A DNA stretch of 64,000 nucleotides, from contig OZ025681.1 in assembly GCA_964019335.1 (NCBI GenBank), positions 62,001 to 126,000 on the forward strand, in the 5' to 3' direction. The DNA is from Diplonema japonicum. Taxonomy: Eukaryota > Protista > Euglenozoa: Diplonemea. The position numbers and the translations under genes are program-made. Below are positions 1 to 64,000 of the stretch, piece by piece; the first letter of the stretch is position 1; every line of letters begins with the position of its first letter. The notes under the pieces are model-generated. The model was not told where the DNA came from. It saw only the letters and a program-made list of their open reading frames with translations, and did not search any database.

Positions 1-245
1 GAGAAAATAGGATATAAAATAAATAGGAGGCAGTGGTATACCATGAGTGCTACTGTCGCAAGGAAAAAAAAAAATCCTTTTTATTTCTTTTTTCTTTGTT
101 CTCATATTCTTTTCTGTTTCTTTTTTTTTTGGTTTAGTTGTTTTCTTTCATGTTCTGTTCTTTTTTTCTTTTTTTTTCCCCAACAACGATCGCCTCACTT
201 CAAAGCTGCTTTTGAGAAGGTAAAAATAAAAGTGAACGATTCCAC

Positions 246-250
246 TTTCT

Positions 251-298
<48 letters not shown>

Positions 299-312
299 TT
301 CTTTTTTTTCTT
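246..312. repeat. (CTTT)n microsatellite
   Basis: A run of tttc units is directly visible. Confidence 0.9.
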
Positions 313-394
313 TCGTCACTCAAACTGTTTCGACAGGACTAAAGCCCTTCTTATGTTAGCTGCCCACGTGTAAAAAAAAAAAAAAAAAGAGAGA

Positions 395-1022
395 GGAAAA
401 CAACGTACGCGGTAACCAGTTAACTTTTTTCCACTCAAGTCTGTAAGCAGAATTTCCACCACTGTTTACGGTAACCTACAACTTTTTTTCCGCCCAAATG
501 GTTTTTTGTTTACTTAAGAATTTTCACTCTCCACGGTAACCTATTTTTATTTCCCCCTAAACCGTAAGTAAGTCCACGGTAACCCACAACTTTTTTTCCA
601 ACGTCCACGGTGGAGGTCTGTGTGCACTTGGGAAAAACGTGCAGGCAGCCAGGGCTCGGAAAGACACCAAGAATTGGAAGCGAAGTGAGAGAGAAGGGAA
701 AAATAAGTGCAGAACCCTCATTACTCAACTGCTGCGCCACAGCCACAATCACTCCTCGAAGTGCTGTCCCAGTTGACGTCCCAGCCTTCGGGTAGTCACC
801 CATTTCTCTTAAAATGTCTTTTTTCCTTTTCTTTTGGAAAAAAAGTTAGTGGTTGCATAAGGGAAATTGTTGGTAGTTACAGTAAAAAGTGGAAAAAAGG
901 TTGTAGGTTACCGTGAACGGTGGGAAAAAAGTTGTGGTTACCGTGGACGGTGGAAAAAAAGTTGGAGGTTGAAGGCGACGGTGGAAAAAAGTTATTTGGT
1001 TACCGTGTACGTTGGTTTTCCC
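395..1022. mobile_element. Non-autonomous DNA transposon (foldback/MITE-like, about 630 bp) with terminal inverted repeats and subterminal repeat arrays
   Basis: The left end GGAAAACAACGTACGCGGTAACCAGTTAACTTTTTTCCA matches the reverse complement of the right end, GGAAAACCAACGTACACGGTAACCAAATAACTTTTTTCCA. Several internal CACGGTAACC..ACAACTTTTTTTCC units on the left are mirrored by GGAAAAAA..GTTG.GGTTACCGTG units on the right. There is no credible ORF. Confidence 0.75.
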
Positions 1023-1140
1023 AAAAAGAAAACTATTCTGTTAACAGAATTGTCCAATACTTCCTATAGGCGCTCTTGCAATGACCACCACAGCCATCGC
1101 CAACGTGCCAAAAAAAAAAAAAAAAAAAAAAAAAAAAAGC

Positions 1141-1180
1141 GGGCTTTGATTGCAACACTAAGTGGCGTTAAGTGTGCAAC
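1141..1180 (-). mobile_element. Extreme 3' end of retroelement family R2 (see 35316-35720)
   Basis: ggctttgattgcaacactaagtggcgttaagtgtgca resembles ggctttggttgcaacactatttagcattaagtgtgca at 35317. Both abut an A-run on the + strand. Confidence 0.5.
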
Positions 1181-1206
1181 AGCATGAAACTATCTACTTG
1201 ATTTCA

Positions 1207-1352
1207 GGGGGCACCTCAGCCGAGCTGTAGCTTCTTCTGCGTTCCACGTCGTGTCCTTAATGCGTGCGGTGATACGTTCTCCCACTCGGGCGCCTACCGG
1301 TGATGACCGACGAGGAGGTCAACAGCATACAACCTATGTTATCCCCACCAAC
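1207..1352. repeat. Dispersed repeat X (internally deleted copy)
   Basis: Blocks gcacctc.gcc.agctgtagcttcttctgcgttcc.cgt.gtgtccttaatgcgtgcggtg, taccggtgatgaccgacgaggaggtcaacagc and atgttatccccacca recur at 40546-40799. Confidence 0.75.
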
Positions 1353-1768
1353 CTAAAAAAAGAAAGAAAGAAAAAGTAAGTATTAGAATACTACAAAAGG
1401 AGATACAAGCTCTTGAGATCTCTTTCTTCTCTTTTTTTTTTCTTTTTTTTTTTTTGATCCGACCAACGCTTCAGCCTGCGAACCCTTAATCTCATCCTTT
1501 TGAGCCAAAACAAGGGTATATGTCTCGCAATTGGGTTTGTTTTCGTTTAAAGTTAAAATACTGTTTTCATGTCATTCGTTCTCACGGCCCTAATTCGTAG
1601 TAGTTTAGCTGTCTTCTTGCTGGGGGGGGGGGGGGGGGGGAGGGATATTAGAAAGCACAAAAAAAGATCTTCTACCTGCCCACACCCCTAGTAGTACCAT
1701 ACAAGGTTAGAGGGAGGTTTTCATATCATTGAAACTATTAAAATTAACTGGGGAATTCTATTTAGTCA

Positions 1769-1823
1769 TTGTGAGACGCCCCGTTCTCATCCTGCCTGCA
1801 CTTATCCCCTTTTAAAGAAGCAG
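1769..1823 (-). mobile_element. Short 3'-terminal fragment of retroelement family R1
   Basis: gtgagacgccccgttctcatcctgcctgcacttatcccc matches the R1 end at about 44068-44115. Confidence 0.6.
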
Positions 1824-2333
1824 TACCTACACTCGATGATGATGGGTAGCAAAAAAAGAAAAAAGAAAAAAAGTTCTTCTTTTAAAGGAACTTCACATTA
1901 GAAACCTACATTCTTTCATTAGATCCTGCAACCATAAGAACAAAGCGGGGGGGGGGGGGGGGGGGGAACATCCCTTTCTTATTATGTGCTTGCGCAAATT
2001 ACGGAAATAGCTCTTTCCTTTTTTTCCTTTTTCTGTTTTTCTAGATGCTACAAACTCTGCTTTCTTTTTCTTTTTTAATGCGGCTCAAAAAAAAAAAGAA
2101 AAAGGGGGAGGGAAGGAAAAAAAAAACAGACAAAATAAAATACAAAGAAGGGTTCTCTAAGTATATATCTCGCCCCCTTATTTTCCTATTCTCTTTTCTT
2201 CTCTTCTTCCTTTTCTTCCTTTTCTTTTTCAAAAAAAAAAAGAAAAAGAAAAAGAAAGAGTAACAAATAAAGGCTTTAACACACGTGGGTAGTGTTTTCC
2301 TTCATGTTATGTTATCTTATGCTTGTTTCTTTC

Positions 2334-5300
2334 TCATTTGCCGAACCTGTTTCGCAAGTCTTGCAACGCAACAGAGAGGAAGTCAGGCATCGCAATGCCT
2401 TGCGCAAGCCAAGCCGCTTCGATATCTGCAACTATCTTCTTGTTGCCCACCTCATTAGTGTGCGAAAGGTCCGCCATGAGCGCTACAACTGAGTTAGATT
2501 CAGTACAGTTCCTGGCATAGGCGTACATCCACTCCTCGTTCTCCGTCTCTAGATAGTTTCCAACATGGAAGATGACTTGTTCGCTGCCCAATCTCCGGAA
2601 CTCAGGGCCAAATATAGTCACAGGGGTGACATCCACAGTGGCATTCACTACGAGGGCCACCGGGTTCTCGATCAAGACGTTTGCCTGCAGAGCACAACTC
2701 CGCTCCGACAGGTACCTCACTGACTGCATCACCTTCCCAAGCGCCGTGAACGCCTTCAACGCAAGCGACCCACACGATGCTACGGTAGCCCTACCTGTCG
2801 CGACCCCGATACCTATGCCGTATTCCTTGATCTCTTCTACTAGCTTGTCACGCACCATCATCGCGCACTGGCACGCTTTCATGATGTTTGACACAAGATG
2901 CGTCGTGATGTTCAGCCCGATGATGCTCTGGTCGCCAGACGTGCTGAGAAGAGCTCCCCTCCCACCACCTTGTGTCACCGTGCTCACCGCATCTAAAATT
3001 GTAGTCACGTTGTTGACAGAGTCACCAGGGTACCAGATAGACACAAGGCTGATGGTCTTCACCGTTGCCTGCATCTTCATCTGTGTCACTGGCGCCAACG
3101 GCATACTCCCCGACGACACGGAAGCTGCTGTTCGCGAGGAGTTCGAGTTCTTCGACGCTTGCTCGGGGTCTTGCTCCTTTGGTTGTGCTTGCTCCTCTTC
3201 CTTGTCTGTCTCCTGCAGAAAGAGGGAGGCGGGCATGTAGGCCTTGTACTCGTTGAGGATGTCGCACATGGCATAGAAGCCAGAGAGCAGGGCGGAGACC
3301 TCCAGAAGAATGCTGTCCCTCTTCACCACCCTGTCCATTTCCATGTTCTCCACATGCTTCATGTCCCGCACAAGGCTGATGAAGGGCTGGGTGATCACAA
3401 CAGCACATGCAAGAAGAACCACAACTCCAAGGGCCGCAAGCATCACAGACAGGTCGATCGCCTCCTCATATGCCTCCTCCGCATCCCCCATGATCACAAC
3501 GTGTGGTGTGATGTACACCACCAACCAGTCCACAGTATAGGTCTTGGAGGCCGGCTTCTGTATATTCAGCATTGAGGCATACACCTTCTCACCACCAGAG
3601 GAGTACAGGTACGACCTCTCAGGGTCAATGAGTGATGTGTTCCAGTTCTCGATGCTCGCAAGGGCACCAGAGACCCACGGGTGTGCCACAGTTTCACCAG
3701 CTTCAGCCACATCCCCAGGTCCCATCACCTCCACTCCCACAGGCTGCTGTTGCTCATCGTTGGCGAGAAGTACCTCCCTCGTCCTTCTGTCGATGAGCAC
3801 GATCAGTGACCTCGCAGGTACCCGCATGCGTGCAATGTCCTGTTTGATGACCCCCAGGATGCGCTGCAGGAGGAACGGAACGGATACAGACCCACTGCTT
3901 TTTGACACGACGTTCTCAACTGTCCCATGAACAGAGATCTCCACACCCAACATGCTCTGCAGACGCCAACGCTCCGAGAGGTCCTCGCTGATGTCGCGGA
4001 TCGCAGTGTCGTTCCTGGTCACCACCACACCGAGCACCACGGCGAAGGAGGTGAGTGCCACAACCCCAAGCATCACAGAGACAGGAACCTTAAACGATTT
4101 GCTCCTTCCGTGAAGGCTACTGGCATTCTTGACTATCATGAAGATGATGCCAACCAGCATTCCACCGCTAAAGATAGAGACATTTACCATCGCAATCCTC
4201 GTGTCCGTCCACTCCTCACGGGAGTAGTCGATGCCAGAGATGCTCACTTCCTTCAGAAGGACTTCAAGCTCCTTCTCCATCAGGGCAACAGTTTTCTCAG
4301 CAGCGCCGTCCCTAGCGAAGAAGTCCCTCACGTTTCTGAAGACTATGTCAACGCACTCTGCGTACAGCACGCGGCACCCTCTGCTCGGGCGGTGTACCAA
4401 CCTTTCCCAGAACTCTGGGTAGGCCTGCATCGACGTTGCCAGCATCGCATTCGCTTTCTCCATATTAGCCCAAAAGTCAGGTCTCTGCATCACATCCTCC
4501 CTGATGGGCTCCCGTCCAGAGTAGTCGAAGTACGAGAAGTGCTCAGACAAGTCGTTCACAAGGTCCATGGCTGCCTCCTTGTTTTTTGTGTACTTGTTGA
4601 TGCCAATGCTCCAGTCCCCAGAGCAGCCTGACCCGTTGTTACCAGGGACGGGTGCCATTTGGATGTCCCACATTTTCGATTCACTTATTTTCGACAAGCC
4701 GACACTGCTTGACACCCAATGGAACAGGACACCAGCTGTGCCTTCCTCGAATTGTTTTTTGGCAGATGAGGCCTTGAGTCCCCAGAGGTTGTGCGGGGCA
4801 ATGGTGCCCACCCAGCGCTTCCACATCTCAAGGGTGCGTGCCGCCGCAGGGTTGTTCACCGTCACATTCCCACTGTCGTCAACGATGTTCCCAGCACCAT
4901 CAAAACCCGACATGAGCGTCACGAGCGTGTAAATAATCTCATTGCCCGAGTTCGAGTCGGTCGGAAGCAACACACCGTTGAAGACGGAGGTCTTCGTACG
5001 CTCAGCACGCTCCTTCTCCACGAGGGTGTCTAAGGTCGTCTCGAACTCCTCCCAGGTCGCAGGCCAGGTGAGACCGTGCTTGTCGAAGAGGTCCTTGCGG
5101 TAGTAGGCCACCATCTGGTTGGTCTGCCTCGTGAGGGTGTAGAGCTTCCCGTTCGGGGACATGTGAAGCTGCCACTTCTTCCTGATGATGTTGGGGTTGA
5201 TGTCCAGCTCGATGAGCTCGTCCTGAAGGGTGGTGACCCAAGGGGTGTCCAGGCTCATCACCTCGTAGTCGTTGCCCTTGTTGTACAACATGTTTGTTAC

Positions 5301-5555
5301 AAAGGTGAAGTCGTCGTCAGTACTGTCGTAGCCGAAGAGGTTCTGGATGTTGATGGAGGCCATCTCCGTGTCGGGGTGCTTCACGGTGAAGTTGAGGGTC
5401 ACATCGCACATATCCTTTCGCAGGATCTCCATGATCACGTTGTGCACGTTCAGCGGCTCCTTGCTGCCTGTGGGCCTCGGGCAGTTGTAGGGCGATGGGG
5501 TCGGCTCAGGATCAGGGACAGATATCATAACTAATATAATACACAATGGTAACAT
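2334..5555 (-). CDS. Receptor copy 1: sugar-SBP / 3TM / Cache-like / HAMP / degenerate class III cyclase (about 1073 aa)
   Basis: Long ORF whose first ATG is at 5555 (MLPLCIILVMIS). It contains SBP motif YYRKDLFDKHGLTWPATWEEF, three hydrophobic segments, HAMP-like QPFISLVRDMKHVENM..EVSALLSGFYAM and cyclase-like IGIGVATG..SCGS..FTALGKV..VRYL. Confidence 0.88.
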   Translation of the reverse strand: MLPLCIILVMISVPDPEPTPSPYNCPRPTGSKEPLNVHNVIMEILRKDMCDVTLNFTVKHPDTEMASINIQNLFGYDSTDDDFTFVTNMLYNKGNDYEVMSLDTPWVTTLQDELIELDINPNIIRKKWQLHMSPNGKLYTLTRQTNQMVAYYRKDLFDKHGLTWPATWEEFETTLDTLVEKERAERTKTSVFNGVLLPTDSNSGNEIIYTLVTLMSGFDGAGNIVDDSGNVTVNNPAAARTLEMWKRWVGTIAPHNLWGLKASSAKKQFEEGTAGVLFHWVSSSVGLSKISESKMWDIQMAPVPGNNGSGCSGDWSIGINKYTKNKEAAMDLVNDLSEHFSYFDYSGREPIREDVMQRPDFWANMEKANAMLATSMQAYPEFWERLVHRPSRGCRVLYAECVDIVFRNVRDFFARDGAAEKTVALMEKELEVLLKEVSISGIDYSREEWTDTRIAMVNVSIFSGGMLVGIIFMIVKNASSLHGRSKSFKVPVSVMLGVVALTSFAVVLGVVVTRNDTAIRDISEDLSERWRLQSMLGVEISVHGTVENVVSKSSGSVSVPFLLQRILGVIKQDIARMRVPARSLIVLIDRRTREVLLANDEQQQPVGVEVMGPGDVAEAGETVAHPWVSGALASIENWNTSLIDPERSYLYSSGGEKVYASMLNIQKPASKTYTVDWLVVYITPHVVIMGDAEEAYEEAIDLSVMLAALGVVVLLACAVVITQPFISLVRDMKHVENMEMDRVVKRDSILLEVSALLSGFYAMCDILNEYKAYMPASLFLQETDKEEEQAQPKEQDPEQASKNSNSSRTAASVSSGSMPLAPVTQMKMQATVKTISLVSIWYPGDSVNNVTTILDAVSTVTQGGGRGALLSTSGDQSIIGLNITTHLVSNIMKACQCAMMVRDKLVEEIKEYGIGIGVATGRATVASCGSLALKAFTALGKVMQSVRYLSERSCALQANVLIENPVALVVNATVDVTPVTIFGPEFRRLGSEQVIFHVGNYLETENEEWMYAYARNCTESNSVVALMADLSHTNEVGNKKIVADIEAAWLAQGIAMPDFLSVALQDLRNRFGK

Positions 5556-5644
5556 TTGTCCCCCCCCCCTCCCTTCCCACTGCACTAAAGCGGCGTAGAG
5601 TTAGGTGCGAAAATAGACACTAAATAAAGAAGAAAACGAAAATA

Positions 5645-5695
5645 AGTTAAAGGGAGGTCGTTAGTGCAGACGCACCCCTGTTCTCACCACCTGCA
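5645..5695 (-). mobile_element. Degenerate 3'-terminal fragment of family R1
   Basis: agttaaagggag..gtgcagacgcacccctgttctca..cctgca resembles the R1 end. Confidence 0.45.
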
Positions 5696-7378
5696 TGTGT
5701 GGTCCACACAGAAGCCCTCTTGAGGAACTTACATTGAGAACAAGCAAAAAATAAAGGAGAGGAGGGAAGGGAGGGGGGAGAGTGGCAACAATACGAAAGA
5801 CACAAAAAGAAAAAAAACTCCCGTAAAAAGATTTTCCTCTTTCCTTCTCAAGATTGAAAACGCTGCTCTATAGAAGGCTTGAGATATGTCGCAGACGACC
5901 TCTGATTACTAATATTACGAATCATGATACGAAACACTCCTTATTTTTTAATTGCAACAAACTAGACATTCTGAGGTACAGGATCCCTCACTCGCCTCTT
6001 GTCTGTCTATTACAAAAATAAGCCGTATCGTCAAAATCTATTCTTGTAAAAAAAAAAAAGAAAAAAAAAAAAAAACTGAACATAAAATGGAGGCCAAGAC
6101 TCGTTCACTTTTTCACTTGTCTCCTTTACTATTATTCTCTTCCCAAGCACTTACAATACATATGTTGAAGAAGTACAGATAAAATCTCAAAACGTGCCCC
6201 AACAAAACTGAGAAACAAACTCGGGGGTGGGGGGGACTGCCAAAAAAGAGAAGGCTGGTTTCTCTTCGCACTGGCCGGAAAAAGGGGCAAAAGAAAAGCG
6301 ACTTTCTTCTTTTTAACGAAGTCCACGGGCCGATATGTGGACGAAGGACTGATAAATCAGCCTTATTCAAAACAAAGGGGAAACAACTAGTTTTGCGCTT
6401 TATTTGTATGTGTGCAACGAGCGGTATTTTACCTAACAAAATAGCTCATTACGCCGCCATCAACTATTGTTAAAAACACAAAAAAGGAAGAAAAAAAAAA
6501 AAACTTACCCCTGTTCCGAGAGACTTCTCGCTTTCTTTCCTCCCTTCTTCGTCTTGTTTGTGGGGACCTTGGAAACCATCTGCAACAAATTAGCAAACAG
6601 GTAACACAAGGGCAAGAAAATGAACATATTAAAAAAGAAAAAAGAGAATTTTTGTGGCTGGACATCGTGAGAAATACGACGGCGTCAGTGCGGGTAGTGT
6701 CTCGAGGCGAGAGTGGGAAGGTCATGGTGTCGCCCCCCACATCTCCGCATTTCTTCCGGTCTTCTACACGCAGCCAGGACACGCATTAAAACAAAGAACA
6801 TAGGTGAATGGAGTACTTTGGTGTGACCAAGAGACCAAAAAAAAAAAAGAAAAGAAATGAAAAAGCATTGCTGCTAAGATCGCAGAGCTGACATAGGAGT
6901 GAGAAAACATATTGGCGGGAAAAGACAATTCTTTTCCCGGGGGGGTCATGAGAGGTTTAGCTTTAAAAAAAAAAAAAAAAAGAGGGAAAAAAAAAAGGAA
7001 TTACCAGAACCCTTTAAAAAGCTGCCTCACGCTGCTATGAACAAAACGCTGTTCTCATTATTTTCCATTTATTTCGTGAAACCTCATCAGCAAAGTGGAG
7101 GGGGGGGGGGGGGGGGGGGGGGGCTGAGAGTATTTTCTTCTATTTCTTCTTTCTGCAGTGTCAGATATCACATCAAAATGTATCTTCAAGGCTGAAAAAC
7201 AAAAATCAGACTATTAAACAAATATAAATATGATCTAAGGGAGGCTTCTCGTCCACCCGCATCTATCCCCTAACAAAGAAGACGTGTCTTTGAAGGGAAC
7301 TGCAGCATGACAGGGTCGCCTAACGACAACACCTCTTCTGTCGCAGTATCCATTCAGCAGCTTGGGGATAAAACCAAT

Positions 7379-7680
7379 CTTCGGATTTCTAATTTGAAGC
7401 CGTTTATTTTCAGGGCGGCTCTGACCTCATTAATTGGATCGCCTCTACAGGTCAGGATGCCATGTATCAAGCTCTTTAACTGCCGCTTTGAGGATGTCAA
7501 AAAAAAGCGAGCGGACCATTAAGGAGAATTAAGAGAATGAAAGGCCTTGAATCAGCTGAAGAAGAGACATGAAAGAGGCTTGTGTCTGCTCCCAGTTCCG
7601 CTTCTTCCAAGCAACAAAAATTATTTGGCACCAAACAGAATAATAAGAACTGGGCAAAACCTCAAATTAGAAATCCGAAG
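7379..7680. repeat. Perfect 19-bp inverted repeat pair (7379-7397 and 7662-7680)
   Basis: cttcggatttctaatttga and tcaaattagaaatccgaag are exact reverse complements. Confidence 0.85.
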
Positions 7681-7701
7681 TGTCAAAAGAAAATACAACA
7701 G

Positions 7702-10700
7702 CTACTCAACTATTAGCCTCAACCGAAGGTCGCTGAGGGCAGCGTTTAGGTACTCTGGTCTTTCATCCCCGCCTTGCGAAAGCCATGAAGCTTCGATGCT
7801 GGATATGATCCTCTTGTTGGGCCCCTTGTTAGTATAAGAGAGTTCAGACATCAGTGAAACGACGGAATTTGCATCTGTTGAGTTCCTGGCATAGGCGTAC
7901 ATCCACTCCTCGTTCTCTGTCTCTAGATAGTCCTCGACACAGAAGACCACCTGATCGGTGCCTACTCTGTTGAACTCTGAGCCAAACACAGTAATGGGAA
8001 ACACATCAATGCCCGCGTTCACAACTAGCGCCACCGCACTCTCAACTAGGATGCTTGCCCCAAAGTCGCAGCCCTTCTCCGACAGGTACCTAACCGACTT
8101 CATCACTCTCCCAAGCGCCGTGAACGCCTTCAACGAAAGCGACCCACACGATGCTACGGTAGCCCTACCTGTCGCGACCCCGATACCTACATTGCTTTCA
8201 GACAGCTTGTCACGCACCATCATCGCGCACTGGCACGCCTTCATCCCGTTGTTAACTAAGTTCGTCGTGATGTTCAGCCCGATGATGCTCTGGTCGCCAG
8301 ACGTGCTGAGAAGAGCTCCCCTCCCACCACCGCTCGTCACCGTGCTCACCGCATCTAAAACTGCGGTCATTTCAACCACAGAGTCCCCAGGGTACCAGAT
8401 AGACACAAGGCTGACGTTCTTCACCGTCGCCTGCATCTTCATCTGAATCACTGGTACCACAGATGGCTCGCTCGATGAGTTCCCGGTTCGAGAGGACTGC
8501 GAGTTCTTCGATGTTCTAGACAAGGCGAGCGACATGTCGTCATCTGCGTCGGAGGACTCGTCCTTCTGGAAGAGGGAGGCGGGCATGTAGGCCTTGTACT
8601 CGTTGAGGATGTCGCACATGGCATGGAAGCCAGAGAGCAGGGCGGAGACCTCCAGAAGAATGCTGTCCCTCTTCACCACCTTGTCCATTTCCATGTTCTC
8701 CACATGCTTCATGTCCCGCACAAGGCTGATGAAGGGCTGGGTGATCACAACAGCACATGCAAGAAGAACCACAATCCCAATAGCTGCAAGCATCACAGAC
8801 AGGTCGATCGCCTCCTCATATGCATCCTCCGCATTCCCCATGATCACAACGTGTGGTGTGATGTACACCAGTAGCCAGTCCACAGTATTGGCGTCGAACG
8901 TCACTGTCTTGATATTCAGCATTGAGGCATACACCTTCTCACCAGAGGAGTACAGGTACGACCTCTCAGGGTCAATGAGTGATGTGTTCCAGTTCTCGAT
9001 GCTCGCAAGGGCACCAGAGACCCACGGGTGTGCCACAGTTTCACCAGCTTCAGCCACAACCCCAGGTCCCATCACCTCCACTCCCACAGGCTGCTGTTGC
9101 TCATCGTTGGCGAGAAGTACCTCCCTCGTCCTTCTGTCGATGAGCACGATCAGTGACCTCGCAGGTACCTCCATCCGAGAGATGTCTTGTTTGATGTTCC
9201 CAAGAACCTTCTGTAGGAGGAGCGAGGAGGTCACAGTAGCCTGCGTCACCACTGTCTCGATAGTGCCGTGGATGGAGATCTCTATTGAGAGTATGCTCTG
9301 CTGCCTGAGCTGCTCCGAGAGGTCCTCGCTGATGTCGCGGATCGCAGTGTCGTTCATGGTCACCACCACACCGAGCACCACGGCGAAGGAGGTGAGTGCC
9401 ACAACCCCAAGCATCACAGAGACAGGAACCTTAAACGAATTGCCCTCCCTGCGGAGGTTCTTCGCATTCCTCACAATCATGAAGATGATGCCAATGAACA
9501 TCCCAGCAGAGAACACTGAGATCCCAAGCATCGCAACCCTTGTGTCCGTCCACTCTTCACGGGTGTAGTCGGCTCCAGAGATGTCAATCACACCAAGCAG
9601 CACCTTGAGATCATTCTCCATCAAGGAGACAGTTTGCTCGGCTGCACCGTCTGCCGAAAGGAAGAAGTCTTTGACGTGCCTAAAAACAATATTGATGCAG
9701 TCTTCGTACAGTGCCTTGCAACCAGCACTTGGGCGGTGTACCAACCTTTCCCAGAACCCTGGGAAGGTCTGCATCGACGTTGCCAGCATTGGGTTCACCT
9801 TCCTCAGGTCGTCCCAGAACCCAGGCCTGTCCATCACATCCTTACGCACAGGTTCCTTGTCAGAGTTATCGAAGAACGAGAAGTGCATCGAATAGTCAGT
9901 CAGGAGGTCCACCGCCTCCTTCACGAAGGGGGAGTGCTTGTTGACACCGTAATTCCAGTCGTTGGAGCAGCCAGCCCCGTACTTCCCAGGGACTGATGCC
10001 ATTTGGATGTCCCATCCGTTGTCCTCGCTCACTTCTACCATGCCGAAGACACTTGAAGACCAGTTCAGGATGATGGCTGACTTCCCCGACTTGAAGTTTT
10101 CAGAAGCCTTGTTGCCAGTGTACCCAAAGAGGTCGATGGGGGCGATCGTCCCAATCCAGCGCTTCCACATGGTAAGGGTGCGTGCCGCCGCAGGGTTGTT
10201 GATCGTCACCTTGCCGTCTGCCTCCACAATGCTGCCAGCACCCTCGAAGCCAGACATGAGCGTCACAAGCATGTAAGCAATGGAATCCTGAGAGCCTGGG
10301 TCGGTCGCTAGCACCACACCATCGAAGTCAGTGTTCCCACCAGCATGCTCCTTCTCCACGAGGGTCGTCAGGGTCGTCTCGAACTCCTCCCAGGTCGCAG
10401 GCCAGGTGAGGTTGTGCTTGTCGAAGAGGTCCTTGCGGTAGTAGGCCACCATCTGGTTGGTCTGCCTCGTGAGGGTGTAGAGCTTCCCGTTCGGGGAGAC
10501 ATGGATCCGCCACTTCTTCCTGATGAGGTTGGGGTCCACGTCCAGTTCCACCAGGTCATCAGCAAGGGTGGTGACCCATTGGGTCTTGAGGTCCATCACC
10601 TCGTAGCCTGTCTCCTTGTTATGGAGCATGTTCTGCAGGAAGGTGAAGTCGTCGTCTTTAGAAGTGCGCCCAAACATTTCTTTGAGGTCCACAGACTCCA

Positions 10701-10881
10701 TCCCCACGTCGGGGTGCTTCACAGTGAAGTTGGCCGTCACCTCGCACACCTTGCGCTCCAGCGTGCTCACCATTGCTTTGTTAACGTGCAAAGTGTTGTT
10801 CACATGGACAGGGATCTCGCACTTTGCTGATACCACACACGCCACCTGGCATGCAATCAAGAAACCGCTGCCTACCCGCAT
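7702..10881 (-). CDS. Receptor copy 2 (1059 aa), same architecture; SBP subtype II
   Basis: ORF with signal peptide MRVGSGFLIACQVACVVSA and the same motifs as copy 1. Confidence 0.92.
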   Translation of the reverse strand: MRVGSGFLIACQVACVVSAKCEIPVHVNNTLHVNKAMVSTLERKVCEVTANFTVKHPDVGMESVDLKEMFGRTSKDDDFTFLQNMLHNKETGYEVMDLKTQWVTTLADDLVELDVDPNLIRKKWRIHVSPNGKLYTLTRQTNQMVAYYRKDLFDKHNLTWPATWEEFETTLTTLVEKEHAGGNTDFDGVVLATDPGSQDSIAYMLVTLMSGFEGAGSIVEADGKVTINNPAAARTLTMWKRWIGTIAPIDLFGYTGNKASENFKSGKSAIILNWSSSVFGMVEVSEDNGWDIQMASVPGKYGAGCSNDWNYGVNKHSPFVKEAVDLLTDYSMHFSFFDNSDKEPVRKDVMDRPGFWDDLRKVNPMLATSMQTFPGFWERLVHRPSAGCKALYEDCINIVFRHVKDFFLSADGAAEQTVSLMENDLKVLLGVIDISGADYTREEWTDTRVAMLGISVFSAGMFIGIIFMIVRNAKNLRREGNSFKVPVSVMLGVVALTSFAVVLGVVVTMNDTAIRDISEDLSEQLRQQSILSIEISIHGTIETVVTQATVTSSLLLQKVLGNIKQDISRMEVPARSLIVLIDRRTREVLLANDEQQQPVGVEVMGPGVVAEAGETVAHPWVSGALASIENWNTSLIDPERSYLYSSGEKVYASMLNIKTVTFDANTVDWLLVYITPHVVIMGNAEDAYEEAIDLSVMLAAIGIVVLLACAVVITQPFISLVRDMKHVENMEMDKVVKRDSILLEVSALLSGFHAMCDILNEYKAYMPASLFQKDESSDADDDMSLALSRTSKNSQSSRTGNSSSEPSVVPVIQMKMQATVKNVSLVSIWYPGDSVVEMTAVLDAVSTVTSGGGRGALLSTSGDQSIIGLNITTNLVNNGMKACQCAMMVRDKLSESNVGIGVATGRATVASCGSLSLKAFTALGRVMKSVRYLSEKGCDFGASILVESAVALVVNAGIDVFPITVFGSEFNRVGTDQVVFCVEDYLETENEEWMYAYARNSTDANSVVSLMSELSYTNKGPNKRIISSIEASWLSQGGDERPEYLNAALSDLRLRLIVE

Positions 10882-11297
10882 CTTGTAAACTGGTAGAGAA
10901 GGTGTTTAAGTAATGTTTAACTATATTAAAAGAGGAAGAGGGAGAGAGAGGCAAGCGAAAGAGAGAGGGAAGGCATTAATAGTAACATCCTCGGGGAAGA
11001 AAAGTAGTAGTGCCCCACTTGTTGGCGAGAAAAGAAAACGTTCTCTGTTCACTGCTCAGCATCACGCTAGAAGTGGAGTGGTTAATAAGGTCCTCCAAAA
11101 AGAAATCCTCAAGGCTAATTTGAAGGTAACTTCCAAAAATGCCAATGCTGCATGTATACATGATTCTTGTTTCTCGTTGACAGAAGGGCTTTGAGGCTTG
11201 CTCCTTTCAATACGTAGATAACCACTTTTGTGCCACTGTGCCGCCTTCAAGGAGTGGGTCGATTTTCTCCCTTGGATTTTAAAAATAAAAAGAATAT

Positions 11298-11431
11298 CTT
11301 TATGACTATATGTCTTGGTCGCACGAGCAAAAAAAGGTTTAAAAAAGCTGCGAAAAGCCTTTGCTCGGAAAGAGTTGCATATAGTTATTTGAAATCAGTC
11401 GTTGAAAGATATAAATAACTGTAACAAATAC
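11298..11431. repeat. Dispersed repeat Y
   Basis: ttatgactat..cgcacgagcaaaaaaaggttt..aaaaagctgcgaaa..tttgctcgg..agttgcatatagttat..tgtaacaaa recurs at 43078-43220. Confidence 0.7.
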
Positions 11432-11482
11432 AAAATGGTCCAGCAGGGATTTGCGGAAGAAAAAGAAGAAAAGCAGAAATAC

Positions 11483-11559
11483 ATATGAGTTAAAGGGAGT
11501 CTTTGTGAGACGCCCCCTTGTTCTCATCCTCTACCTGCACCTGTCCCCTTTCAGCAGCG
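11483..11559 (-). mobile_element. 3'-terminal fragment of family R1, about 80 nt downstream of the copy 3 stop codon
   Basis: atatgagttaaagggagtctttgtgagacgcccccttgttctcatcctctacctgcacctgtcccctttcagcagcg is nearly identical to about 44047-44123. Confidence 0.75.
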
Positions 11560-11637
11560 AAATATTACAAAAAAAAAAGATGGATAGAAATCCATCCAGC
11601 GTGAGCTTTTCTTTTCACTCAGTGATCACTACCTCGG

Positions 11638-14600
11638 TCAGTCACCGGCTGTGCCTTCAGACTGCATCGCTCCGGGATGGGGTGCCTGGGGACTAGGGGA
11701 TTCAGAAGGCTGCTCTGTGCTGTCCTCCTGCCTGTTATTGCCTTTGCTGCTTTTGCTGTCGCGCTCTTTGTTGTCGTCGATGTTGCTATCGATGCGTTGC
11801 TCTCCTGGGCAGTACTTCCTCTTTAGTTCACAGATGGCTCTAATCAAGTACTCAGGCATCTCACTTTGGGCCAACCACATTGCCTCAATGCTCATCACTG
11901 TCTTTTTGTTCACATCTTTGGTGAATTCGGGAGACAGCCCAGCCAACATAGCTACTAATGAGTTGGTCTCTGTGGCATTGCGAGCCAGTGCATACATCCA
12001 CTCCTCGTTGGCAGACTCCATTAGGTCACCAGCACGGAAGATGACCTGATCATTTCCCGTTCTCCTGTGCTCTGAGCTGAACACAGCCACAGGCAAAATG
12101 TCAATGAAGCCGCTCACCACCAGGGCCACCGGGTTCTCGATTAGTACACACGCCTGGAGGTCGTACCCCCTCTCCGACAGGTACCTCGCAGTCCGCATCA
12201 CCTTCCCAAGCGCCGTGAACGCCTTCAACGCAAGCGACCCACACGATGCTACGGTAGCCTTCCCCGTCGCAACCCCAATCCCGATGCCTTCGCCTTCTTT
12301 AAATTCGTCATCAAGCCTGTCACGCACCAATATCGCGCACTGGCATGCTTTCATGATGTTCCCAACCAAGTTCGTCGTAATATTCAGCCCGATGATGCTC
12401 TGGTCGCCAGACGTGCTGAGAAGAGCTCCCCTCCCACCACTGCTAGTCACCGTGCTCACCGCATCCAAAACTGCGGTCACACCAGCCACAGAGTCACCAG
12501 GGTACCAGATAGACACAAGGCTGACGTTCTTCACCGTCGCCTGCATCTTCATCTGATTCACTGGTGCTGATGCAAGTTGCTCGCTCGATGACTTATCCGC
12601 GTGTGACGACAAGGACTGCGTGCGTGTGTGTGCGTGCGAAGTCTTCGAAACACATATCGACATTTCATCAGCTGAAGATTCAGAAGACTCTTCCTTCTGG
12701 AAGAGGGAGGCGGGCATGTAGGCCTTGTACTCGTTGAGGATGTCGCACATAGCATAGAAGCCAGAGAGCAGGGCGGAGACCTCCAGAAGAATGCTGTCCC
12801 TCTTCACCACCTTGTCCATTTCCATGTTCTCCACATGCTTCATGTCCCGCACAAGGCTGATGAAGGGCTGGGTGATCACAACAGCACATGCAAGAAGGAC
12901 CACAATTCCAACAGCTGCAAGCATCACAGACAGGTCGATCGCCTCCTCATATGCATCCTCCGCATTCCCCATGATCACAACGTGTGGTGTGATGTACACC
13001 AGTAGCCAGTCAATGCTGCTCGGGTTGAAAGTAGGCTTATTGATATTTAGCATTGAGGCATACACCTTCTCACCAGAGGAGTACAGGTACGACCTCTCAG
13101 GGTCAATGAGTGATGTGTTCCAGTTCTCGATGCTCGCAAGGGCACCAGAGACCCACGGGTGTGCCACAGTTTCACCAGCTTCAGCCACAACCCCAGGTCC
13201 CATCACCTCCACTCCCACAGGCTGCTGTTGCTCATCGTTGGCGAGAAGTACCTCCCTCGTCCTTCTGTCGATGAGCACGATCAGTGACCTCGCAGGTACC
13301 CGCATGCGTGCAATGTCCTGTTTGATGACCCCCAGGATGCGCTGCAGGAGGAACGAGTGTGTCACGCTGCTTCTTGTCACAAGGCTCTCGATCGTGCCGT
13401 GTACTGAGATCTCCATTGCCAACATGCTCTGCTGCCTGAGCCGCTCCGAGAGGTCCTCGCTGATGTCGCGGATCGCAGTGTCGTTCCTGGTCACCACCAC
13501 ACCGAGCACCACGGCGAAGGAGGTGAGTGCCACAACCCCAAGCATCACGGAGACAGGAACCTTTAACGAACTGTTCTGCTTGCGGAGACTCTGCGCATTC
13601 CTCACAATCATGAAGATGATGCCAGCAAGAATCCCAGCAGAGAAGAGAGAGAGGCACACCATCGCCACCCTCGTGTCCGTCCACTCCTCACGGGAGTAGT
13701 CGATGCCAGAGATGTCAACGTCGCCAACCAGCTGGACGAGCTCCTTCTCCATCAGGGACACAGCCTCCTCGGCGGTACCATCTGTCGAAAGAAAAAAGTC
13801 ACTGACATGCTTGAAGACGATGTTGATGCAGTCCCCGTACAGTGCCTTGCACCCAGCACTTGGGCGGTGCACCAGCCTGTCCCAGAACTCTGGGTAGGCC
13901 TGCATCGACTTTGCCAGCAGCGGGTTCGCGGTCGTCATATTAGCCCAAAAGTGAGGCCTCTGCATCACATCCTGCCGGATGGGCTCCCGTCCAGAGTAGT
14001 CGAAGTACGAGAAGTGCTCAGACAAGTCGTTCACAAGGTCCATGGCTGCCTCCTTCAAAGGGGAGTGCTTGTTGACGCCGATGCTCCAGTCCCCAGAGCA
14101 GCCTGCCCCGTACTTCCCGGGGACGGGTGCCATTTGGATGTTCCAGTTATTCTCAACACCTTTCGTTCCCAAGCTGACACTGCTCGAAACCCAGTAGAAC
14201 AGGACACCAGCCCTCCCCTTTTTGAATTCGTTCTGTGCAACCGAGCCCTTCTGCCCCCAGAGGCTCGTTGAACCGATGGTACCGACCCAGCGCTTCCACA
14301 TCGCAATGGTGCGTGCCGCCGCAGGGTTGTTGATCGTCACCTTGCCGTCCGGTTCCACCACGTTCCCAGCACCCTCGAAGCCAGACATGAGCGTCACGAG
14401 CGAGTAGATGATCTCGTTCTGCGAGTTCGAGTCGGTCGGGAGCACCACACCGTTGAAGTCGGTGTTCCCATCAGCACGCTCCTTCTCCACGAGGGTCGTC
14501 AGGGTCGTCTCGAACTCCTCCCAGGTCGCAGGCCAGGTGAGGTTGTGCTTGTCGAAGAGGTCCTTGCGGTAGTAGGCCACCATCTGGTTGGTCTGCCTCG

Positions 14601-15012
14601 TGAGGGTGTAGAGCTTCCCGTTCGGGGAGACATGGATCCGCCACTTCTTCCTGATGAGGTTGGGGTCCACGTCCAGTTCCACCAGGTCGCGCTGGAGGGT
14701 GGTGACCCAAGGGGTGTCCAGGCTCATCACCTCGTAACCTGTCTCCTTGTTGTACAACATGTTCTGCAGGAAGGTGAAGTCGTCGTCCGTGTTGTCGTAG
14801 CCGAAGAGGTTCTGGATGTTGATGGAGGCCATCTCCGTGTCGGGGTGCTTCACAGTGAAGTTGGCCGTCACATCGCACCTGTCATTTCGCAGGATCTCCA
14901 TGATCACGTTGTGCACGTTCAGCGGCCCCTTGCTGCCTGTGGGTCTCGGGCAGTTGTAAGCACTCGTATCATGGTGAAGCATAATGCAAATAGCGAGCAA
15001 CAAGGCTCTCAT
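11638..15012 (-). CDS. Receptor copy 3 (about 1124 aa); SBP subtype I; unique C-terminal tail
   Basis: The likely start is the ATG at 15012 (MRALLLAICIMLHHDTSA), which follows a polypyrimidine/CAG. The ORF-track extension to 15093 is pyrimidine tract. Confidence 0.9.
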   Translation of the reverse strand: MRALLLAICIMLHHDTSAYNCPRPTGSKGPLNVHNVIMEILRNDRCDVTANFTVKHPDTEMASINIQNLFGYDNTDDDFTFLQNMLYNKETGYEVMSLDTPWVTTLQRDLVELDVDPNLIRKKWRIHVSPNGKLYTLTRQTNQMVAYYRKDLFDKHNLTWPATWEEFETTLTTLVEKERADGNTDFNGVVLPTDSNSQNEIIYSLVTLMSGFEGAGNVVEPDGKVTINNPAAARTIAMWKRWVGTIGSTSLWGQKGSVAQNEFKKGRAGVLFYWVSSSVSLGTKGVENNWNIQMAPVPGKYGAGCSGDWSIGVNKHSPLKEAAMDLVNDLSEHFSYFDYSGREPIRQDVMQRPHFWANMTTANPLLAKSMQAYPEFWDRLVHRPSAGCKALYGDCINIVFKHVSDFFLSTDGTAEEAVSLMEKELVQLVGDVDISGIDYSREEWTDTRVAMVCLSLFSAGILAGIIFMIVRNAQSLRKQNSSLKVPVSVMLGVVALTSFAVVLGVVVTRNDTAIRDISEDLSERLRQQSMLAMEISVHGTIESLVTRSSVTHSFLLQRILGVIKQDIARMRVPARSLIVLIDRRTREVLLANDEQQQPVGVEVMGPGVVAEAGETVAHPWVSGALASIENWNTSLIDPERSYLYSSGEKVYASMLNINKPTFNPSSIDWLLVYITPHVVIMGNAEDAYEEAIDLSVMLAAVGIVVLLACAVVITQPFISLVRDMKHVENMEMDKVVKRDSILLEVSALLSGFYAMCDILNEYKAYMPASLFQKEESSESSADEMSICVSKTSHAHTRTQSLSSHADKSSSEQLASAPVNQMKMQATVKNVSLVSIWYPGDSVAGVTAVLDAVSTVTSSGGRGALLSTSGDQSIIGLNITTNLVGNIMKACQCAILVRDRLDDEFKEGEGIGIGVATGKATVASCGSLALKAFTALGKVMRTARYLSERGYDLQACVLIENPVALVVSGFIDILPVAVFSSEHRRTGNDQVIFRAGDLMESANEEWMYALARNATETNSLVAMLAGLSPEFTKDVNKKTVMSIEAMWLAQSEMPEYLIRAICELKRKYCPGEQRIDSNIDDNKERDSKSSKGNNRQEDSTEQPSESPSPQAPHPGAMQSEGTAGD

Positions 15013-16233
15013 CTTGTTACAATTTGGAGTAACTGAAAGAAACTGAAACAAAAAAGAAATCAGGAAAGAATATGGAGTAAAGTGTGGGGGCATAAAAACG
15101 GGGGGTGGGGGGGGGAGAGGAAATACGGCATAATGGGAGGACCGTTAAAAGAAATATTCTTTTTAAAAAAGAAAAAGAGTCGGTTTCTTAGCATTTGTTT
15201 GTTGTTTGTGCACACGGTACAAGTCCTGAGATGAGTACTGCTTGCTGCCACTACTCTTTTTTTCTTGTTCTTTGTTGCTACAAGAAAGTGAGCAGCACTT
15301 GTTAAATTCAAAAAAAAAAAAAAAAAAAAACGAAAAGAGGAGATAAAGAGGAACTGGCCGTTGCTTGTTCGTGCCGGGGTATGCACGCTGCAATCATTCC
15401 CTTTTTTTTGTCTTGGAAAAAAAAAAAAAGAAAGAAAACCTTTACGGGATATCACTGGCCATTTCTCTTTTCTTTTTCTCTTTTTGGAAGGTACTAGTTT
15501 GCTTGCGTGACAGACTGTCATCTGGACTTGTTTGCTCGGAATTCTACTTGTTTCTCCTTAAAACGAACAGGAAAAGGCTATCCTTGTAGCCTTTCTTGTA
15601 GCATGTCCATAAGCATGTTTTCACAGATTCCGTTGCTTGTGACTCCTGATGATTTGGGAACGAAGTGGTAAGAGATCCACTTGGGAGGGAAAAAAAAAGG
15701 GAGGACCAAAAAAAAAAAAAAAAAAAAAAGAATTCCTATGATACGGGGAGGGTTAACCATCTGGCTCCAGATGTACAGTTAGGGAGAGAGAGAGAGAGGG
15801 CCCGCAGACCACCCAGCAAGGGGACAGGCATGCAAGAAAAAGGGTGGGTAAAGATGATGACTTTTGAAATACAAAAAAAGAAAAAAAAAAGGCTGTCCTG
15901 ACACAGTTTCTTTTTCTTTTTGCCAAAATATATTTACCCCCCTGCCCAAGGGGAGGGGAAAAAAAAAATAACTTTCAAAACTATATGTACGGTCTACAGG
16001 TTAAAGGTAAATAACCAGCTTTTCTCTTTTGAGTGTAGAAAATGATACTTTTGAACTTGAACTCCCGCGTGAGGCAAAGAAGCGCGAGAAGCAGAAGAAA
16101 GAAGAAAGAGAAAAAAAAAAGCCATTGCTACAGTTTGTAAAACCTTAAGAATAATTCTTTGCTCGGCACAAGGCCACAAGGAGTACAAGTCATAGTTATC
16201 ATTTCGTACCTCAAAACTGTGAAACTGTGGTGG

Positions 16234-16266
<33 letters not shown>

Positions 16267-19055
16267 AGGTGCAAAGAACTAGAAAAGTGCTTTCTTCTTG
16301 TTTTTTCTTTGTTTTTCTTTCGTAGATGTGTGTACGACTCTCACAAAAACCACAAAAAATTAGAGGATTTGAAAAAAAAAAAAAAAAAAAAAAAGCGGCG
16401 GGGTGCGAGAGGGAGGGAGGTGGGGGAGGGAGGAAATTATCCTTCTTTTTTTTTTGCATTCTTTTTTTTCTTTTGTTCGTTTTTCTTTCTAATACTCGCA
16501 CGAAGTGAGGCTCTGCTCACTGTTTACTAGGCAACGAATGAACCTCTTTCAGTTTCTTCCTCTTTTGAAAACAACTCGCGATACTTTATCTGGTCCCCCC
16601 CCCCCCCCCCCCCCCCGAGTCTGTTTCAGTTAAGCTAAGTTAAAAGAAAAGTCTTTTCTGAGTGGCCTTTTGTTGTTGGTGGCAACCCGAAAAGTAGACG
16701 AGGTACCAAAGAAGTTCCCCCACCCCACCCGGCTCGGGAAAAAAAAAAAAAAAAAAAAAACGGGAAGTTTGCGCAAGAAAATAAGAAAGAATTCTGTGAG
16801 GACAGAGGGGTTGTGAGAATTCTCGAAGCTTAGAGCATGGGGGGGGGGGGGGGGGGGGGGAGAGGATTTTCTATCTTCCAAAGCATCGTCCCCTCCCTCA
16901 AAATTCTCTTCTATTTTCTTTTTAAAGTCCTGCTGCCACTAGAGACGAATCTTAAAGAGGGTGCACCTTTAGTGGTTTCGTGAACAGGACACATATGAGG
17001 GGTATTTAATTTTTCTTTCTAGTTCTTCTTTTTCTTTTTTCTTGTTTGCATATTAGGCCCCCCTTTTTCTTCTTTTAAAAAAAGAAACTAACTTCTTCTT
17101 CTTCTTACGAAAATAGAGAGGTGGGGGGTAGCTTCCTTTTGTATTCTTTATGCATTCTCTTATTTATTTCTTTCAACGTTTCTCATCTGCCTCGCCGCCT
17201 ATAGCAGTGAATAGCAAAACGAGAATAAATGAGATGAAATTAAAGACCCCCCCCCCCCCCCCTAGAAGAAAATATGGAAACGGAAACGAAAAGCGTTTCC
17301 CCTTCCTCGGTGATAACAAAAGTCGTTGTTTCTACGTGTCAGTTCATTTTTTTTTGAGCTTCTCGTTGAAGGCATCACGCACCAATAGGGGAGGGGGGGG
17401 GGAGGGGAGTTGAAACATAAGTGTGAATATAAGAGTCGGTAGGCAACCATTACTCTTTTTTTTTTAAGAATTCGACTGCCTTCTAAACGATCAAAATCGT
17501 TTTTTTTTTTCCCTTCTTTTTTTTCTCTTTTTTCTTTTTTTCTTCACGAGGATGTTTTGCGCTTTTTCGTGCTTTTCTTTTATCCCAAAGAGAAATATAA
17601 AAATCACCTTAGCAGTCCATCGCGAAGAGAAAAAAAAAAAAGAGAGAAAAAAAAAGAAACGGGGGATGTATAGGGAGGGACAGAACAAAATATAAAAAAA
17701 AAAAAAAAAAGAAATAATAAAAGGAAAACGCAGAACACTCAGAGCTGAAATGAGAAACCACTCCACTGCTTTTAAACTCCTGTACTGATGAAAATAAGGT
17801 GCAGGGTGCCAGACTCTCTTTTTTCGCTCTTCTTCTTTTTGGGCCTGAATAAAAGAAATATTATGATAAAAAGCAAATCAGAAATCCTTAATTTTGTTGT
17901 GAACCAACAAATGCTGACGGGTTCTCGCGAGAACCCAACATGTGATTGTGTCAATCCCATCAGTCGATCCACATGCTTAAGAAGTTCGCATAAAAAATGA
18001 AACAAAAGAAGAAGAAAAAAAAAAAACAAGAAAGGAATGCTGCAGAAAACAAAACAAAAAAAAAAAAAAAAAACCTAACGAAAAGAATATAAAAAAAAAA
18101 AGACGTTGGAATGGAAGTTTTTCTTTTTTTAAAAAAAAAAAAAGGAAAGAAGAAAAGTTCCAAATCCTTCGCCTTCTTATATTGCAGCACTCCATGGAGA
18201 GAGAGAAAAAAAGAAGAAGAAAAGAAAATGTGAGCTCGTCGACCTAGCATCACGATATGATCACTCTGCTTGTGAAAGGCCTTCCGTCTAGTGTGTACTA
18301 TACCCTGTTGACAGGACCGGTATGCTGCATTTGCAACATCCGGAAACCAACTTCTATTCTCACAAAAAAAAAAGGGGGGTTTTTTTACCTTGTGTGTGAG
18401 GGCTCGGGGGAAACGGAAGCACCTTCTTCTTCTCAGCATGGTTTTCTGCGTGCCATCTGGCATATTGGTCTTATTGCATTCACTAAAGGGGAAAAGCCTT
18501 TAAAACAAAGCCTGGCTAGTGGTACAGAATCGTGTAATCAAAAAAAAAAAAAAATAACGATCATTCCTACCAGCGTTACGGCATTGTAGATGGCTTTTGA
18601 CGGGTGGGGACAGGGACAGGACAGGGACATCTCCCATCTATTTTTCTTTTTTTGTTCATACCACACAAAACTTTCTGATGGCAAGAGTCAAAGAGATGTA
18701 ATAAATATAAAATATCGGTAAAAAAAGAAAAAAAAAGAAACAAAAGAAAAAAACCAAAACAAAGAAGAAAATAAAAAATATAAAAAAAAAAAAAAAAAAC
18801 TTGTACCACATCGAACCTGAAGATCATTTGTTTGAGGGGCAGGGCAGATATTTCTTTTTGTTTTTTTCTTTCGTTCTCATCCCTTTTCCTTTCCTTCTTT
18901 TTTCTTCTTCTTTTTGGCTAGATCCGTCATGAAAAATTAATCATCTCTGACGGATCATCAAATAAGAATATGCTTTTTTCTTTTTTTATTTCTCGTTTTT
19001 TTCTTTTTTAACCACGTAGAGAAGGAGTGGAGGGGGGAAAAAAAAGAAGAAAAAA

Positions 19056-22000
19056 TCAGCAAAACCTGTTCCTCAAGTCTTGCAGTGCAGCAGACAAATA
19101 AGGCTTCGTGTTCGGCCCTTGGGACAACCAAGCAGCTTCGATGCTAGCGACTACCCTTGTGTTGCTACCCTTGCTCATGTATGAAAGCTCTGAGAGCAAT
19201 GTCAATACAGAGTTGATTTCAGTTGAACTGCGTGCCAGTGCATACATCCACTCCTCATTCGCCACGTCCACGTGTGCACCAGCACGGAAGATGACCTGAT
19301 CGTTCCCTGACCTCCTGTGCTCTGAGCTGAACACAGTGGTTGGAACAGCTTCCACAAAGCCGCTCACCACCTGCGCTACAGAGTTCTCGATTACCACTCC
19401 AGCGTCCAGCGAGCATGCTACATCGGACAGGTACCTCGCAGTCCGCATCACCTTCCCAAGCGCCGTGAACGCCTTCAACGCAAGCGACCCACACGATGCT
19501 ACGGTAGCCTTCCCCGTCGCAACCCCGAGACCAATGCCATGCCCCTCACCTAGGTCTATGCACAGCTTGTCACGCACCATCATCGCGCACTGGCATGCTT
19601 TCATGATGTTCCCAACCAAGTTCGTCGTGATGTTCAGCCCGATGATGCTCTGGTCGCCAGACGTGCTGAGAAGAGCTCCCCTCCCACCACCTTGTGTCAC
19701 CGTGCTCACCGCATCTAAAACTGCGGTCACACCAGCCACAGAGTCACCAGGGTACCAGATAGACACAAGGCTGACGTTCTTCACCGTCGCCTGCATCTTC
19801 ATCTGATTCACTGGTGCCGATACATGATAGTCGCCTGAGGAATTGCCTGTGCGCGAGGATTGTGGCTGCGAGTTCTTCGAGTTGGCTCTTGAGGCTCTTG
19901 AGGCCCTCGACTGCGCGTCGTCGTCCGGAGCATCCGATGAGTCGTCCTTCTGGAAGAGGGAGGCGGGCATGTAGGCCTTGTACTCGTTGAGGATGTCGCA
20001 CATAGCATAGAAGCCAGAGAGCAGGGCGGAGACCTCCAGAAGAATGCTGTCCCTCTTCACCACCTTGTCCATTTCCATGTTCTCCACATGCTTCATGTCC
20101 CGCACAAGGCTGATGAAGGGCTGGGTGATCACAACAGCACATGCAAGAAGGACCACAATTCCAACAGCTGCAAGCATCACAGACAGGTCGATCGCCTCCT
20201 CATATGCATCCTCCGCATCCCCCATGATCACAACGTGTGGTGTGATGTACACCAGTAGCCAGTCAATGCTGCTCGGGTTGAAAGTAGGCTTCTGTATATT
20301 CAGCATTGAGGCATACACCTTCTCACCAGAGGAGTACAGGTACGACCTCTCAGGGTCAATGAGTGATGTGTTCCAGTTCTCGATGCTCGCAAGGGCACCA
20401 GAGACCCACGGGTGTGCCACAGTTTCACCAGCTTCAGCCACAACCCCAGGTCCCATCACCTCCACTCCCACAGGCTGCTGTTGCTCATCGTTGGCGAGAA
20501 GTACCTCCCTCGTCCTTCTGTCGATGAGCACGATCAGTGACCTCGCAGGTACCCGCATGCGTGCAATGTCCTGTTTGATGACCCCCAGGATGCGCTGCAG
20601 GAGGAACGAGTGTGTCACGCTGCTTCTTGTCACAAGGCTCTCGATCGTGCCGTGTACTGAGATCTCCATTGCCAACATGCTCTGCTGCCTGAGCCGCTCC
20701 GAGAGGTCCTCGCTGATGTCGCGGATCGCAGTGTCGTTCCTGGTCACCACCACACCGAGCACCACGGCGAAGGAGGTGAGTGCCACAACCCCAAGCATCA
20801 CGGAGACAGGAACCTTTAACGAACTGTTCTGCTTGCGGAGACTCTGCGCATTCCTCACAATCATGAAGATGATGCCAGCAAGAATCCCAGCAGAGAAGAG
20901 AGAGAGGCACACCATCGCCACCCTCGTGTCCGTCCACTCCTCACGGGAGTAGTCGATGCCAGAGATGTCAACGTCGCCAACCAGCTGGACGAGCTCCTTC
21001 TCCATCAGGGACACAGCCTCCTCGGCGGTACCATCTGTCGAAAGAAAAAAGTCACTGACATGCTTGAAGACGATGTTGATGCAGTCCCCGTACAGTGCCT
21101 TGCACCCAGCACTTGGGCGGTGCACCAGCCTGTCCCAGAACTCTGGGTAGGCCTGCATCGACTTTGCCAGCAGCGGGTTCGCGGTCGTCATATTAGCCCA
21201 AAAGTGAGGCCTCTGCATCACATCCTGCCGGATGGGCTCCCGTCCAGAGTAGTCGAAGTACGAGAAGTGCTCAGACAAGTCGTTCACAAGGTCCATGGCT
21301 GCCTCCTTCAAAGGGGAGTGCTTGTTGACGCCGATGCTCCAGTCCCCAGAGCAGCCTGCCCCGTACTTCCCGGGGACGGGTGCCATTTGGATGTTCCAGT
21401 TATTCTCAACACCTTTCGTTCCCAAGCTGACACTGCTCGAAACCCAGTAGAACAGGACACCAGCCCTCCCCTTTTTGAATTCGTTCTGTGCAACCGAGCC
21501 CTTCTGCCCCCAGAGGCTCGTTGAACCGATGGTACCGACCCAGCGCTTCCACATCGCAATGGTGCGTGCCGCCGCAGGGTTGTTGATCGTCACCTTGCCG
21601 TCCGGTTCCACCACGTTCCCAGCACCCTCGAAGCCAGACATGAGCGTCACGAGCGAGTAGATGATCTCGTTCTGCGAGTTCGAGTCGGTCGGGAGCACCA
21701 CACCGTTGAAGTCGGTGTTCCCATCAGCACGCTCCTTCTCCACGAGGGTCGTCAGGGTCGTCTCGAACTCCTCCCAGGTCGCAGGCCAGGTGAGGTTGTG
21801 CTTGTCGAAGAGGTCCTTGCGGTAGTAGGCCACCATCTGGTTGGTCTGCCTCGTGAGGGTGTAGAGCTTCCCGTTCGGGGAGACATGGATCCGCCACTTC
21901 TTCCTGATGAGGTTGGGGTCCACGTCCAGTTCCACCAGGTCGCGCTGGAGGGTGGTGACCCAAGGGGTGTCCAGGCTCATCACCTCGTAACCTGTCTCCT

Positions 22001-22274
22001 TGTTGTACAACATGTTCTGCAGGAAGGTGAAGTCGTCGTCCGTGTTGTCGTAGCCGAAGAGGTTCTGGATGTTGATGGAGGCCATCTCCGTGTCGGGGTG
22101 CTTCACAGTGAAGTTGGCCGTCACATCGCACCTGTCATTTCGCAGGATCTCCATGATCACGTTGTGCACGTTCAGCGGCCCCTTGCTGCCTGTGGGTCTC
22201 GGGCAATCATATGCCAGAGCCGTTGTGGACAGCAGAAGAACGAGACAGGAAACAGCGTGTTGCTGCATTTGCAT
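19056..22274 (-). CDS. Receptor copy 4 (about 1072 aa); SBP subtype I, ectodomain essentially identical to copy 3
   Basis: The likely start is at 22274 (MQMQQHAVSCLVLLLSTTALA signal peptide). Same motifs as the other copies. Confidence 0.9.
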   Translation of the reverse strand: MQMQQHAVSCLVLLLSTTALAYDCPRPTGSKGPLNVHNVIMEILRNDRCDVTANFTVKHPDTEMASINIQNLFGYDNTDDDFTFLQNMLYNKETGYEVMSLDTPWVTTLQRDLVELDVDPNLIRKKWRIHVSPNGKLYTLTRQTNQMVAYYRKDLFDKHNLTWPATWEEFETTLTTLVEKERADGNTDFNGVVLPTDSNSQNEIIYSLVTLMSGFEGAGNVVEPDGKVTINNPAAARTIAMWKRWVGTIGSTSLWGQKGSVAQNEFKKGRAGVLFYWVSSSVSLGTKGVENNWNIQMAPVPGKYGAGCSGDWSIGVNKHSPLKEAAMDLVNDLSEHFSYFDYSGREPIRQDVMQRPHFWANMTTANPLLAKSMQAYPEFWDRLVHRPSAGCKALYGDCINIVFKHVSDFFLSTDGTAEEAVSLMEKELVQLVGDVDISGIDYSREEWTDTRVAMVCLSLFSAGILAGIIFMIVRNAQSLRKQNSSLKVPVSVMLGVVALTSFAVVLGVVVTRNDTAIRDISEDLSERLRQQSMLAMEISVHGTIESLVTRSSVTHSFLLQRILGVIKQDIARMRVPARSLIVLIDRRTREVLLANDEQQQPVGVEVMGPGVVAEAGETVAHPWVSGALASIENWNTSLIDPERSYLYSSGEKVYASMLNIQKPTFNPSSIDWLLVYITPHVVIMGDAEDAYEEAIDLSVMLAAVGIVVLLACAVVITQPFISLVRDMKHVENMEMDKVVKRDSILLEVSALLSGFYAMCDILNEYKAYMPASLFQKDDSSDAPDDDAQSRASRASRANSKNSQPQSSRTGNSSGDYHVSAPVNQMKMQATVKNVSLVSIWYPGDSVAGVTAVLDAVSTVTQGGGRGALLSTSGDQSIIGLNITTNLVGNIMKACQCAMMVRDKLCIDLGEGHGIGLGVATGKATVASCGSLALKAFTALGKVMRTARYLSDVACSLDAGVVIENSVAQVVSGFVEAVPTTVFSSEHRRSGNDQVIFRAGAHVDVANEEWMYALARSSTEINSVLTLLSELSYMSKGSNTRVVASIEAAWLSQGPNTKPYLSAALQDLRNRFC

Positions 22275-22430
22275 TTTCTTTTTAAAGTATCTGTTGTAGT
22301 TACGCATGTCGCTAAAAAAGAAAGTCAGGGAACGTGTAAAAGCCAAGATACCCATGAGGGAAAGAAGAACAGAACACGTGATCTGTAGTCCCTCATCCGC
22401 CGCAGTGCCCTGGGAAAAAAGAGAAAGAGT

Positions 22431-22720
22431 ATGTGAGACGCCCCTATGTTCTCATCCATCCCTTCAACAGCGGTTTTTGCTTCTTTGGTGGTCATGCAGC
22501 CTCCTCCACAGCTTGACTGCCTTTTCCTCTTTCCATCCTCTGTCCATTGCTCCTTCAACTCTTCTGGGTCGTATTTGGGTTTCTTCGAAGCAGGTAGTGC
22601 TCTCCTGCCCCGCCCGATCATCGCCTTCGCCCCCCCAATGGATCGCAGCTTGTGTACCCCCCGCACGATTCAGCAGGGAAGGTCCTCCTTCGTTTCACCC
22701 TCTTCACGCGAGGGTCCAGC
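22431..22720 (-). mobile_element. Degenerate 3' fragment of retroelement family R1
   Basis: Translates, with a frameshift, to RRTFPAE..HKLRSIGGAKAMIGRGRRA, similar to the 62527 ORF segment RRPFPAD..KSLIAIGGKAAIGFSRRP. It ends in the shared gtgagacgccc..gttctcat motif. Confidence 0.7.
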
Positions 22721-22721
22721 G

Positions 22722-22910
22722 TGCTGAGGTGGACATTTGTTGATGCATAACATCGCTACACGTGGGAACTTTGCACCTTGCACCTGCGGCACATGCTACA
22801 CGGCACACGAACAGCAGAAACCCAATTCAAGCCTTCTCATGTCAACTTCTACCTATTCTTGTTAAAATATGTTCAAAGAAAGAAATGGAGAAGAAAGGTG
22901 AGGGGAGAAA
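22722..22910 (-). pseudogene. Relic 5' end (leader plus signal peptide) of a subtype II receptor copy
   Basis: gtgggaactttgcaccttgcacctgcggcacatgctac..cacgaacagcagaaaccc..catgtcaacttc..tatgttcaaagaaagaa..ggtgaggggagaaa aligns to 28905-29055 with indels and a stop. Confidence 0.8.
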
Positions 22911-23027
22911 TAAAAAAAGCAAAGGGGCCTGATGCACTTGCCGTCAAAGGCGCCTTTCCAGCAAGTCACACCTTGATGTTGACCCTCGAAAGAAATAGAA
23001 AGAAAAAAAAATAGCTGCAAAGTAATT

Positions 23028-23181
23028 GTTGGAATTGGAAACGGAAGAAGAATTAGGGACCCGGCATCATGTAGGCAAAGGTCACCACAATTCAGCTCGT
23101 GATGATCGTTCACCAGAGCTACTGGAGCCACTGGGTTCTCGGTTGTGACGCGAGGTCGTACCCCCTCTCCAACAGGTACCT
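23028..23181 (-). pseudogene. Relic 3' UTR and cyclase-region fragment of a copy 6-like receptor
   Basis: cactgggttctcg.t.gtgacgc..gaggtcgtacccc.tctcc.acaggtacct matches 30978-31037. gaagaagaa..agggaccc..ggcaaaggtc.cc.caat matches the copy 6 downstream flank at 30480-30550. Confidence 0.65.
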
Positions 23182-23869
23182 TATCCCCGCCTCTACAACA
23201 TCACTTAAACGGAACCACTAGGTTTTCTTTTTATCTCATAAGAAAAAAAAGGGCGGGGGGGAAAAATATAACCTTTTCTTTTTCTTCTATATTAACCGTG
23301 AGTGTGGGGGAGAACAAAGAAGGGTGCCACGGAAAAAAAGAAAAAAAGAAAAAAAAAAAAGAAAGGTAATAATCTCGCAAGAGAAACTCCGGTCCTTATA
23401 TAAATGAAAAAACGTTAGCTGGGACAATACTCAGGTTGCAAGCCTGGGGGGTGGGGGGTATATTTTTCAATGGAAGAGAACAAAGACACATCGCAGGAAT
23501 CTTCTGCATGTATGTTTAAGCCCCTTTCTTTTTTTCTTTTTTTTCTTTGAAGAATCCTCCGCAGGGGAGATTTTTGCCCTTTTTTTCTTTTTCAATTTTA
23601 TTGTGTGTTTACGTACTGTAATGGGGGGGGGACTGGGGGGGGAAAAAATCAAAAGAAAAGAAATTAATTTGATCTTTTAACATCAAGGTGACAAGTCGAA
23701 CAACGCTCCAAGTGTACCATAAAGTACAAGGGGTTCTAACCTGTGCGGCACCACCTCTCAGACATGGCGTGCCTGGTCCCCGATTCTCGAGTAGGGTGGG
23801 GGGCATCTTCTTCTTTTACCCCTGTTTTGAAATTGACTTATTCCTGTTTCTCCGCCGACACCGTCACCC

Positions 23870-24298
23870 TGACACAGACTTCCCTGAAATGACTCGCTTA
23901 AGGGGAGGTGTCGTCACGCACCTAGACCCGGCCAAAGGTCTTGCTGCCCCTTTAAAAAACATTCATATCAGGCTTTTTCTTTTGCTGTTTTCCTTTTTTT
24001 GCCCCCTTTTTTCGCTTTCTTTTTACTCGAGCGAAAAAAAAAAAAAGCTAAAAAAAAACACAGCTATTTTTATGCTCTTCCTCTTTCGTTTTTTTCTTTC
24101 TTTTTTTCTTCTTTTGCATCACGATAAGATCATGCTGCTTGTGAAAGGAACATAATAGGGTGGTGCGTCTGCTTAGGACGACAGTTAACCTGCCAAGGCC
24201 ATTTTAACACAGATTTCCCAATGACTCGCGTAAGGAGAGGTGTCGTGAGGCACCTAGACAGAGAAAAAAAAGTCTTGCTGCCCCTTTGTGAAAAAACA
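23870..24298. repeat. Imperfect direct repeat of about 90 bp (23870-23960 and 24206-24298)
   Basis: acacaga.ttccc..aatgactcgc.taagg.gaggtgtcgt...gcacctagac..gtcttgctgcccctt occurs twice. Confidence 0.75.
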
Positions 24299-25785
24299 AT
24301 GATTTTTGTATGGAAAACAATCCCCCCGCAGGAACGAACTGGGTCTATACGAGGGTAACTATCCCTCCAGCCTATTCCAACTATTACGACTAACTTTATC
24401 TATAGGATTGTCAGTGAACAAACGAGAGCAAAATGCCCGCAACCCGAACCCCCCCCCCCCCCCCCCCATTGAATTGACCTGTAGCTGGAGCGCATCTCGT
24501 ATTTTTATTTTATTTATTTTATTTTTCCTTCTTAGGAGTCATATCTTGCAACCTAAAAGTTTCTTCTTTTGGGATCTTTGGTCCCAAGGAAAAAAAAAAG
24601 AGAAAAAAAAAAAAGCCATTTCTTGGGGGCACCACGGGAAAAAAAAAAAAATAAAAAAAAATAAAAAATTACGGGCTTCTGGAAGTGGTGGCCCAGCGCA
24701 TTCGTACAAAAGACACGGGGAAACCTGAAGGGACCGTGGCCGGGAACCTGCGTGTTGTTGGGAAGCAGCCCTCAACGGAGAGTCCCTTACCCAAACATTG
24801 AACAAAGTAGGCCAGTATGCCACCTGGCCTATCCTAAGATCCTAATAAGTAGCATAAACTCTTTTAGGTTGCAAGCATGATAAGGAGTATAAAGAAAACT
24901 AGGGTGCCAAAAAAAAGAAAATAACAGAAAAAAAATAGGGAGAGAGGGAAAAGCTGGTTTGTACGTTCAAAAAACTCGTTCTTTGCAAAAAAAAAAAAAT
25001 ATATATATATATAAAAAAAAAAAAGGAAATAGCTATGTATCACCAAAAAATAATGAGATCCATCTTCTTTCGAATTCTTCTCTTTTTTTTTCTCTTTTCT
25101 TTTCTTTCTCATTTTTGCAATTAACAGTTCTTTTCAAGCAGAAATAAAAATAAAATAAAAAGGGGGCTTGATCTTAGTGAAGATATGACACCCCCCCCCC
25201 CCCCCCCCCCCGGTACTGAAGTACAAATATACCTGACTCACATCAGTACGGTGATCGCGAAAACACGATGATGAAAATCATCAAAAGTCCGCATAGAAAG
25301 TCACCGACTCACCGAGAGGTCGGGACGGGATAGGCGCTATCGGACTGGTCGGTAAATCACATGACAACCTCATGGGTCGTATCACATATCTCATGATTGG
25401 GTGGTTGGCGCGCAATTGTTTGAAGTAGAAGCGTGTAATGTTGAAGCTGTCTAGAAGAAGAGGGAGAACGGTTTGTTTTAGCAAAACACACCGGAAAATG
25501 ATGACTCCAAAAAATATAAAAAATAAAAGAATTGGCGGGTATTTCTTATTATTTCTTTTTGCTTTGTGCGCCATGGCCATATAGTTACAAACTTCTTACC
25601 TAACAAAGGGGTTTGCTTGCAACGCACAGTGCTGCCACAATTCTTTTTCTTTTTGATAACTACTAACTACAGCAACAAATCTTTCTGTTCATCATATAAA
25701 AAAAAAAAGAAAGGACGAAACAAACAGTGAGTGTGTGGGTGGGGTGGGGGGAATCGAAAATATGTTCAATAAAAGAATTTAACAC

Positions 25786-28700
25786 TCAATTAAACCTAGC
25801 TCTCAGCTCTTGCAAGCAGCCATTCAGGTACTCAGGCATCTCGTCACCCAAGACCAGCCAGGCTGCCTCGATGGATGCCACCACACGCCTGTTGGAGCTT
25901 CTAGAAGCACCGTCTGACAGCTCAGATAGAAATGCAATTTGCGAGTTGGCCTCCGCAGCATTGCGTGCCAGTGCATACATCCACTCCTCGTTCTCCGACT
26001 CCATGAAGTCCCCCACACGGAAGATGACCTGGTCGTTCCCCGACCTCTTGTGCTCAGCCCCGAACACGGCCACAGGTGAGATGTCGATGTAGCCATTCAC
26101 CACTTGCGACACTGGGTTCTCGATCGTGACGCAAGTCTTGAGGTCGTACCCCTTCTCCGACAGGTACCTCGCAGTCCGCATCACCTTCCCAAGCGCCGTG
26201 AACGCCTTCAACGCAAGCGACCCACACGATGCTACGGTAGCCTTCCCCGTCGCAACCCCAATCCCTACCTCGTACCCCTCACTTAGCAGATTGTCACGCA
26301 CCATCATCGCGCACTGGCACGCCTTCATGATGTTCCCAACCAAGTTCGTCGTGATGTTCAGCCCGATGATGCTCTGGTCGCCAGACGTGCTGAGAAGAGC
26401 TCCCTTCCCACCACTGCTAGTCACCGTGCTCACCGCATCTAAAATGGCAGTCACACCAGCCACAGAGTCCCCAGGGTACCAGATAGACACAAGGCTGACG
26501 TTCTTCACCGTCGCCTGCATCTTCATCTGATTCATGGGCGCTGATGCATGCTGCTCGCTCGATGAATTCCCAGTTCGCGAGGACTGCGAACGTGTGTGAG
26601 TGTGGGTGCGGGTGTGAGCATGAGAGCTTGCGACCAGAGACACGTCTTCCGCATCATCCGAGGACTCTTCCTTCTGGAAGAGGGAGGCGGGCATGTAGGC
26701 CTTGTACTCGTTGAGGATGTCGCACATGGCATGGAAGCCAGAGAGCAGGGCGGAGACCTCCAGAAGAATGTTGTCCCTCTTCACCACCTTGTCCATTTCC
26801 ATGTTCTCCACATGCTTCATGTCCCGCACAAGGCTGATGAAGGGCTGGGTGATCACAACAGCACATGCAAGAAGGACCACAATTCCAATAGCTGCAAGCA
26901 TCACAGACAGGTCGATCGCCTCCTCATATGCATCCTCCGCATCCCCCATGATCACAACGTGTGGTGTGATGTACACAACCAACCAGTCCACAGTATTGGC
27001 GTCGAAAGTAGACTTCTGAATGTTCAGCATTGAGGCATACACCTTCTCACCACCAGAGGAGTACAAGTACGACCTCTCAGGGTCAATGAGTGATGTGTTC
27101 CAGTTCTCGATGCTCGCAAGGGCACCAGAGACCCACGGGTGTGCCACAGCTTCAGCCACAACCCCAGGTCCCATCACCTCCACTCCCACAGGCTGCTGTT
27201 GCTCATCGTTGGCGAGAAGTACCTCCCTCGTCGTCCTGTCGATGAGCACGATCAGTGACCTCGCAGGTACCTCCATCCGAGAGATGTCTTGTTTGATGTT
27301 CCCAAGAACCTTCTGTAGGAGGAGCGAGGAGGTTACCCGGCTTGCTTTCACCACTGTCTCGATCGTGTTGTGGATGGAGATCTCCATCGAGAGCATTCCT
27401 TGGAGTCGCAAGCGCTCCGAGAGGTCCTCGCTGATGTCGCGGATCGCAGTGTCGTTCCTGGTCACCACCACACCGAGCACCACGGCGAAGGAGGTGAGTG
27501 CCACAACCCCAAGCATCACGGAGACTGGAACCTTAAACGAACTGTTCTTCTTGCGGAGACTCTTTGCATTTCTGATAATTGTCACGATGATGCCAACCAA
27601 CATCCCAGCAGAGAACACTGAGATCCCAAGCATCGCAACCCTTGTGTCCGTCCACTCTTCACGGGTGTAGTCGGCTCCAGAGATGTCAATCAAACCAAGC
27701 AGCACCTTGAGATCTTCTTCCATTGCCGCCACTGTCTGCTCAGCAGTGATGTCTGAAAGGAAGAAGTTCTTTATGTGCTTGAAGATGATAGTGCTGCAGT
27801 CCCCTGTCAGTGCCTTGCAACCAGCACTTGGGCGGTGCACCAGCCTGTCCCAGAACCCTGGGAAGGTCTGCATCGACGTTGCCAGCATTGGGTTCACCTT
27901 CCTCAGGTCGTCCCAGAACCCAGGCCTGTCCATCACATCTTGACGAGCAGGTTCCTTGTCAGAGGTGTCGAAGAATGAGAAGCCTTCCGCATAGTCGGTC
28001 ATCAGGTCCAGAGCCTCCTCAACGAGGGGGGAGTGCTTGTTGATGCCAATGCTCCAGTCGTTGGAGCAGCCAGCCCCATACTTCCCAGGGATCGAAGCCA
28101 TTTGCATGTTCCACCCTTTCTCGTCGCTCACCTTTTGAATGCCGAAGACACTTGAGGACCAATTGATGAGTACAGCAGCCTTCCCGTCCTTGAAGAAGTC
28201 CGAAGCCTTGTTGCCAGTGTACCCATAGAGGTCGGTGGGGGCGATCGTCCCAATCCAGCGCTTCCACATCGCAATGGCCTTCGCAGCCGCAGGGTTGTTG
28301 ACTGTCACGTTCCCGTCCGCCTCCACAATGCTGCCAGCACCCTCGAAGCCAGACATGAGCGTCACAAGCATGAACTCGATAGCAGTCTGCGAAGTGGGGT
28401 CAGTACGAAGGACAACGCCCTCGAAGTCGGTGTTCCCACCAGCATGCTCCTTCTCCACGAGGGTGGCCAGGGTCGTCTCGAACTCCTCCCAGGTCGCAGG
28501 CCAGGTGAGGTTGTGCTTGTCGAAGAGGTCCTTGCGGTAGTAGGCCACCTGCTGGTTGGTCTGCCTCGTGAGGGTGTAGAGCTTCCCGTTCGGGGAGACA
28601 TGGACCCGCCACTTCTTCCTGATGAGGTTGGGGTCCACGTCCAGCTCCACGAGGTTCTCAGCAAGGGTGGTGACCCACACAGTGTTCAGGTCCATCACCT

Positions 28701-28986
28701 CGTAGCTGGCGTCCTTGTTGTCAAGCATGTTCTGCAGGAAGCTGAAATCGTCGTCTCTGTTCGTGCGCCCGAACAGGCTCTTGATGTCCACAGACTCCAT
28801 CCCCACGTCGGGGTGCTTCGCAGAAAAGTTAGCCGTCACCTCGCACACCTTGCGCTCGAGCTTGCTAACGGTGGACCTGTTGATGTGCAGTGTCTTTGCA
28901 CGGCCCGTGGGAACCTTGCACCTTGCTCCTGCAGCACATGCTACAAGATACACGAACAGCAGGAAACTCAATGCAATCCTTCCCAT
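25786..28986 (-). CDS. Receptor copy 5 (1066 aa); SBP subtype II
   Basis: ORF with signal peptide MGRIALSFLLFVYLVACAAG and the same motifs. Confidence 0.93.
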   Translation of the reverse strand: MGRIALSFLLFVYLVACAAGARCKVPTGRAKTLHINRSTVSKLERKVCEVTANFSAKHPDVGMESVDIKSLFGRTNRDDDFSFLQNMLDNKDASYEVMDLNTVWVTTLAENLVELDVDPNLIRKKWRVHVSPNGKLYTLTRQTNQQVAYYRKDLFDKHNLTWPATWEEFETTLATLVEKEHAGGNTDFEGVVLRTDPTSQTAIEFMLVTLMSGFEGAGSIVEADGNVTVNNPAAAKAIAMWKRWIGTIAPTDLYGYTGNKASDFFKDGKAAVLINWSSSVFGIQKVSDEKGWNMQMASIPGKYGAGCSNDWSIGINKHSPLVEEALDLMTDYAEGFSFFDTSDKEPARQDVMDRPGFWDDLRKVNPMLATSMQTFPGFWDRLVHRPSAGCKALTGDCSTIIFKHIKNFFLSDITAEQTVAAMEEDLKVLLGLIDISGADYTREEWTDTRVAMLGISVFSAGMLVGIIVTIIRNAKSLRKKNSSFKVPVSVMLGVVALTSFAVVLGVVVTRNDTAIRDISEDLSERLRLQGMLSMEISIHNTIETVVKASRVTSSLLLQKVLGNIKQDISRMEVPARSLIVLIDRTTREVLLANDEQQQPVGVEVMGPGVVAEAVAHPWVSGALASIENWNTSLIDPERSYLYSSGGEKVYASMLNIQKSTFDANTVDWLVVYITPHVVIMGDAEDAYEEAIDLSVMLAAIGIVVLLACAVVITQPFISLVRDMKHVENMEMDKVVKRDNILLEVSALLSGFHAMCDILNEYKAYMPASLFQKEESSDDAEDVSLVASSHAHTRTHTHTRSQSSRTGNSSSEQHASAPMNQMKMQATVKNVSLVSIWYPGDSVAGVTAILDAVSTVTSSGGKGALLSTSGDQSIIGLNITTNLVGNIMKACQCAMMVRDNLLSEGYEVGIGVATGKATVASCGSLALKAFTALGKVMRTARYLSEKGYDLKTCVTIENPVSQVVNGYIDISPVAVFGAEHKRSGNDQVIFRVGDFMESENEEWMYALARNAAEANSQIAFLSELSDGASRSSNRRVVASIEAAWLVLGDEMPEYLNGCLQELRARFN

Positions 28987-28998
28987 GTCAACTTCCTC

Positions 28999-29055
28999 CT
29001 GTTAGGATTATATGTTCAAAGAAAGAAGCGGAGAAGAAGAAGGTGAGGGGAGAAA
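28999..29055 (-). promoter_or_regulatory. Polypyrimidine tract plus CCTAACAG splice acceptor 12 nt upstream of the ATG (putative spliced-leader trans-splice site)
   Basis: The minus strand reads TCTCCCCTCACCTTCTTCTTCTCCGCTTCTTTCTTTGAACATATAATCCTAACAG|GAGGAAGTTGAC ATG. Comparable acceptors precede most genes here. Confidence 0.5.
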
Positions 29056-30653
29056 CGTAAAAGAGAAAGGGACACGAAACAGATATGTGGGATTGTGAAG
29101 TACCATAGTTGGTGGTGACAGAGGTTTTGAAAAAAGCGACATAGAGAAGAGAGCAAAGGAGAAGAGAGATATAAAAAATAAAAAAAACAAAAAAAAAGAG
29201 TCGGTTGATTGTTGTTTGTGCACAGCCGGGGTTAACCTGTAGAAGGATAAGCCCAACAATGCTACCACTACTCTTTTTAGCAATAACAATTCATTGTCAA
29301 TATTATTGTTTTTCTTGTTCAAGCAAAAAAAAATAAATAAAAAAACACGCAAGATAGTGAACAAGCTCTTCTTAGCGGTGCACAGCGGGGTGTGGTGTGA
29401 AATTGAAAAGTTGAAAAATATTAGTTTTAAACTTGTCGATTTTAGTTTTTCGCTGGAACGGAGAAGCGCGAAGAAACAGAAAAGACGATGTAAAACTTAA
29501 TAAACTTATTAAAAGTAGAATTAATTCTTCTTTTCTCGGCACAAGGGACGAGTTCTTAGTTATCGTTCTCTTGCTCAAATGAGCATTTCTGAATTAAAAA
29601 AAAAAGGGATAGAGATTACGAAAGAAAAAAAAAAACGAGAAAACCGAGGCCTTGCTCGTCTCGTATGAATCGCACCAACCTAAACTGTCATAAACATTTC
29701 TCCCTATATCTTACTACTACTTTGCTCCAAAAAAAACCGATTACGTCTCTTCACCAGAAAAATACCGAAAAATTTAAAAAAAAGGCTCTCAATGACAGGG
29801 TTTTGCTTTTCTTTTTCTTCTTTTCTTTACCTTCTTTTCCCGAGGAGATTTCCCAGGACAAAAAGCTTTAAAACAATTTGCTTGTTTTCTTTTTTTTTTT
29901 TTTTTCTTTGTAGAAAGCTAAAAAATAGAGGGAGGGGAAAAAAAGAATTCATCATTGTAAAAACCCCCCGATATATATCTTTATGACTTTAACAGCCCAA
30001 CATAGCTTGGCGAAGAAAATAGGTGTCTTTTGAGGTGAAAAGACTGCTCAAAACAGCGCGCTTTGTGAGGTTATTTGGTTCAATTTACATTCTATGACGC
30101 ACCGTGAAGTAGAAGTAACTCTTTGCTCGGTACAAGATAAACGGGTTTTAGGAATAAATAAATAAATAAATAAAAGGGCTCCTTCTGTTTCTTTTTTGTG
30201 AAAGAAAGACCTTCTGTTGTAACCTTTGAATTATTAACGACTTCAACCCCCCAAGACTGGAAAAACAAAAAAAAAGAAGAAAAAAAAAAGAAATAAGAAG
30301 CAAAGTGACGAAACAAATAAAAAGAAAACAAAGAAACAAAGTGGCCATCGCTCCTACGCAGCTAGTCATGCGCCTTCACGGGAGGATGTCTGATGCATTT
30401 CTTGTCGCCATAAGGAGAAAAAATAGGGGGGGGGGAATAGCCGACTGTATTTTTTAGAATATTTATGCCTGGATGGAAGAGCAGAAGAAGAAGGGACCCA
30501 GTAACATTACAGTCTGCTTGCCAGATAAGTGGCAAAGGTCGCCGCAATCCAACGCTTCTTCCACAAGTTCTAAAAATAGATTTATTCGAGTCCATTGTTG
30601 TAAACCTTGTTCGTTCTTTTCTTTCTCTTTTCCTCTTATTGGTTGTGCCGACG

Positions 30654-33600
30654 TCACCCGAATCTCGCAATCAGCTCTTGCAGGGAGCTATTCAGGTACT
30701 CAGGCATCTCGTCACCCAAGACCAGCCAGGCTGCCTCGATGGCTGACACCACACGCCTGTTGGCGTCTCTTGAGGCATCGTCTGAAAGTTCAGATAGAAG
30801 TGCCAACTGCGAGTTGGCCTCAGTGGCATTGCGTGCCAGTGCATACATCCACTCCTCGTTGGCAGACTCCATGAAGTCCCCCACACGGAAGATGACCTGG
30901 TCGTTCCCCGACCTCTTGTGCTCAGCCCCGAACACGGCCACAGGTGAGATGTCGATGTAGCCATTCACCACTTGCGACACTGGGTTCTCGATCGTGACGC
31001 AAGTCTTGAGGTCGTACCCCTTCTCCGACAGGTACCTCGCAGTCCGCATCACCTTCCCAAGCGCCGTGAACGCCTTCAACGCAAGCGACCCACACGATGC
31101 TACGGTAGCCCTACCTGTCGCGACCCCGATACCTATGCCTTGGCCATTCACACTACCCCCTATAATTTTGTCACGCACCATCATCGCGCACTGGCACGCC
31201 TTCATCACGTTGTTAACTAAGTTCGTCGTGATGTTCAGCCCGATGATGCTCTGGTCGCCAGACGTGCTGAGAAGAGCTCCCCTCCCACCACCGCTTGTCA
31301 CCGTGCTCACCGCATCTAAAATGGCAGTCACACCAGCCACAGAGTCCCCAGGGTACCAGATAGACACAAGGCTGACGTTCTTCACCGTCGCCTGCATCTT
31401 CATCTGATTCATGGGTACCACAGATGGCTCGCTCGATGAATTCCCAGTTCGCGAGGACTGCGAGTTCTTCGAATTCTTTGATGGAGCAAGCGACACAAGA
31501 TCGTCTTCTGTGTCGGACTCTTCCTTCTGGAAGAGGGAGGCGGGCATGTAGGCCTTGTACTCGTTGAGGATGTCGCACATGGCATAGAAGCCAGAGAGCA
31601 GGGCGGAGACCTCCAGAAGAATGTTGTCCCTCTTCACCACCTTGTCCATTTCCATGTTCTCCACATGCTTCATGTCCCGCACAAGGCTGATGAAGGGCTG
31701 GGTGATCACAACAGCACATGCAAGAAGGACCACAATTCCAATAGCTGCAAGCATCACAGACAGGTCGATCGCCTCCTCATATGCATCCTCCGCATCCCCC
31801 ATGATCACAACGTGTGGTGTGATGTACACCACCAACCAGTCCACAGTATTGGTGTCGAAAGTAGACTGCTGAATGTTCAGCATTGAGGCATACACCTTCT
31901 CACCAGAGGAGTACAGGTACGACCTCTCAGGGTCAATGAGTGATGTGTTCCAGTTCTCGATGCTCGCAAGGGCACCAGAGACCCACGGGTGCGCCACAGC
32001 TTCACCAGCTTCAGCCACAACCCCAGGTCCCATCACCTCCACTCCCACAGGCTGCTGTTGCTCATCGTTGGCGAGAAGTACCTCCCTCGTCGTCCTGTCG
32101 ATGAGCACGATCAGTGACCTCGCAGGTACCTCCATCCGAGAGATGTCTTGTTTGATGTTCCCAAGAACCTTCTGTAGGAGGAGCGAGGAGGTTACCCGGC
32201 TTGCTTTCACCACTGTCTCGATCGTGTTGTGGATGGAGATCTCCATCGAGAGCATTCCTTGGAGTCGCAAGCGCTCCGAGAGGTCCTCGCTGATGTCGCG
32301 GATCGCAGTGTCGTTCCTGGTCACCACCACACCGAGCACCACGGCGAAGGAGGTGAGTGCCACAACCCCAAGCATCACGGAGACTGGAACCTTAAACGAA
32401 CTGTTCTTCTTGCGGAGACTCTTTGCATTTCTGATAATTGTCACGATGATGCCAACCAACATCCCAGCAGAGAACACTGAGATCCCAAGCATCGCAACCC
32501 TTGTGTCCGTCCACTCTTCACGGGTGTAGTCGGCTCCAGAGATGTCAATCAAACCAAGCAGCACCTTGAGATCTTCTTCCATTGCCGCCACTGTCTGCTC
32601 AGCAGTGATGTCTGAAAGGAAGAAGTTCTTTATGTGCTTGAAGATGATAGTGCTGCAGTCCCCTGTCAGTGCCTTGCAACCAGCACTTGGGCGGTGCACC
32701 AGCCTGTCCCAGAACCCTGGGAAGGTCTGCATCGACGTTGCCAGCATTGGGTTCACCTTCCTCAGGTCGTCCCAGAACCCAGGCCTGTCCATCACATCTT
32801 GACGAGCAGGTTCCTTGTCAGAGGTGTCGAAGAATGAGAAGCCTTCCGCATAGTCGGTCATCAGGTCCAGAGCCTCCTCAACGAGGGGGGAGTGCTTGTT
32901 GATGCCAATGCTCCAGTCGTTGGAGCAGCCAGCCCCATACTTCCCAGGGATCGAAGCCATTTGCATGTTCCACCCTTTCTCGTCGCTCACCTTTTGAATG
33001 CCGAAGACACTTGAGGACCAATTGATGAGTACAGCAGCCTTCCCGTCCTTGAAGAAGTCCGAAGCCTTGTTGCCAGTGTACCCATAGAGGTCGGTGGGGG
33101 CGATCGTCCCAATCCAGCGCTTCCACATCGCAATGGCCTTCGCAGCCGCAGGGTTGTTGACTGTCACGTTCCCGTCCGCCTCCACAATGCTGCCAGCACC
33201 CTCGAAGCCAGACATGAGCGTCACAAGCATGAACTCGATAGCAGTCTGCGAAGTGGGGTCAGTACGAAGGACAACGCCCTCGAAGTCGGTGTTCCCACCA
33301 GCATGCTCCTTCTCCACGAGGGTGGCCAGGGTCGTCTCGAACTCCTCCCAGGTCGCAGGCCAGGTGAGGTTGTGCTTGTCGAAGAGGTCCTTGCGGTAGT
33401 AGGCCACCTGCTGGTTGGTCTGCCTCGTGAGGGTGTAGAGCTTCCCGTTCGGGGAGACATGGACCCGCCACTTCTTCCTGATGAGGTTGGGGTCCACGTC
33501 CAGCTCCACGAGGTTCTCAGCAAGGGTGGTGACCCACACAGTGTTCAGGTCCATCACCTCGTAGCTGGCGTCCTTGTTGTCAAGCATGTTCTGCAGGAAG

Positions 33601-33845
33601 CTGAAATCGTCGTCTCTGTTCGTGCGCCCGAACAGGCTCTTGATGTCCACAGACTCCATCCCCACGTCGGGGTGCTTTGTAGTGAAGTTAGCCGTCACCT
33701 CGCACACCTTGCGCTCGAGCTTGCTGAAGGTGGACTTGTTGATGTGCAGTGTCTTTGCACGGCCCGTGGGAACCTTGCACCTTGCTCCTGCAGCACATGC
33801 TACAAGATACACGAACAGCAGGAAACCCAGTTCAATCCTTCCCAT
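30654..33845 (-). CDS. Receptor copy 6 (1063 aa); SBP subtype II, near-identical to copy 5
   Basis: ORF with signal peptide MGRIELGFLLFVYLVACAAG and the same motifs. Confidence 0.93.
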   Translation of the reverse strand: MGRIELGFLLFVYLVACAAGARCKVPTGRAKTLHINKSTFSKLERKVCEVTANFTTKHPDVGMESVDIKSLFGRTNRDDDFSFLQNMLDNKDASYEVMDLNTVWVTTLAENLVELDVDPNLIRKKWRVHVSPNGKLYTLTRQTNQQVAYYRKDLFDKHNLTWPATWEEFETTLATLVEKEHAGGNTDFEGVVLRTDPTSQTAIEFMLVTLMSGFEGAGSIVEADGNVTVNNPAAAKAIAMWKRWIGTIAPTDLYGYTGNKASDFFKDGKAAVLINWSSSVFGIQKVSDEKGWNMQMASIPGKYGAGCSNDWSIGINKHSPLVEEALDLMTDYAEGFSFFDTSDKEPARQDVMDRPGFWDDLRKVNPMLATSMQTFPGFWDRLVHRPSAGCKALTGDCSTIIFKHIKNFFLSDITAEQTVAAMEEDLKVLLGLIDISGADYTREEWTDTRVAMLGISVFSAGMLVGIIVTIIRNAKSLRKKNSSFKVPVSVMLGVVALTSFAVVLGVVVTRNDTAIRDISEDLSERLRLQGMLSMEISIHNTIETVVKASRVTSSLLLQKVLGNIKQDISRMEVPARSLIVLIDRTTREVLLANDEQQQPVGVEVMGPGVVAEAGEAVAHPWVSGALASIENWNTSLIDPERSYLYSSGEKVYASMLNIQQSTFDTNTVDWLVVYITPHVVIMGDAEDAYEEAIDLSVMLAAIGIVVLLACAVVITQPFISLVRDMKHVENMEMDKVVKRDNILLEVSALLSGFYAMCDILNEYKAYMPASLFQKEESDTEDDLVSLAPSKNSKNSQSSRTGNSSSEPSVVPMNQMKMQATVKNVSLVSIWYPGDSVAGVTAILDAVSTVTSGGGRGALLSTSGDQSIIGLNITTNLVNNVMKACQCAMMVRDKIIGGSVNGQGIGIGVATGRATVASCGSLALKAFTALGKVMRTARYLSEKGYDLKTCVTIENPVSQVVNGYIDISPVAVFGAEHKRSGNDQVIFRVGDFMESANEEWMYALARNATEANSQLALLSELSDDASRDANRRVVSAIEAAWLVLGDEMPEYLNSSLQELIARFG

Positions 33846-34293
33846 GGTTGCTTTCTTTTTGACCTACTCTCTGTGAGGGTGATAAAACTAGAACAGCAGA
33901 AGAAATAAGAAGTAAAACAAAAGGGCACAGTGCGATCACCGGCCAACCAATAAGAGGGAGCAAACACTATTCTTCGTTCGACGGGGTACCTTGTCTAAAA
34001 AAACGCGCGTGGCGTAACAACAGCGATGGCGACTGGGCAAAAAGAAAACTCAATCTGTTTTTGCAATGTCGGAAGGTTCCCGGACCCGTGAAGTGGGGTC
34101 AGTCGAGGGGTCCAACCACCAGCCAGCAGCCGGGGTAGAGCCTGCCCACGACACTCCTTCCACATCCGCTAGCCGTTAGCTCCTCAACTGATGAGAAAAT
34201 TCATATTTTGAGTAATCTTGTCACAAAATAAGGTTTCGGAGATGCCCTCCCCAAAGAACCTAACATTTTCCAAGCTCAAGAGCATCACGGTTG

Positions 34294-34331
34294 AAATTCA
34301 CTATGATAGGAACGAAGTGGTTAGCAACGGC
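34294..34331. repeat. 38-bp exact dispersed repeat Z (second copy at 44454-44491)
   Basis: aaattcactatgataggaacgaagtggttagcaacggc occurs twice. Confidence 0.85.
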
Positions 34332-35315
34332 TCGACAAAGCTTGAAAAAAAAAGTAGGTGCCAAAAAAAGAAAGCCCTTTTTTTTTCCTATTCTTCATGA
34401 CGTCTTCTCGGAGGGGGTACACTTCGACACTATCAGTTACGGTGCAATCAGGGAGGAGGGAGGGAGGGAGGGACAAATATTTCATAAACCGTCATTTGAT
34501 AAAAAGATTCTGGGAAACGGCTCTGCTGGCAGGGGTGGAAAAAAAAAAGAACTGCTGTTGTCACACCCCCTGCACGGACTTAAGCCTACTCCCCGTTCTT
34601 TTATCTCCATCAGTAACATATTATTGCCGACTAGGCTCCTGCTTGCAGTGTCACGCAGCACCAAATCTCAAAAGAGCTGCTGATAAAGGAGAGAACTGTG
34701 GGTTTACTGTCACTCACGGAAAGGCCCTCCTTTCCTTCATAGCCAGCTTTAAAAAAAAAAGAGAAAAAAAACCCCATGTTCTTTGGTTTAGTTTTGCTCT
34801 CCTCAATTAAGTCATTCAGAACCTGACCACCGTTTTGGCACCAGACCAATAAAAAAAAGAAAAATAAAAAGTTAGGCCACACAAAAATCTGGGACTTTTG
34901 GAGTGTATTGGGCAGGTGAATGAATTAAAGAAAAGAAGATGAAAAAACTGAGAGGAGTAAAGAGGAATCTTGATTGAAACTATCGGTCGGGGGAGGGAAC
35001 ATTCTGATATAATCACAAAAAAAAAAGAAGAAGAAAAAAAGGAGGAAAAAAAAACATGCGCAACAGAGGCCGCACACAAGCTGTGACAAACAACAGCAAA
35101 AGAATTCTGAACCACAAGAAAAAGGGAGGGGGGGGGGGGGGGGGGATTCAAGTAAGTTAAAGAAGAAGAAAAGAGAAAACATATTTAAATGGGGTTGCGG
35201 AGAGCGAGTCTTTGTGGGGGCATCCCTCCTTGAGAGCTCCCTGTGGGGGTACGCGTAGTATCGCTACTAAAAAAAAAAAAAAAAAAAAAAAAAAAGAGAC
35301 ATTTATTAAAAAAAA

Positions 35316-35720
35316 TGGCTTTGGTTGCAACACTATTTAGCATTAAGTGTGCAGCGTGGAGTCTGCGTCGCTGCATTTTTATCGGCAGATGGGGTGGGGA
35401 TTCTTCGGGTAGGTTCAAGGTAGGTCGGCACGAATTTGTTGTCTCTCCCGCTGTTCGAGAATGAAGCGCACCTCGTCCTGGGTCTGCAGGAATACCCTCG
35501 GATCCGTTTGTTTGCACCAACGGATCGGAGGGAGGATGTCAAGAAGGGCTTCCCGGGGATAAGAGGATCGTGCTTTGTTTTCGGCCACCTCTGACAGTTT
35601 TGTCAGCACTCTAGCTCGTACGTCAGCCGTATCTTCCAAGATGAGCTGTTTGGTCGTGGCCTCAAAGTCGAGTGCGAGCTCTATCCTTGAGACTGAACCC
35701 TGAGGGCTCCACTGCAGCAT
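35316..35720 (-). mobile_element. 5'-truncated retroelement 3' fragment, family R2
   Basis: Translates to LQWSPQGSVSRIELALDFEATT..DVRARVL, similar to LRWVEKDTTSEVSAVELAIDFEWTTG..EDRARRI in the 62527 ORF. It is flanked by A-runs on both sides. Confidence 0.6.
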
Positions 35721-36959
35721 ACGAAAAAAAAAAAAAAAAAAAAAAAAAGAAAAATAACGAAAAAAACCACAAAGACGGAGTTTGGTGGAGAGAGAGAGAA
35801 AAAAAAAAAAAAAAAACCGAAAGAAATTGCAGGCAGAAGGCTTCCGCCCCTATTGCCCCTAACTTTCAATTCTCCAATCACCGGGGGGAAAAAAAAAGGG
35901 GGGAGGGGGTAAATACAGGTTTACATATTGCTGTTTAGGTTTTCAAACAGATTAAAAAAGAGAGACTAGATCCGCAATACATGGTTTTCCTTCTTTTTTT
36001 TTTTAAAAGTTTTAAACCGGATTTAGAACCTAATAAAGAAAGGTGTAAAAATGATCCCCACCAGTCAGCGGCTGTTCTGCTGTTGTTGTCTGTGCTTGCG
36101 GAAGAACAAACATGAAAAAAGTACCCCTTTGAGTGGTTTACGGGTGGGTAGTTATCAAAAAACCGACATCAGAGCACAATTTCTGACCCCCTCCCCCCAT
36201 TTGTAAATTCTGCACAAATATTCCTTTGCCTTTGCACACGGCACAAATCCTGAGATGACTCACCTCTCTTTTTTTGTTCTTTGACAAAAAGAAAATCTTT
36301 TCTTTTTTTCTAACAAAGATGAGAAGAGTTTAAAAAGAGGATTTATCAAAAAGAAAAAAATAGAAATAGGAAAAGACAAAACCTACGAAAGGGGGGGGGG
36401 GGGAGGGGGGAGTGGAAGATTGGAACTATTTTTCTGAACGCCATTTTCCCGCTTTTCTTTCAGTGTCACCTTGATCTTCTCTTTCGCCTATGCCATTAGA
36501 TTCAGAAGCCAGCAAACCACCGGCCCAGTGCCTCGTATCGTAACGCAAGGTGGAAAAGTACTCATCACATCTCAATCCTGTCGATCGCGTCCGGGGGTGG
36601 GGGGAGTGGAAGATTTGAGCTCATTCCCGCCTGCTTGAAAATAGGATTTTAGAGAAAGTTGAGTCGATATACTTATTGTTGCAGAGCATTTATTTCCTTC
36701 TTTTAAAACAAAATCTTTTTCTTTTCTTTTCTTTTCTCTTTTTTTCATTTCTTTTTTTTCTTTCTTTTTTTGCGCAGTTCCAATAGAAAGGTGACCTGAT
36801 TGCTCCGATTTCTGTGGCTTTTTGAATAGACAAGCGCAGCCCCATTACCGAGCAGTGTCGCACGCATCCGAGCTGCAAAGGGATAAATAGCTTGCTCCCG
36901 CACCCATCTTCTTTTTTTTGTACGTTTCATTTCAATTTCTTTTCTTTCTCTTCCTTTAT

Positions 36960-39900
36960 CTAGTGGCAAAATCTAGATCTCAGATCCTGAAGTGAGTCAG
37001 CCAGGTAGCCTGCCATCTCTGTGCCTTGTGTGGACCACGCTGCCTCGATGGCCACCATCTGTTTCTTGTTGCTCTCACTGTTGAGCAAGGTGAGATGTGC
37101 CATGCAAGAGGCAACAGAGTTGGCGTCGGTAGCGTTCCTGGCGTAGGCGTACATCCACTCCTCGTTCTCTGTCTCGAGGAACGAGCCTGCACGGAAGATG
37201 ACCTGGTCGCTGCCGGACCTCTTGTGCTCCAAGGCGTACACAGTGACGGGTTCCACCTCCATGCACCCCTTCACAACCAGCGCCACAGAGTTCTCCAGCA
37301 TCACCCCCGCCTTCAAGGTGCACCCCCTCTCCGACAGGTACCTCACAGATGGCATCACCTTCCCAAGCGCCGTGAACGCCTTCAACGCAAGCGACCCACA
37401 CGATGCTACGGTAGCCTTCCCCGTCGCACACCCGATCCCGACAGCGTGCTTCCCAAGCTCGCTCCCCAACCTGTCCCGCACCATCACCGCGCACTGGCAC
37501 GCCTTCATGTTGTGTGACACAAGATGCGTCGTGATGTTCAGCCCGATGATGCTCTGGTCGCCAGTCGTGCTGAGAAGAGCTCCCCTCCCACCACCGCTCG
37601 TCACCCCGCTCACCGCATCCAAGATCGTCGTCACGTGTCCCACAGAGTCCCCAGGGTACCAGATAGACACAAGGCTGATGCTTTTCGTCGTTGCCTGCAT
37701 CTTCATCTGGCTCACCACACCTATCGGTGCAGGGGTGTCACCAGTATGGTGGGAGGTTGCAGTGCGCGATGAACGTGACGTCTTTGAAAGGGACTCTTCA
37801 TCAACATCCGAGGACTCGTCCTTCTGGAAGAGGGAGGCGGGCATGTAGGCCTTGTACTCGTTGAGGATGTCGCACATGGCATAGAAGCCAGAGAGCAGGG
37901 CGGAGACCTCCAGAAGAATGCTGTCCCTCTTCACCACCTTGTCCATTTCCATGTTCTCCACATGCTTCATGTCCCGCACAAGGCTGATGAAGGGCTGGGT
38001 GATCACAACAGCACATGCAAGAAGGACCACAATTCCAATAGCTGCAAGCATCACAGACAGGTCGATCGCCTCCTCATATGCATCCTCCGCATCCCCCATG
38101 ATCACAACGTGTGGTGTGATGTACACCAGTAGCCAGTCAATGCTGTAGGTTAGGTACTTCGCTTCGACATCTGAAGCAGCCTTCTTGATGTTCAGCATTG
38201 AGGCATACACCTTCTCACCACCAGAGGAGTACAGGTACGACCTCTCAGGGTCAATGAGTGATGTGTTCCAGTTCTCGATGCTCGCAAGGGCACCAGAGAC
38301 CCACGGGTGTGCCACCCCAGAAACAGCCCCAATGCCTGACAACACTGTGCCGACAGGTTGCTGCTTGTCATCGTTCGAGAGAAGCACCTTCCTCGTTGTC
38401 CTGTCGATGAGCACGATCAGTGACCTCGCAGGTACCCGCATGCGTGCAATGTCCTGTTTGATGTTCCCAAGAACCCTTGACATGAGGAGTGCAAAGGTCG
38501 CACTGTTCTTCTCCACAAGGCTCTCAATAGTTCCGTGGATGGAAATCTCAAGAGCAAGCATGCTCTGCTGCCTGAGCCGCTCCGAGAGGTCCTCGCTGAT
38601 GTCGCGGATCGCAGTGTCGTTCCTGGTCACCACCACACCGAGCACCACGGCGAAGGAGGTGAGTGCCACAACCCCAAGCATCACAGAGACAGGAACCTTA
38701 AAAGAAATATCATTGCAGAGGCTTCTGGCTCCCCTCACAATCATCCACACGATTCCAACCAGGAAAACACCACAACAGAGAGAGATCACCACCATTGCCA
38801 CCCTTGTGTCCGTCCACTCGTCGCGGGAGTAGTCGATGCCAGAGATGTCGATCACGCCAAACAGAACATGAAGGTCCTTCTCCATCGCTGCCACAGCCTC
38901 CGCCCCAGTCTGGCCCTCCGTGAGAAAGAAAGAAGTAACATGCTTGAAGACGATGTTGACGCAGTCCCCGTACAGTTCCTTGCACCCAGCACTTGGGCGG
39001 TGCACCAGCCTGTCCCAGAACTCTGGGTAGGCCTGCATCGACTTCGCCAGCATTGGGTTCGAGCTGTTGAACTTTACCCAGAAGTCAGGCCTGTCCATCA
39101 CATCCTGACGAGCAGGCTCGTTTCCAGTGAGGTCGAAGAATGAGAAGTGCTCAGACAGGTCGCTGACAAGATCCTGGGCTGCCTCCTTCAGGGGTGTGTG
39201 CTTGTTGATGCCAATGCTCCAGTCCCCAGAGCAGCCTGCCCCGTTGTTCCCAGGGATGGGCCCTATCTGGATGTCCCAGCCTAAAGAAGAGTTGTCAATG
39301 TTCGCCTGGTTCATCACGGTACTGTCGGAGGACCACAGGATGAGGCACGCTGACTTCCCTGCAAGAAAGTTTGTTTTAGCACCCCCACTGGTGAGTCCCC
39401 AGAGGTTGTGCGGGGCAATGGTGCCCACCCAGCGCTTCCACATGGTAAGGGTACGTGCCGCCGCAGGGTTGTTCACCGTCACGTTCCCACTGTCGTCAAC
39501 CACATTCCCAGCACCATCAAAACCCGACATGAGCGTCACGAGCATGTAAATAATACGGTTCTGCGAGTTCGAGTCGGTCGGAAGCAGTACACCATCGAAG
39601 TCGGTGTTCCCACCAGCACGCTCCTTCTTCACGAGGGTGTCCAAGGTCGTCTCGAACTCCTCCCAGGTAGCGGGGTAGGTGAGACCGTGCTTGTCGAAGA
39701 GGTCCTTGCGGTAGAACACCACCATCTGGTTGGTCTGCCTCGTGAGGGTGTAGAGCTTCCCGTTCGGAGACATGTGAAGCTGCCACTTCTTCCTGATGAT
39801 GTTGGGGTTGATGTCCAGCTCGATGAGCTCGTCCTGAAGGGTGGTGACCCACGGGGTGTCCAGGCTCATCACCTCGTAACCTGTCTCCTTGTTGTACAAC

Positions 39901-40169
39901 ATGTTCTGCAGGAAGGCGAAGTCGTTGTCATGGTTGTACGAAAACTCCTTCAGATCGATGTACTGGATCCCCACGTCGGGGTGCTTGGCTGTGAAGTTGT
40001 CGTTGACTTCGCACAGGGTTGTGTTCAATGCGGAAGTGATTGCAGTGTGGACATGCAGAGTGTGATTTTTGTTGTCAGGAAGCGTGCAATTGTCCTTGTT
40101 AGATCCGTAGACATCAGCAACGTTGCACAGCACTGCCACGTACAACAGCACACCTTTCGCTCCCATCAT
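36960..40169 (-). CDS. Receptor copy 7 (1069 aa); SBP subtype III
   Basis: ORF with signal peptide MMGAKGVLLYVAVLCNVADVYG and the same motifs. Confidence 0.93.
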   Translation of the reverse strand: MMGAKGVLLYVAVLCNVADVYGSNKDNCTLPDNKNHTLHVHTAITSALNTTLCEVNDNFTAKHPDVGIQYIDLKEFSYNHDNDFAFLQNMLYNKETGYEVMSLDTPWVTTLQDELIELDINPNIIRKKWQLHMSPNGKLYTLTRQTNQMVVFYRKDLFDKHGLTYPATWEEFETTLDTLVKKERAGGNTDFDGVLLPTDSNSQNRIIYMLVTLMSGFDGAGNVVDDSGNVTVNNPAAARTLTMWKRWVGTIAPHNLWGLTSGGAKTNFLAGKSACLILWSSDSTVMNQANIDNSSLGWDIQIGPIPGNNGAGCSGDWSIGINKHTPLKEAAQDLVSDLSEHFSFFDLTGNEPARQDVMDRPDFWVKFNSSNPMLAKSMQAYPEFWDRLVHRPSAGCKELYGDCVNIVFKHVTSFFLTEGQTGAEAVAAMEKDLHVLFGVIDISGIDYSRDEWTDTRVAMVVISLCCGVFLVGIVWMIVRGARSLCNDISFKVPVSVMLGVVALTSFAVVLGVVVTRNDTAIRDISEDLSERLRQQSMLALEISIHGTIESLVEKNSATFALLMSRVLGNIKQDIARMRVPARSLIVLIDRTTRKVLLSNDDKQQPVGTVLSGIGAVSGVAHPWVSGALASIENWNTSLIDPERSYLYSSGGEKVYASMLNIKKAASDVEAKYLTYSIDWLLVYITPHVVIMGDAEDAYEEAIDLSVMLAAIGIVVLLACAVVITQPFISLVRDMKHVENMEMDKVVKRDSILLEVSALLSGFYAMCDILNEYKAYMPASLFQKDESSDVDEESLSKTSRSSRTATSHHTGDTPAPIGVVSQMKMQATTKSISLVSIWYPGDSVGHVTTILDAVSGVTSGGGRGALLSTTGDQSIIGLNITTHLVSHNMKACQCAVMVRDRLGSELGKHAVGIGCATGKATVASCGSLALKAFTALGKVMPSVRYLSERGCTLKAGVMLENSVALVVKGCMEVEPVTVYALEHKRSGSDQVIFRAGSFLETENEEWMYAYARNATDANSVASCMAHLTLLNSESNKKQMVAIEAAWSTQGTEMAGYLADSLQDLRSRFCH

Positions 40170-40545
40170 TATACAGTATATAAGTTATTACCTGTTTGGC
40201 TTTCAACGAAGAAGGTGGGGGGGGGGGGGGGGGGGGACATAGTGAATGGGGGAATGGAAACGAAGAAAAAAAATCAGATCGAGCTGTAACAAAGACCAGC
40301 CAAGAGGCAACGCCACGTTGGGTGTAAGCTTTATAATATGATCATCACGTCATCCTGGAATATGGCGCCGTATCCCTTTTTCGCCTCGCGGCGGGGCGGG
40401 GCAATCTTCCCGGAGTTTGCTTACAACAGCCAGCGCGCAATCCAAAGAAAAAAAAGACAAAAAGGGAGGAAACGAAAAAAAACTCGATGATTTAAAGGAA
40501 GCCGGTGGGGGCACCCTGCACAAGCACCATTTACTTGATTACAGA

Positions 40546-40799
40546 GGGCGCACCTCGGCCTAGCTGTAGCTTCTTCTGCGTTCCGCGTTGTGTCCTTAAT
40601 GCGTGCGGTGTGCAGCTCAACCCCAGCCGGGGCGCCCCGGGTAACCAAGATTCTGAGCCCGTGTAGTTTGCTGCCTGTTCGCCACCCAGAGCATCTGCTT
40701 CTTCCACTTGGGCGCTACCGGTGATGACCGACGAGGAGGTCAACAGCGAACAACACATCTGATGTACTTCTTTATATTTCCATGTTATCCCCACCACCT
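40546..40799. repeat. Dispersed repeat X (longer copy)
   Basis: Shares three blocks with 1207-1352. Confidence 0.75.
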
Positions 40800-42769
40800 G
40801 AAAAAAAAAAAAAAAAATGGACCAGGGGAGCTGTGGGTTATGTTTAAATCACTTTGTTGTAAATGACAGCAAATGTGACCCACCACGGGAAAAAAGAAAA
40901 AACTCTTTCCAATAAATATTGTGATGTTCCAAAGGCTTAAAACACAGAGGCCTACGTAAAATAGAGACAACTAAGCTCTTATAAACCACACCATTTTGTA
41001 ACCTAGAAAGTCTTCTGGCCTTTCTCACCGAGCAGAACCAGCTCATATAAAAAAGAAAATACAAAAAAGAAAAGCGGCCATGAGGGCAGGGTATAAAAAG
41101 AATTGCGCTACACAATTCCTTCTTTTTATCTCTTCTTTTTTTCTTTCTTCCTCTTTTCACCCTCATTTGGACCCTGTATCTTGAATAACAAAAGGGGAGG
41201 AGGAGGAGGAAGAAGAGGAGGGAGGAACAAATGAAAAAAAAAAAAAAAAAAAGAACCTAAAGCATTCTTTCTGCTGGGGAGATTGCTGTTTCTATGTCAG
41301 TCAGGCTTACCCTCCTGAAAATGAATCTGGCTCAGCCCCACTTATTTCTTCTTTTTTTTTTTCCTTCTTTCACGGGCAAAAAAAAAAAAAAAAAAAAAAA
41401 AAAGAGTTGGCTGTGACTGTAATCTGTGCACCAGCCAGGACCAACATCCAACAATGCAACTAAAAAAAAGAAGGGCAAGCACACATCAAATCTGCCTTCT
41501 AAATATAAGTTAGACCCATCACTCTAGGAGGTCGTGTGACGTGTGAGGACTAAGGGATATTCATTAGAACAGAGTTTGTTTCCAGCGCGCAAGCCTATGG
41601 CACACTACAAGGGGAGAGGGGTCTATCTTTCGAAGAAAAAAAAAAAGAACAATATCATATTTCTTTGCTTCGTCTAAAAAGGAAATCGCACCTCCGGGGG
41701 AGGAAAGAAGAGAAGAACTCTCTGCATCTTCTGGGGGCTCCCAAATGATGTCGACATTTTGTGTCTTTTGTTCCCTTTTCTTTGAACGAGTCTTGACTTT
41801 GACTTGTCTAAATGTTGGCAACGTTTCCGGTTTTTACAAACCTTTTCCGGCTTTTTACCCCGTCACGTACAAAACAACAAAGGCCAGTTCTTCTTTCTCC
41901 GTATTTGTATGAATCTTATTTTCTCTTTTTTTCTTCTTTTTTTTCTTTCGTTTTTTTATTTTCATTTCAGTCGCACGGGGAGGGAGAGGAGAAAAAAAAG
42001 GAGAACTGATAAAGTTTCGGGGTGAAAGCAAATTAACCTCTTCAAGATACTCCTTTCACAACATCTTCATGATGCCCGCTCTGATATTATTGTCCGGACT
42101 AGAAAGAAGAGTTTCGTTTCACCTAACTAGGAGAGATGAGATGGGTCTTGGGCAATTTTCTCTTTCTGCCAGCGGTTGGTTGACTCGACCTTTAGCTTTG
42201 TGAGCTTCACCCGAAGCCTCCCAAAGGCCACTGTTGTCACTTAAAAGGTAACCGTGGAGTGTGAAGAAAGTTAATCCTCAATAAATTAGATCTCATGTTC
42301 ACCCATTTCTACACGGTCAAGGCTCATTTTGTCACTCTTGCAGGTGCCTGCTTTTGTACCACTGTTTTTGGTCAAAGATCCTATTGGAGGGCTAGCAGAT
42401 CTTTTTCAAGTTCCAAACAGGTACAGTAATCAGCTTAGGGCCAAAAAAAGATTCAAAAAAAAAAAGAAGAAAAAAAAAAAAAAAAAAGCAAAAGCTGAAC
42501 AAAAATGCACCGACTTCTTAAAAAGATTTCTTTAAAAATTCGTTCAAGAAATATGTAGATGGGGAAATATATTTATTTTTTTTATCATTTCTTTTTCTTC
42601 TTTCTCATTCTCGGAAAAAAAAAAAAAAAAAAAAAACAGTGGTAAACCCTTAGAAGGACATGAGCAGCTGGCATAAGCAGGCAACACTCACAAAGAATCC
42701 TTGGAACTCTCAAAAAAAAGCATTTCGAAGGTCCGTTCTGTAAGATAAACAAAGAAACATGAAAAAAAT

Positions 42770-43040
42770 ATATGAGTTAAAGGAAGTCTTTGTACACCCC
42801 CTTGTTCTCTATCCCCCTTCAGCAGCGGTTTCTCCTTCTTCGGTGGTCGTGCCGGCCTCCTCCCCAGCTTGGCTACTTTTTCCCTTCTTTCCTTTGCCCA
42901 TTGCTTCCCCAGCTCCTCCAGGTCGTACTTGGTCTTCGTTGATGCAAAGATTGCTCTTCTACTCCACCCGATCACCGCCTTCGTCCCTCCGATTGATCGC
43001 AGCGTATGTACTCTCGTTCAGCAGGGAAGGCCCTCCTTCC
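42770..43040 (-). mobile_element. 5'-truncated retroelement 3' fragment, family R1
   Basis: About 200 bp are near-identical to 44105-44298. It encodes GRRAFPAE..LRSIGGTKAVIGWSRRAIFASTKTKYDLEEL. Confidence 0.75.
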
Positions 43041-43077
43041 TAAAATAAAAAAAAATAAAAATAAAAACATCAATTAC

Positions 43078-43220
43078 CTTATGACTATTTGTTTTTTGTT
43101 GCTCGCACGAGCAAAAAAAAAGGTTTTTTAAAAAGCTGCGAAAGTTTCTTTTGCTCGGCACAAGTTGCATATAGTTATAAAATCATTTTTTGAAAAGATA
43201 AATATTTGTAACAAAAAATA
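43078..43220. repeat. Dispersed repeat Y (second copy)
   Basis: Aligns to 11298-11431. Confidence 0.7.
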
Positions 43221-44041
43221 AAAGTGCGATCATAAGAGAGGTGTGGAGGGAAGGTGAGATGGAGCCAAATTGTGGAAAAGAACAAGAGTGAAATAGGAGG
43301 GGTGGGTTTGGGAATACTATCCTAACTAAACGGAAAAAAAGAGAGTAAAAAAAAGGGGGGGGGAGAAGGAGGGGAAAAAGAAAAAAAAATAAAACGTAAG
43401 ATTGTGGTCAATCTTACGATATTTGTCAAGAAACACGTTTATCAATGATTTCTTATCCACCTTTACTAATTCTTTTAAACAAGAGTAAGGATAAACACGA
43501 ATTCACAAATCTTTCAAAAAAAAAAACCCTTTTTCTTTCGGGGGGGGGGGGGGGGACATCGTATTTTTAAATCGCCCTAGTATTCTCTTTTTCCTTTCCC
43601 CATTGTTTCTGCTTAAAAAGAGATGCTGGGGGAAAACCCCGGGGGGGAGGACGCCTTTAAGAAAAAAGAAATGTGTGAGAGTAAGAAATAACTGATATAA
43701 AAATAGTTTCAAAAAAAAGAATAAAGACGGTGAGAGAGAGTGTATACTTGTGCTATGACTCGTGAGGTTTTATTATCTTTACTGCTGTGTTTGTTTTCTT
43801 TTAATCCCTGCTTTTGGGACTACCACAATTTCTTTTGTTTTCAAAAATAAAACAGTTTCACAGATAAACACAGAACCTTCCCCTATACTCCCCTGTCTTT
43901 CTTTTTGCCGGTTTCATTAACATGTTTTTTTCTTCATCAGATTCTTCTTTTTCTTTCTTGAATAGCGAACTTTGGGGGGAGGGGGTGGAGGAAAAAAAAA
44001 AGGAGATCTGGAAAGTACAAATAGCAACAAAAGAAACAAAA

Positions 44042-44299
44042 TATATATATGAGTTAAAGGAAGTCTTTGTGAGACGCCCCCTTGTTCTCATGCTCTACCT
44101 GCACCTATCCCCCTTCAGCAGCGGTTTCTCCTTCTTCGGTGGTCGTGCCGGCCTCCTCCCCAGCTTGGCTACTTTTTCCCTTCTTTCCTTTGCCCATTGC
44201 TTCCCCAGCTCCTCCAGGTCGTACTTGGTCTTCGTTGATGCAAAGATTGCTCTTCTACTCCACCCGATCACCGCCTTCGTCCCTCCGATTGATCGCAGC
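44042..44299 (-). mobile_element. 5'-truncated retroelement 3' fragment, family R1
   Basis: Encodes LRSIGGTKAVIGWSRRAIFASTKTKYDLEELGKQWAKERRE, followed by a short 3' UTR ending TTTAACTCATATATATATTTTG. Confidence 0.75.
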
Positions 44300-44339
44300 A
44301 ACAAAATAGTCGTTCACAAAAAAGCTACCGCCTCATATC

Positions 44340-44376
<37 letters not shown>

Positions 44377-44531
44377 AACTTTTCAACCAACCTTTTGCGA
44401 GACACGTCTCAAGGTTTTTCACATGCTTTAGCGATATGGTGTGAATAAAAAAAAAATTCACTATGATAGGAACGAAGTGGTTAGCAACGGCCCGCCAAAA
44501 AAAAAAAGAATATTGTCAAAACACATACAGC

Positions 44532-44571
44532 GGGAAGCTTCCCTTAGCTAAGGGAAGCTTCCCTTAGCTAA
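44532..44571. repeat. Tandem of two palindromes, (GGGAAGCTTCCC TTAGCTAA)x2
   Basis: Directly visible. It contains a perfect 32-bp palindrome at 44532-44563. Confidence 0.95.
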
Positions 44572-45068
44572 ACAAAAGTCAAGACACTACTCATGTCCAC
44601 GAACCAAAAAAAAAAAATAGAAATAAGCTGGAGTGTTGGTGGCAATAGTAGGTTTTCTCATTCATTTCCGCTTTCATTTCTTTCATCATTCCCGTCCCTA
44701 TGTTCAGATGTGAGGTGTGCGCTACTCTTGAAAATGTTAAGAGAAAAGACGGTGTGCTTAAGGACAAATCCTGTTGTGCGTCTGAAAAAAACCTTTTATC
44801 CTCTATATCGCTCTCTTCTTGTGTACAGTCCCAGAGACTTGCGTGTCGTCACCTCAAGAAAAAAAAGGGGGGTTTCTTTTCTTTTTTTTTTCTTTTTCAA
44901 AGCACCCCGCCTCGTGACTAGATGTCAGGGATCACACGGGCTTGTATCATAACGGCTATCAAACTATATTAATTATAATCATAAAAAAGAAATACGAAAA
45001 GAAACAAAACGATGTTTTTCACAACAATAGGATCGCAGCATACACGTGGTGTCGCTCTTTGTTTCTGT

Positions 45069-48000
45069 CTAGTGGCAAAATCTAGATCTCAGATCCTGAA
45101 GTGAGTCAGCCAGGTAGCCTGCCATCTCTGTGCCTTGTGTGGACCACGCTGCCTCGATGGCCACCATCTGTTTCTTGTTGCTCTCACTGTTGAGCAAGGT
45201 GAGATGTGCCATGCAAGAGGCAACAGAGTTGGCGTCGGTAGCGTTCCTGGCGTAGGCGTACATCCACTCCTCGTTCTCTGTCTCGAGGAACGAGCCTGCA
45301 CGGAAGATGACCTGGTCGCTGCCGGACCTCTTGTGCTCCAAGGCGTACACAGTGACGGGTTCCACCTCCATGCACCCCTTCACAACCAGCGCCACAGAGT
45401 TCTCCAGCATCACCCCCGCCTTCAAGGTGCACCCCCTCTCCGACAGGTACCTCACAGATGGCATCACCTTCCCAAGCGCCGTGAACGCCTTCAACGCAAG
45501 CGACCCACACGATGCTACGGTAGCCTTCCCTGTTGCACACCCGATCCCGACAGCGTGCTTCCCAAGCTCGCTCCCCAACCTGTCCCGCACCATCACCGCG
45601 CACTGGCACGCCTTCATGATGTGTGACACAAGATGCGTCGTGATGTTCAGCCCGATGATGCTCTGGTCGCCAGTCGTGCTGAGAAGAGCTCCCCTCCCAC
45701 CACCGCTCGTCACCCCGCTCACCGCATCCAAGATCGTCGTCACGTGTCCCACAGAGTCCCCAGGGTACCAGATAGACACAAGGCTGATGCTTTTCGTCGT
45801 TGCCTGCATCTTCATCTGGCTCACCACACCTATCGGTGCAGGGGTGTCACCAGTATGGTGGGAGGTTGCAGTGCGCGATGAACGTGACGTCTTTGAAAGG
45901 GACTCTTCATCAACATCCGAGGACTCGTCCTTCTGGAAGAGGGAGGCGGGCATGTAGGCCTTGTACTCGTTGAGGATGTCGCACATGGCATAGAAGCCAG
46001 AGAGCAGGGCGGAGACCTCCAGAAGAATGCTGTCCCTCTTCACCACCTTGTCCATTTCCATGTTCTCCACATGCTTCATGTCCCGCACAAGGCTGATGAA
46101 GGGCTGGGTGATCACAACAGCACATGCAAGAAGGACCACAATTCCAATAGCTGCAAGCATCACAGACAGGTCGATCGCCTCCTCATATGCATCCTCCGCA
46201 TCCCCCATGATCACAACGTGTGGTGTGATGTACACCAGTAGCCAGTCAATGCTGTAGGTTAGGTACTTCGCTTCGACATCTGAAGCAGCCTTCTTGATGT
46301 TCAGCATTGAGGCATACACCTTCTCACCACCAGAGGAGTACAGGTACGACCTCTCAGGGTCAATGAGTGATGTGTTCCAGTTCTCGATGCTCGCAAGGGC
46401 ACCAGAGACCCACGGGTGTGCCACCCCAGAAACAGCCCCAATGCCTGACAACACTGTGCCGACAGGTTGCTGCTTGTCATCGTTCGAGAGAAGCACCTTC
46501 CTCGTTGTCCTGTCGATGAGCACGATCAGTGACCTCGCAGGTACCCGCATGCGTGCAATGTCCTGTTTGATGTTCCCAAGAACCCTTGACATGAGGAGTG
46601 CAAAGGTCGCACTGTTCTTCTCCACAAGGCTCTCAATAGTTCCGTGGATGGAAATCTCAAGAGCAAGCATGCTCTGCTGCCTGAGCCGCTCCGAGAGGTC
46701 CTCGCTGATGTCGCGGATCGCAGTGTCGTTCCTGGTCACCACCACACCGAGCACCACGGCGAAGGAGGTGAGTGCCACAACCCCAAGCATCACAGAGACA
46801 GGAACCTTAAAAGAAATATCATTGCAGAGGCTTCTGGCTCCCCTCACAATCATCCACACGATTCCAACCAGGAAAACACCACAACAGAGAGAGATCACCA
46901 CCATTGCCACCCTTGTGTCCGTCCACTCGTCGCGGGAGTAGTCGATGCCAGAGATGTCGATCACGCCAAGCAGAACATGAAGGTCCTTCTCCATCGCTGC
47001 CACAGCCTCCGCCCCAGTCTGGCCCTCCGTGAGAAAGAAAGAAGTAACATGCTTGAAGACGATGTTGATGCAGTCCCCGTACAGTGCCTTGCACCCAGCA
47101 CTTGGGCGGTGCACCAGCCTGTCCCAGAACTCGGGGTAGGCCTGCATCGACTTCGCCATAATTGGGTTCACCTCATTGAACTTTACCCAGAAGTCAGGCC
47201 TGTTCATCACATCCTGACGAGCAGGCTCGTTTCCAGTGAGGTCGAAGAATGAGAAGTGCTCAGACAGGTCGCTGACAAGATCCTGGGCTGCCTCCTTCAG
47301 GGGTGTGTGCTTGTTGATGCCAATGCTCCAGTCCCCAGAGCAGCCTGCCCCATTGTTCCCAGGGATGGGCCCTATCTGGATGTCCCAGCCGATTGTAGAG
47401 TTGTCGTTAATTTTGTTCATCACGGTACTGTCGGAGGACCACAGGATGAGGCACGCTGACTTCCCTGCAAGAAAGTTATTCCTCGCACCCCCACTGGTGA
47501 GTCCCCAGAGGTTGTGCGGGGCAATGGTGCCCACCCAGCGCTTCCACATCTCAAGGGTGCGTGCCGCCGCAGGGTTGTTCACCGTCACGTTCCCACTGTC
47601 GTCAACCACATTCCCAGCACCATCAAAACCCGACATGAGCGTCACGAGCATGTAAATAATACGGTTCTGCGAGTTCGAGTCGGTCGGAAGCAGTACACCA
47701 TCGAAGTCGGTGTTCCCACCAGCACGCTCCTTCTTCACGAGGGTGTCCAAGGTCGTCTCGAACTCCTCCCAGGTAGCGGGGTAGGTGAGACCGTGCTTGT
47801 CGAAGAGGTCCTTGCGGTAGAACACCACCATCTGGTTGGTCTGCCTCGTGAGGGTGTAGAGCTTCCCGTTCGGAGACATGTGAAGCTGCCACTTCTTCCT
47901 GATGATGTTGGGGTTGATGTCCAGCTCGATGAGCTCGTCCTGAAGGGTGGTGACCCACGGGGTGTCCAGGCTCATCACCTCGTAACCTGTCTCCTTGTTG

Positions 48001-48263
48001 TACAACATGTTCTGCAGGAAGGTGAAGTCGTTGTCATTGTTGTACGAAAAGTCGTTCAGATCGATGTACTGGATCCCCACGTCGGGGTGCTTGGCTGTGA
48101 AGTTGTTGTTGACTTCGCACAGGGTTGTGTTCAGCGCGGAAGTGATTGCAGTGTGGACATGCAGAGTGTGCTTTTTGTTGTCAGGAAGCGGGCAGCTTCC
48201 GTAGACATCAGCAACGTTGCACAGCACTGCCACGTACAACAGCACACCTTTCGCTCCCATCAT
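45069..48263 (-). CDS. Receptor copy 8 (1064 aa); SBP subtype III, C-terminal 60% near-identical to copy 7
   Basis: ORF with the same signal peptide and motifs as copy 7. Confidence 0.93.
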   Translation of the reverse strand: MMGAKGVLLYVAVLCNVADVYGSCPLPDNKKHTLHVHTAITSALNTTLCEVNNNFTAKHPDVGIQYIDLNDFSYNNDNDFTFLQNMLYNKETGYEVMSLDTPWVTTLQDELIELDINPNIIRKKWQLHMSPNGKLYTLTRQTNQMVVFYRKDLFDKHGLTYPATWEEFETTLDTLVKKERAGGNTDFDGVLLPTDSNSQNRIIYMLVTLMSGFDGAGNVVDDSGNVTVNNPAAARTLEMWKRWVGTIAPHNLWGLTSGGARNNFLAGKSACLILWSSDSTVMNKINDNSTIGWDIQIGPIPGNNGAGCSGDWSIGINKHTPLKEAAQDLVSDLSEHFSFFDLTGNEPARQDVMNRPDFWVKFNEVNPIMAKSMQAYPEFWDRLVHRPSAGCKALYGDCINIVFKHVTSFFLTEGQTGAEAVAAMEKDLHVLLGVIDISGIDYSRDEWTDTRVAMVVISLCCGVFLVGIVWMIVRGARSLCNDISFKVPVSVMLGVVALTSFAVVLGVVVTRNDTAIRDISEDLSERLRQQSMLALEISIHGTIESLVEKNSATFALLMSRVLGNIKQDIARMRVPARSLIVLIDRTTRKVLLSNDDKQQPVGTVLSGIGAVSGVAHPWVSGALASIENWNTSLIDPERSYLYSSGGEKVYASMLNIKKAASDVEAKYLTYSIDWLLVYITPHVVIMGDAEDAYEEAIDLSVMLAAIGIVVLLACAVVITQPFISLVRDMKHVENMEMDKVVKRDSILLEVSALLSGFYAMCDILNEYKAYMPASLFQKDESSDVDEESLSKTSRSSRTATSHHTGDTPAPIGVVSQMKMQATTKSISLVSIWYPGDSVGHVTTILDAVSGVTSGGGRGALLSTTGDQSIIGLNITTHLVSHIMKACQCAVMVRDRLGSELGKHAVGIGCATGKATVASCGSLALKAFTALGKVMPSVRYLSERGCTLKAGVMLENSVALVVKGCMEVEPVTVYALEHKRSGSDQVIFRAGSFLETENEEWMYAYARNATDANSVASCMAHLTLLNSESNKKQMVAIEAAWSTQGTEMAGYLADSLQDLRSRFCH

Positions 48264-48523
48264 CTTTTTGTTTAAAACTTCGTGAATTCAATGTGCGCAA
48301 CTAAAAAAAGAAAGAATAATTTAAAGCAAATGCGGCAAAAAAGAAAGTAGCTCGACCTTTGGACTTAACCGGAAAGATCGAATACAAATAGACCTGAGCT
48401 GAACAACGATCGAGAAAACATGTAAACCTGGAAAGGCAAGACAATGCTTAAGAATCGCATATGGGGACACTGCCAGGTGGTTTAGGTCATTAGTCCTTTA
48501 CCTTATGTTCCCTTTCTGGATCT

Positions 48524-51500
48524 TCACCCACCCAAAACAGCCCTGAGCATCTTCGTGATGCCTGTCTCCTTCATGATTGTAGAGAAGGCCTTCCCAATCC
48601 CCGACTTGAGGAAGGTCTTCGCGATGGGGTCAGCATAGGTGAGGACAAGGAGCTTCATCGGCTCGTTCAAGACGATGTCCTGCATGAAGGCGATGGCGCA
48701 GCCTGTGAAGAAGCTCTGTTGGGTCTCCTGCTCCCAGCGCAAGGCCTCCGTGAGGAAAATGGTCACGGAAGAGAGCTGTATGAAGAAGGCGAGGGCATAG
48801 GCGAGGTAGGTCACGTGGTGCGGTAGGTGCTGTGGAAGGAGGCCCCCTTTCTTCAGCTGGTAGGACCGCAAGACAACGAGCCACCCCACCAGAAGGAACA
48901 CGAGAGGGGCCAACCACTGCTCCGTCCCGCCCACCTCCACCTTGCTCCCCTCCCTTCGAATGGACGGTTGTTTCTCCAAGCAGACGAACAAGCACCCAGA
49001 CCACTGCAGCACGAACACAGCGGACCCGAGGTGCCCCATGCTGTACCTCTGGTACATCACCCACCAGCACCCCAAGGCCGCCACAATCTGCACACAGCTC
49101 GCCCCTGCCCCTGCCCACCACTCCACCTCGTAGTACAGACACAACACGATGAACAGGTGCACCGACCAGAAGACCGACAGCACCATGGGGAGAAGCCGCG
49201 GGCGCCACGAGCTTACCCCGAGTGCCACGAAGATCATCACCCACAGGAACAACAAGGCCACACCGATCCCAACCTCTCCAGAGTCTATCATCAACACGCA
49301 CCCGTACATCCCCAGTGACATCAGCAGCAGCGCCACAGCCTTCGCGAGCTGGAAGAAGTACGTTGCTATGCTTAGGATCAAGAAGAACGAAACGATAAGT
49401 GGCCACCACCTAGCCCCCGTCATGAAGTAGATCCCAACGTGGACGAGTGCCAGGAAGATGATAAACCTCATCGAACGCCCCGCTTCCTTGTTTGCCCGCT
49501 GGCAAAGTGTCATTTCTTCAGGTTCCTCTTCTTCCTCTTTATTATCAGCGTCTGACAGCTGCCTCTTGCCCCTTGGAGAAACTACTGTTGTTTCGTTCTC
49601 TGTCAGGAACACGGGCTTCGCTGACCCCAAAGTGGGGCTGAACACAGCAGGGAGGCTGCACCGCCCACTTAATATGGGGCTCACCGGCCTTGAGAAATCT
49701 TCATCTACCCTGCCCTCTTTATCTGTCTCCTCTGCCAACTTCTTCGCCTCCCACCACTCCTTGTGTGAAATGGACTGGTACTCAGGTGTGCTGTACTGTG
49801 TGTATTCGCAAATGAGGCGTATCTCAGGGTTCCGACCCTGCTTCTTGCTCACCTCGTCAGGGATCTGATACCAGCAGTCAAGGGACGCCGTTGCAGACGA
49901 GTCGTCTCGAACAATGCAGTCGATGATGTCCTGCATCGAGATGCTGAGCGACGCCACAAGGTTCTCCGTGCCAGTCTCCTGCAGACCGTCGTCATCGTAC
50001 ACGTTCACCACCACCACAGACTCCTTCTCCTCCCGCACGGGGTAGCTCACCACACAGCTCCCATCGAACACAGGGTTGTGGTCGTCCCACACTGTCGCTG
50101 ACTTCCAAACACGGCACTCACTCTCCACAAGAACGAAGCAGTCAGGGATGTCGTCCTCATCATCGCTTGCTCCCCCTCGCATAGATAGGTCCCTTGCCTG
50201 AACCACCCTCACATTCAGCTCCCCCAGAATGGGGTACTCGGGGTACGGGTCGAGTGCAGCCCACGACCACAGCTGTTTAGTAGTGTTTCTTGACAAAAAT
50301 ACAAAATCGGTAGAACATACAACGGGTGCTTTCTTAACAGATCGTTTGAAAAGCAGCCCCAGCAGCACTGTTGTCGGGGTCATCATGCAAGCGGAGATGA
50401 CTGCCACCATGATCGTTTTAGCGACAGTTCTAAGTAGAAAATAAATCTCCTTCACAAACATACCCATTCTCGCTCCTGCCGTGGAAGACAGCGAGGATGA
50501 AGAAGACTGTGTTCATCGCTGCGAAGAGGACAGCAAGCCTCCGTGGGCGAGAGTAATGTTGCCCTGGTGTTCTGAAAAACACACAGAACCAGACGTGAGC
50601 ACGTAGCGCAACCAGGCCCTTTTCTATGAAAAACCTAATTCGTTCACTACATTTCAGGTCATCAACAAGTACTTCTTCCGAGGGAGTAACGCTCTTTCTT
50701 CGTACACCCGAAAGGTTAGTCCCTGCGGTGGACATTCTCTTACAATCAGGTAGGTGCCCTGGTAACTCCGGCTGGCAAGACGGATCTGACACGTCAGAGT
50801 AGTTATCATCATAGCTTTCTTTGTTCATTGCTTCAGGTGCTACATCTGAAGGAGAAAGGCATGGCGAAGGCACAGACACGAAGCCACCTTGGTGATCTGC
50901 CGACAGTGGGTCATGAGAAGAGTGTTCCTTGTAGCCATGGCACGTTTCTTGAACCTTTATAAACTCTTTCCTAAGTGCCATCGTCTTGCTGCCTGCTTTC
51001 GGGGAGAAATACTCCTCCGCCACAATAGACTGCTGCAGCATGGCTTCCTGCTTGCTGAACTCGAACCGCGCTACTTCCCTAACCATCTTGTTCAGCTCCA
51101 TCGCTTGTTGTATTGCAGCTGCCTTTGCTTCTTCGAAGGTTTCACACGGTTTGTCCTTTTGATGCTGAAAGATGTGTGCTGCCCTCAAGTAGTTCCCTTC
51201 CTTGCACTCGCGAACACCATCCTCCCACCTGAAGACGTGGCCTTCCGCCGCCATATTCTCAATGTCCACAGCTTTTATCGAAGTCAGACCCGGCAAGGCA
51301 CCGTCTAAATCAGGTAATGTACACTCGTTTCCAGACATGGCGAGTGCATTGTTCACCTTTTCCTCCTGCTTCAATCGAGCCCTCTCCGATGGTGCAGCTT
51401 TGTTGTTCACAAGCCCAGCATCCTGCCGCCTGTCGTAGAAGTAGGTCACAACGAAGAGGATGTAGTAGAGCAAGTAGAGTGTCCCCACGACAGTGAGGGT

Positions 51501-54500
51501 GGGGATGTTCACCGCTGAGAGCTGTGTCCAGCTGTTGAAGTTCGAGCTGCTGAAGAGCCGTTTCAGGTTTGTTGCGGGCATCACCTCAGAGGCAATGAAG
51601 GCCCCCACAGTCCCAAGCTTTGACTCCCCGGTCAGCTCTACAGTCCCGTTGTTGTTGTTGTTGTTGTTGTTTCCTGCCGCCAGCACCACAGCCGCCCGGT
51701 AGGTCACGCTCCCACCACACGAAGGGTTCTGCTGCTGTTGTGCAGTTGCCGTCAACAAGCCCTCCGAAAGAAACCCGTTCCACTGAAGGTCCTGACCCGG
51801 TTCCCAGGAGCCTGTGGTCTCGTTCCACACGCGCAGGGCAATGTTGCAGGGGTAGGGGTCCACGAACTCCGCGTCCACCGTGAAGTTCACCTTCATTGTC
51901 ACAGCCTCGTTTGCCGAGGCCCCTCCGAAGGAGGAAACCCGTACCTGCACCACGTCCCCTGTCGAGGTCTCGTTGTTCCCAGGGACTGGGTACAGGTCCC
52001 CTGCTGCCGCCTTCACGAGGACACGCCCTCCCCCTGACAGCCCAGGGAGTGCCACAGAGGTTGTTGAGTTCTCCAGTCGCACCGTTGCCGTTCCCGATGT
52101 CGCTTCACCGATCGTCGTCACCGCTATCTTCAGAACTGTCCCAGAGAAGCTGATGTCCCCCGTCCCGTTATGAGCAAGGAGGGATGAGGCCAGGCTGTCC
52201 GTCAACGCCACCACAGACTCCTTCGCTTCCCCTGTCGCGGACAGCGTCCCGAGCCCATCCACCGCCTGCAGCACCCGCCCAACATCGCCAGCTGTCCCGT
52301 TCTCAATGGCTGTCTGCCCTAGCTGCTCCACCACCTGTGCTGCCCCCACCACCTCTGCGCTCACTTCCTCCGCCGTCCCCGAGCCAGTCCCGGACCCAAT
52401 CTGAGACACGATCGACTCTGCCACGGTGGACGCCTCCCCAGGTGACGTGATCACCTGAACAGTGCCCCGAAAGGTCTGAGAAGTGATCCAGTTGTTGCTG
52501 TTGCTGCTGCCGCTGCCAACACCCCCGCCTGTCCCCTGCACACCAACCTGGATCACGAGGTCTCCCTCCGGCAGGGCGTTCAGAGAGAAGGAGGCGACCC
52601 TCGTGTGTCTCACAACGACCCCGTCCACCGCCACCACGTACTGCGCCTCCGAAGACGACCCAAGGAACCACTCGTCGTAGTCAAAGCTCACCTTCGTCCC
52701 AACAGTGAGGTTCACGAGGGGGGGCGTGAAAGTGATCACCGGGAGCTGCTTCGGAACGAACACACGAAAGGAGTCGCTACCCCCGCCTGTTCCCACGCTG
52801 TCTATCCCGCACAACAGAGAGCCTCCAGTGTTCCCCATCGTGGCCCCAAGGTCCACCTCTAAATACATCGTCGTCTTGCTCACAGCAAGGCCGACAGCTG
52901 AAAAAGAAGAAGAAGCAGAACTAGAACCGTAATAACCGTTGCACTGAACCACTATCTCGTTCTTCGACACACCAACACAGGAAAGCGCCGCCGTGTGCAA
53001 GGCCTCCATCCTGCGAACGAGGTCCAAGGCCGCAGGAACAGACCAGCTTGCGAGGAGCGAGGGGTCCACCACCACCTCCGCCCGACCCAACGAAGTGTCC
53101 AAAAAGACCACAGACAGGGCTCCCGAGTCAGAGGAAGAAGAGAGCCCCAGCTCCGAAGCGAGAAACCCTTGGACCTCGCCGGCTGAGGAGAGCTGCTGGC
53201 CCACTATGCTGAAGTGCGCAACGAGGGGTGTGAACACGCCGTCCGCTGACAAGAGAACCCGCTGACGCTCCCCCACAGGGCTTGCCACGAACACCTCCCT
53301 CCCGAATACACGAACCTGCGGCTGTTGCTGTGAAGGGGAATAACCCTTCACCTCTGACATCGTGGAGGAAGGGGCAGAGAATGGCGCAGGGGTTGCTGGA
53401 GACACAGTGTTGGGGAAACTCGTTGCGGGGGAAAGGGTGGAAGGAGCGCCTGTTGTGGCTGTTGTGGATGGAACAGTTGTCGGTACCGCTGTGTGCAGAG
53501 AAGGTGACTGGGAAGGAAGCTGTGTGGGTGCAAGTGTTGGAGGAACCAAGGTCGAAGGGGAAGTAGACGTGCCAGAAGGGACAGGGGTCGGTGCGGGGCT
53601 CTGCGGTGCAACTGATGGTGCAGAGGTGGGTGTCTTCGTGGGAGCCACTGTGGGCGGAAAAGGTGTTGGTGGTGGCGAGACAGTGGACCCTGGAACAGAT
53701 GTTGGTGCAAGGGTAGAAGGAGCTGGTGTTGGAGGGGCTGACGTAGCTGGGAAAGAAGTTGAAGGAGCAAAGGTTTCTGGGACCGTTGTGGAACCAGGTG
53801 GTGTTGGAGTGGGGATAAATGTTGCAGGAGCAGGAGTAGGTGGAGCTGGTGTTGCAGGTGCAAGAGTGGATGGCGAGGGAGTTGGCGATGAAGGGACTGG
53901 TGTGGCGACCAGTGTCGAGGGTGCAGAGGTGGGTGGTGAAGGAATTGTCGAGGGAGCAGGGGTCGAAGGTACAGGGGTCGAAGGTGCAGAGGTCGAAGGT
54001 GCAGGGGTCGAAGGTGCAGAGGTCGAAGGTGCAGAGGTAGAAGGTGCAGGGGTCGAAGGTGCAGAGGTCGAGGGAGCAGGGGTTGAAGGTACAGGGGTGG
54101 GGACCGGTGTTGGAGCAGGGGTCGAGGGAGCAGGGGTAGATGGTGCAGGTGTTGAGGGAGCAGGGGTAGAAGGTGCAGGAGTTGAAGGAGCCGGTGTTGG
54201 AGGGACTGGAGTTGGTGATGGGGTGGATGATGTCGGAGACGGTGAAATGGCCCTGTGTGATCAATAAAGCTGGTTATAGTAACATACGAAGCTGAAGCGA
54301 TGGCTATCTGTGCTGAGGTGCAGGCTGACGAGGTCGTGCAGACTACATGAGTAAGGTCTCCCGAAGGCTCCGAAGCAAGACCTGTGCATGCACTGTCAAC
54401 ATCACACATCAAGCCACAATAATACGAACCACCCGAAGTTACACTTGCTGGGCATGTATAAGTGAGACCGGAGCATGCATCAGTCGACATGCATTTGAGA

Positions 54501-55096
54501 ATGCTGCCGATGTCTGACGACGCCGATGAGGTGATTGCGGCTGAGGAACAGGCGGTGGTCCCTAAGCAGACCACCGTGCCAGAGCCAGAAGTCCCGAGCG
54601 TGTACTTTATCTTTTCGCAGGCATTGGTTCCCATGCATGATACCTGGCACGACTTACCAGTGGGGCACGCAACTGTCACATCAGAGCAAGCTGTTTCGGC
54701 CCCGCAAACCAGCTGGAGTGCTCCTCCGCTCCCTTGCTGGGTGATGGTGAGCTCCGAACACGAGCTTTGACCGCTGCAGGTGATGGTGCACGCCCCGCTT
54801 GCGGGGCAGTTAATGGTGGACTGGCTGCAGGCACTCGTGTCACTACAAGTCAAAGTGCAGTCACCAGTACTTGGACAGGTGAGTGCTAACATTGCACAGC
54901 TACTTGCAGCGCTGCATGAGGTCATGCAGCTGTATGAAGAGTCACAAGTGGCGGCACAGTTGGAGCAAGCGGTGCTGCTGGAGCATAACAATGCCTCATT
55001 TGCAGAAGAAGAGAAGGTGACTGACGACGAGCAGCCGGTGATGTCGGCAGCAGCAAAGTACACACATGTCAGCACAACAACGACCGTTCGCGGCAT
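48524..55096 (-). CDS. Polycystin-1 (PKD1)-like protein A, about 2151 aa, 4 exons (55096-54288, 54252-50464, 50429-50321, 50272-48524)
   Basis: Removing three GTATG..AG introns joins three ORF-track pieces into 6456 nt (2152 codons). The product has a signal peptide, Cys-rich repeats, an S/T/P stalk, PKD1-like motifs (LYLLYYILFVVTYFYDRRQD; HVWFCVFFRTPGQHYSRPRRLAVLF; IMVAVISACMMTPTTVLLGLLFKRS; LPHHVTYLAYAL..DIVLNEPMKLL) and a C2 domain. Confidence 0.82.
50273..50320 (-). other. Gene A intron 3 (48 nt, in frame, no stop)
   Basis: GTATGTTC..CACTACTAAACAG at the same position as the frame-breaking 37-nt intron in gene B (KKAPV|LWSW versus KKVPV|LWSW). Confidence 0.8.
50430..50463 (-). other. Gene A intron 2 (34 nt)
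   Basis: GTATGTTTGTG..CTACTTAG. Removal restores ENG-TVAKTIM. Confidence 0.85.
54253..54287 (-). other. Gene A intron 1 (35 nt)
   Basis: GTATGTTACT..CACACAG. Removal joins the Cys-rich exon to the S/T/P stalk frame (ASAS-AISPSPT). Confidence 0.85.
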
Positions 55097-55812
55097 GCCA
55101 CACCCCTGTAGATGAGAAATCGAAAAGTGGTATACGATTACTTTAATAAAAAAACGAGAGGATTCTCACAAAAAAGCATTGTCTCTTGTGGTGCAGCACA
55201 GCCCTAATTCGGCACATGACCGGAAAGGCTGTCTCAGGAAGCTTTCTTCTTTTTCTTTCTTGGCATTAACCACTTCCTGAAATTGCCAAAATACAGTAAC
55301 AAACGTGGCAATAATCGAATCACCAGAAAAGATTGCTTCGTAGATATTCCCTTCTGTTGGACAAATCACAAGACACGTCCTCCTTAAAGGGAATGTGCCT
55401 CAGTAAGGCCAACAAAAACAGACTGAATCTATTATTTCGTAACTTGCAGCACTAAGCAGAGGTGCTTAACAACCGTAACTCAGCATGATTGAAAGCTAGA
55501 TCAAACAACTGACCCTAACATCCTGAAAGCTAGCACAAGTATTTACCTGGAAAGGCATACTTTCAAAGACACTTTGAGCATCTTCGTAATAATAAGAAAG
55601 CCAGCAAGTTAGTAAACAAGTAACAAGTAAGTGTATCTCTTCACAGATCAAATGGCTTGTTCGCAATCAGAGAGAGTGCCTCGACGGTGAAGGACGTGGC
55701 CTACAGTACCCCGAGGTCGGAAGGTGCCGTGGTCATAGAGGTCATCTTGTCTCAATCAAAGTGCAGCTCACGACCACACGACTATAATATGCGAGGGCCT
55801 TGAAGCCCAAGC

Positions 55813-58800
55813 TCACCCACCCAAAACAGCCCTGAGCATCTTCGTGATGCCTGTCTCCTTCATGATTGTAGAGAAGGCCTTCCCAATCCCCGACTTGAGG
55901 AAGGTCTTCGCGATGGGGTCAGCATAGGTGAGGACAAGGAGCTTCATCGGCTCGTTCAAGACGATGTCCTGCATGAAGGCGATGGCGCAGCCTGTGAAGA
56001 AGCTCTGTTGGGTCTCCTGCTCCCAGCGCAAGGCCTCCGTGAGGAAAATGGTCACGGAAGAGAGCTGTATGAAGAAGGCGAGGGCATAGGCGAGGTAGGT
56101 CACGTGGTGCGGTAGGTGCTGTGGAAGGAGGCCCCCTTTCTTCAGCTGGTAGGACCGCAAGACAACGAGCCACCCCACCAGAAGGAACACGAGAGGGGCC
56201 AACCACTGCTCCGTCCCGCCCACCTCCACCTTGCTCCCCTCCCTTCGAATGGACGGTTGTTTCTCCAAGCAGACGAACAAGCACCCAGACCACTGCAGCA
56301 CGAACACAGCGGACCCGAGGTGCCCCATGCTGTACCTCTGGTACATCACCCACCAGCACCCCAAGGCCGCCACAATCTGCACACAGCTCGCCCCTGCCCC
56401 TGCCCACCACTCCACCTCGTAGTACAGACACAACACGATGAACAGGTGCACCGACCAGAAGACCGACAGCACCATGGGGAGAAGCCGCGGGCGCCACGAG
56501 CTTACCCCGAGTGCCACGAAGATCATCACCCACAGGAACAACAAGGCCACACCGATCCCAACCTCTCCAGAGTCTATCATCAACACGCACCCGTACATCC
56601 CCAGTGACATCAGCAGCAGCGCCACAGCCTTCGCGAGCTGGAAGAAGTACGTTGCTATGCTCAGGATCAAGAAGAACGAGGCGACTAGTGGCCACCACTT
56701 GTAGCCGATCAAGAACACAATTCCAACATGTACAAAAACTAGAAAGATGATGAGCCTCACCGATCGTCCCGCCTGCTTGTTTGCCCGCTGGCAAAGTGTC
56801 AATTCCAGTTCCTCCTCGCTGACCGGACTTTCCGTGCCTGCTTCATTGTTGTCAGACACCACAGGCAGTGCGACTTGCTTACCGCCTTGATGCATTGTCG
56901 GGGACATCGGGATTGTCTCGTTCTCTGTCAGGAACACGGGCTTCGGCGACCCCAAAGTGGGGCTGAACACACTTGCGAGGCTACACCGCCCGGAGCTTAA
57001 CATTGGGCTCATCCGCCTTGAGAAATTGGGATCTAACCTGTCCTTCTCTTTTACTTCTGCCAACTTCTTCGCCTCCCACCACTCCTTGTGTGAAATGGAC
57101 TGGTACTCAGGTGTGTTGTACTGTGTGTATTCGCAAATGAGGCGTATCTCAGGGTTCCGCCCCTGCTTCTTGCTCACCTCGTCAGGGATCTGATACCAGC
57201 AGTCAAGGGACGCCGTTGCAGACGAGTCGTCTCGAACAATGCAGTCGATGATGTCCTGCATCGAGATGCTGAGCGACGCCACAAGGTCTTCTGTGCCGAT
57301 CTCCTGCAGACCGTCGTCATCGTACACGTTCACCACCACCACAGACTCCTTCTCCTCCCGCACGGGGTAGCTCACCACACAGCTCCCATCGAACACAGGG
57401 TTGTGGTCGTCCCACACTGTCGCTGACTTCCAAACACGGCACTCACTCTCCACAAGAACGAAGCAGTCAGGGATGTCGTCCATCGCTTCTCCTCGGATGG
57501 ACAGGTCCCTTGCTTGAACCACCCTCACATTCAGCTCCCCCAGAATGGGGTACTCGGGGTACGGGTCGAGTGCAGCCCACGACCACAGCTGTTTAGTAGT
57601 GTGTTGTGCTTTTGAGGAAACATACCACCGGAACTTTTTTCACCGCCCTCTTGAAAAGCAGCCCCAGCAGCACTGTTGTCGGGGTCATCATGCAAGCGGA
57701 GATGACCGCCACCATGATTGTCTTGGCGATAGTTCTGAATTAGATTTGTGATTGTTGACTTTTTGTATCTCCACAAACATACCCATTCTCGTTCCTGCCG
57801 TGGAAGACAGCACAGATGAAGAAGACTGTGTTCATCGCTGCGAAGAGGACAGCAAGCCTCTGCGGGCGGGAGAACGACTGTCCCGGCTGCCGGAACAACA
57901 CGCAGAACCACAAGTGTGCCCGGAGGGCTATTGCAGCTTTCGAGGCAAATAAGTGAAGATTATCACAGCAGTTCATGCCGATTGCTTCTTCCTCTGTGGC
58001 GGTAACGCTCACCTTTCGCATGCTAGAAAGGTTAGTCCCTGCAACTGACTTCCTTTTCCCAGGAAGACCACCAGGTATATCCATGCCATCATGCTGTTCC
58101 TCGAAGTCTATGTGGTCAAGGTCGGCTTGGTTCGAATTGCTTTTCGTTTCTGTGAACAAGTCAGAAGAAGCCGACACACACGGTGAAGGAACGGACTCGA
58201 AGCCAAGGAGTTGGGGGTCCAGCGTCAGCACAGGTGCAGAGTGCTCTTCATAATTGGGGCAAGTAGTTTGTTCCTTGGGTATTAAGGCAGGTGGAATCCC
58301 AGTTATAGCCTTTGGTGAATACTCGTGCCGCTGTGCCTTTGCCTTTCCTTTTAGGGAAGTCCCATTGCGCTCTTTCTGTGCTTCTAGGTCCTCTGACAGT
58401 GCTCCTTGCACTATTAAGTCTTGTGCAAAAGGAAGGTCATGAGACATCATTCTTTTGTTTGCTTTCGGGGTGAAATACTCCTCCGCCACAATAGACTGCT
58501 GCAGCATGGCTTCCTGCTTGCTGAACTCGAACCGCGCTACTTCCCTAACCATCTTGTTCAGCTCCATCGCTTGTTGTATTGCAGCTGCCTTTGCTTCTTC
58601 GAAGGTTTCACACGGTTTGTCCTTTTGATGCTGAAAGATGTGTGCTGCCCTCAAGTAGTTCCCTTCCTTGCACTCGCGAACACCATCCTCCCACCTGAAG
58701 ACGTGGCCTTCCGCCGCCATCTCCTCAATGTCTACAGCTCTAATCGAAGTCAGACCCGAAGTCAAACGCTCGTGAAAGGTACTTCCAAAATCAGGTAATG

Positions 58801-61800
58801 TCCACTTTTTTTCAGGCAAGGCGAGTGCATTGTTCACCTTTTCCTCCTGCTTCAATCGAGCCCTCTCCGATGGTGCAGCTTTGTTGTTCACAAGCCCAGC
58901 ATCCTGCCGCCTGTCGTAGAAGTAGGTCACAACGAAGAGGATGTAGTAGAGCAAGTAGAGTGTCCCCACGACAGTGAGGGTGGGGATGTTCACCGCTGAG
59001 AGCTGTGTCCAGCTGTTGAAGTTCGAGCTGCTGAAGAGCCGTTTCAGGTTTGTTGCGGGCATCACCTCAGAGGCAATGAAGGCCCCCACAGTCCCAAGCT
59101 TTGACTCCCCGGTCAGCTCTACAGTCCCGTTGTTGTTTCCTGCCGCCAGCACCACAGCCGCCCGGTAGGTCACGCTCCCACCACACGAAGGGTTCTGCTG
59201 CTGTTGTGCAGTTGCCGTCAACAAGCCCTCCGAAAGAAACCCGTTCCACTGAAGGTCCTGACCCGGTTCCCAGGAGCCTGTGGTCTCGTTCCACACGCGC
59301 AGGGCAATGTTGCAGGGGTAGGGGTCCACGAACTCCGCGTCCACCGTGAAGTTCACCTTCATTGTCACAGCCTCGTTTGCCGAGGCCCCTCCGAAGGAGG
59401 AAACCCGTACCTGCACCACGTCCCCTGTCGAGGTCTCGTTGTTCCCAGGGACTGGGTACAGGTCCCCTGCTGCCGCCTTCACGAGGACACGCCCTCCCCC
59501 TGACAGCCCAGGGAGTGCCACAGAGGTTGTTGAGTTCTCCAGTCGCACCGTTGCCGTTCCCGATGTCGCTTCACCGATCGTCGTCACCGCTATCTTCAGA
59601 ACTGTCCCAGAGAAGCTGATGTCCCCCGTCCCGTTATGAGCAAGGAGGGATGAGGCCAGGCTGTCCGTCAACGCCACCACAGACTCCTTCGCTTCCCCTG
59701 TCGCGGACAGCGTCCCGAGCCCATCCACCGCCTGCAGCACCCGCCCAACATCGCCAGCTGTCCCGTTCTCAATGGCTGTCTGCCCTAGCTGCTCCACCAC
59801 CTGTGCTGCCCCCACCACCTCTGCGCTCACTTCCTCCGCCGTCCCCGAGCCAGTCCCGGACCCAATCTGAGACACGATCGACTCTGCCACGGTGGACGCC
59901 TCCCCAGGTGACGTGATCACCTGAACAGTGCCCCGAAAGGTCTGAGAAGTGATCCAGTTGTTGCTGTTGCTGCTGCCGCTGCCAACACCCCCGCCTGTCC
60001 CCTGCACACCAACCTGGATCACGAGGTCTCCCTCCGGCAGGGCGTTCAGAGAGAAGGAGGCGACCCTCGTGTGTCTCACAACGACCCCGTCCACCGCCAC
60101 CACGTACTGCGCCTCCGAAGACGACCCAAGGAACCACTCGTCGTAGTCAAAGCTCACCTTCGTCCCAACAGTGAGGTTCACGAGGGGGGGCGTGAAAGTG
60201 ATCACCGGGAGCTGCTTCGGAACGAACACACGAAAGGAGTCGCTACCCCCGCCTGTTCCCACGCTGTCTATCCCGCACAACAGAGAGCCTCCAGTGTTCC
60301 CCATCGTGGCCCCAAGGTCCACCTCTAAATACATCGTCGTCTTGCTCACAGCAAGGCCGACAGCTGAAAAAGAAGAAGAAGCAGAACTAGAACCGTAATA
60401 ACCGTTGCACTGAACCACTATCTCGTTCTTCGACACACCAACACAGGAAAGCGCCGCCGTGTGCAAGGCCTCCATCCTGCGAACGAGGTCCAAGGCCGCA
60501 GGAACAGACCAGCTTGCGAGGAGCGAGGGGTCCACCACCACCTCCGCCCGACCCAACGAAGTGTCCAAAAAGACCACAGACAGGGCTCCCGAGTCAGAGG
60601 AAGAAGAGAGCCCCAGCTCCGAAGCGAGAAACCCTTGGACCTCGCCGGCTGAGGAGAGCTGCTGGCCCACTATGCTGAAGTGCGCAACGAGGGGTGTGAA
60701 CACGCCGTCCGCTGACAAGAGAACCCGCTGACGCTCCCCCACAGGGCTTGCCACGAACACCTCCCTCCCGAATACACGAACCTGCGGCTGTTGCTGTGAA
60801 GGGGAATAACCCTTCACCTCTGACATCGTGGAGGAAGGGGCAGAGAATGGCGCAGGGGTTGCTGGAGACACAGTGTTGGGGAAACTCGTTGCGGGGGAAA
60901 GGGTGGAAGGAGCGCCTGTTGTGGCTGTTGTGGATGGAACAGTTGTCGGTACCGCTGTGTGCAGAGAAGGTGACTGGGAAGGAAGCTGTGTGGGTGCAAG
61001 TGTTGGAGGAACCAAGGTCGAAGGGGAAGTAGACGTGCCAGAAGGGACAGGGGTCGGTGCGGGGCTCTGCGGTGCAACTGATGGTGCAGAGGTGGGTGTC
61101 TTCGTGGGAGCCACTGTGGGCGGAAAAGGTGTTGGTGGTGGCGAGACAGTGGACCCTGGAACAGATGTTGGTGCAAGGGTAGAAGGAGCTGGTGTTGGAG
61201 GGGCTGACGTAGCTGGGAAAGAAGTTGAAGGAGCAAAGGTCTCTGGGACGAGTGTTGGGGTAAGGGTCGTGGGCGTTGTTGGAGTGGGGATAAATGTTGG
61301 TACAGGAGCGAGAGTCGACGGAGCAGGAGTGGGCGGAGCTGGTGTTGCAGGTGCAAGAGTGGATGGCGAGGGAGTTGGCGATGACGGGACTGAGGTGGAG
61401 GCTGGTGTGGCCGAGGGTGCAGAGGTGGGCGGTGAAGAAGTTGGGGCGGTTGTCGAGGGAGCAGGGGTCGAAGGTGCAGGGGTCGAGGGAGTAGAGGTTG
61501 ACGGTGCAGGAGTTGACGGAGCAGGGGTCGAGGGAGAAGAAGTAGAGGGTGCTGAGGTAGAAGGTGCAGGTGTTGAGGGAGCAGATGTAGAAGGTGCTGG
61601 TGTTGATGGAGCAGAGGTAGAAGGTGCCGGTGTTGAGGGAACAGGGGTAGAAGGTGCCGGTGTTGAGGGAGCAGTTGTAGAAGGTGCCGGTGTTGAGGGA
61701 GCAGTTGTAGAAGGTGCCGGTGTTGAGGGAACAGGGGTAGAAGGTGCCGGTGTTGAGGGAGCAGTTGTAGAAGGTGCCGGTGTTGAGGGAGCAGGGGTAG

Positions 61801-62049
61801 AAGGCGCAGGTGTTGTGGGGGCAGTGGTAGAAGGTGCCGGTGTTGAGGGAGCAGTGGTAGAAGGTGCCGGTGTTGTGGGGGCAGTAGTAGAAGGTGCCGG
61901 TGTTGAGGGAGCAGAGGAAGTACGCGTGGGAGAAAACGCGGAACCGTCCCTGTGCAATTAATATAGTTGGCTATAAAAACATACGAAGATGAGGCGAGAG
62001 AAACAGCATAGTGCACACATGCCAGCACAACGGCCGTTCGCAGGTGCAT
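55813..62049 (-). CDS. Polycystin-1 (PKD1)-like protein B, about 2038 aa, 4 exons (62049-61985, 61949-57783, 57734-57626, 57588-55813)
   Basis: Spliced length is 6117 nt (2039 codons). The signal peptide MHLRTAVVLACVHYAVSLA is homologous to gene A, long stretches are identical to gene A, and the Cys-rich domain is absent. Confidence 0.82.
57589..57625 (-). other. Gene B intron 3 (37 nt)
   Basis: GTATGTTTCC..CACTACTAAACAG. Removal restores the frame. Confidence 0.85.
57735..57782 (-). other. Gene B intron 2 (48 nt, contains an in-frame TAA)
   Basis: GTATGTTTGTG..CTAATTCAG at the same position and phase as gene A intron 2. Confidence 0.85.
61450..61915 (-). repeat. Coding 15-nt tandem repeat (pentapeptide STPAP/STTAP mucin-like stalk)
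   Basis: gtagaaggtgccggtgttgagggagca units. A shorter version is in gene A at about 53940-54200. Confidence 0.9.
61950..61984 (-). other. Gene B intron 1 (35 nt)
   Basis: GTATGTTTTT..TGCACAG with the same phase (TC|G) and length as gene A intron 1. Confidence 0.85.
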
Positions 62050-62116
62050 GGCCTCACCCCCCTCTGTGGATGAATGGAGAATTGGAGAACTAGTACGATT
62101 AAATGTAAACAAAGGA

Positions 62117-62198
62117 ACGAGAGGATTCTCACAAAAAAGCGTTGTTTTCTGCGGCGCAACACAGCCTTAAGCCGGGCACAAGACCGGGAAGGCTGTGT
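62117..62198. promoter_or_regulatory. Conserved non-coding block upstream of both PKD1-like genes (paralogous copy at about 55154-55235)
   Basis: aacgagaggattctcacaaaaaagc.ttgt..cacagcc.taa..ggcaca.gaccgg.aaggctgt is shared. Function is unknown. Confidence 0.55.
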
Positions 62199-62469
62199 TC
62201 TTGCTAATGTTAATAAAAGCAGACTTTTTAAACCAAAAGGTATTACAATAAGGCCAGCCACAGTCAACGTCAGCTTAAATGTTATTGATCCTAATATCTT
62301 CTGGACATGGTAGGTAGCTTGATCCAGAGCTAGGTGTCGTCACCTGGACCAGTTAAAATGAGTTACTACCTTGCCCGAAGGAGCGAAAAAACTCTTCTGC
62401 TTTATAGTGGCAGAGTGGAGCAGGTGACCGGCTTCTGTGCCCAGTATTGAAAACCCTTCGTCAAAAAAA

Positions 62470-63440
62470 AACTCAAAGTACAGGACAAGCCCCCCGCTAG
62501 AGGGCCGCCCTATGGGAGGGGGGGGTCTATCTGTTAATACTCCCCTTCTGGAGCATTGCTTTCATTCCGATTGAGGCCGTGAGCGTCTTGCGGAGTCGTG
62601 TGATGCGGTCCCGCTTGTAGTCGGCTTTCAATTCCATTAGCTTGTCGTGCGTGGAGCGGGTGGCGAAAATAGGCCTCCTGGAGAAACCAATAGCTGCCTT
62701 TCCTCCAATGGCGATGAGGGACTTCACTCTTTTTCTCTCGTCCGCTGGGAAGGGGCGTCGCTTCTTCCGTGCCCTGCATGCTGTGTTTATCTTTACGATG
62801 AGAGCTTTGATTCTGCGCGCCCTATCTTCCAGCAGGCCTCCCAAAGACTTTCCGGTCGTCCATTCGAAGTCAATGGCCAGTTCCACCGCCGACACCTCCG
62901 AGGTGGTGTCCTTCTCCACCCAGCGCAGTTGTGACAACCATTGTAGCAGCGGGTTCAGGTACTGGGACAGGACCCCGCTCACTCCTTCGAGCTCGCCAGC
63001 TATCGGAACGGGGCATTTCTTACCTACCACATTTCGAATCCACGGCAGCGGCTGTGTGTTGACATCCTCCTTCTGCATGAGCTCTACGTCTCGTTTCTCA
63101 ACCACCACGGCTAAGTATCGTTGCAGCTTCTCTAGGTACGCAAAGTCATGTCCTCTCGGCAGAATCGCGTGCAATTCCAGACACAGGGGCCATCCTGTCC
63201 TGTTGCGCAGTGGTTCCAAGCCGTCCTGTGCTAGCTCTTCCTGTGCGCAGGCGCACTCGTAGAGTTGGTGGCGGAGTAGGGTTACCGTGTCCGGGTACGG
63301 TGATTCACACAGGTCGCACCTGAACCCTTGTGTGCGTGATACTGTCGTTGTTGGGACTTGGCTTATGCTCTCTTCGACTTCTTCGGTGCCGTCACCTTCT
63401 GGAGCCAGGGGGACGCTTCTTTGATTCGTTCCTGCATGCG
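62470..63440 (-). mobile_element. 5'-truncated non-LTR retrotransposon remnant (family R3): C-terminal CCHC zinc-knuckle region, no RT visible
   Basis: The ORF contains CDLCESPYPDTVTLLRHQLYEC..LEPLR (C-x2-C-x12-H-x4-C), and its C-terminus is similar to the dispersed R1/R2 fragments. It interrupts the upstream region shared by genes A and B. Confidence 0.6.
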
Positions 63441-64000
63441 GGCAAAAAAAAAGAGGGAGAAACATTATAAAAAAAAAAAAAGCGATGACACCTTTGTATG
63501 TTTGTACTTTTTGAAACAAAAACAAAAAAAGATGTCGTTGAAGGGAACCTGCAGTATGTGACAGGATTGCCTAAAAAAAGAAATATTCAAAGCCTGGTTA
63601 TTCTCGGTAAGCTTGTGATTCCCTAGTACCATAGTAACCATTCTTTTTCAATACAGCTAAGCTAGTCATTAATGTTTGCGGGTTCTCTGTGTGCACCCTG
63701 TTCTTTTGCGTCAGCACAGCTAAATATTTAAAATACCCCCCATATGACATGGCGGCGGGACTTCTTCTCCGCCAACATTAGTGACATAGCCGCACATTTC
63801 TCTTTCTAGTTCGAGCAAATTGTCGTATGCCGGCAGAAAAAAAAAGGAGGGGAGAGAAAGCATTGTATTGTTCCCCTGCTTGGACAAGTCACAAGACTCG
63901 TTCTTGCAAAAGATAAACGTGACTATCGTAAGCTCAACAAAGAAAACTGAATCTATTATTTCGTAACTTGAGTAGCAGAGGTGCCCATTTACAACTGTAA

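Follow-up and report, generated by a model that had tools for sequence, protein, structure and literature searches.

What would a protein signal, and how, if it joined a binding domain of the sugar-binding type to a cyclase fold without catalytic residues? This question is raised by eight intact minus-strand paralogues of 1059–1151 aa, which appear in the ORF list in tandem at positions 2334–48263 of the window (the whole 64,000-nucleotide stretch of DNA from the marine protist Diplonema japonicum that was analysed). Our preferred reading is a glycan receptor with a docking-Cache relay and a non-catalytic output. We place its probability at roughly 0.55, as the ligand, the docking, the dimer and the output mechanism are all inferred.

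The gene array and its divergence

Copies 2–8 can be aligned end to end with copy 1 at 66–75% identity, and a tblastn search of the window with copy 5 as query returned exactly eight full copies and one N-terminal relic of 37 aa (Table 1). The listed start of copy 1 is GTG, with the first ATG 10 codons inside (~5555). For copies 3 and 4 the start is likely to be an internal ATG that opens the signal-peptide-like stretch, near 15012 in copy 3, which also carries an additional low-complexity C-terminal tail of ~57 aa. The gene after copy 8 encodes an unrelated C2-domain protein. Evidence of expression comes from D. japonicum transcriptome proteins that are 98–99% identical to copies 5 and 6 (P0001 versus copy 6, 98%).

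Table 1. Positions of the array genes and of the domains of copy 5 in the window.
Feature	Position	Strand	Length or residues	Basis or remark
Copy 1	2334..5585	-	1083 aa as listed	ORF, SBP_bac_1 E 2.8e-20, three TM, full-length alignment
Copy 2	7702..10881	-	1059 aa	ORF, SBP match, alignment, three TM
Copy 3	11638..15093	-	1151 aa	ORF, SBP match, alignment, three TM
Copy 4	19056..22355	-	1099 aa	ORF, SBP match, alignment, three TM
N-terminal (signal-peptide) relic	22719..22826	-		tblastn, 57% identity to copy 5 aa 6-42; upstream of copy 4
Copy 5	25786..28986	-	1066 aa	ORF, SBP match, alignment, three TM
Copy 6	30654..33845	-	1063 aa	ORF, SBP match, alignment
Copy 7	36960..40169	-	1069 aa	ORF, SBP match, alignment, three TM
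Copy 8	45069..48263	-	1064 aa	ORF, SBP match, alignment, three TM; last in array
Copy 5, signal-peptide-like N-terminus	28921-28986	-	aa 1-22	N-terminal hydrophobic stretch before SBP
Copy 5, sugar-type solute-binding domain	27652..28866	-	aa ~41-445	SBP_bac_1 E 4.4e-18, SBP_bac_8 E 2.6e-17; PDB matches
Copy 5, membrane hairpin: TM1 (aa 453-471), basic loop RNAKSLRKKNSSFKVP, TM2 (aa 490-508)	27463..27630	-	aa 453-508	Hydropathy 2.41, 2.68
Copy 5, single Cache/PDC-fold ectodomain	26914..27456	-	aa 511-691	AF2, VIA-align, Foldseek
Copy 5, TM3	26848..26904	-	aa 695-713	Hydropathy 2.97
Copy 5, HAMP	26677..26847	-	aa 714-770	AF2 helix-connector-helix; hhalign
Copy 5, disordered Ser/acidic linker	26530..26676	-	aa 771-819	AF2 pLDDT below 50
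Copy 5, class III cyclase-fold domain without catalytic residues	25987..26529	-	aa 820-1000	VIA-align, Foldseek, profile
Copy 5, three-helix extension from EWMY motif	25789..25986	-	aa 1001-1066	AF2 helices 289-352

The copies have not diverged evenly. Mean identity is 0.71 in the solute-binding domain (SBP), 0.84 in Cache and 0.98 in TM3 plus HAMP, and the most variable part is the Ser/acidic linker (mean pairwise identity 0.39). Of the folded domains the SBP has thus diverged furthest, which makes differences in ligand range between the copies plausible; nevertheless, dN/dS by domain among the array copies (0.3–0.45 across all domains, 0.25–0.5 for the cytoplasmic domain) did not point to diversifying selection on the SBP at the level of whole domains. 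In the conserved core of Cache and HAMP, DNA identity reaches 94–99% and dS is ~0–0.1. Because synonymous divergence is near zero, gene conversion accounts for the near-invariant core at least as much as constraint does, and this conservation is thus weak evidence on function. Copies 3 and 4 do not differ at all over the stretch between the start of the SBP and the end of TM2, nor in TM3 plus HAMP, and have near-identical Cache domains; they diverge in the cyclase-like domain and tail.

Two outer domains joined by a membrane hairpin

All eight copies exceed the Pfam cut-offs for SBP_bac_1 and SBP_bac_8 (E 2.8e-20 to 2.6e-16), scoring 60.9–73.9 bits against the curated SBP_bac_1 cut-off of 26. 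The PDB relatives of the copy 5 domain are sugar-binding proteins (E 1e-22 to 1e-5), led by a Thermus SBP (6jar/6j9w, E 1.1e-22) and including SmoF, the trehalose/maltose-binding protein 1eu8, MalE3 and GacH. At the family level, the domain is thus a CUT1-type SBP of the carbohydrate family, and carbohydrate binding itself is inferred; the nearest standalone bacterial SBPs are only ~29% identical, so that the ligand class remains a family-level guess. Signalling rather than transport is favoured, again by inference from the sequence, for two reasons. The first is that a scan of the 62.5-Mb genome for the ABC-importer permease BPD_transp_1 (PF00528) came back empty; the control was found in 14/14 reference genomes. 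The second is that all 13 SBP_bac_1 matches in the D. japonicum genome sit in open frames of receptor length, 1037–1367 aa.

Besides an N-terminal hydrophobic stretch, every copy has three strong hydrophobic segments at equivalent positions (Kyte–Doolittle 2.2–3.0). All three are kept in 24/24 full-length homologues from other diplonemids, each with the TM1–TM2 hairpin. On the basis of hydropathy and the positive-inside rule, without a dedicated topology predictor, the proteins are three-pass receptors with a type-I start: a signal peptide of cleavable appearance brings the SBP outside, the Cache domain is outside as well, and HAMP and the cyclase fold lie in the cytoplasm. On the same basis, the hairpin of TM1, a short positive loop and TM2 tethers the SBP beside the Cache domain.

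The segment between TM2 and TM3 was assigned by structure, with copy 5 as the representative for AF2 modelling. Its model (pLDDT 86, pTM 0.81) meets the superfamily layout, in which a long helix at the N-terminus leads into an antiparallel sheet flanked by helices, between two TMs. The 14 best-ranked VIA-align rows are all Cache/PDC sensor domains, with single-module chains aligned nearly whole (Z 9.9–12.4; Mlp24 12.4, Tlp3 12.0 and WalK 12.0 with 142/147 residues aligned), and Foldseek matched WalK at E 5e-4. The LuxQ sensor scored lower (Z 8.0 for 3c38 and 7.1 for 2hj9). Pfam assigned no family to aa 509–694 of copy 5 at E up to 10, and found no Cache, HAMP or cyclase in any window protein even at E 10, because these domains are too diverged for its models.

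The original prediction, which had proposed eight genes that each encode a signal peptide, SBP, TM1, basic loop, TM2, Cache, TM3, HAMP and cyclase-like fold, held in its gene count (eight intact ORFs, tblastn) and in every structural detail. Its loop string RNAKSLRKKNSSFKVP and its Cache-end string are both present, the latter as DWL(L/V)VYITP; its ~180-aa TM2–TM3 segment is 181–186 aa long across the copies; three TM segments were met by hydropathy; and a Cache/PAS-like fold lies between TM2 and TM3, as found by AF2 and structural alignment, though not by Pfam. Its claim of two sensors on the outer face held only in part: two domains are outside, but Cache has not been established as an independent sensor.

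It remains possible, though less likely, that SBP and Cache are dual independent sensors, each binding its own small ligand, with the receptor integrating both. In favour of this, the Cache domains of matched structures (Mlp24, Tlp3, PctA, TlpB) bind ligands directly, and there are two-pass dCache_1–HAMP relatives that share the output but lack any SBP. Against it, this Cache is a single small module without Cys, varies much less from copy to copy than the SBP does, and, among the fetched proteins, was never found without SBP and hairpin, N-terminally truncated ones aside. Both an independent sensor and a mere docking and transducing module remain compatible with the data.

A HAMP relay and a dead cyclase fold

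The segment after TM3 is a HAMP domain. Aligned by hhalign with seven E. coli HAMPs, it gave a probability of 86.3% (P 4.8e-6) over 48 columns in register, including the AS1 Pro, the AS2 Glu and the F-x-x-M motif, whereas 30 column-shuffled controls reached at most 1.6%; AF2 predicts helix 2–14, a connector and helix 29–49. Pfam HAMP (PF00672) had no match at E up to 10 in the window proteins, and a profile of the segment found nothing among PDB sequences.

The output domain has the class III cyclase fold. VIA-align of its model gave Z 21.3 for sGC alpha, 20.9 for CyaB and 20.8 for Rv1625c, against ~10 for GGDEF; Foldseek reached E 4e-9, the family profile matched CyaB in the PDB at E 6e-23, and language-model neighbours were HAMP+Guanylate_cyc clusters at 0.93. 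Pfam PF00211 was not matched by any window protein. Residue mapping shows that the domain is catalytically dead. All eight copies agree: the first metal Asp (Asp1) is lost, falling in a gap in the automatic alignment, reading as Trp without the gap and being Asn in most relatives; the second (Asp2) is retained, the transition-state Asn and Arg are replaced by Arg and Tyr, respectively, and the substrate Lys by Ser. Without Asp1, Asn, Arg and Lys the domain can therefore synthesize neither cAMP nor cGMP, alone or in a heterodimer. An EWMY-type motif was present in 137/161 fetched relatives, and the dead-cyclase module reaches euglenids, diplonemids and Naegleria, forming a distinct Discoba lineage with its own EWMY tail.

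The same genome holds, outside the array, at least five more intact receptor-length ORFs with the sugar-binding domain, three of which carry a canonical cyclase (Pfam Guanylate_cyc E 1e-18 to 1e-23). These three keep the FTDI, GD(S/A/T)F and N-x-A-A-(R/K)-L-E-S motifs, with TVNKAA in two and AMNTAA in the third. The dead-cyclase receptors might be regulatory subunits that adjust cAMP output by partnering either these catalytic SBP-Cache-HAMP-cyclase paralogues or different receptor cyclases. Class III cyclases work in dimeric form, and the degenerate halves of heterodimeric ones regulate in that way; moreover, the paralogues share the sensor half, and HAMP is 47% identical between the dead and catalytic kinds. 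Nevertheless, we consider this unlikely. Since residues are missing from both halves of the class III site, a heterodimer would have an incomplete site and the dead domain could only inhibit; the module belongs to its own Discoba-wide lineage; and when the catalytic paralogues are aligned to the window-protein profile, which includes the dead-cyclase module, the match covers Cache, TM3 and HAMP but leaves out their cyclase domains.

A non-signalling role, with a surface-tethered binder holding glycans or particles for feeding or adhesion and the cytoplasmic part serving as anchor or scaffold, appears very unlikely. It would fit the absence of catalytic output and the report that diplonemids digest polysaccharides at the cell surface (PMC12697944). 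However, a purely passive role is hard to square with a conserved Cache-TM-HAMP relay in register with bacterial HAMPs, conservation of the output domain extends across Discoba, and the dN/dS of the cytoplasmic domain indicates selection.

Known systems and the proposed mechanism

The closest analogy to the preferred reading is LuxP/LuxQ of Vibrio (also TorT/TorS, ChvE/VirA and MBP/Tar), in which a binding protein reports its ligand by docking on the extracytoplasmic sensor of a receptor; such docking is inferred for the window receptors. The MBP/Tar analogy drawn in the original prediction held only partly: LuxP/LuxQ is better because the LuxQ sensor is PAS/Cache-like, as here, whereas that of Tar is a four-helix bundle. 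The window receptors differ from LuxP/LuxQ in being one polypeptide with the binding protein joined through a TM hairpin, in having a single rather than tandem sensor module, in their output of HAMP plus dead cyclase fold instead of a histidine kinase or MCP, and in occurring in a eukaryote.

Bacterial Cache-HAMP-class III cyclase receptors share the TM, Cache, TM, HAMP and cyclase-fold core, and a 'Cache1-HAMP-NCIII' subfamily has been noted in Euglena gracilis (PMC6366073); the window proteins add an N-terminal SBP and hairpin, giving three passes, and lack the catalytic residues. The trypanosomatid receptor adenylate cyclases ESAG4/GRESAG4 are likewise surface receptors of euglenozoans that combine a binding-protein-like ectodomain with a cytoplasmic cyclase fold (1fx4 versus our model, Z 16.5), but they are single-pass and active. 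They are not known to carry Cache or HAMP, and their ectodomain belongs to another class of binding protein. The FTDI...SST and GDSF motifs of the catalytic paralogues resemble trypanosomatid ones. BvgS/EvgS-type kinases also use an SBP-family domain as a covalent sensor, and SBP Pfam profiles occur as sensor domains of bacterial sensor kinases (PMC9602780); there, however, the SBP sits directly on a single entering TM, with neither hairpin nor second extracytoplasmic sensor. Class III pseudo-enzymes, such as the P. aeruginosa cyclase-like ATP-binding protein 6yii (Z 14.5) and the degenerate site of heterodimeric cyclases, similarly keep the fold without catalytic residues; what sets the window module apart is that it forms a lineage of its own, spread across Discoba, in which the EWMY helical tail is conserved.

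Diplonema, Flectonema, Sulcionema and D. papillatum all retain the three-pass layout; the database labels there read only "hypothetical" or "adenylate cyclase". Relatives with the same output module include two-pass dCache_1 forms (P0030, P0034, P0054) and single-pass SBP forms (P0021, P0031, P0050, P0155), which fits the proposal that a separately anchored SBP was placed in front of a TM-Cache-TM-HAMP-cyclase core. The searches run, limited in sensitivity, brought up no bacterial protein built in this three-pass way, and no description of the SBP-hairpin-Cache-HAMP-dead-cyclase layout was found in the literature searched. The claim of novelty therefore held within that literature; what the family lacks is a description, since its members from several diplonemids already stand in public databases as proteins without a name.

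In the glycan-receptor reading, the SBP would capture an extracellular glycoside or oligosaccharide and close. The closed SBP would then dock on the neighbouring Cache of a dimeric receptor, LuxP-on-LuxQ style, and the resulting shift would travel via TM3 and HAMP, reaching the dimer of dead cyclases and the conserved EWMY helical tail attached to it. The tail would need no catalysis to signal; it may do so by taking up or letting go of a partner. The array would be a recent tandem expansion, partly homogenised by gene conversion. The proteins are candidate glycan sensors; sugar sensing and chemotaxis are inferences from sequence alone, and the originally proposed carbohydrate chemosensory role remains one. 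Few heterotrophic flagellates in the ocean are as abundant as diplonemids. A bolder reading, which we hold to be less likely than not, is that these proteins form a receptor class of the diplonemids' own, a one-chain LuxP/LuxQ in which the hairpin holds a bacterial-type sugar-binding protein next to a Cache transducer, with a non-catalytic, Discoba-wide cyclase-fold output, whose copies provide a repertoire for different algal glycans; if true, this would be signalling without making a cyclic nucleotide.

Domain order and membrane topology of the receptors

The array at 2334-48263 of the window consists of eight long open reading frames (ORFs) in head-to-tail order, all on the minus strand, and the copies can be aligned with copy 1 along their entire length at 66-75% identity. 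Their domain order is a solute-binding domain (SBP), a TM1-loop-TM2 hairpin, a Cache domain, TM3, HAMP and a cyclase-fold domain. The original prediction had expected an SBP, a Cache domain, HAMP and a cyclase fold segment by segment, and this held: by Pfam for the SBP, and by models, hhalign and structure searches for the rest. SBP_bac_1 and SBP_bac_8 score above the Pfam cut-off in all eight copies (E = 2.8e-20 to 2.6e-16). The closest PDB matches of the SBP are carbohydrate-type binding proteins, headed by a series of entries for an ABC substrate-binding protein of Thermus thermophilus (6j9w, E = 1.1e-22) and including SmoF (a sulfoquinovosyl-glycerol binder), the trehalose/maltose-binding protein 1eu8, MalE3 and GacH. 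In papers on the Thermus series, no confirmation was found that it is the published beta-glucoside-binding protein. An SBP-only search returned just three standalone SBPs, at identities no higher than about 30%, and word-based searches for bacterial fusions, in which a comparable SBP would sit in a long protein, returned diplonemid proteins and two odd fusions only. Since standalone SBPs are few and distant and no bacterial receptor fusion was found, the SBP donor lineage remains unresolved. The two odd fusions, P0164 and P0165, each on a contig of about 280-290 kb, join a related SBP in one case to a BPD_transp_1 domain of ABC permeases (protein of 799 aa) and in the other to shikimate-kinase-type domains (599 aa).

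By hydropathy, every copy has three strong segments at matching positions as well as a hydrophobic N-terminal stretch. TM1 and TM2 are joined by a short basic loop (RNAKSLRKKNSSFKVP), which the positive-inside rule would place in the cytoplasm, with the SBP and the Cache domain outside. This three-pass topology is inferred by established rules and without a dedicated predictor, and counts of N-glycosylation sequons and Cys residues did not discriminate outside from inside. A spacing of about 35 aa from TM1 to TM2 and of about 200 aa from TM2 to TM3 is kept in 24 of 24 full-length homologues of other diplonemids. Thus, three TM segments, as originally proposed, are supported by hydropathy in all copies and in these homologues.

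The TM2-TM3 segment (181-186 aa) had no Pfam match when excised segments were scanned at E up to 10. Its AlphaFold2 model, built on 32 homologues (pLDDT 86, pTM 0.81), opens with a long helix and also has a second helix and an antiparallel sheet; the TM3 helix forms its end. In a structural search against representatives, ranks 1-14 were all extracytoplasmic Cache/PDC sensors. The structural matches include Mlp24 (Z = 12.4), Tlp3 (Z = 12.0), the WalK ectodomain (Z = 12.0, 142 of 147 residues aligned), PctA, PctD, Adeh_3718 and TlpB, as well as LuxQ (Z = 8.0), and Foldseek is consistent with the assignment. The model predicts one Cache-like module and not a tandem.

Pfam HAMP was matched neither by the window proteins nor by excised segments at E up to 10, and a profile of five HAMP-segment sequences had no match among PDB sequences. 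The model places a helix-connector-helix straight after TM3. When the receptor segment was aligned by hhalign with a reference profile of HAMP segments from E. coli K-12 Tar, Tap, Tsr, EnvZ, CpxA, NarX and PhoQ, a probability of 86.3% was obtained (P = 4.8e-6, 48 columns), with the N-terminal Pro, the Glu opening AS2 and the F-x-x-M motif in register; the maximum among 30 column-shuffled controls was 1.6%. A weak NCBIfam match to GepA (E = 2.8e-4), running from the end of the Cache domain through TM3 and HAMP, was given no weight.

The cyclase-fold domain and its active site

Guanylate_cyc had no Pfam match in excised segments at E up to 10, and phmmer with the window C-terminal domain alone found no match among PDB sequences. 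A profile of 40 family members retrieved class III cyclases from the PDB (CyaB, 6e-23; Cya2, 8e-22). The cyclase-domain model of copy 5 (pLDDT 84) matches sGC alpha, CyaB and Rv1625c at Z = 21.3, 20.9 and 20.8, and GGDEF domains at only about 10; Foldseek with this model gives E = 4e-9. The language-model neighbours of the domain are bacterial HAMP+Guanylate_cyc clusters (0.93). A three-helix extension follows the cyclase fold and opens at the EWMY motif, which is present in 137 of 161 fetched relatives.

Catalytic positions were mapped through the alignments, and their states are the same in all eight copies. The first metal Asp (FSDIRGFT in CyaB) is absent: it falls in a gap in the automatic alignment, reads as Trp without gaps, adjoins a shortened loop and is Asn in most relatives. 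The second metal Asp (GD) is retained; the transition-state Asn is replaced by Arg, the transition-state Arg by Tyr and the substrate Lys by Ser. As residues of both class III site halves are lost, no complete site can be formed by either a homodimer or a heterodimer. We infer from this residue mapping, in the absence of activity data, that the window domains are catalytically dead.

The array, its genome and its relatives

A tblastn search of the window with copy 5 recovered the eight genes and one 37-aa N-terminal relic, and nothing more. The array ends at 48263; beyond it lie genes for C2-domain proteins and large unnamed membrane proteins. The copy 3 C-terminus alone carries an additional low-complexity tail of about 57 aa, rich in Ser, Glu and Pro, and a long AT-rich spacer contains a 195-nt exact duplicate. 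Short intergenic segments flanking copy 5 have a contig depth 100-1000 times that of genes in four DNA runs and resemble very high-copy dispersed repeats. The D. japonicum transcript protein P0001 is 98% identical to copy 6, and the SBP part of copy 5 is 99% identical to a D. japonicum transcript protein; the receptor family is therefore expressed. The public runs containing the sequence of 24800-30600 are genomic DNA contigs, uninformative on transcription or gene ends.

Coordinates of features in the window and, where a contig (C) is named, elsewhere in the same D. japonicum assembly
Feature	Location	Remarks
N-terminal (signal-peptide) relic	22719-22826	isolated, upstream of copy 4; 57% identical to copy 5 aa 6-42
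Conserved core tract	26642-26962	equivalents e.g. 3184-3504, 8534-8854, 12665-12985
Copy 3 C-terminal tail	11638-11811	
Intergenic segments flanking copy 5	25188-25575; 29068-29455	
Duplicate in spacer	42809-43003 = 44105-44299	
C2-domain ORFs past array	48524-50467; 55813-57528	
Large ORFs past array	50430-53648; 57740-61957	no Pfam match
Catalytic paralogues L005-L007	C91:44221-46533; C103:217300-219615; C101:87178-89478	SBP, hairpin, Cache, HAMP and canonical cyclase
Additional SBP-bearing long ORFs	C114:16327-19362; C82:222096-223001; C52:271779-272240	

In a quick tree, the only phylogeny made, the eight copies group together in a single clade whose sister is the D. ambulator protein (SH-aLRT 99). 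Synonymous divergence is very uneven: it amounts to 0.4-0.8 in the SBP and is saturated in the C-terminal tail, against about 0-0.1 in TM3+HAMP. The dN/dS ratio is 0.3-0.45 in all domains. All eight copies share 94-99% identity over the core DNA (Cache end, TM3 and HAMP), against 62-87% in the adjoining segments. Copies 3 and 4 have zero differences in the SBP, the hairpin and TM3+HAMP, are almost identical in Cache and diverge clearly in the cyclase-like domain and tail. This domain-wise divergence shows gene conversion in the core tract and mosaicism in copies 3 and 4, so that an invariant core does not, taken alone, count as evidence of constraint.

Elsewhere in the genome there is one additional dead-cyclase receptor copy (42% identity), together with two more long ORFs with an SBP and the three catalytic paralogues. 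The latter (1293-1320 aa) bear canonical, trypanosomatid-like cyclase motifs (FTDI and GD(S/A/T)F, the latter GDSF in L007; Pfam E = 1e-18 to 1e-23), from which, without activity data, they appear to be active; the L007 ORF is identical to the EukProt D. japonicum protein P0012. The dead-cyclase receptors could in principle pair with these paralogues and inhibit them; candidate partners are present in the genome, there are no partner data, and we consider this reading unlikely. At least 28 other genes, on contigs including C61, C97, C103 and C47, match the part from TM3 to the dead cyclase (query aa about 690-1010) and have different N-terminal parts, many being in tandem arrays; the match span includes the HAMP region, although HAMP identity was not established. 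All 13 SBP_bac_1 matches in the genome lie within open frames of 1037-1367 aa, and no ABC-importer permease domain was found in it by a search that was positive in 14 of 14 reference genomes. The SBP thus lacks a transporter that it could supply, and this favours a role in signalling; that the receptors are passive surface proteins holding glycans is very unlikely.

A Cache-to-C-terminus profile matches 628 proteins at E < 1e-3. The identical architecture occurs in Diplonema ambulator, D. papillatum, Flectonema neradi and Sulcionema specki, the D. papillatum proteins being named only "hypothetical protein" (e.g. KAJ9468282). The same sensor half is joined to a true cyclase domain in D. papillatum KAJ9465248 ("Adenylate cyclase"), P0007 and P0012. 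Every fetched protein matching this Cache subtype has the SBP and hairpin; the exceptions are shorter models that are truncated at the N-terminus and start, in the alignment, in mid-SBP. Set beside this pairing, the view of the SBP and Cache as two independent sensors seems unlikely to us. Other sensors on the dead-cyclase/EWMY module are a two-pass dCache_1, a single-pass SBP_bac_8 and a PA + laminin-G form. In the single-pass variant (P0021, P0031, P0050 and P0155, from ENA eukaryotic contigs), a signal peptide, SBP_bac_8/1, one TM and a short juxtamembrane helix precede the EWMY module, without Cache or hairpin. Outside diplonemids, the dead-cyclase module extends to euglenids (Peranema and Entosiphon) and to Naegleria gruberi.

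Proposed mechanism and significance

Binding proteins as sensors and Cache-HAMP-cyclase receptors are well known, both as modules and as a principle. Cache1-HAMP-cyclase families are described across eukaryotes in the Euglena genome paper (PMC6366073), and SBP profiles serve as sensor domains of bacterial receptors (PMC9602780). Neither the three-pass SBP-hairpin-Cache-HAMP arrangement nor the EWMY dead-cyclase family is described in the open-access papers and preprints searched, and cyclases, receptors and solute binding go unmentioned in the papers on the genome and the subcellular proteomics of D. papillatum. The claim that the system was not recognised as described thus held within this literature.

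In the mechanism that we consider most likely, and slightly more probable than not (probability about 0.55), an extracellular glycoside or oligosaccharide would be captured by closure of the SBP, which would then, by analogy with LuxP on LuxQ, dock on the adjacent Cache domain. The signal would then run via TM3 and HAMP into the dead-cyclase dimer, which would work through a partner and not by catalysis. This is inferred without ligand, docking or partner data. In the Vibrio system a separate binding protein docks on the sensor, whereas each array receptor is a natural covalent fusion of a binding protein with the receptor on which docking would otherwise occur. Bacterial SBP_bac_1, Cache and HAMP modules are combined in one eukaryotic receptor, and its output module is a widespread cyclase-fold pseudo-enzyme whose mechanism is unknown. 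Orthologues in D. papillatum, for example KAJ9468282 and KAJ9458622, open bench access. Diplonemids are among the most species-rich groups of marine eukaryotes, and carbohydrate detection in them is almost uncharacterised; if true, this mechanism would provide a testable molecular handle on how they detect dissolved or particulate carbohydrate.

Follow-up and report, generated by a model that had tools for sequence, protein, structure and literature searches.

A diplonemid receptor family with about 13 membrane helices, a possible polycystin-1-type hairpin and a separate ten-helix module

Diplonemids rank with the most abundant marine heterotrophs, and to our knowledge very little work has been done on their surface receptors. 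In the dominant form of polycystic kidney disease most cases carry a mutated polycystin-1, and as far as we know the role of its N-terminal five-helix part is still unclear. Both subjects are touched by a 64,000-nucleotide stretch of the Diplonema japonicum genome (the window), in which a sequence-only reading had recognized channel-less relatives of polycystin-1 with a C2 domain and about eight extra helices inserted between transmembrane helices TM3 and TM4. The question raised by this locus is how much of polycystin-1 these proteins retain and what the rest of them represents. The explanation towards which the evidence leans, if only slightly, is that they are diplonemid-restricted surface receptors of about 13 helices, composed of a variable head, a polycystin-1-like core, a Ca2+-sensing module and a ten-helix module.

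Positions 48,524 to 62,049 of the window carry two tandem paralogues on the minus strand, and two further tandem copies lie just past the window's end. Each gene has four exons, encoding about 2151 amino acids in gene B and about 2038 in gene A (Table 1). Gene B is followed by a 260-nt spacer and then by another gene, whose ATG is at 48263. The exons of gene B sum to 6456 nt, a multiple of three, and its junctions restore the frame and agree with the intronless paralogue L019, which backs the splice model by being colinear across both junctions with equal spacing. All introns of the two genes are 34-48 nt long with the pattern G|GTATGT...AG. Published introns of D. japonicum have a median of 41 nt, a 5' site of (G)/GTATG and a 3' end of CAG (PMC12621601), so that in intron size and borders the splice model fits the species. 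The third intron of gene A must be spliced out because read-through would meet a TAA. Removal of the corresponding intron from gene B leaves a spacer of 18 aa between VPV and L.VRV, the length also found in L019 and gene A. For both genes, introns and 3' ends are predicted from sequence logic and from orthologues, and the analysis was run exon by exon with intronless L019 and L020 as contiguous stand-ins for the spliced protein. The locus is absent from every run recorded as RNA, and X2, X3 and X6 look like DNA contigs, free of splice joints. In run X1, from a relative, similarity stops at the stop codon, and the complete identity of genes A and B over their last ~870 nt likewise stops exactly there. 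The elements listed in the sequence-only reading, namely the signal peptide, stalk, ectodomain of about 600 aa, TM1, loop, TM2, TM3 and C2, were all found on the minus strand where it had placed them.

Table 1. Predicted features of genes A and B; positions are those of the window
Feature	Position	Strand	Remarks
Gene B, whole	48524..55096	(-)	exons 55096-54288, 54252-50464, 50429-50321, 50272-48524
Gene B exon 1	54288..55096	(-)	signal peptide and ~250-aa Cys-rich repeat domain, no Pfam match
Gene B intron 1	54253..54287	(-)	35 nt, GTATGT..CACAG; Pro/Thr frame open up to acceptor (1276-aa open frame)
Gene B Pro/Thr/Ser-rich stalk	53349..54252	(-)	mucin-like, 15-nt periodic repeats
Gene B globular ectodomain	51621..53348	(-)	~575 aa, no Pfam family; holds GPS-like Cys/Trp box 51801-51851
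Gene B conserved juxtamembrane strand KLGTVGAFIASEVMPATN	51567..51620	(-)	kept in L019, L020, P0006, P0020
Gene B TM1	51435..51500	(-)	helix in AF2 model of paralogue L019
Gene B cytosolic TM1-TM2 loop	50601..51434	(-)	~280 aa, mostly disordered, without PLAT
Gene B polycystin-1-like pre-TM2 motif AHVWFCVFFRTPGQHYSRPRR and TM2	50478..50600	(-)	PDB polycystin-1 chains 6a70_B, 8z6b_A, 8z6f_A; conserved within family
Gene B intron 2, between TM2 and TM3	50430..50463	(-)	34 nt; junction ..ENG|TVAKT.. colinear with L019
Gene B TM3 IMVAVISACMMTPTTVLLGLLF	50348..50413	(-)	aligned to polycystin-1 TM3
Gene B intron 3	50273..50320	(-)	48 nt, in frame; splicing predicted from gene A analogy and L019 spacing
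Gene B C2	49793..50218	(-)	cytosolic, after TM3; Pfam E 1.3e-8, PDB profile matches, Foldseek
Gene B ten-helix membrane module	48641..49471	(-)	AF2 of L019 module; 100% identical to gene A over ~870 nt
Gene B last hairpin (TM4/5 of the sequence-only reading)	48641-48838	(-)	invariant N-E-P-x-K
Gene B cytosolic tail	48527..48640	(-)	38 aa, conserved, amphipathic, P..KT..K...GK; then stop codon
Gene B stop codon	48526-48524	(-)	
Gene A, whole	55813..62049	(-)	exons 62049-61985, 61949-57783, 57734-57626, 57588-55813; total 6117 nt
Gene A TM1	58916-58981	(-)	
Gene A polycystin-1-like pre-TM2 motif and TM2	57797..57919	(-)	
Gene A TM3	57653-57718	(-)	
Gene A C2	57118..57540	(-)	Pfam E 3.4e-7
Gene A ten-helix C-terminal module	55930..56760	(-)	

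This family has at least seven members in the genome, and searches of the latter with the profiles of TM2-TM3 (A2) and of the last ten helices (A3) returned these seven and nothing else. Among 1.8 billion representatives 22 relatives were found. Every relative with a named source is a diplonemid (a count without P0001, P0002 and P0011, which come from ENA assemblies), and orthologues are present in the transcriptomes of Namystynia, Artemidia and Hemistasia. The existence of seven paralogues and of orthologues in other diplonemids argues that the family is not a chance pattern, and it appears to be undescribed.

The extracellular head differs among members. Gene B has a Cys-rich N-terminal exon of ~270 aa that is absent from gene A, where the signal peptide is joined by splicing directly to the Pro/Thr stalk, and the head of one paralogue contains a leishmanolysin-type protease domain. 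An exon resembling the Cys-rich exon of gene B sits upstream of L019. Pfam GPS has no match in these genes, even at E<=10. In the ESM Atlas the named clusters nearest to the ectodomain carry PF01825 GPS (0.88 and 0.81), which is a lead only, with just 143 shared features, and when the ectodomain was compared by hhalign with a genuine GPS from this genome, the strongest local match fell on the Cys/Trp box, at a non-significant E of 0.31. The conserved juxtamembrane strand is a candidate for a Cys-less, probably uncleaved GPS or stalk strand; autoproteolysis is unlikely because the family lacks the GPS cysteines and has KLG in place of the HL|T cleavage triad.

The evidence for kinship with polycystin-1 comes from the hairpin that follows TM1 and the cytosolic loop. 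In profile searches covering 177,635 PDB sequences, profile A1 matched polycystin-1 chains with E 0.0014-0.0026, the sole non-C2 matches among the 60 listed. The A2 profile, restricted to TM2-TM3, had three matches in all, each of them polycystin-1 (E 0.36-0.42), in an alignment spanning the HIWLSIWDRPPRSRFTRIQR motif and the Pro-containing TM3. The match was lost with A5 and A7, profiles extended with the stalk, TM1 or ectodomain, and was missing from the best 60 with A6. The signal, ~85 aa in length, is short as well as borderline and fragile, and each time it consists of one matched stretch, confined to TM2-TM3. Single family sequences searched against the PDB returned C2 matches or nothing, polycystin-1 not being found, and a homologous-protein search toward polycystin-1 returned nothing or the query alone, with E scaled to 5.8 billion sequences, a scale at which a ~20-bit match cannot pass. 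About ten motif positions in common with polycystin-1 are conserved across the family. Taken at moderate strength, these comparisons suggest that the TM2-TM3 hairpin is related to that of polycystin-1. The likeness claimed at the outset was thus borne out, if precariously, for TM2-TM3 and not for the supposed TM4/5. The TM1-TM2 loop has pLDDT values below 50 in the AF2 model of L019, and that of gene B contains a ~48-aa motif (..RAAHIFQH..) in common with L035, a giant REJ-GPS gene on contig C45 (BLASTP E 8e-5).

The C2 domain that follows TM3 is real, as had been proposed. It matches PF00168 with 35.5 bits against a gathering cut-off of 22, the closest protein in the PDB profile search is the C2 of MCTP2 (E 4e-13), and its AF2 model is a beta-sandwich with Foldseek TM values of 0.6-0.77 to C2 structures. 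The family consensus retains Asp-rich loops (..D....SDPFV.., ..DDDG..); PDCFV and YDDDG are kept in genes A and B, and L019 is without the loop-1 aspartates. One relative, P0020, has TM1-3 followed by EF-hands instead of C2. The proposal that C2 stands in for PLAT fails because of its position: C2 comes after TM3, the PLAT of polycystin-1 is located between TM1 and TM2, and the loop found there in the diplonemid proteins is disordered.

The C-terminal part of the proteins is a membrane module of its own. Hydropathy and AlphaFold2 give 3 + 10 = 13 helices, the total anticipated by the sequence-only reading, and the helix limits and loop charges of L019, the latter judged by eye, agree with the positive-inside rule when C2 and the tail face the cytosol. 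Modelled alone by AF2, the L019 module has ten helices (pLDDT 78.7, pTM 0.61). Profile A3 found zero PDB chains at E<=10, polycystin-1 included. The Foldseek search that had been suggested for the inserted helices was run on the AF2 model and matched no known fold (all E>1), matches from Foldseek and VIA-align were at noise level, and the ESM Atlas gave nothing named. An internal 5+5 repeat was considered and rejected, there being just a weak likeness of helices 4-5 to helices 6-7 (hhalign E 0.022, probability 2%). Proteins without TM1-3 and C2 (P0012, P0016 and P0017) contain the ten helices, the supposed TM4/5 among them, as a single unit; P0012 consists of a PDZ domain and the bundle, and the module stands nearly alone in other relatives. 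In the last hairpin of the module an initial LP and a terminal EPxKxL are set 55 residues apart throughout the family, and NEPxK is the same in each of 17 sequences. Because the module is conserved, occurs in several architectures and has no PDB relative, it is a candidate for a new membrane-protein fold.

The proteins end shortly after this hairpin. All seven paralogues stop ~38 aa beyond the last helix, in agreement with the short tail first described, and relatives from the databases, several of which derive from transcripts, have their C-termini no more than 5 residues from that position. This common C-terminal end of paralogues and transcript-derived orthologues upholds the claim that the channel half is absent. 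Genes A and B have no Pfam match to PLAT, REJ, GPS or PKD_channel, and neither PKD_channel (PF08016) nor the polycystin domain (PF20519) is matched in any family member. The earlier statement that no PLAT is recognizable holds, PF01477 having no match in the genes; a six-frame genome search found none either, and its control likewise found nothing. REJ (PF02010) is absent from the genes, and the matches in the genome lie on other contigs, C45, C4, C12 and C43, of which C45 encodes a true REJ and GPS receptor, the one sharing the cytosolic motif with gene B. Because there is no TRP-like channel half, the protein cannot hold the position of a pore subunit as polycystin-1 does. A search of the genome for a PKD2 partner yielded at least 72 PKD2-type (PKD_channel) matches, which are candidates only; contig C34 has no PKD_channel match and no linkage to PKD2-type genes was seen. 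Long PKD_channel genes were also considered as 11-TM PKD1-like bridges and rejected: L025-L027 (contigs C11, C86 and C38) are, by Pfam, PKD2-type channels with ankyrin repeats, and the TM2 and EPxK motifs are absent from these three and from L028 (C10).

Two other explanations bear on these observations. The proteins could contain the whole TM1-TM5 of polycystin-1, with eight helices and C2 inserted in the TM3-TM4 loop and the last hairpin orthologous to TM4-TM5, as the sequence-only reading proposed. Such an insertion accords with the match at TM2-TM3, with the even count of added helices, which preserves topology, and with the spacing of the LP...EPxKxL hairpin, which appears to equal that of the corresponding human PKD1 motif, LPAW...WEPLKVL. 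However, the polycystin-1 matches always form the one stretch at TM2-TM3, the ten-helix profile finds no polycystin-1 chain, and the hairpin belongs, as its best-conserved portion, to a unit that is found without TM1-3. Since this unit exists without TM1-3, a separate module joined by fusion fits better than an insertion, which we consider quite unlikely, and with it the identification of the last hairpin as TM4/5.

The proteins could also be a lineage-specific receptor with no kinship to polycystin-1, whose short, basic motif next to the membrane and Pro-kinked helix resemble those of PKD1 by convergence or chance. The E values are borderline (0.0014 and 0.36) and three other profiles lose the match; in composite profiles of this kind, low-complexity columns can yield E values between 1e-3 and 1e-6, and none of PLAT, REJ, GPS and PKD_channel is detected in the genes. 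Chance resemblance does not readily explain, however, why polycystin-1 is the sole non-C2 protein listed in two PDB searches, why the alignment is topologically right, with the hairpin preceded by TM1 and the loop in the cytosol, and why the common motif positions are conserved across the family; moreover, REJ and GPS receptors exist in this genome. The absence of kinship therefore appears rather unlikely.

In the preferred four-part explanation, the proteins would work as follows. The head (depending on the member a Cys-rich cap, a Pro/Thr stalk, a ~600-aa ectodomain or, in one paralogue, a leishmanolysin-type protease domain) ends in the juxtamembrane strand, which may be the Cys-less, uncleaved GPS, and its ectodomain would sense contact or a ligand. 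The TM1, loop and TM2-TM3 core, whose hairpin probably shares ancestry with the polycystin-1 hairpin, would relay the signal to the autonomous ten-helix module with its invariant NEPxK hairpin and amphipathic tail, which would act as effector, whether as a transport, channel or partner-binding unit. Directly after TM3, the putative Ca2+-sensing module, a C2 in most members and an EF-hand pair in one relative, would tune the coupling of core and effector by Ca2+-dependent docking on the inner leaflet, and the source of Ca2+ may be the many PKD2-type channels of the cell. The receptors may have an adhesion or mechanosensory function.

Several known systems share parts of this arrangement. Like the 11-TM polycystin-1, PKD1L and REJ proteins (PDB 6A70 chain B, 8Z6F), the diplonemid family has a large modular ectodomain, TM1, a cytosolic loop and a TM2-TM3 hairpin, with the pre-TM2 motif H.W[LF]....R.P...[FY][ST]R.[QR]R and a Pro-containing TM3 and possibly, as a lead only, a GPS-like strand before TM1. 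In contrast to polycystin-1, it lacks PLAT between TM1 and TM2, REJ, a Pfam-detectable GPS, the channel-like half of TM6-TM11 and the polycystin (TOP) domain, and instead has C2 or EF-hands after TM3 and a ten-helix module without PDB relative. The variable adhesion-type head, the stalk and the conserved juxtamembrane strand before the first helix recall adhesion GPCRs and other GAIN/GPS receptors, as does the motif shared by gene B with the giant C45 protein, in which GPS, TM1, TM2 and TM3 follow in that order. Unlike adhesion GPCRs, the family has no 7TM domain, GPS cysteines or HL|T triad, and the GPS assignment is not significant. The C2 is nearest to those of MCTP2, myoferlin and synaptotagmin (E 4e-13 to 1e-9; Foldseek), lying likewise beside transmembrane helices and with acidic loop residues in its consensus. 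In MCTPs, ferlins and extended synaptotagmins, however, there are SMP, FerA or multiple C2 domains, whereas the 13-TM receptors described here have a single C2, embedded in one of their cytosolic loops, and some paralogues (L019) have lost loop aspartates.

As a tentative possibility, the membrane core of polycystin-1, comprising a GPS-like strand, TM1 and TM2-TM3, could be an ancient portable signalling unit older than the split of Discoba and animals. Animals would have added PLAT and the TRP-like half, and diplonemids a C2 or EF-hand and a new class of ten-helix effector, be it channel, transporter or scaffold, that also works alone, for example behind a PDZ domain. Kinship with polycystin-1 would move the unit's origin far beyond the animals. 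A family that keeps only part of it together with another effector and a Ca2+ sensor would show which of its pieces are workable without the channel half, and the ten-helix module, if this reading is true, would constitute a new class of membrane effector.

The sequence-only reading of genes A and B as channel-less polycystin-1-like receptors stands in its observations and, in part, in its interpretation. The two genes are tandem paralogues on the minus strand (48524-62049 of the window, G000:C34:62001-126000), and each encodes, in order, a signal peptide, a Pro/Thr stalk, an ectodomain of ~600 aa, a conserved juxtamembrane strand, TM1, a loop, TM2, TM3, a C2 domain, a linker, ten helices and a tail. 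Their six introns are 34-48 nt each, all G|GTATGT...AG, and in length and borders agree with what has been published for introns of D. japonicum (a median of 41 nt, (G)/GTATG, CAG end, 98% canonical; PMC12621601). The genes were analysed exon by exon, with the intronless paralogues L019 and L020 from the same genome as contiguous proxies. L019 is colinear across both internal junctions with equal spacing, which supports the splice model.

Coordinates of the tandem genes and related features (positions without a prefix are those of the window)
Feature	Position	Strand	Remarks
Gene A exons	62049-61985, 61949-57783, 57734-57626, 57588-55813	minus	summed 6117 nt, multiple of three
Gene B exons	55096-54288, 54252-50464, 50429-50321, 50272-48524	minus	summed 6456 nt, multiple of three
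Identical coding ends, B and A	48524-49390 and 55813-56680	minus	last ~870 coding nt, 100% identical
Cys-rich domains	54288-55096 (gene B exon 1); L019:8355-9326	minus (gene B)	~250 aa in gene B
Cytosolic motif, gene B	51000-51150	minus	TM1-TM2 loop, ~48 aa
Paralogue L019	L019:3085-8610	minus	1842 aa; 51% identity to gene B across C-terminal module; intronless
Ten-helix module of L019	L019:3085-4053	minus	
Paralogue L020	L020:3832-9921	minus	2030 aa; 28% identity; intronless
REJ-GPS giant gene	G000:C45 about 6700-15800 and far beyond (L029, L031, L035)		17,230-aa open frame; REJ E 4.8e-39, GPS E 1.4e-4
Neighbouring array, eight ORFs of ~1060-1150 aa (2334-48263)	2334-5585, 7702-10881, 11638-15093, 19056-22355, 25786-28986, 30654-33845, 36960-40169, 45069-48263	minus	same strand as genes A and B

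The N-terminal domain from exon 1 of gene B and the similar one in L019 are Cys-rich (C...C...AC..(I/L).C, with a period of roughly 20-25 residues). Gene A is without this exon, its signal peptide being spliced directly onto the stalk. Neither the Cys-rich domain nor the ectodomain of A and B has a Pfam match. With the N-terminus outside, the C2 domain and the tail are predicted to be cytosolic, and the loop charges, assessed visually on the L019 sequence with the helix limits of the model, obey the positive-inside rule. The earlier estimate of about 13 TM helices is thus right.

The identity of the C2 domain is solid. It scores 35.5 bits in Pfam (cut-off 22), matches the C2 domains of MCTP2, ferlin and synaptotagmin in PDB profile searches (E down to 4e-13), and gives Foldseek TM-scores of 0.6-0.77 against C2 structures. 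In polycystin-1, the PLAT domain lies between TM1 and TM2. The proposal that C2 stands in for PLAT had to be abandoned because C2 follows TM3, and the TM1-TM2 loop (~280-330 aa) is disordered in the AlphaFold2 model. A distant relative from Namystynia (P0020, 3402 aa) keeps the same arrangement: a GPS-like strand, TM1, the TM2 motif and a TM3 with MPTTV; an EF-hand pair (Pfam E 2e-8) takes the place that C2 has in the others, and the ten-helix module follows. The presence of two different Ca2+-binding modules in one loop argues that Ca2+ sensing after TM3 is the conserved function.

The claim that the channel half is missing and that the protein ends after the last hairpin is borne out. Nine relatives, several of them transcript-derived (P0001-P0005, P0012, P0016, P0017 and P0020), end within 0-5 residues of A and B, and similarity is likewise lost at the A/B stop codon in a contig of a related organism. 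The identity between A and B also breaks off exactly at the stop codon, with unrelated flanks beyond, a pattern indicative of recent gene conversion limited to the ten-helix module. The next gene, with its own signal peptide, begins 260 nt downstream, and no match to PKD_channel or to the polycystin domain turned up in any family member. Candidates for the PKD2 partner that the sequence-only reading had proposed to seek are plentiful: the genome holds at least 72 PKD_channel matches, none on C34, the contig of the window. PKD2-type channels, possible partners of the receptors, are thus very greatly expanded in this genome. Several of the matches lie in frames of 2500-4000 aa with long ankyrin-repeat N-termini (for example, L025-L027), and the three long genes put through Pfam proved to be ankyrin-repeat channels of the PKD2 type.

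The likeness to polycystin-1 lies in TM2-TM3. When a profile of 13 family sequences (A1) was searched against all PDB sequences, polycystin-1 was the sole non-C2 protein among the 60 matches listed, aligning at the TM2-TM3 columns (8z6f_A and 8z6b_A, E 0.0014; 6a70_B, E 0.0026). A small profile of TM2-TM3 alone, from own-genome sequences only (A2), gave exactly three matches at E<=10, all polycystin-1 (E 0.36-0.42). This alignment sets the family motif H.WF..LFR.PG..[FY][ST]RPQR opposite HIWLSIWDRPPRSRFTRIQR and the Pro-containing TM3 opposite VGLVSSVVVYPVYLAILFLFR, confirming the PKD1 strings that the sequence-only reading gave for TM2 and TM3, and the match sits where the topology requires it. 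The signal, short and fragile, was gone once the profile was extended by columns from the stalk, TM1 or the ectodomain (A5 and A7 against PDB), was absent among the 60 matches listed for a profile from database sequences only (A6), which also drew low-complexity noise, and did not appear in single-sequence PDB searches. Based on these comparisons, kinship of the family TM2-TM3 with polycystin-1 is probable.

The same cannot be said of the C-terminal helices, which had been read as eight inserted between PKD1 TM3 and TM4, followed by TM4/5. The last hairpin does contain LP...EPxKxL, which would resemble PKD1 TM4-5 at equal spacing. However, a profile restricted to the final ten helices (A3) matched no chain in the PDB at E<=10, the polycystin-1 matches of A1 and A2 never contained a second matched stretch, and the module also occurs in three proteins without TM1-3 and C2: the transcript-derived P0012, where it follows a PDZ domain (Pfam E 7e-8), and P0016 and P0017, with a small soluble domain. 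Kinship of this hairpin with PKD1 TM4-5 is unlikely. The ten helices, closely packed and followed by a 38-aa amphipathic tail, instead behave as one autonomous module (modelled alone, pLDDT 78.7, pTM 0.61). The supposed TM4/5 hairpin is its signature, with N, E, P and K of NEPxK invariant in 17/17 sequences. Within the L019 module, helices 4-5 (residues 84-123) and 6-7 (144-183) are weakly similar, with W..H in each (hhalign E 0.022, probability 2%), which may be a trace of hairpin duplication.

Ahead of TM1 lie a Cys/Trp box, PCNIALRVWNETTGSWE, and the conserved strand KLGTVGAFIASEVMP, which resemble the GPS (..ACVYWDEHKKQW...HTSFFTVMP) of the genuine REJ-GPS giant gene on C45. After REJ and GPS, that gene encodes TM1-TM3 and an extended cytosolic tail. 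PKD_channel has no match in its vicinity, and it has the look of a diplonemid REJ/GPS receptor that lacks a channel. Pfam does not detect a GPS in the pre-TM1 segment. The best local hhalign match to a true GPS of this genome is exactly the Cys/Trp box (E 0.31, not significant), and the nearest ESM Atlas clusters are GPS-bearing (0.88, 0.81), with a family common to 9/10 best and only 143 features shared. The assignment is a lead, not a result; such a GPS would lack the cysteines as well as the HL|T triad and would probably stay uncleaved. A cytosolic motif, D.E..A..G...W..G.R..K....RAAHIF.H, is common to gene B and the C45 tail (L035; BLASTP E 8e-5), and a similar string, AAALFRHAL, occurs in a third GPS-bearing receptor (L036 on C12). 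The motif may give these receptors a shared place for a downstream partner to dock.

In the neighbouring array, the ORF nearest to gene B was the one read and scanned. Behind its signal peptide, it combines an ectodomain of the bacterial solute-binding-protein type (Pfam SBP_bac_1, E 2.9e-19) with membrane helices and a C-terminal region that matches nothing in Pfam, a layout that may recall trypanosomatid receptor-type cyclases. The other seven are assumed, from their size and strand, to be alike.

The genome contains seven family members: four in tandem on C34 (two just beyond the window end), one on C91, L019 further along C34, and L020 on C63. The extracellular head of L020 is a leishmanolysin-type domain (peptidase M8; Pfam E 2.4e-22) whose HExxH is intact, so that this member joins a head of protease type to the membrane part common to the family. 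Variable heads on a constant membrane part are typical of adhesion or sensor receptors, and here the heads vary and the membrane part is constant. The polycystin-1-like core would couple the ectodomain to the ten-helix effector, and the coupling would be adjusted by Ca2+, through docking of C2 or binding to the EF-hands; the abundant PKD2-type channels are a plausible Ca2+ source. When the 647-aa C-terminal exon was run against 1.84 billion representative proteins in a full HMMER scan, only 22 matches came back. Those with a named source are from diplonemids (Namystynia, Artemidia and Hemistasia), and three others are from ENA assemblies. Literature searches found no earlier description. Overall, the family appears to be a new, lineage-restricted variant in which a novel membrane module accompanies a TM2-TM3 core that is probably that of polycystin-1.
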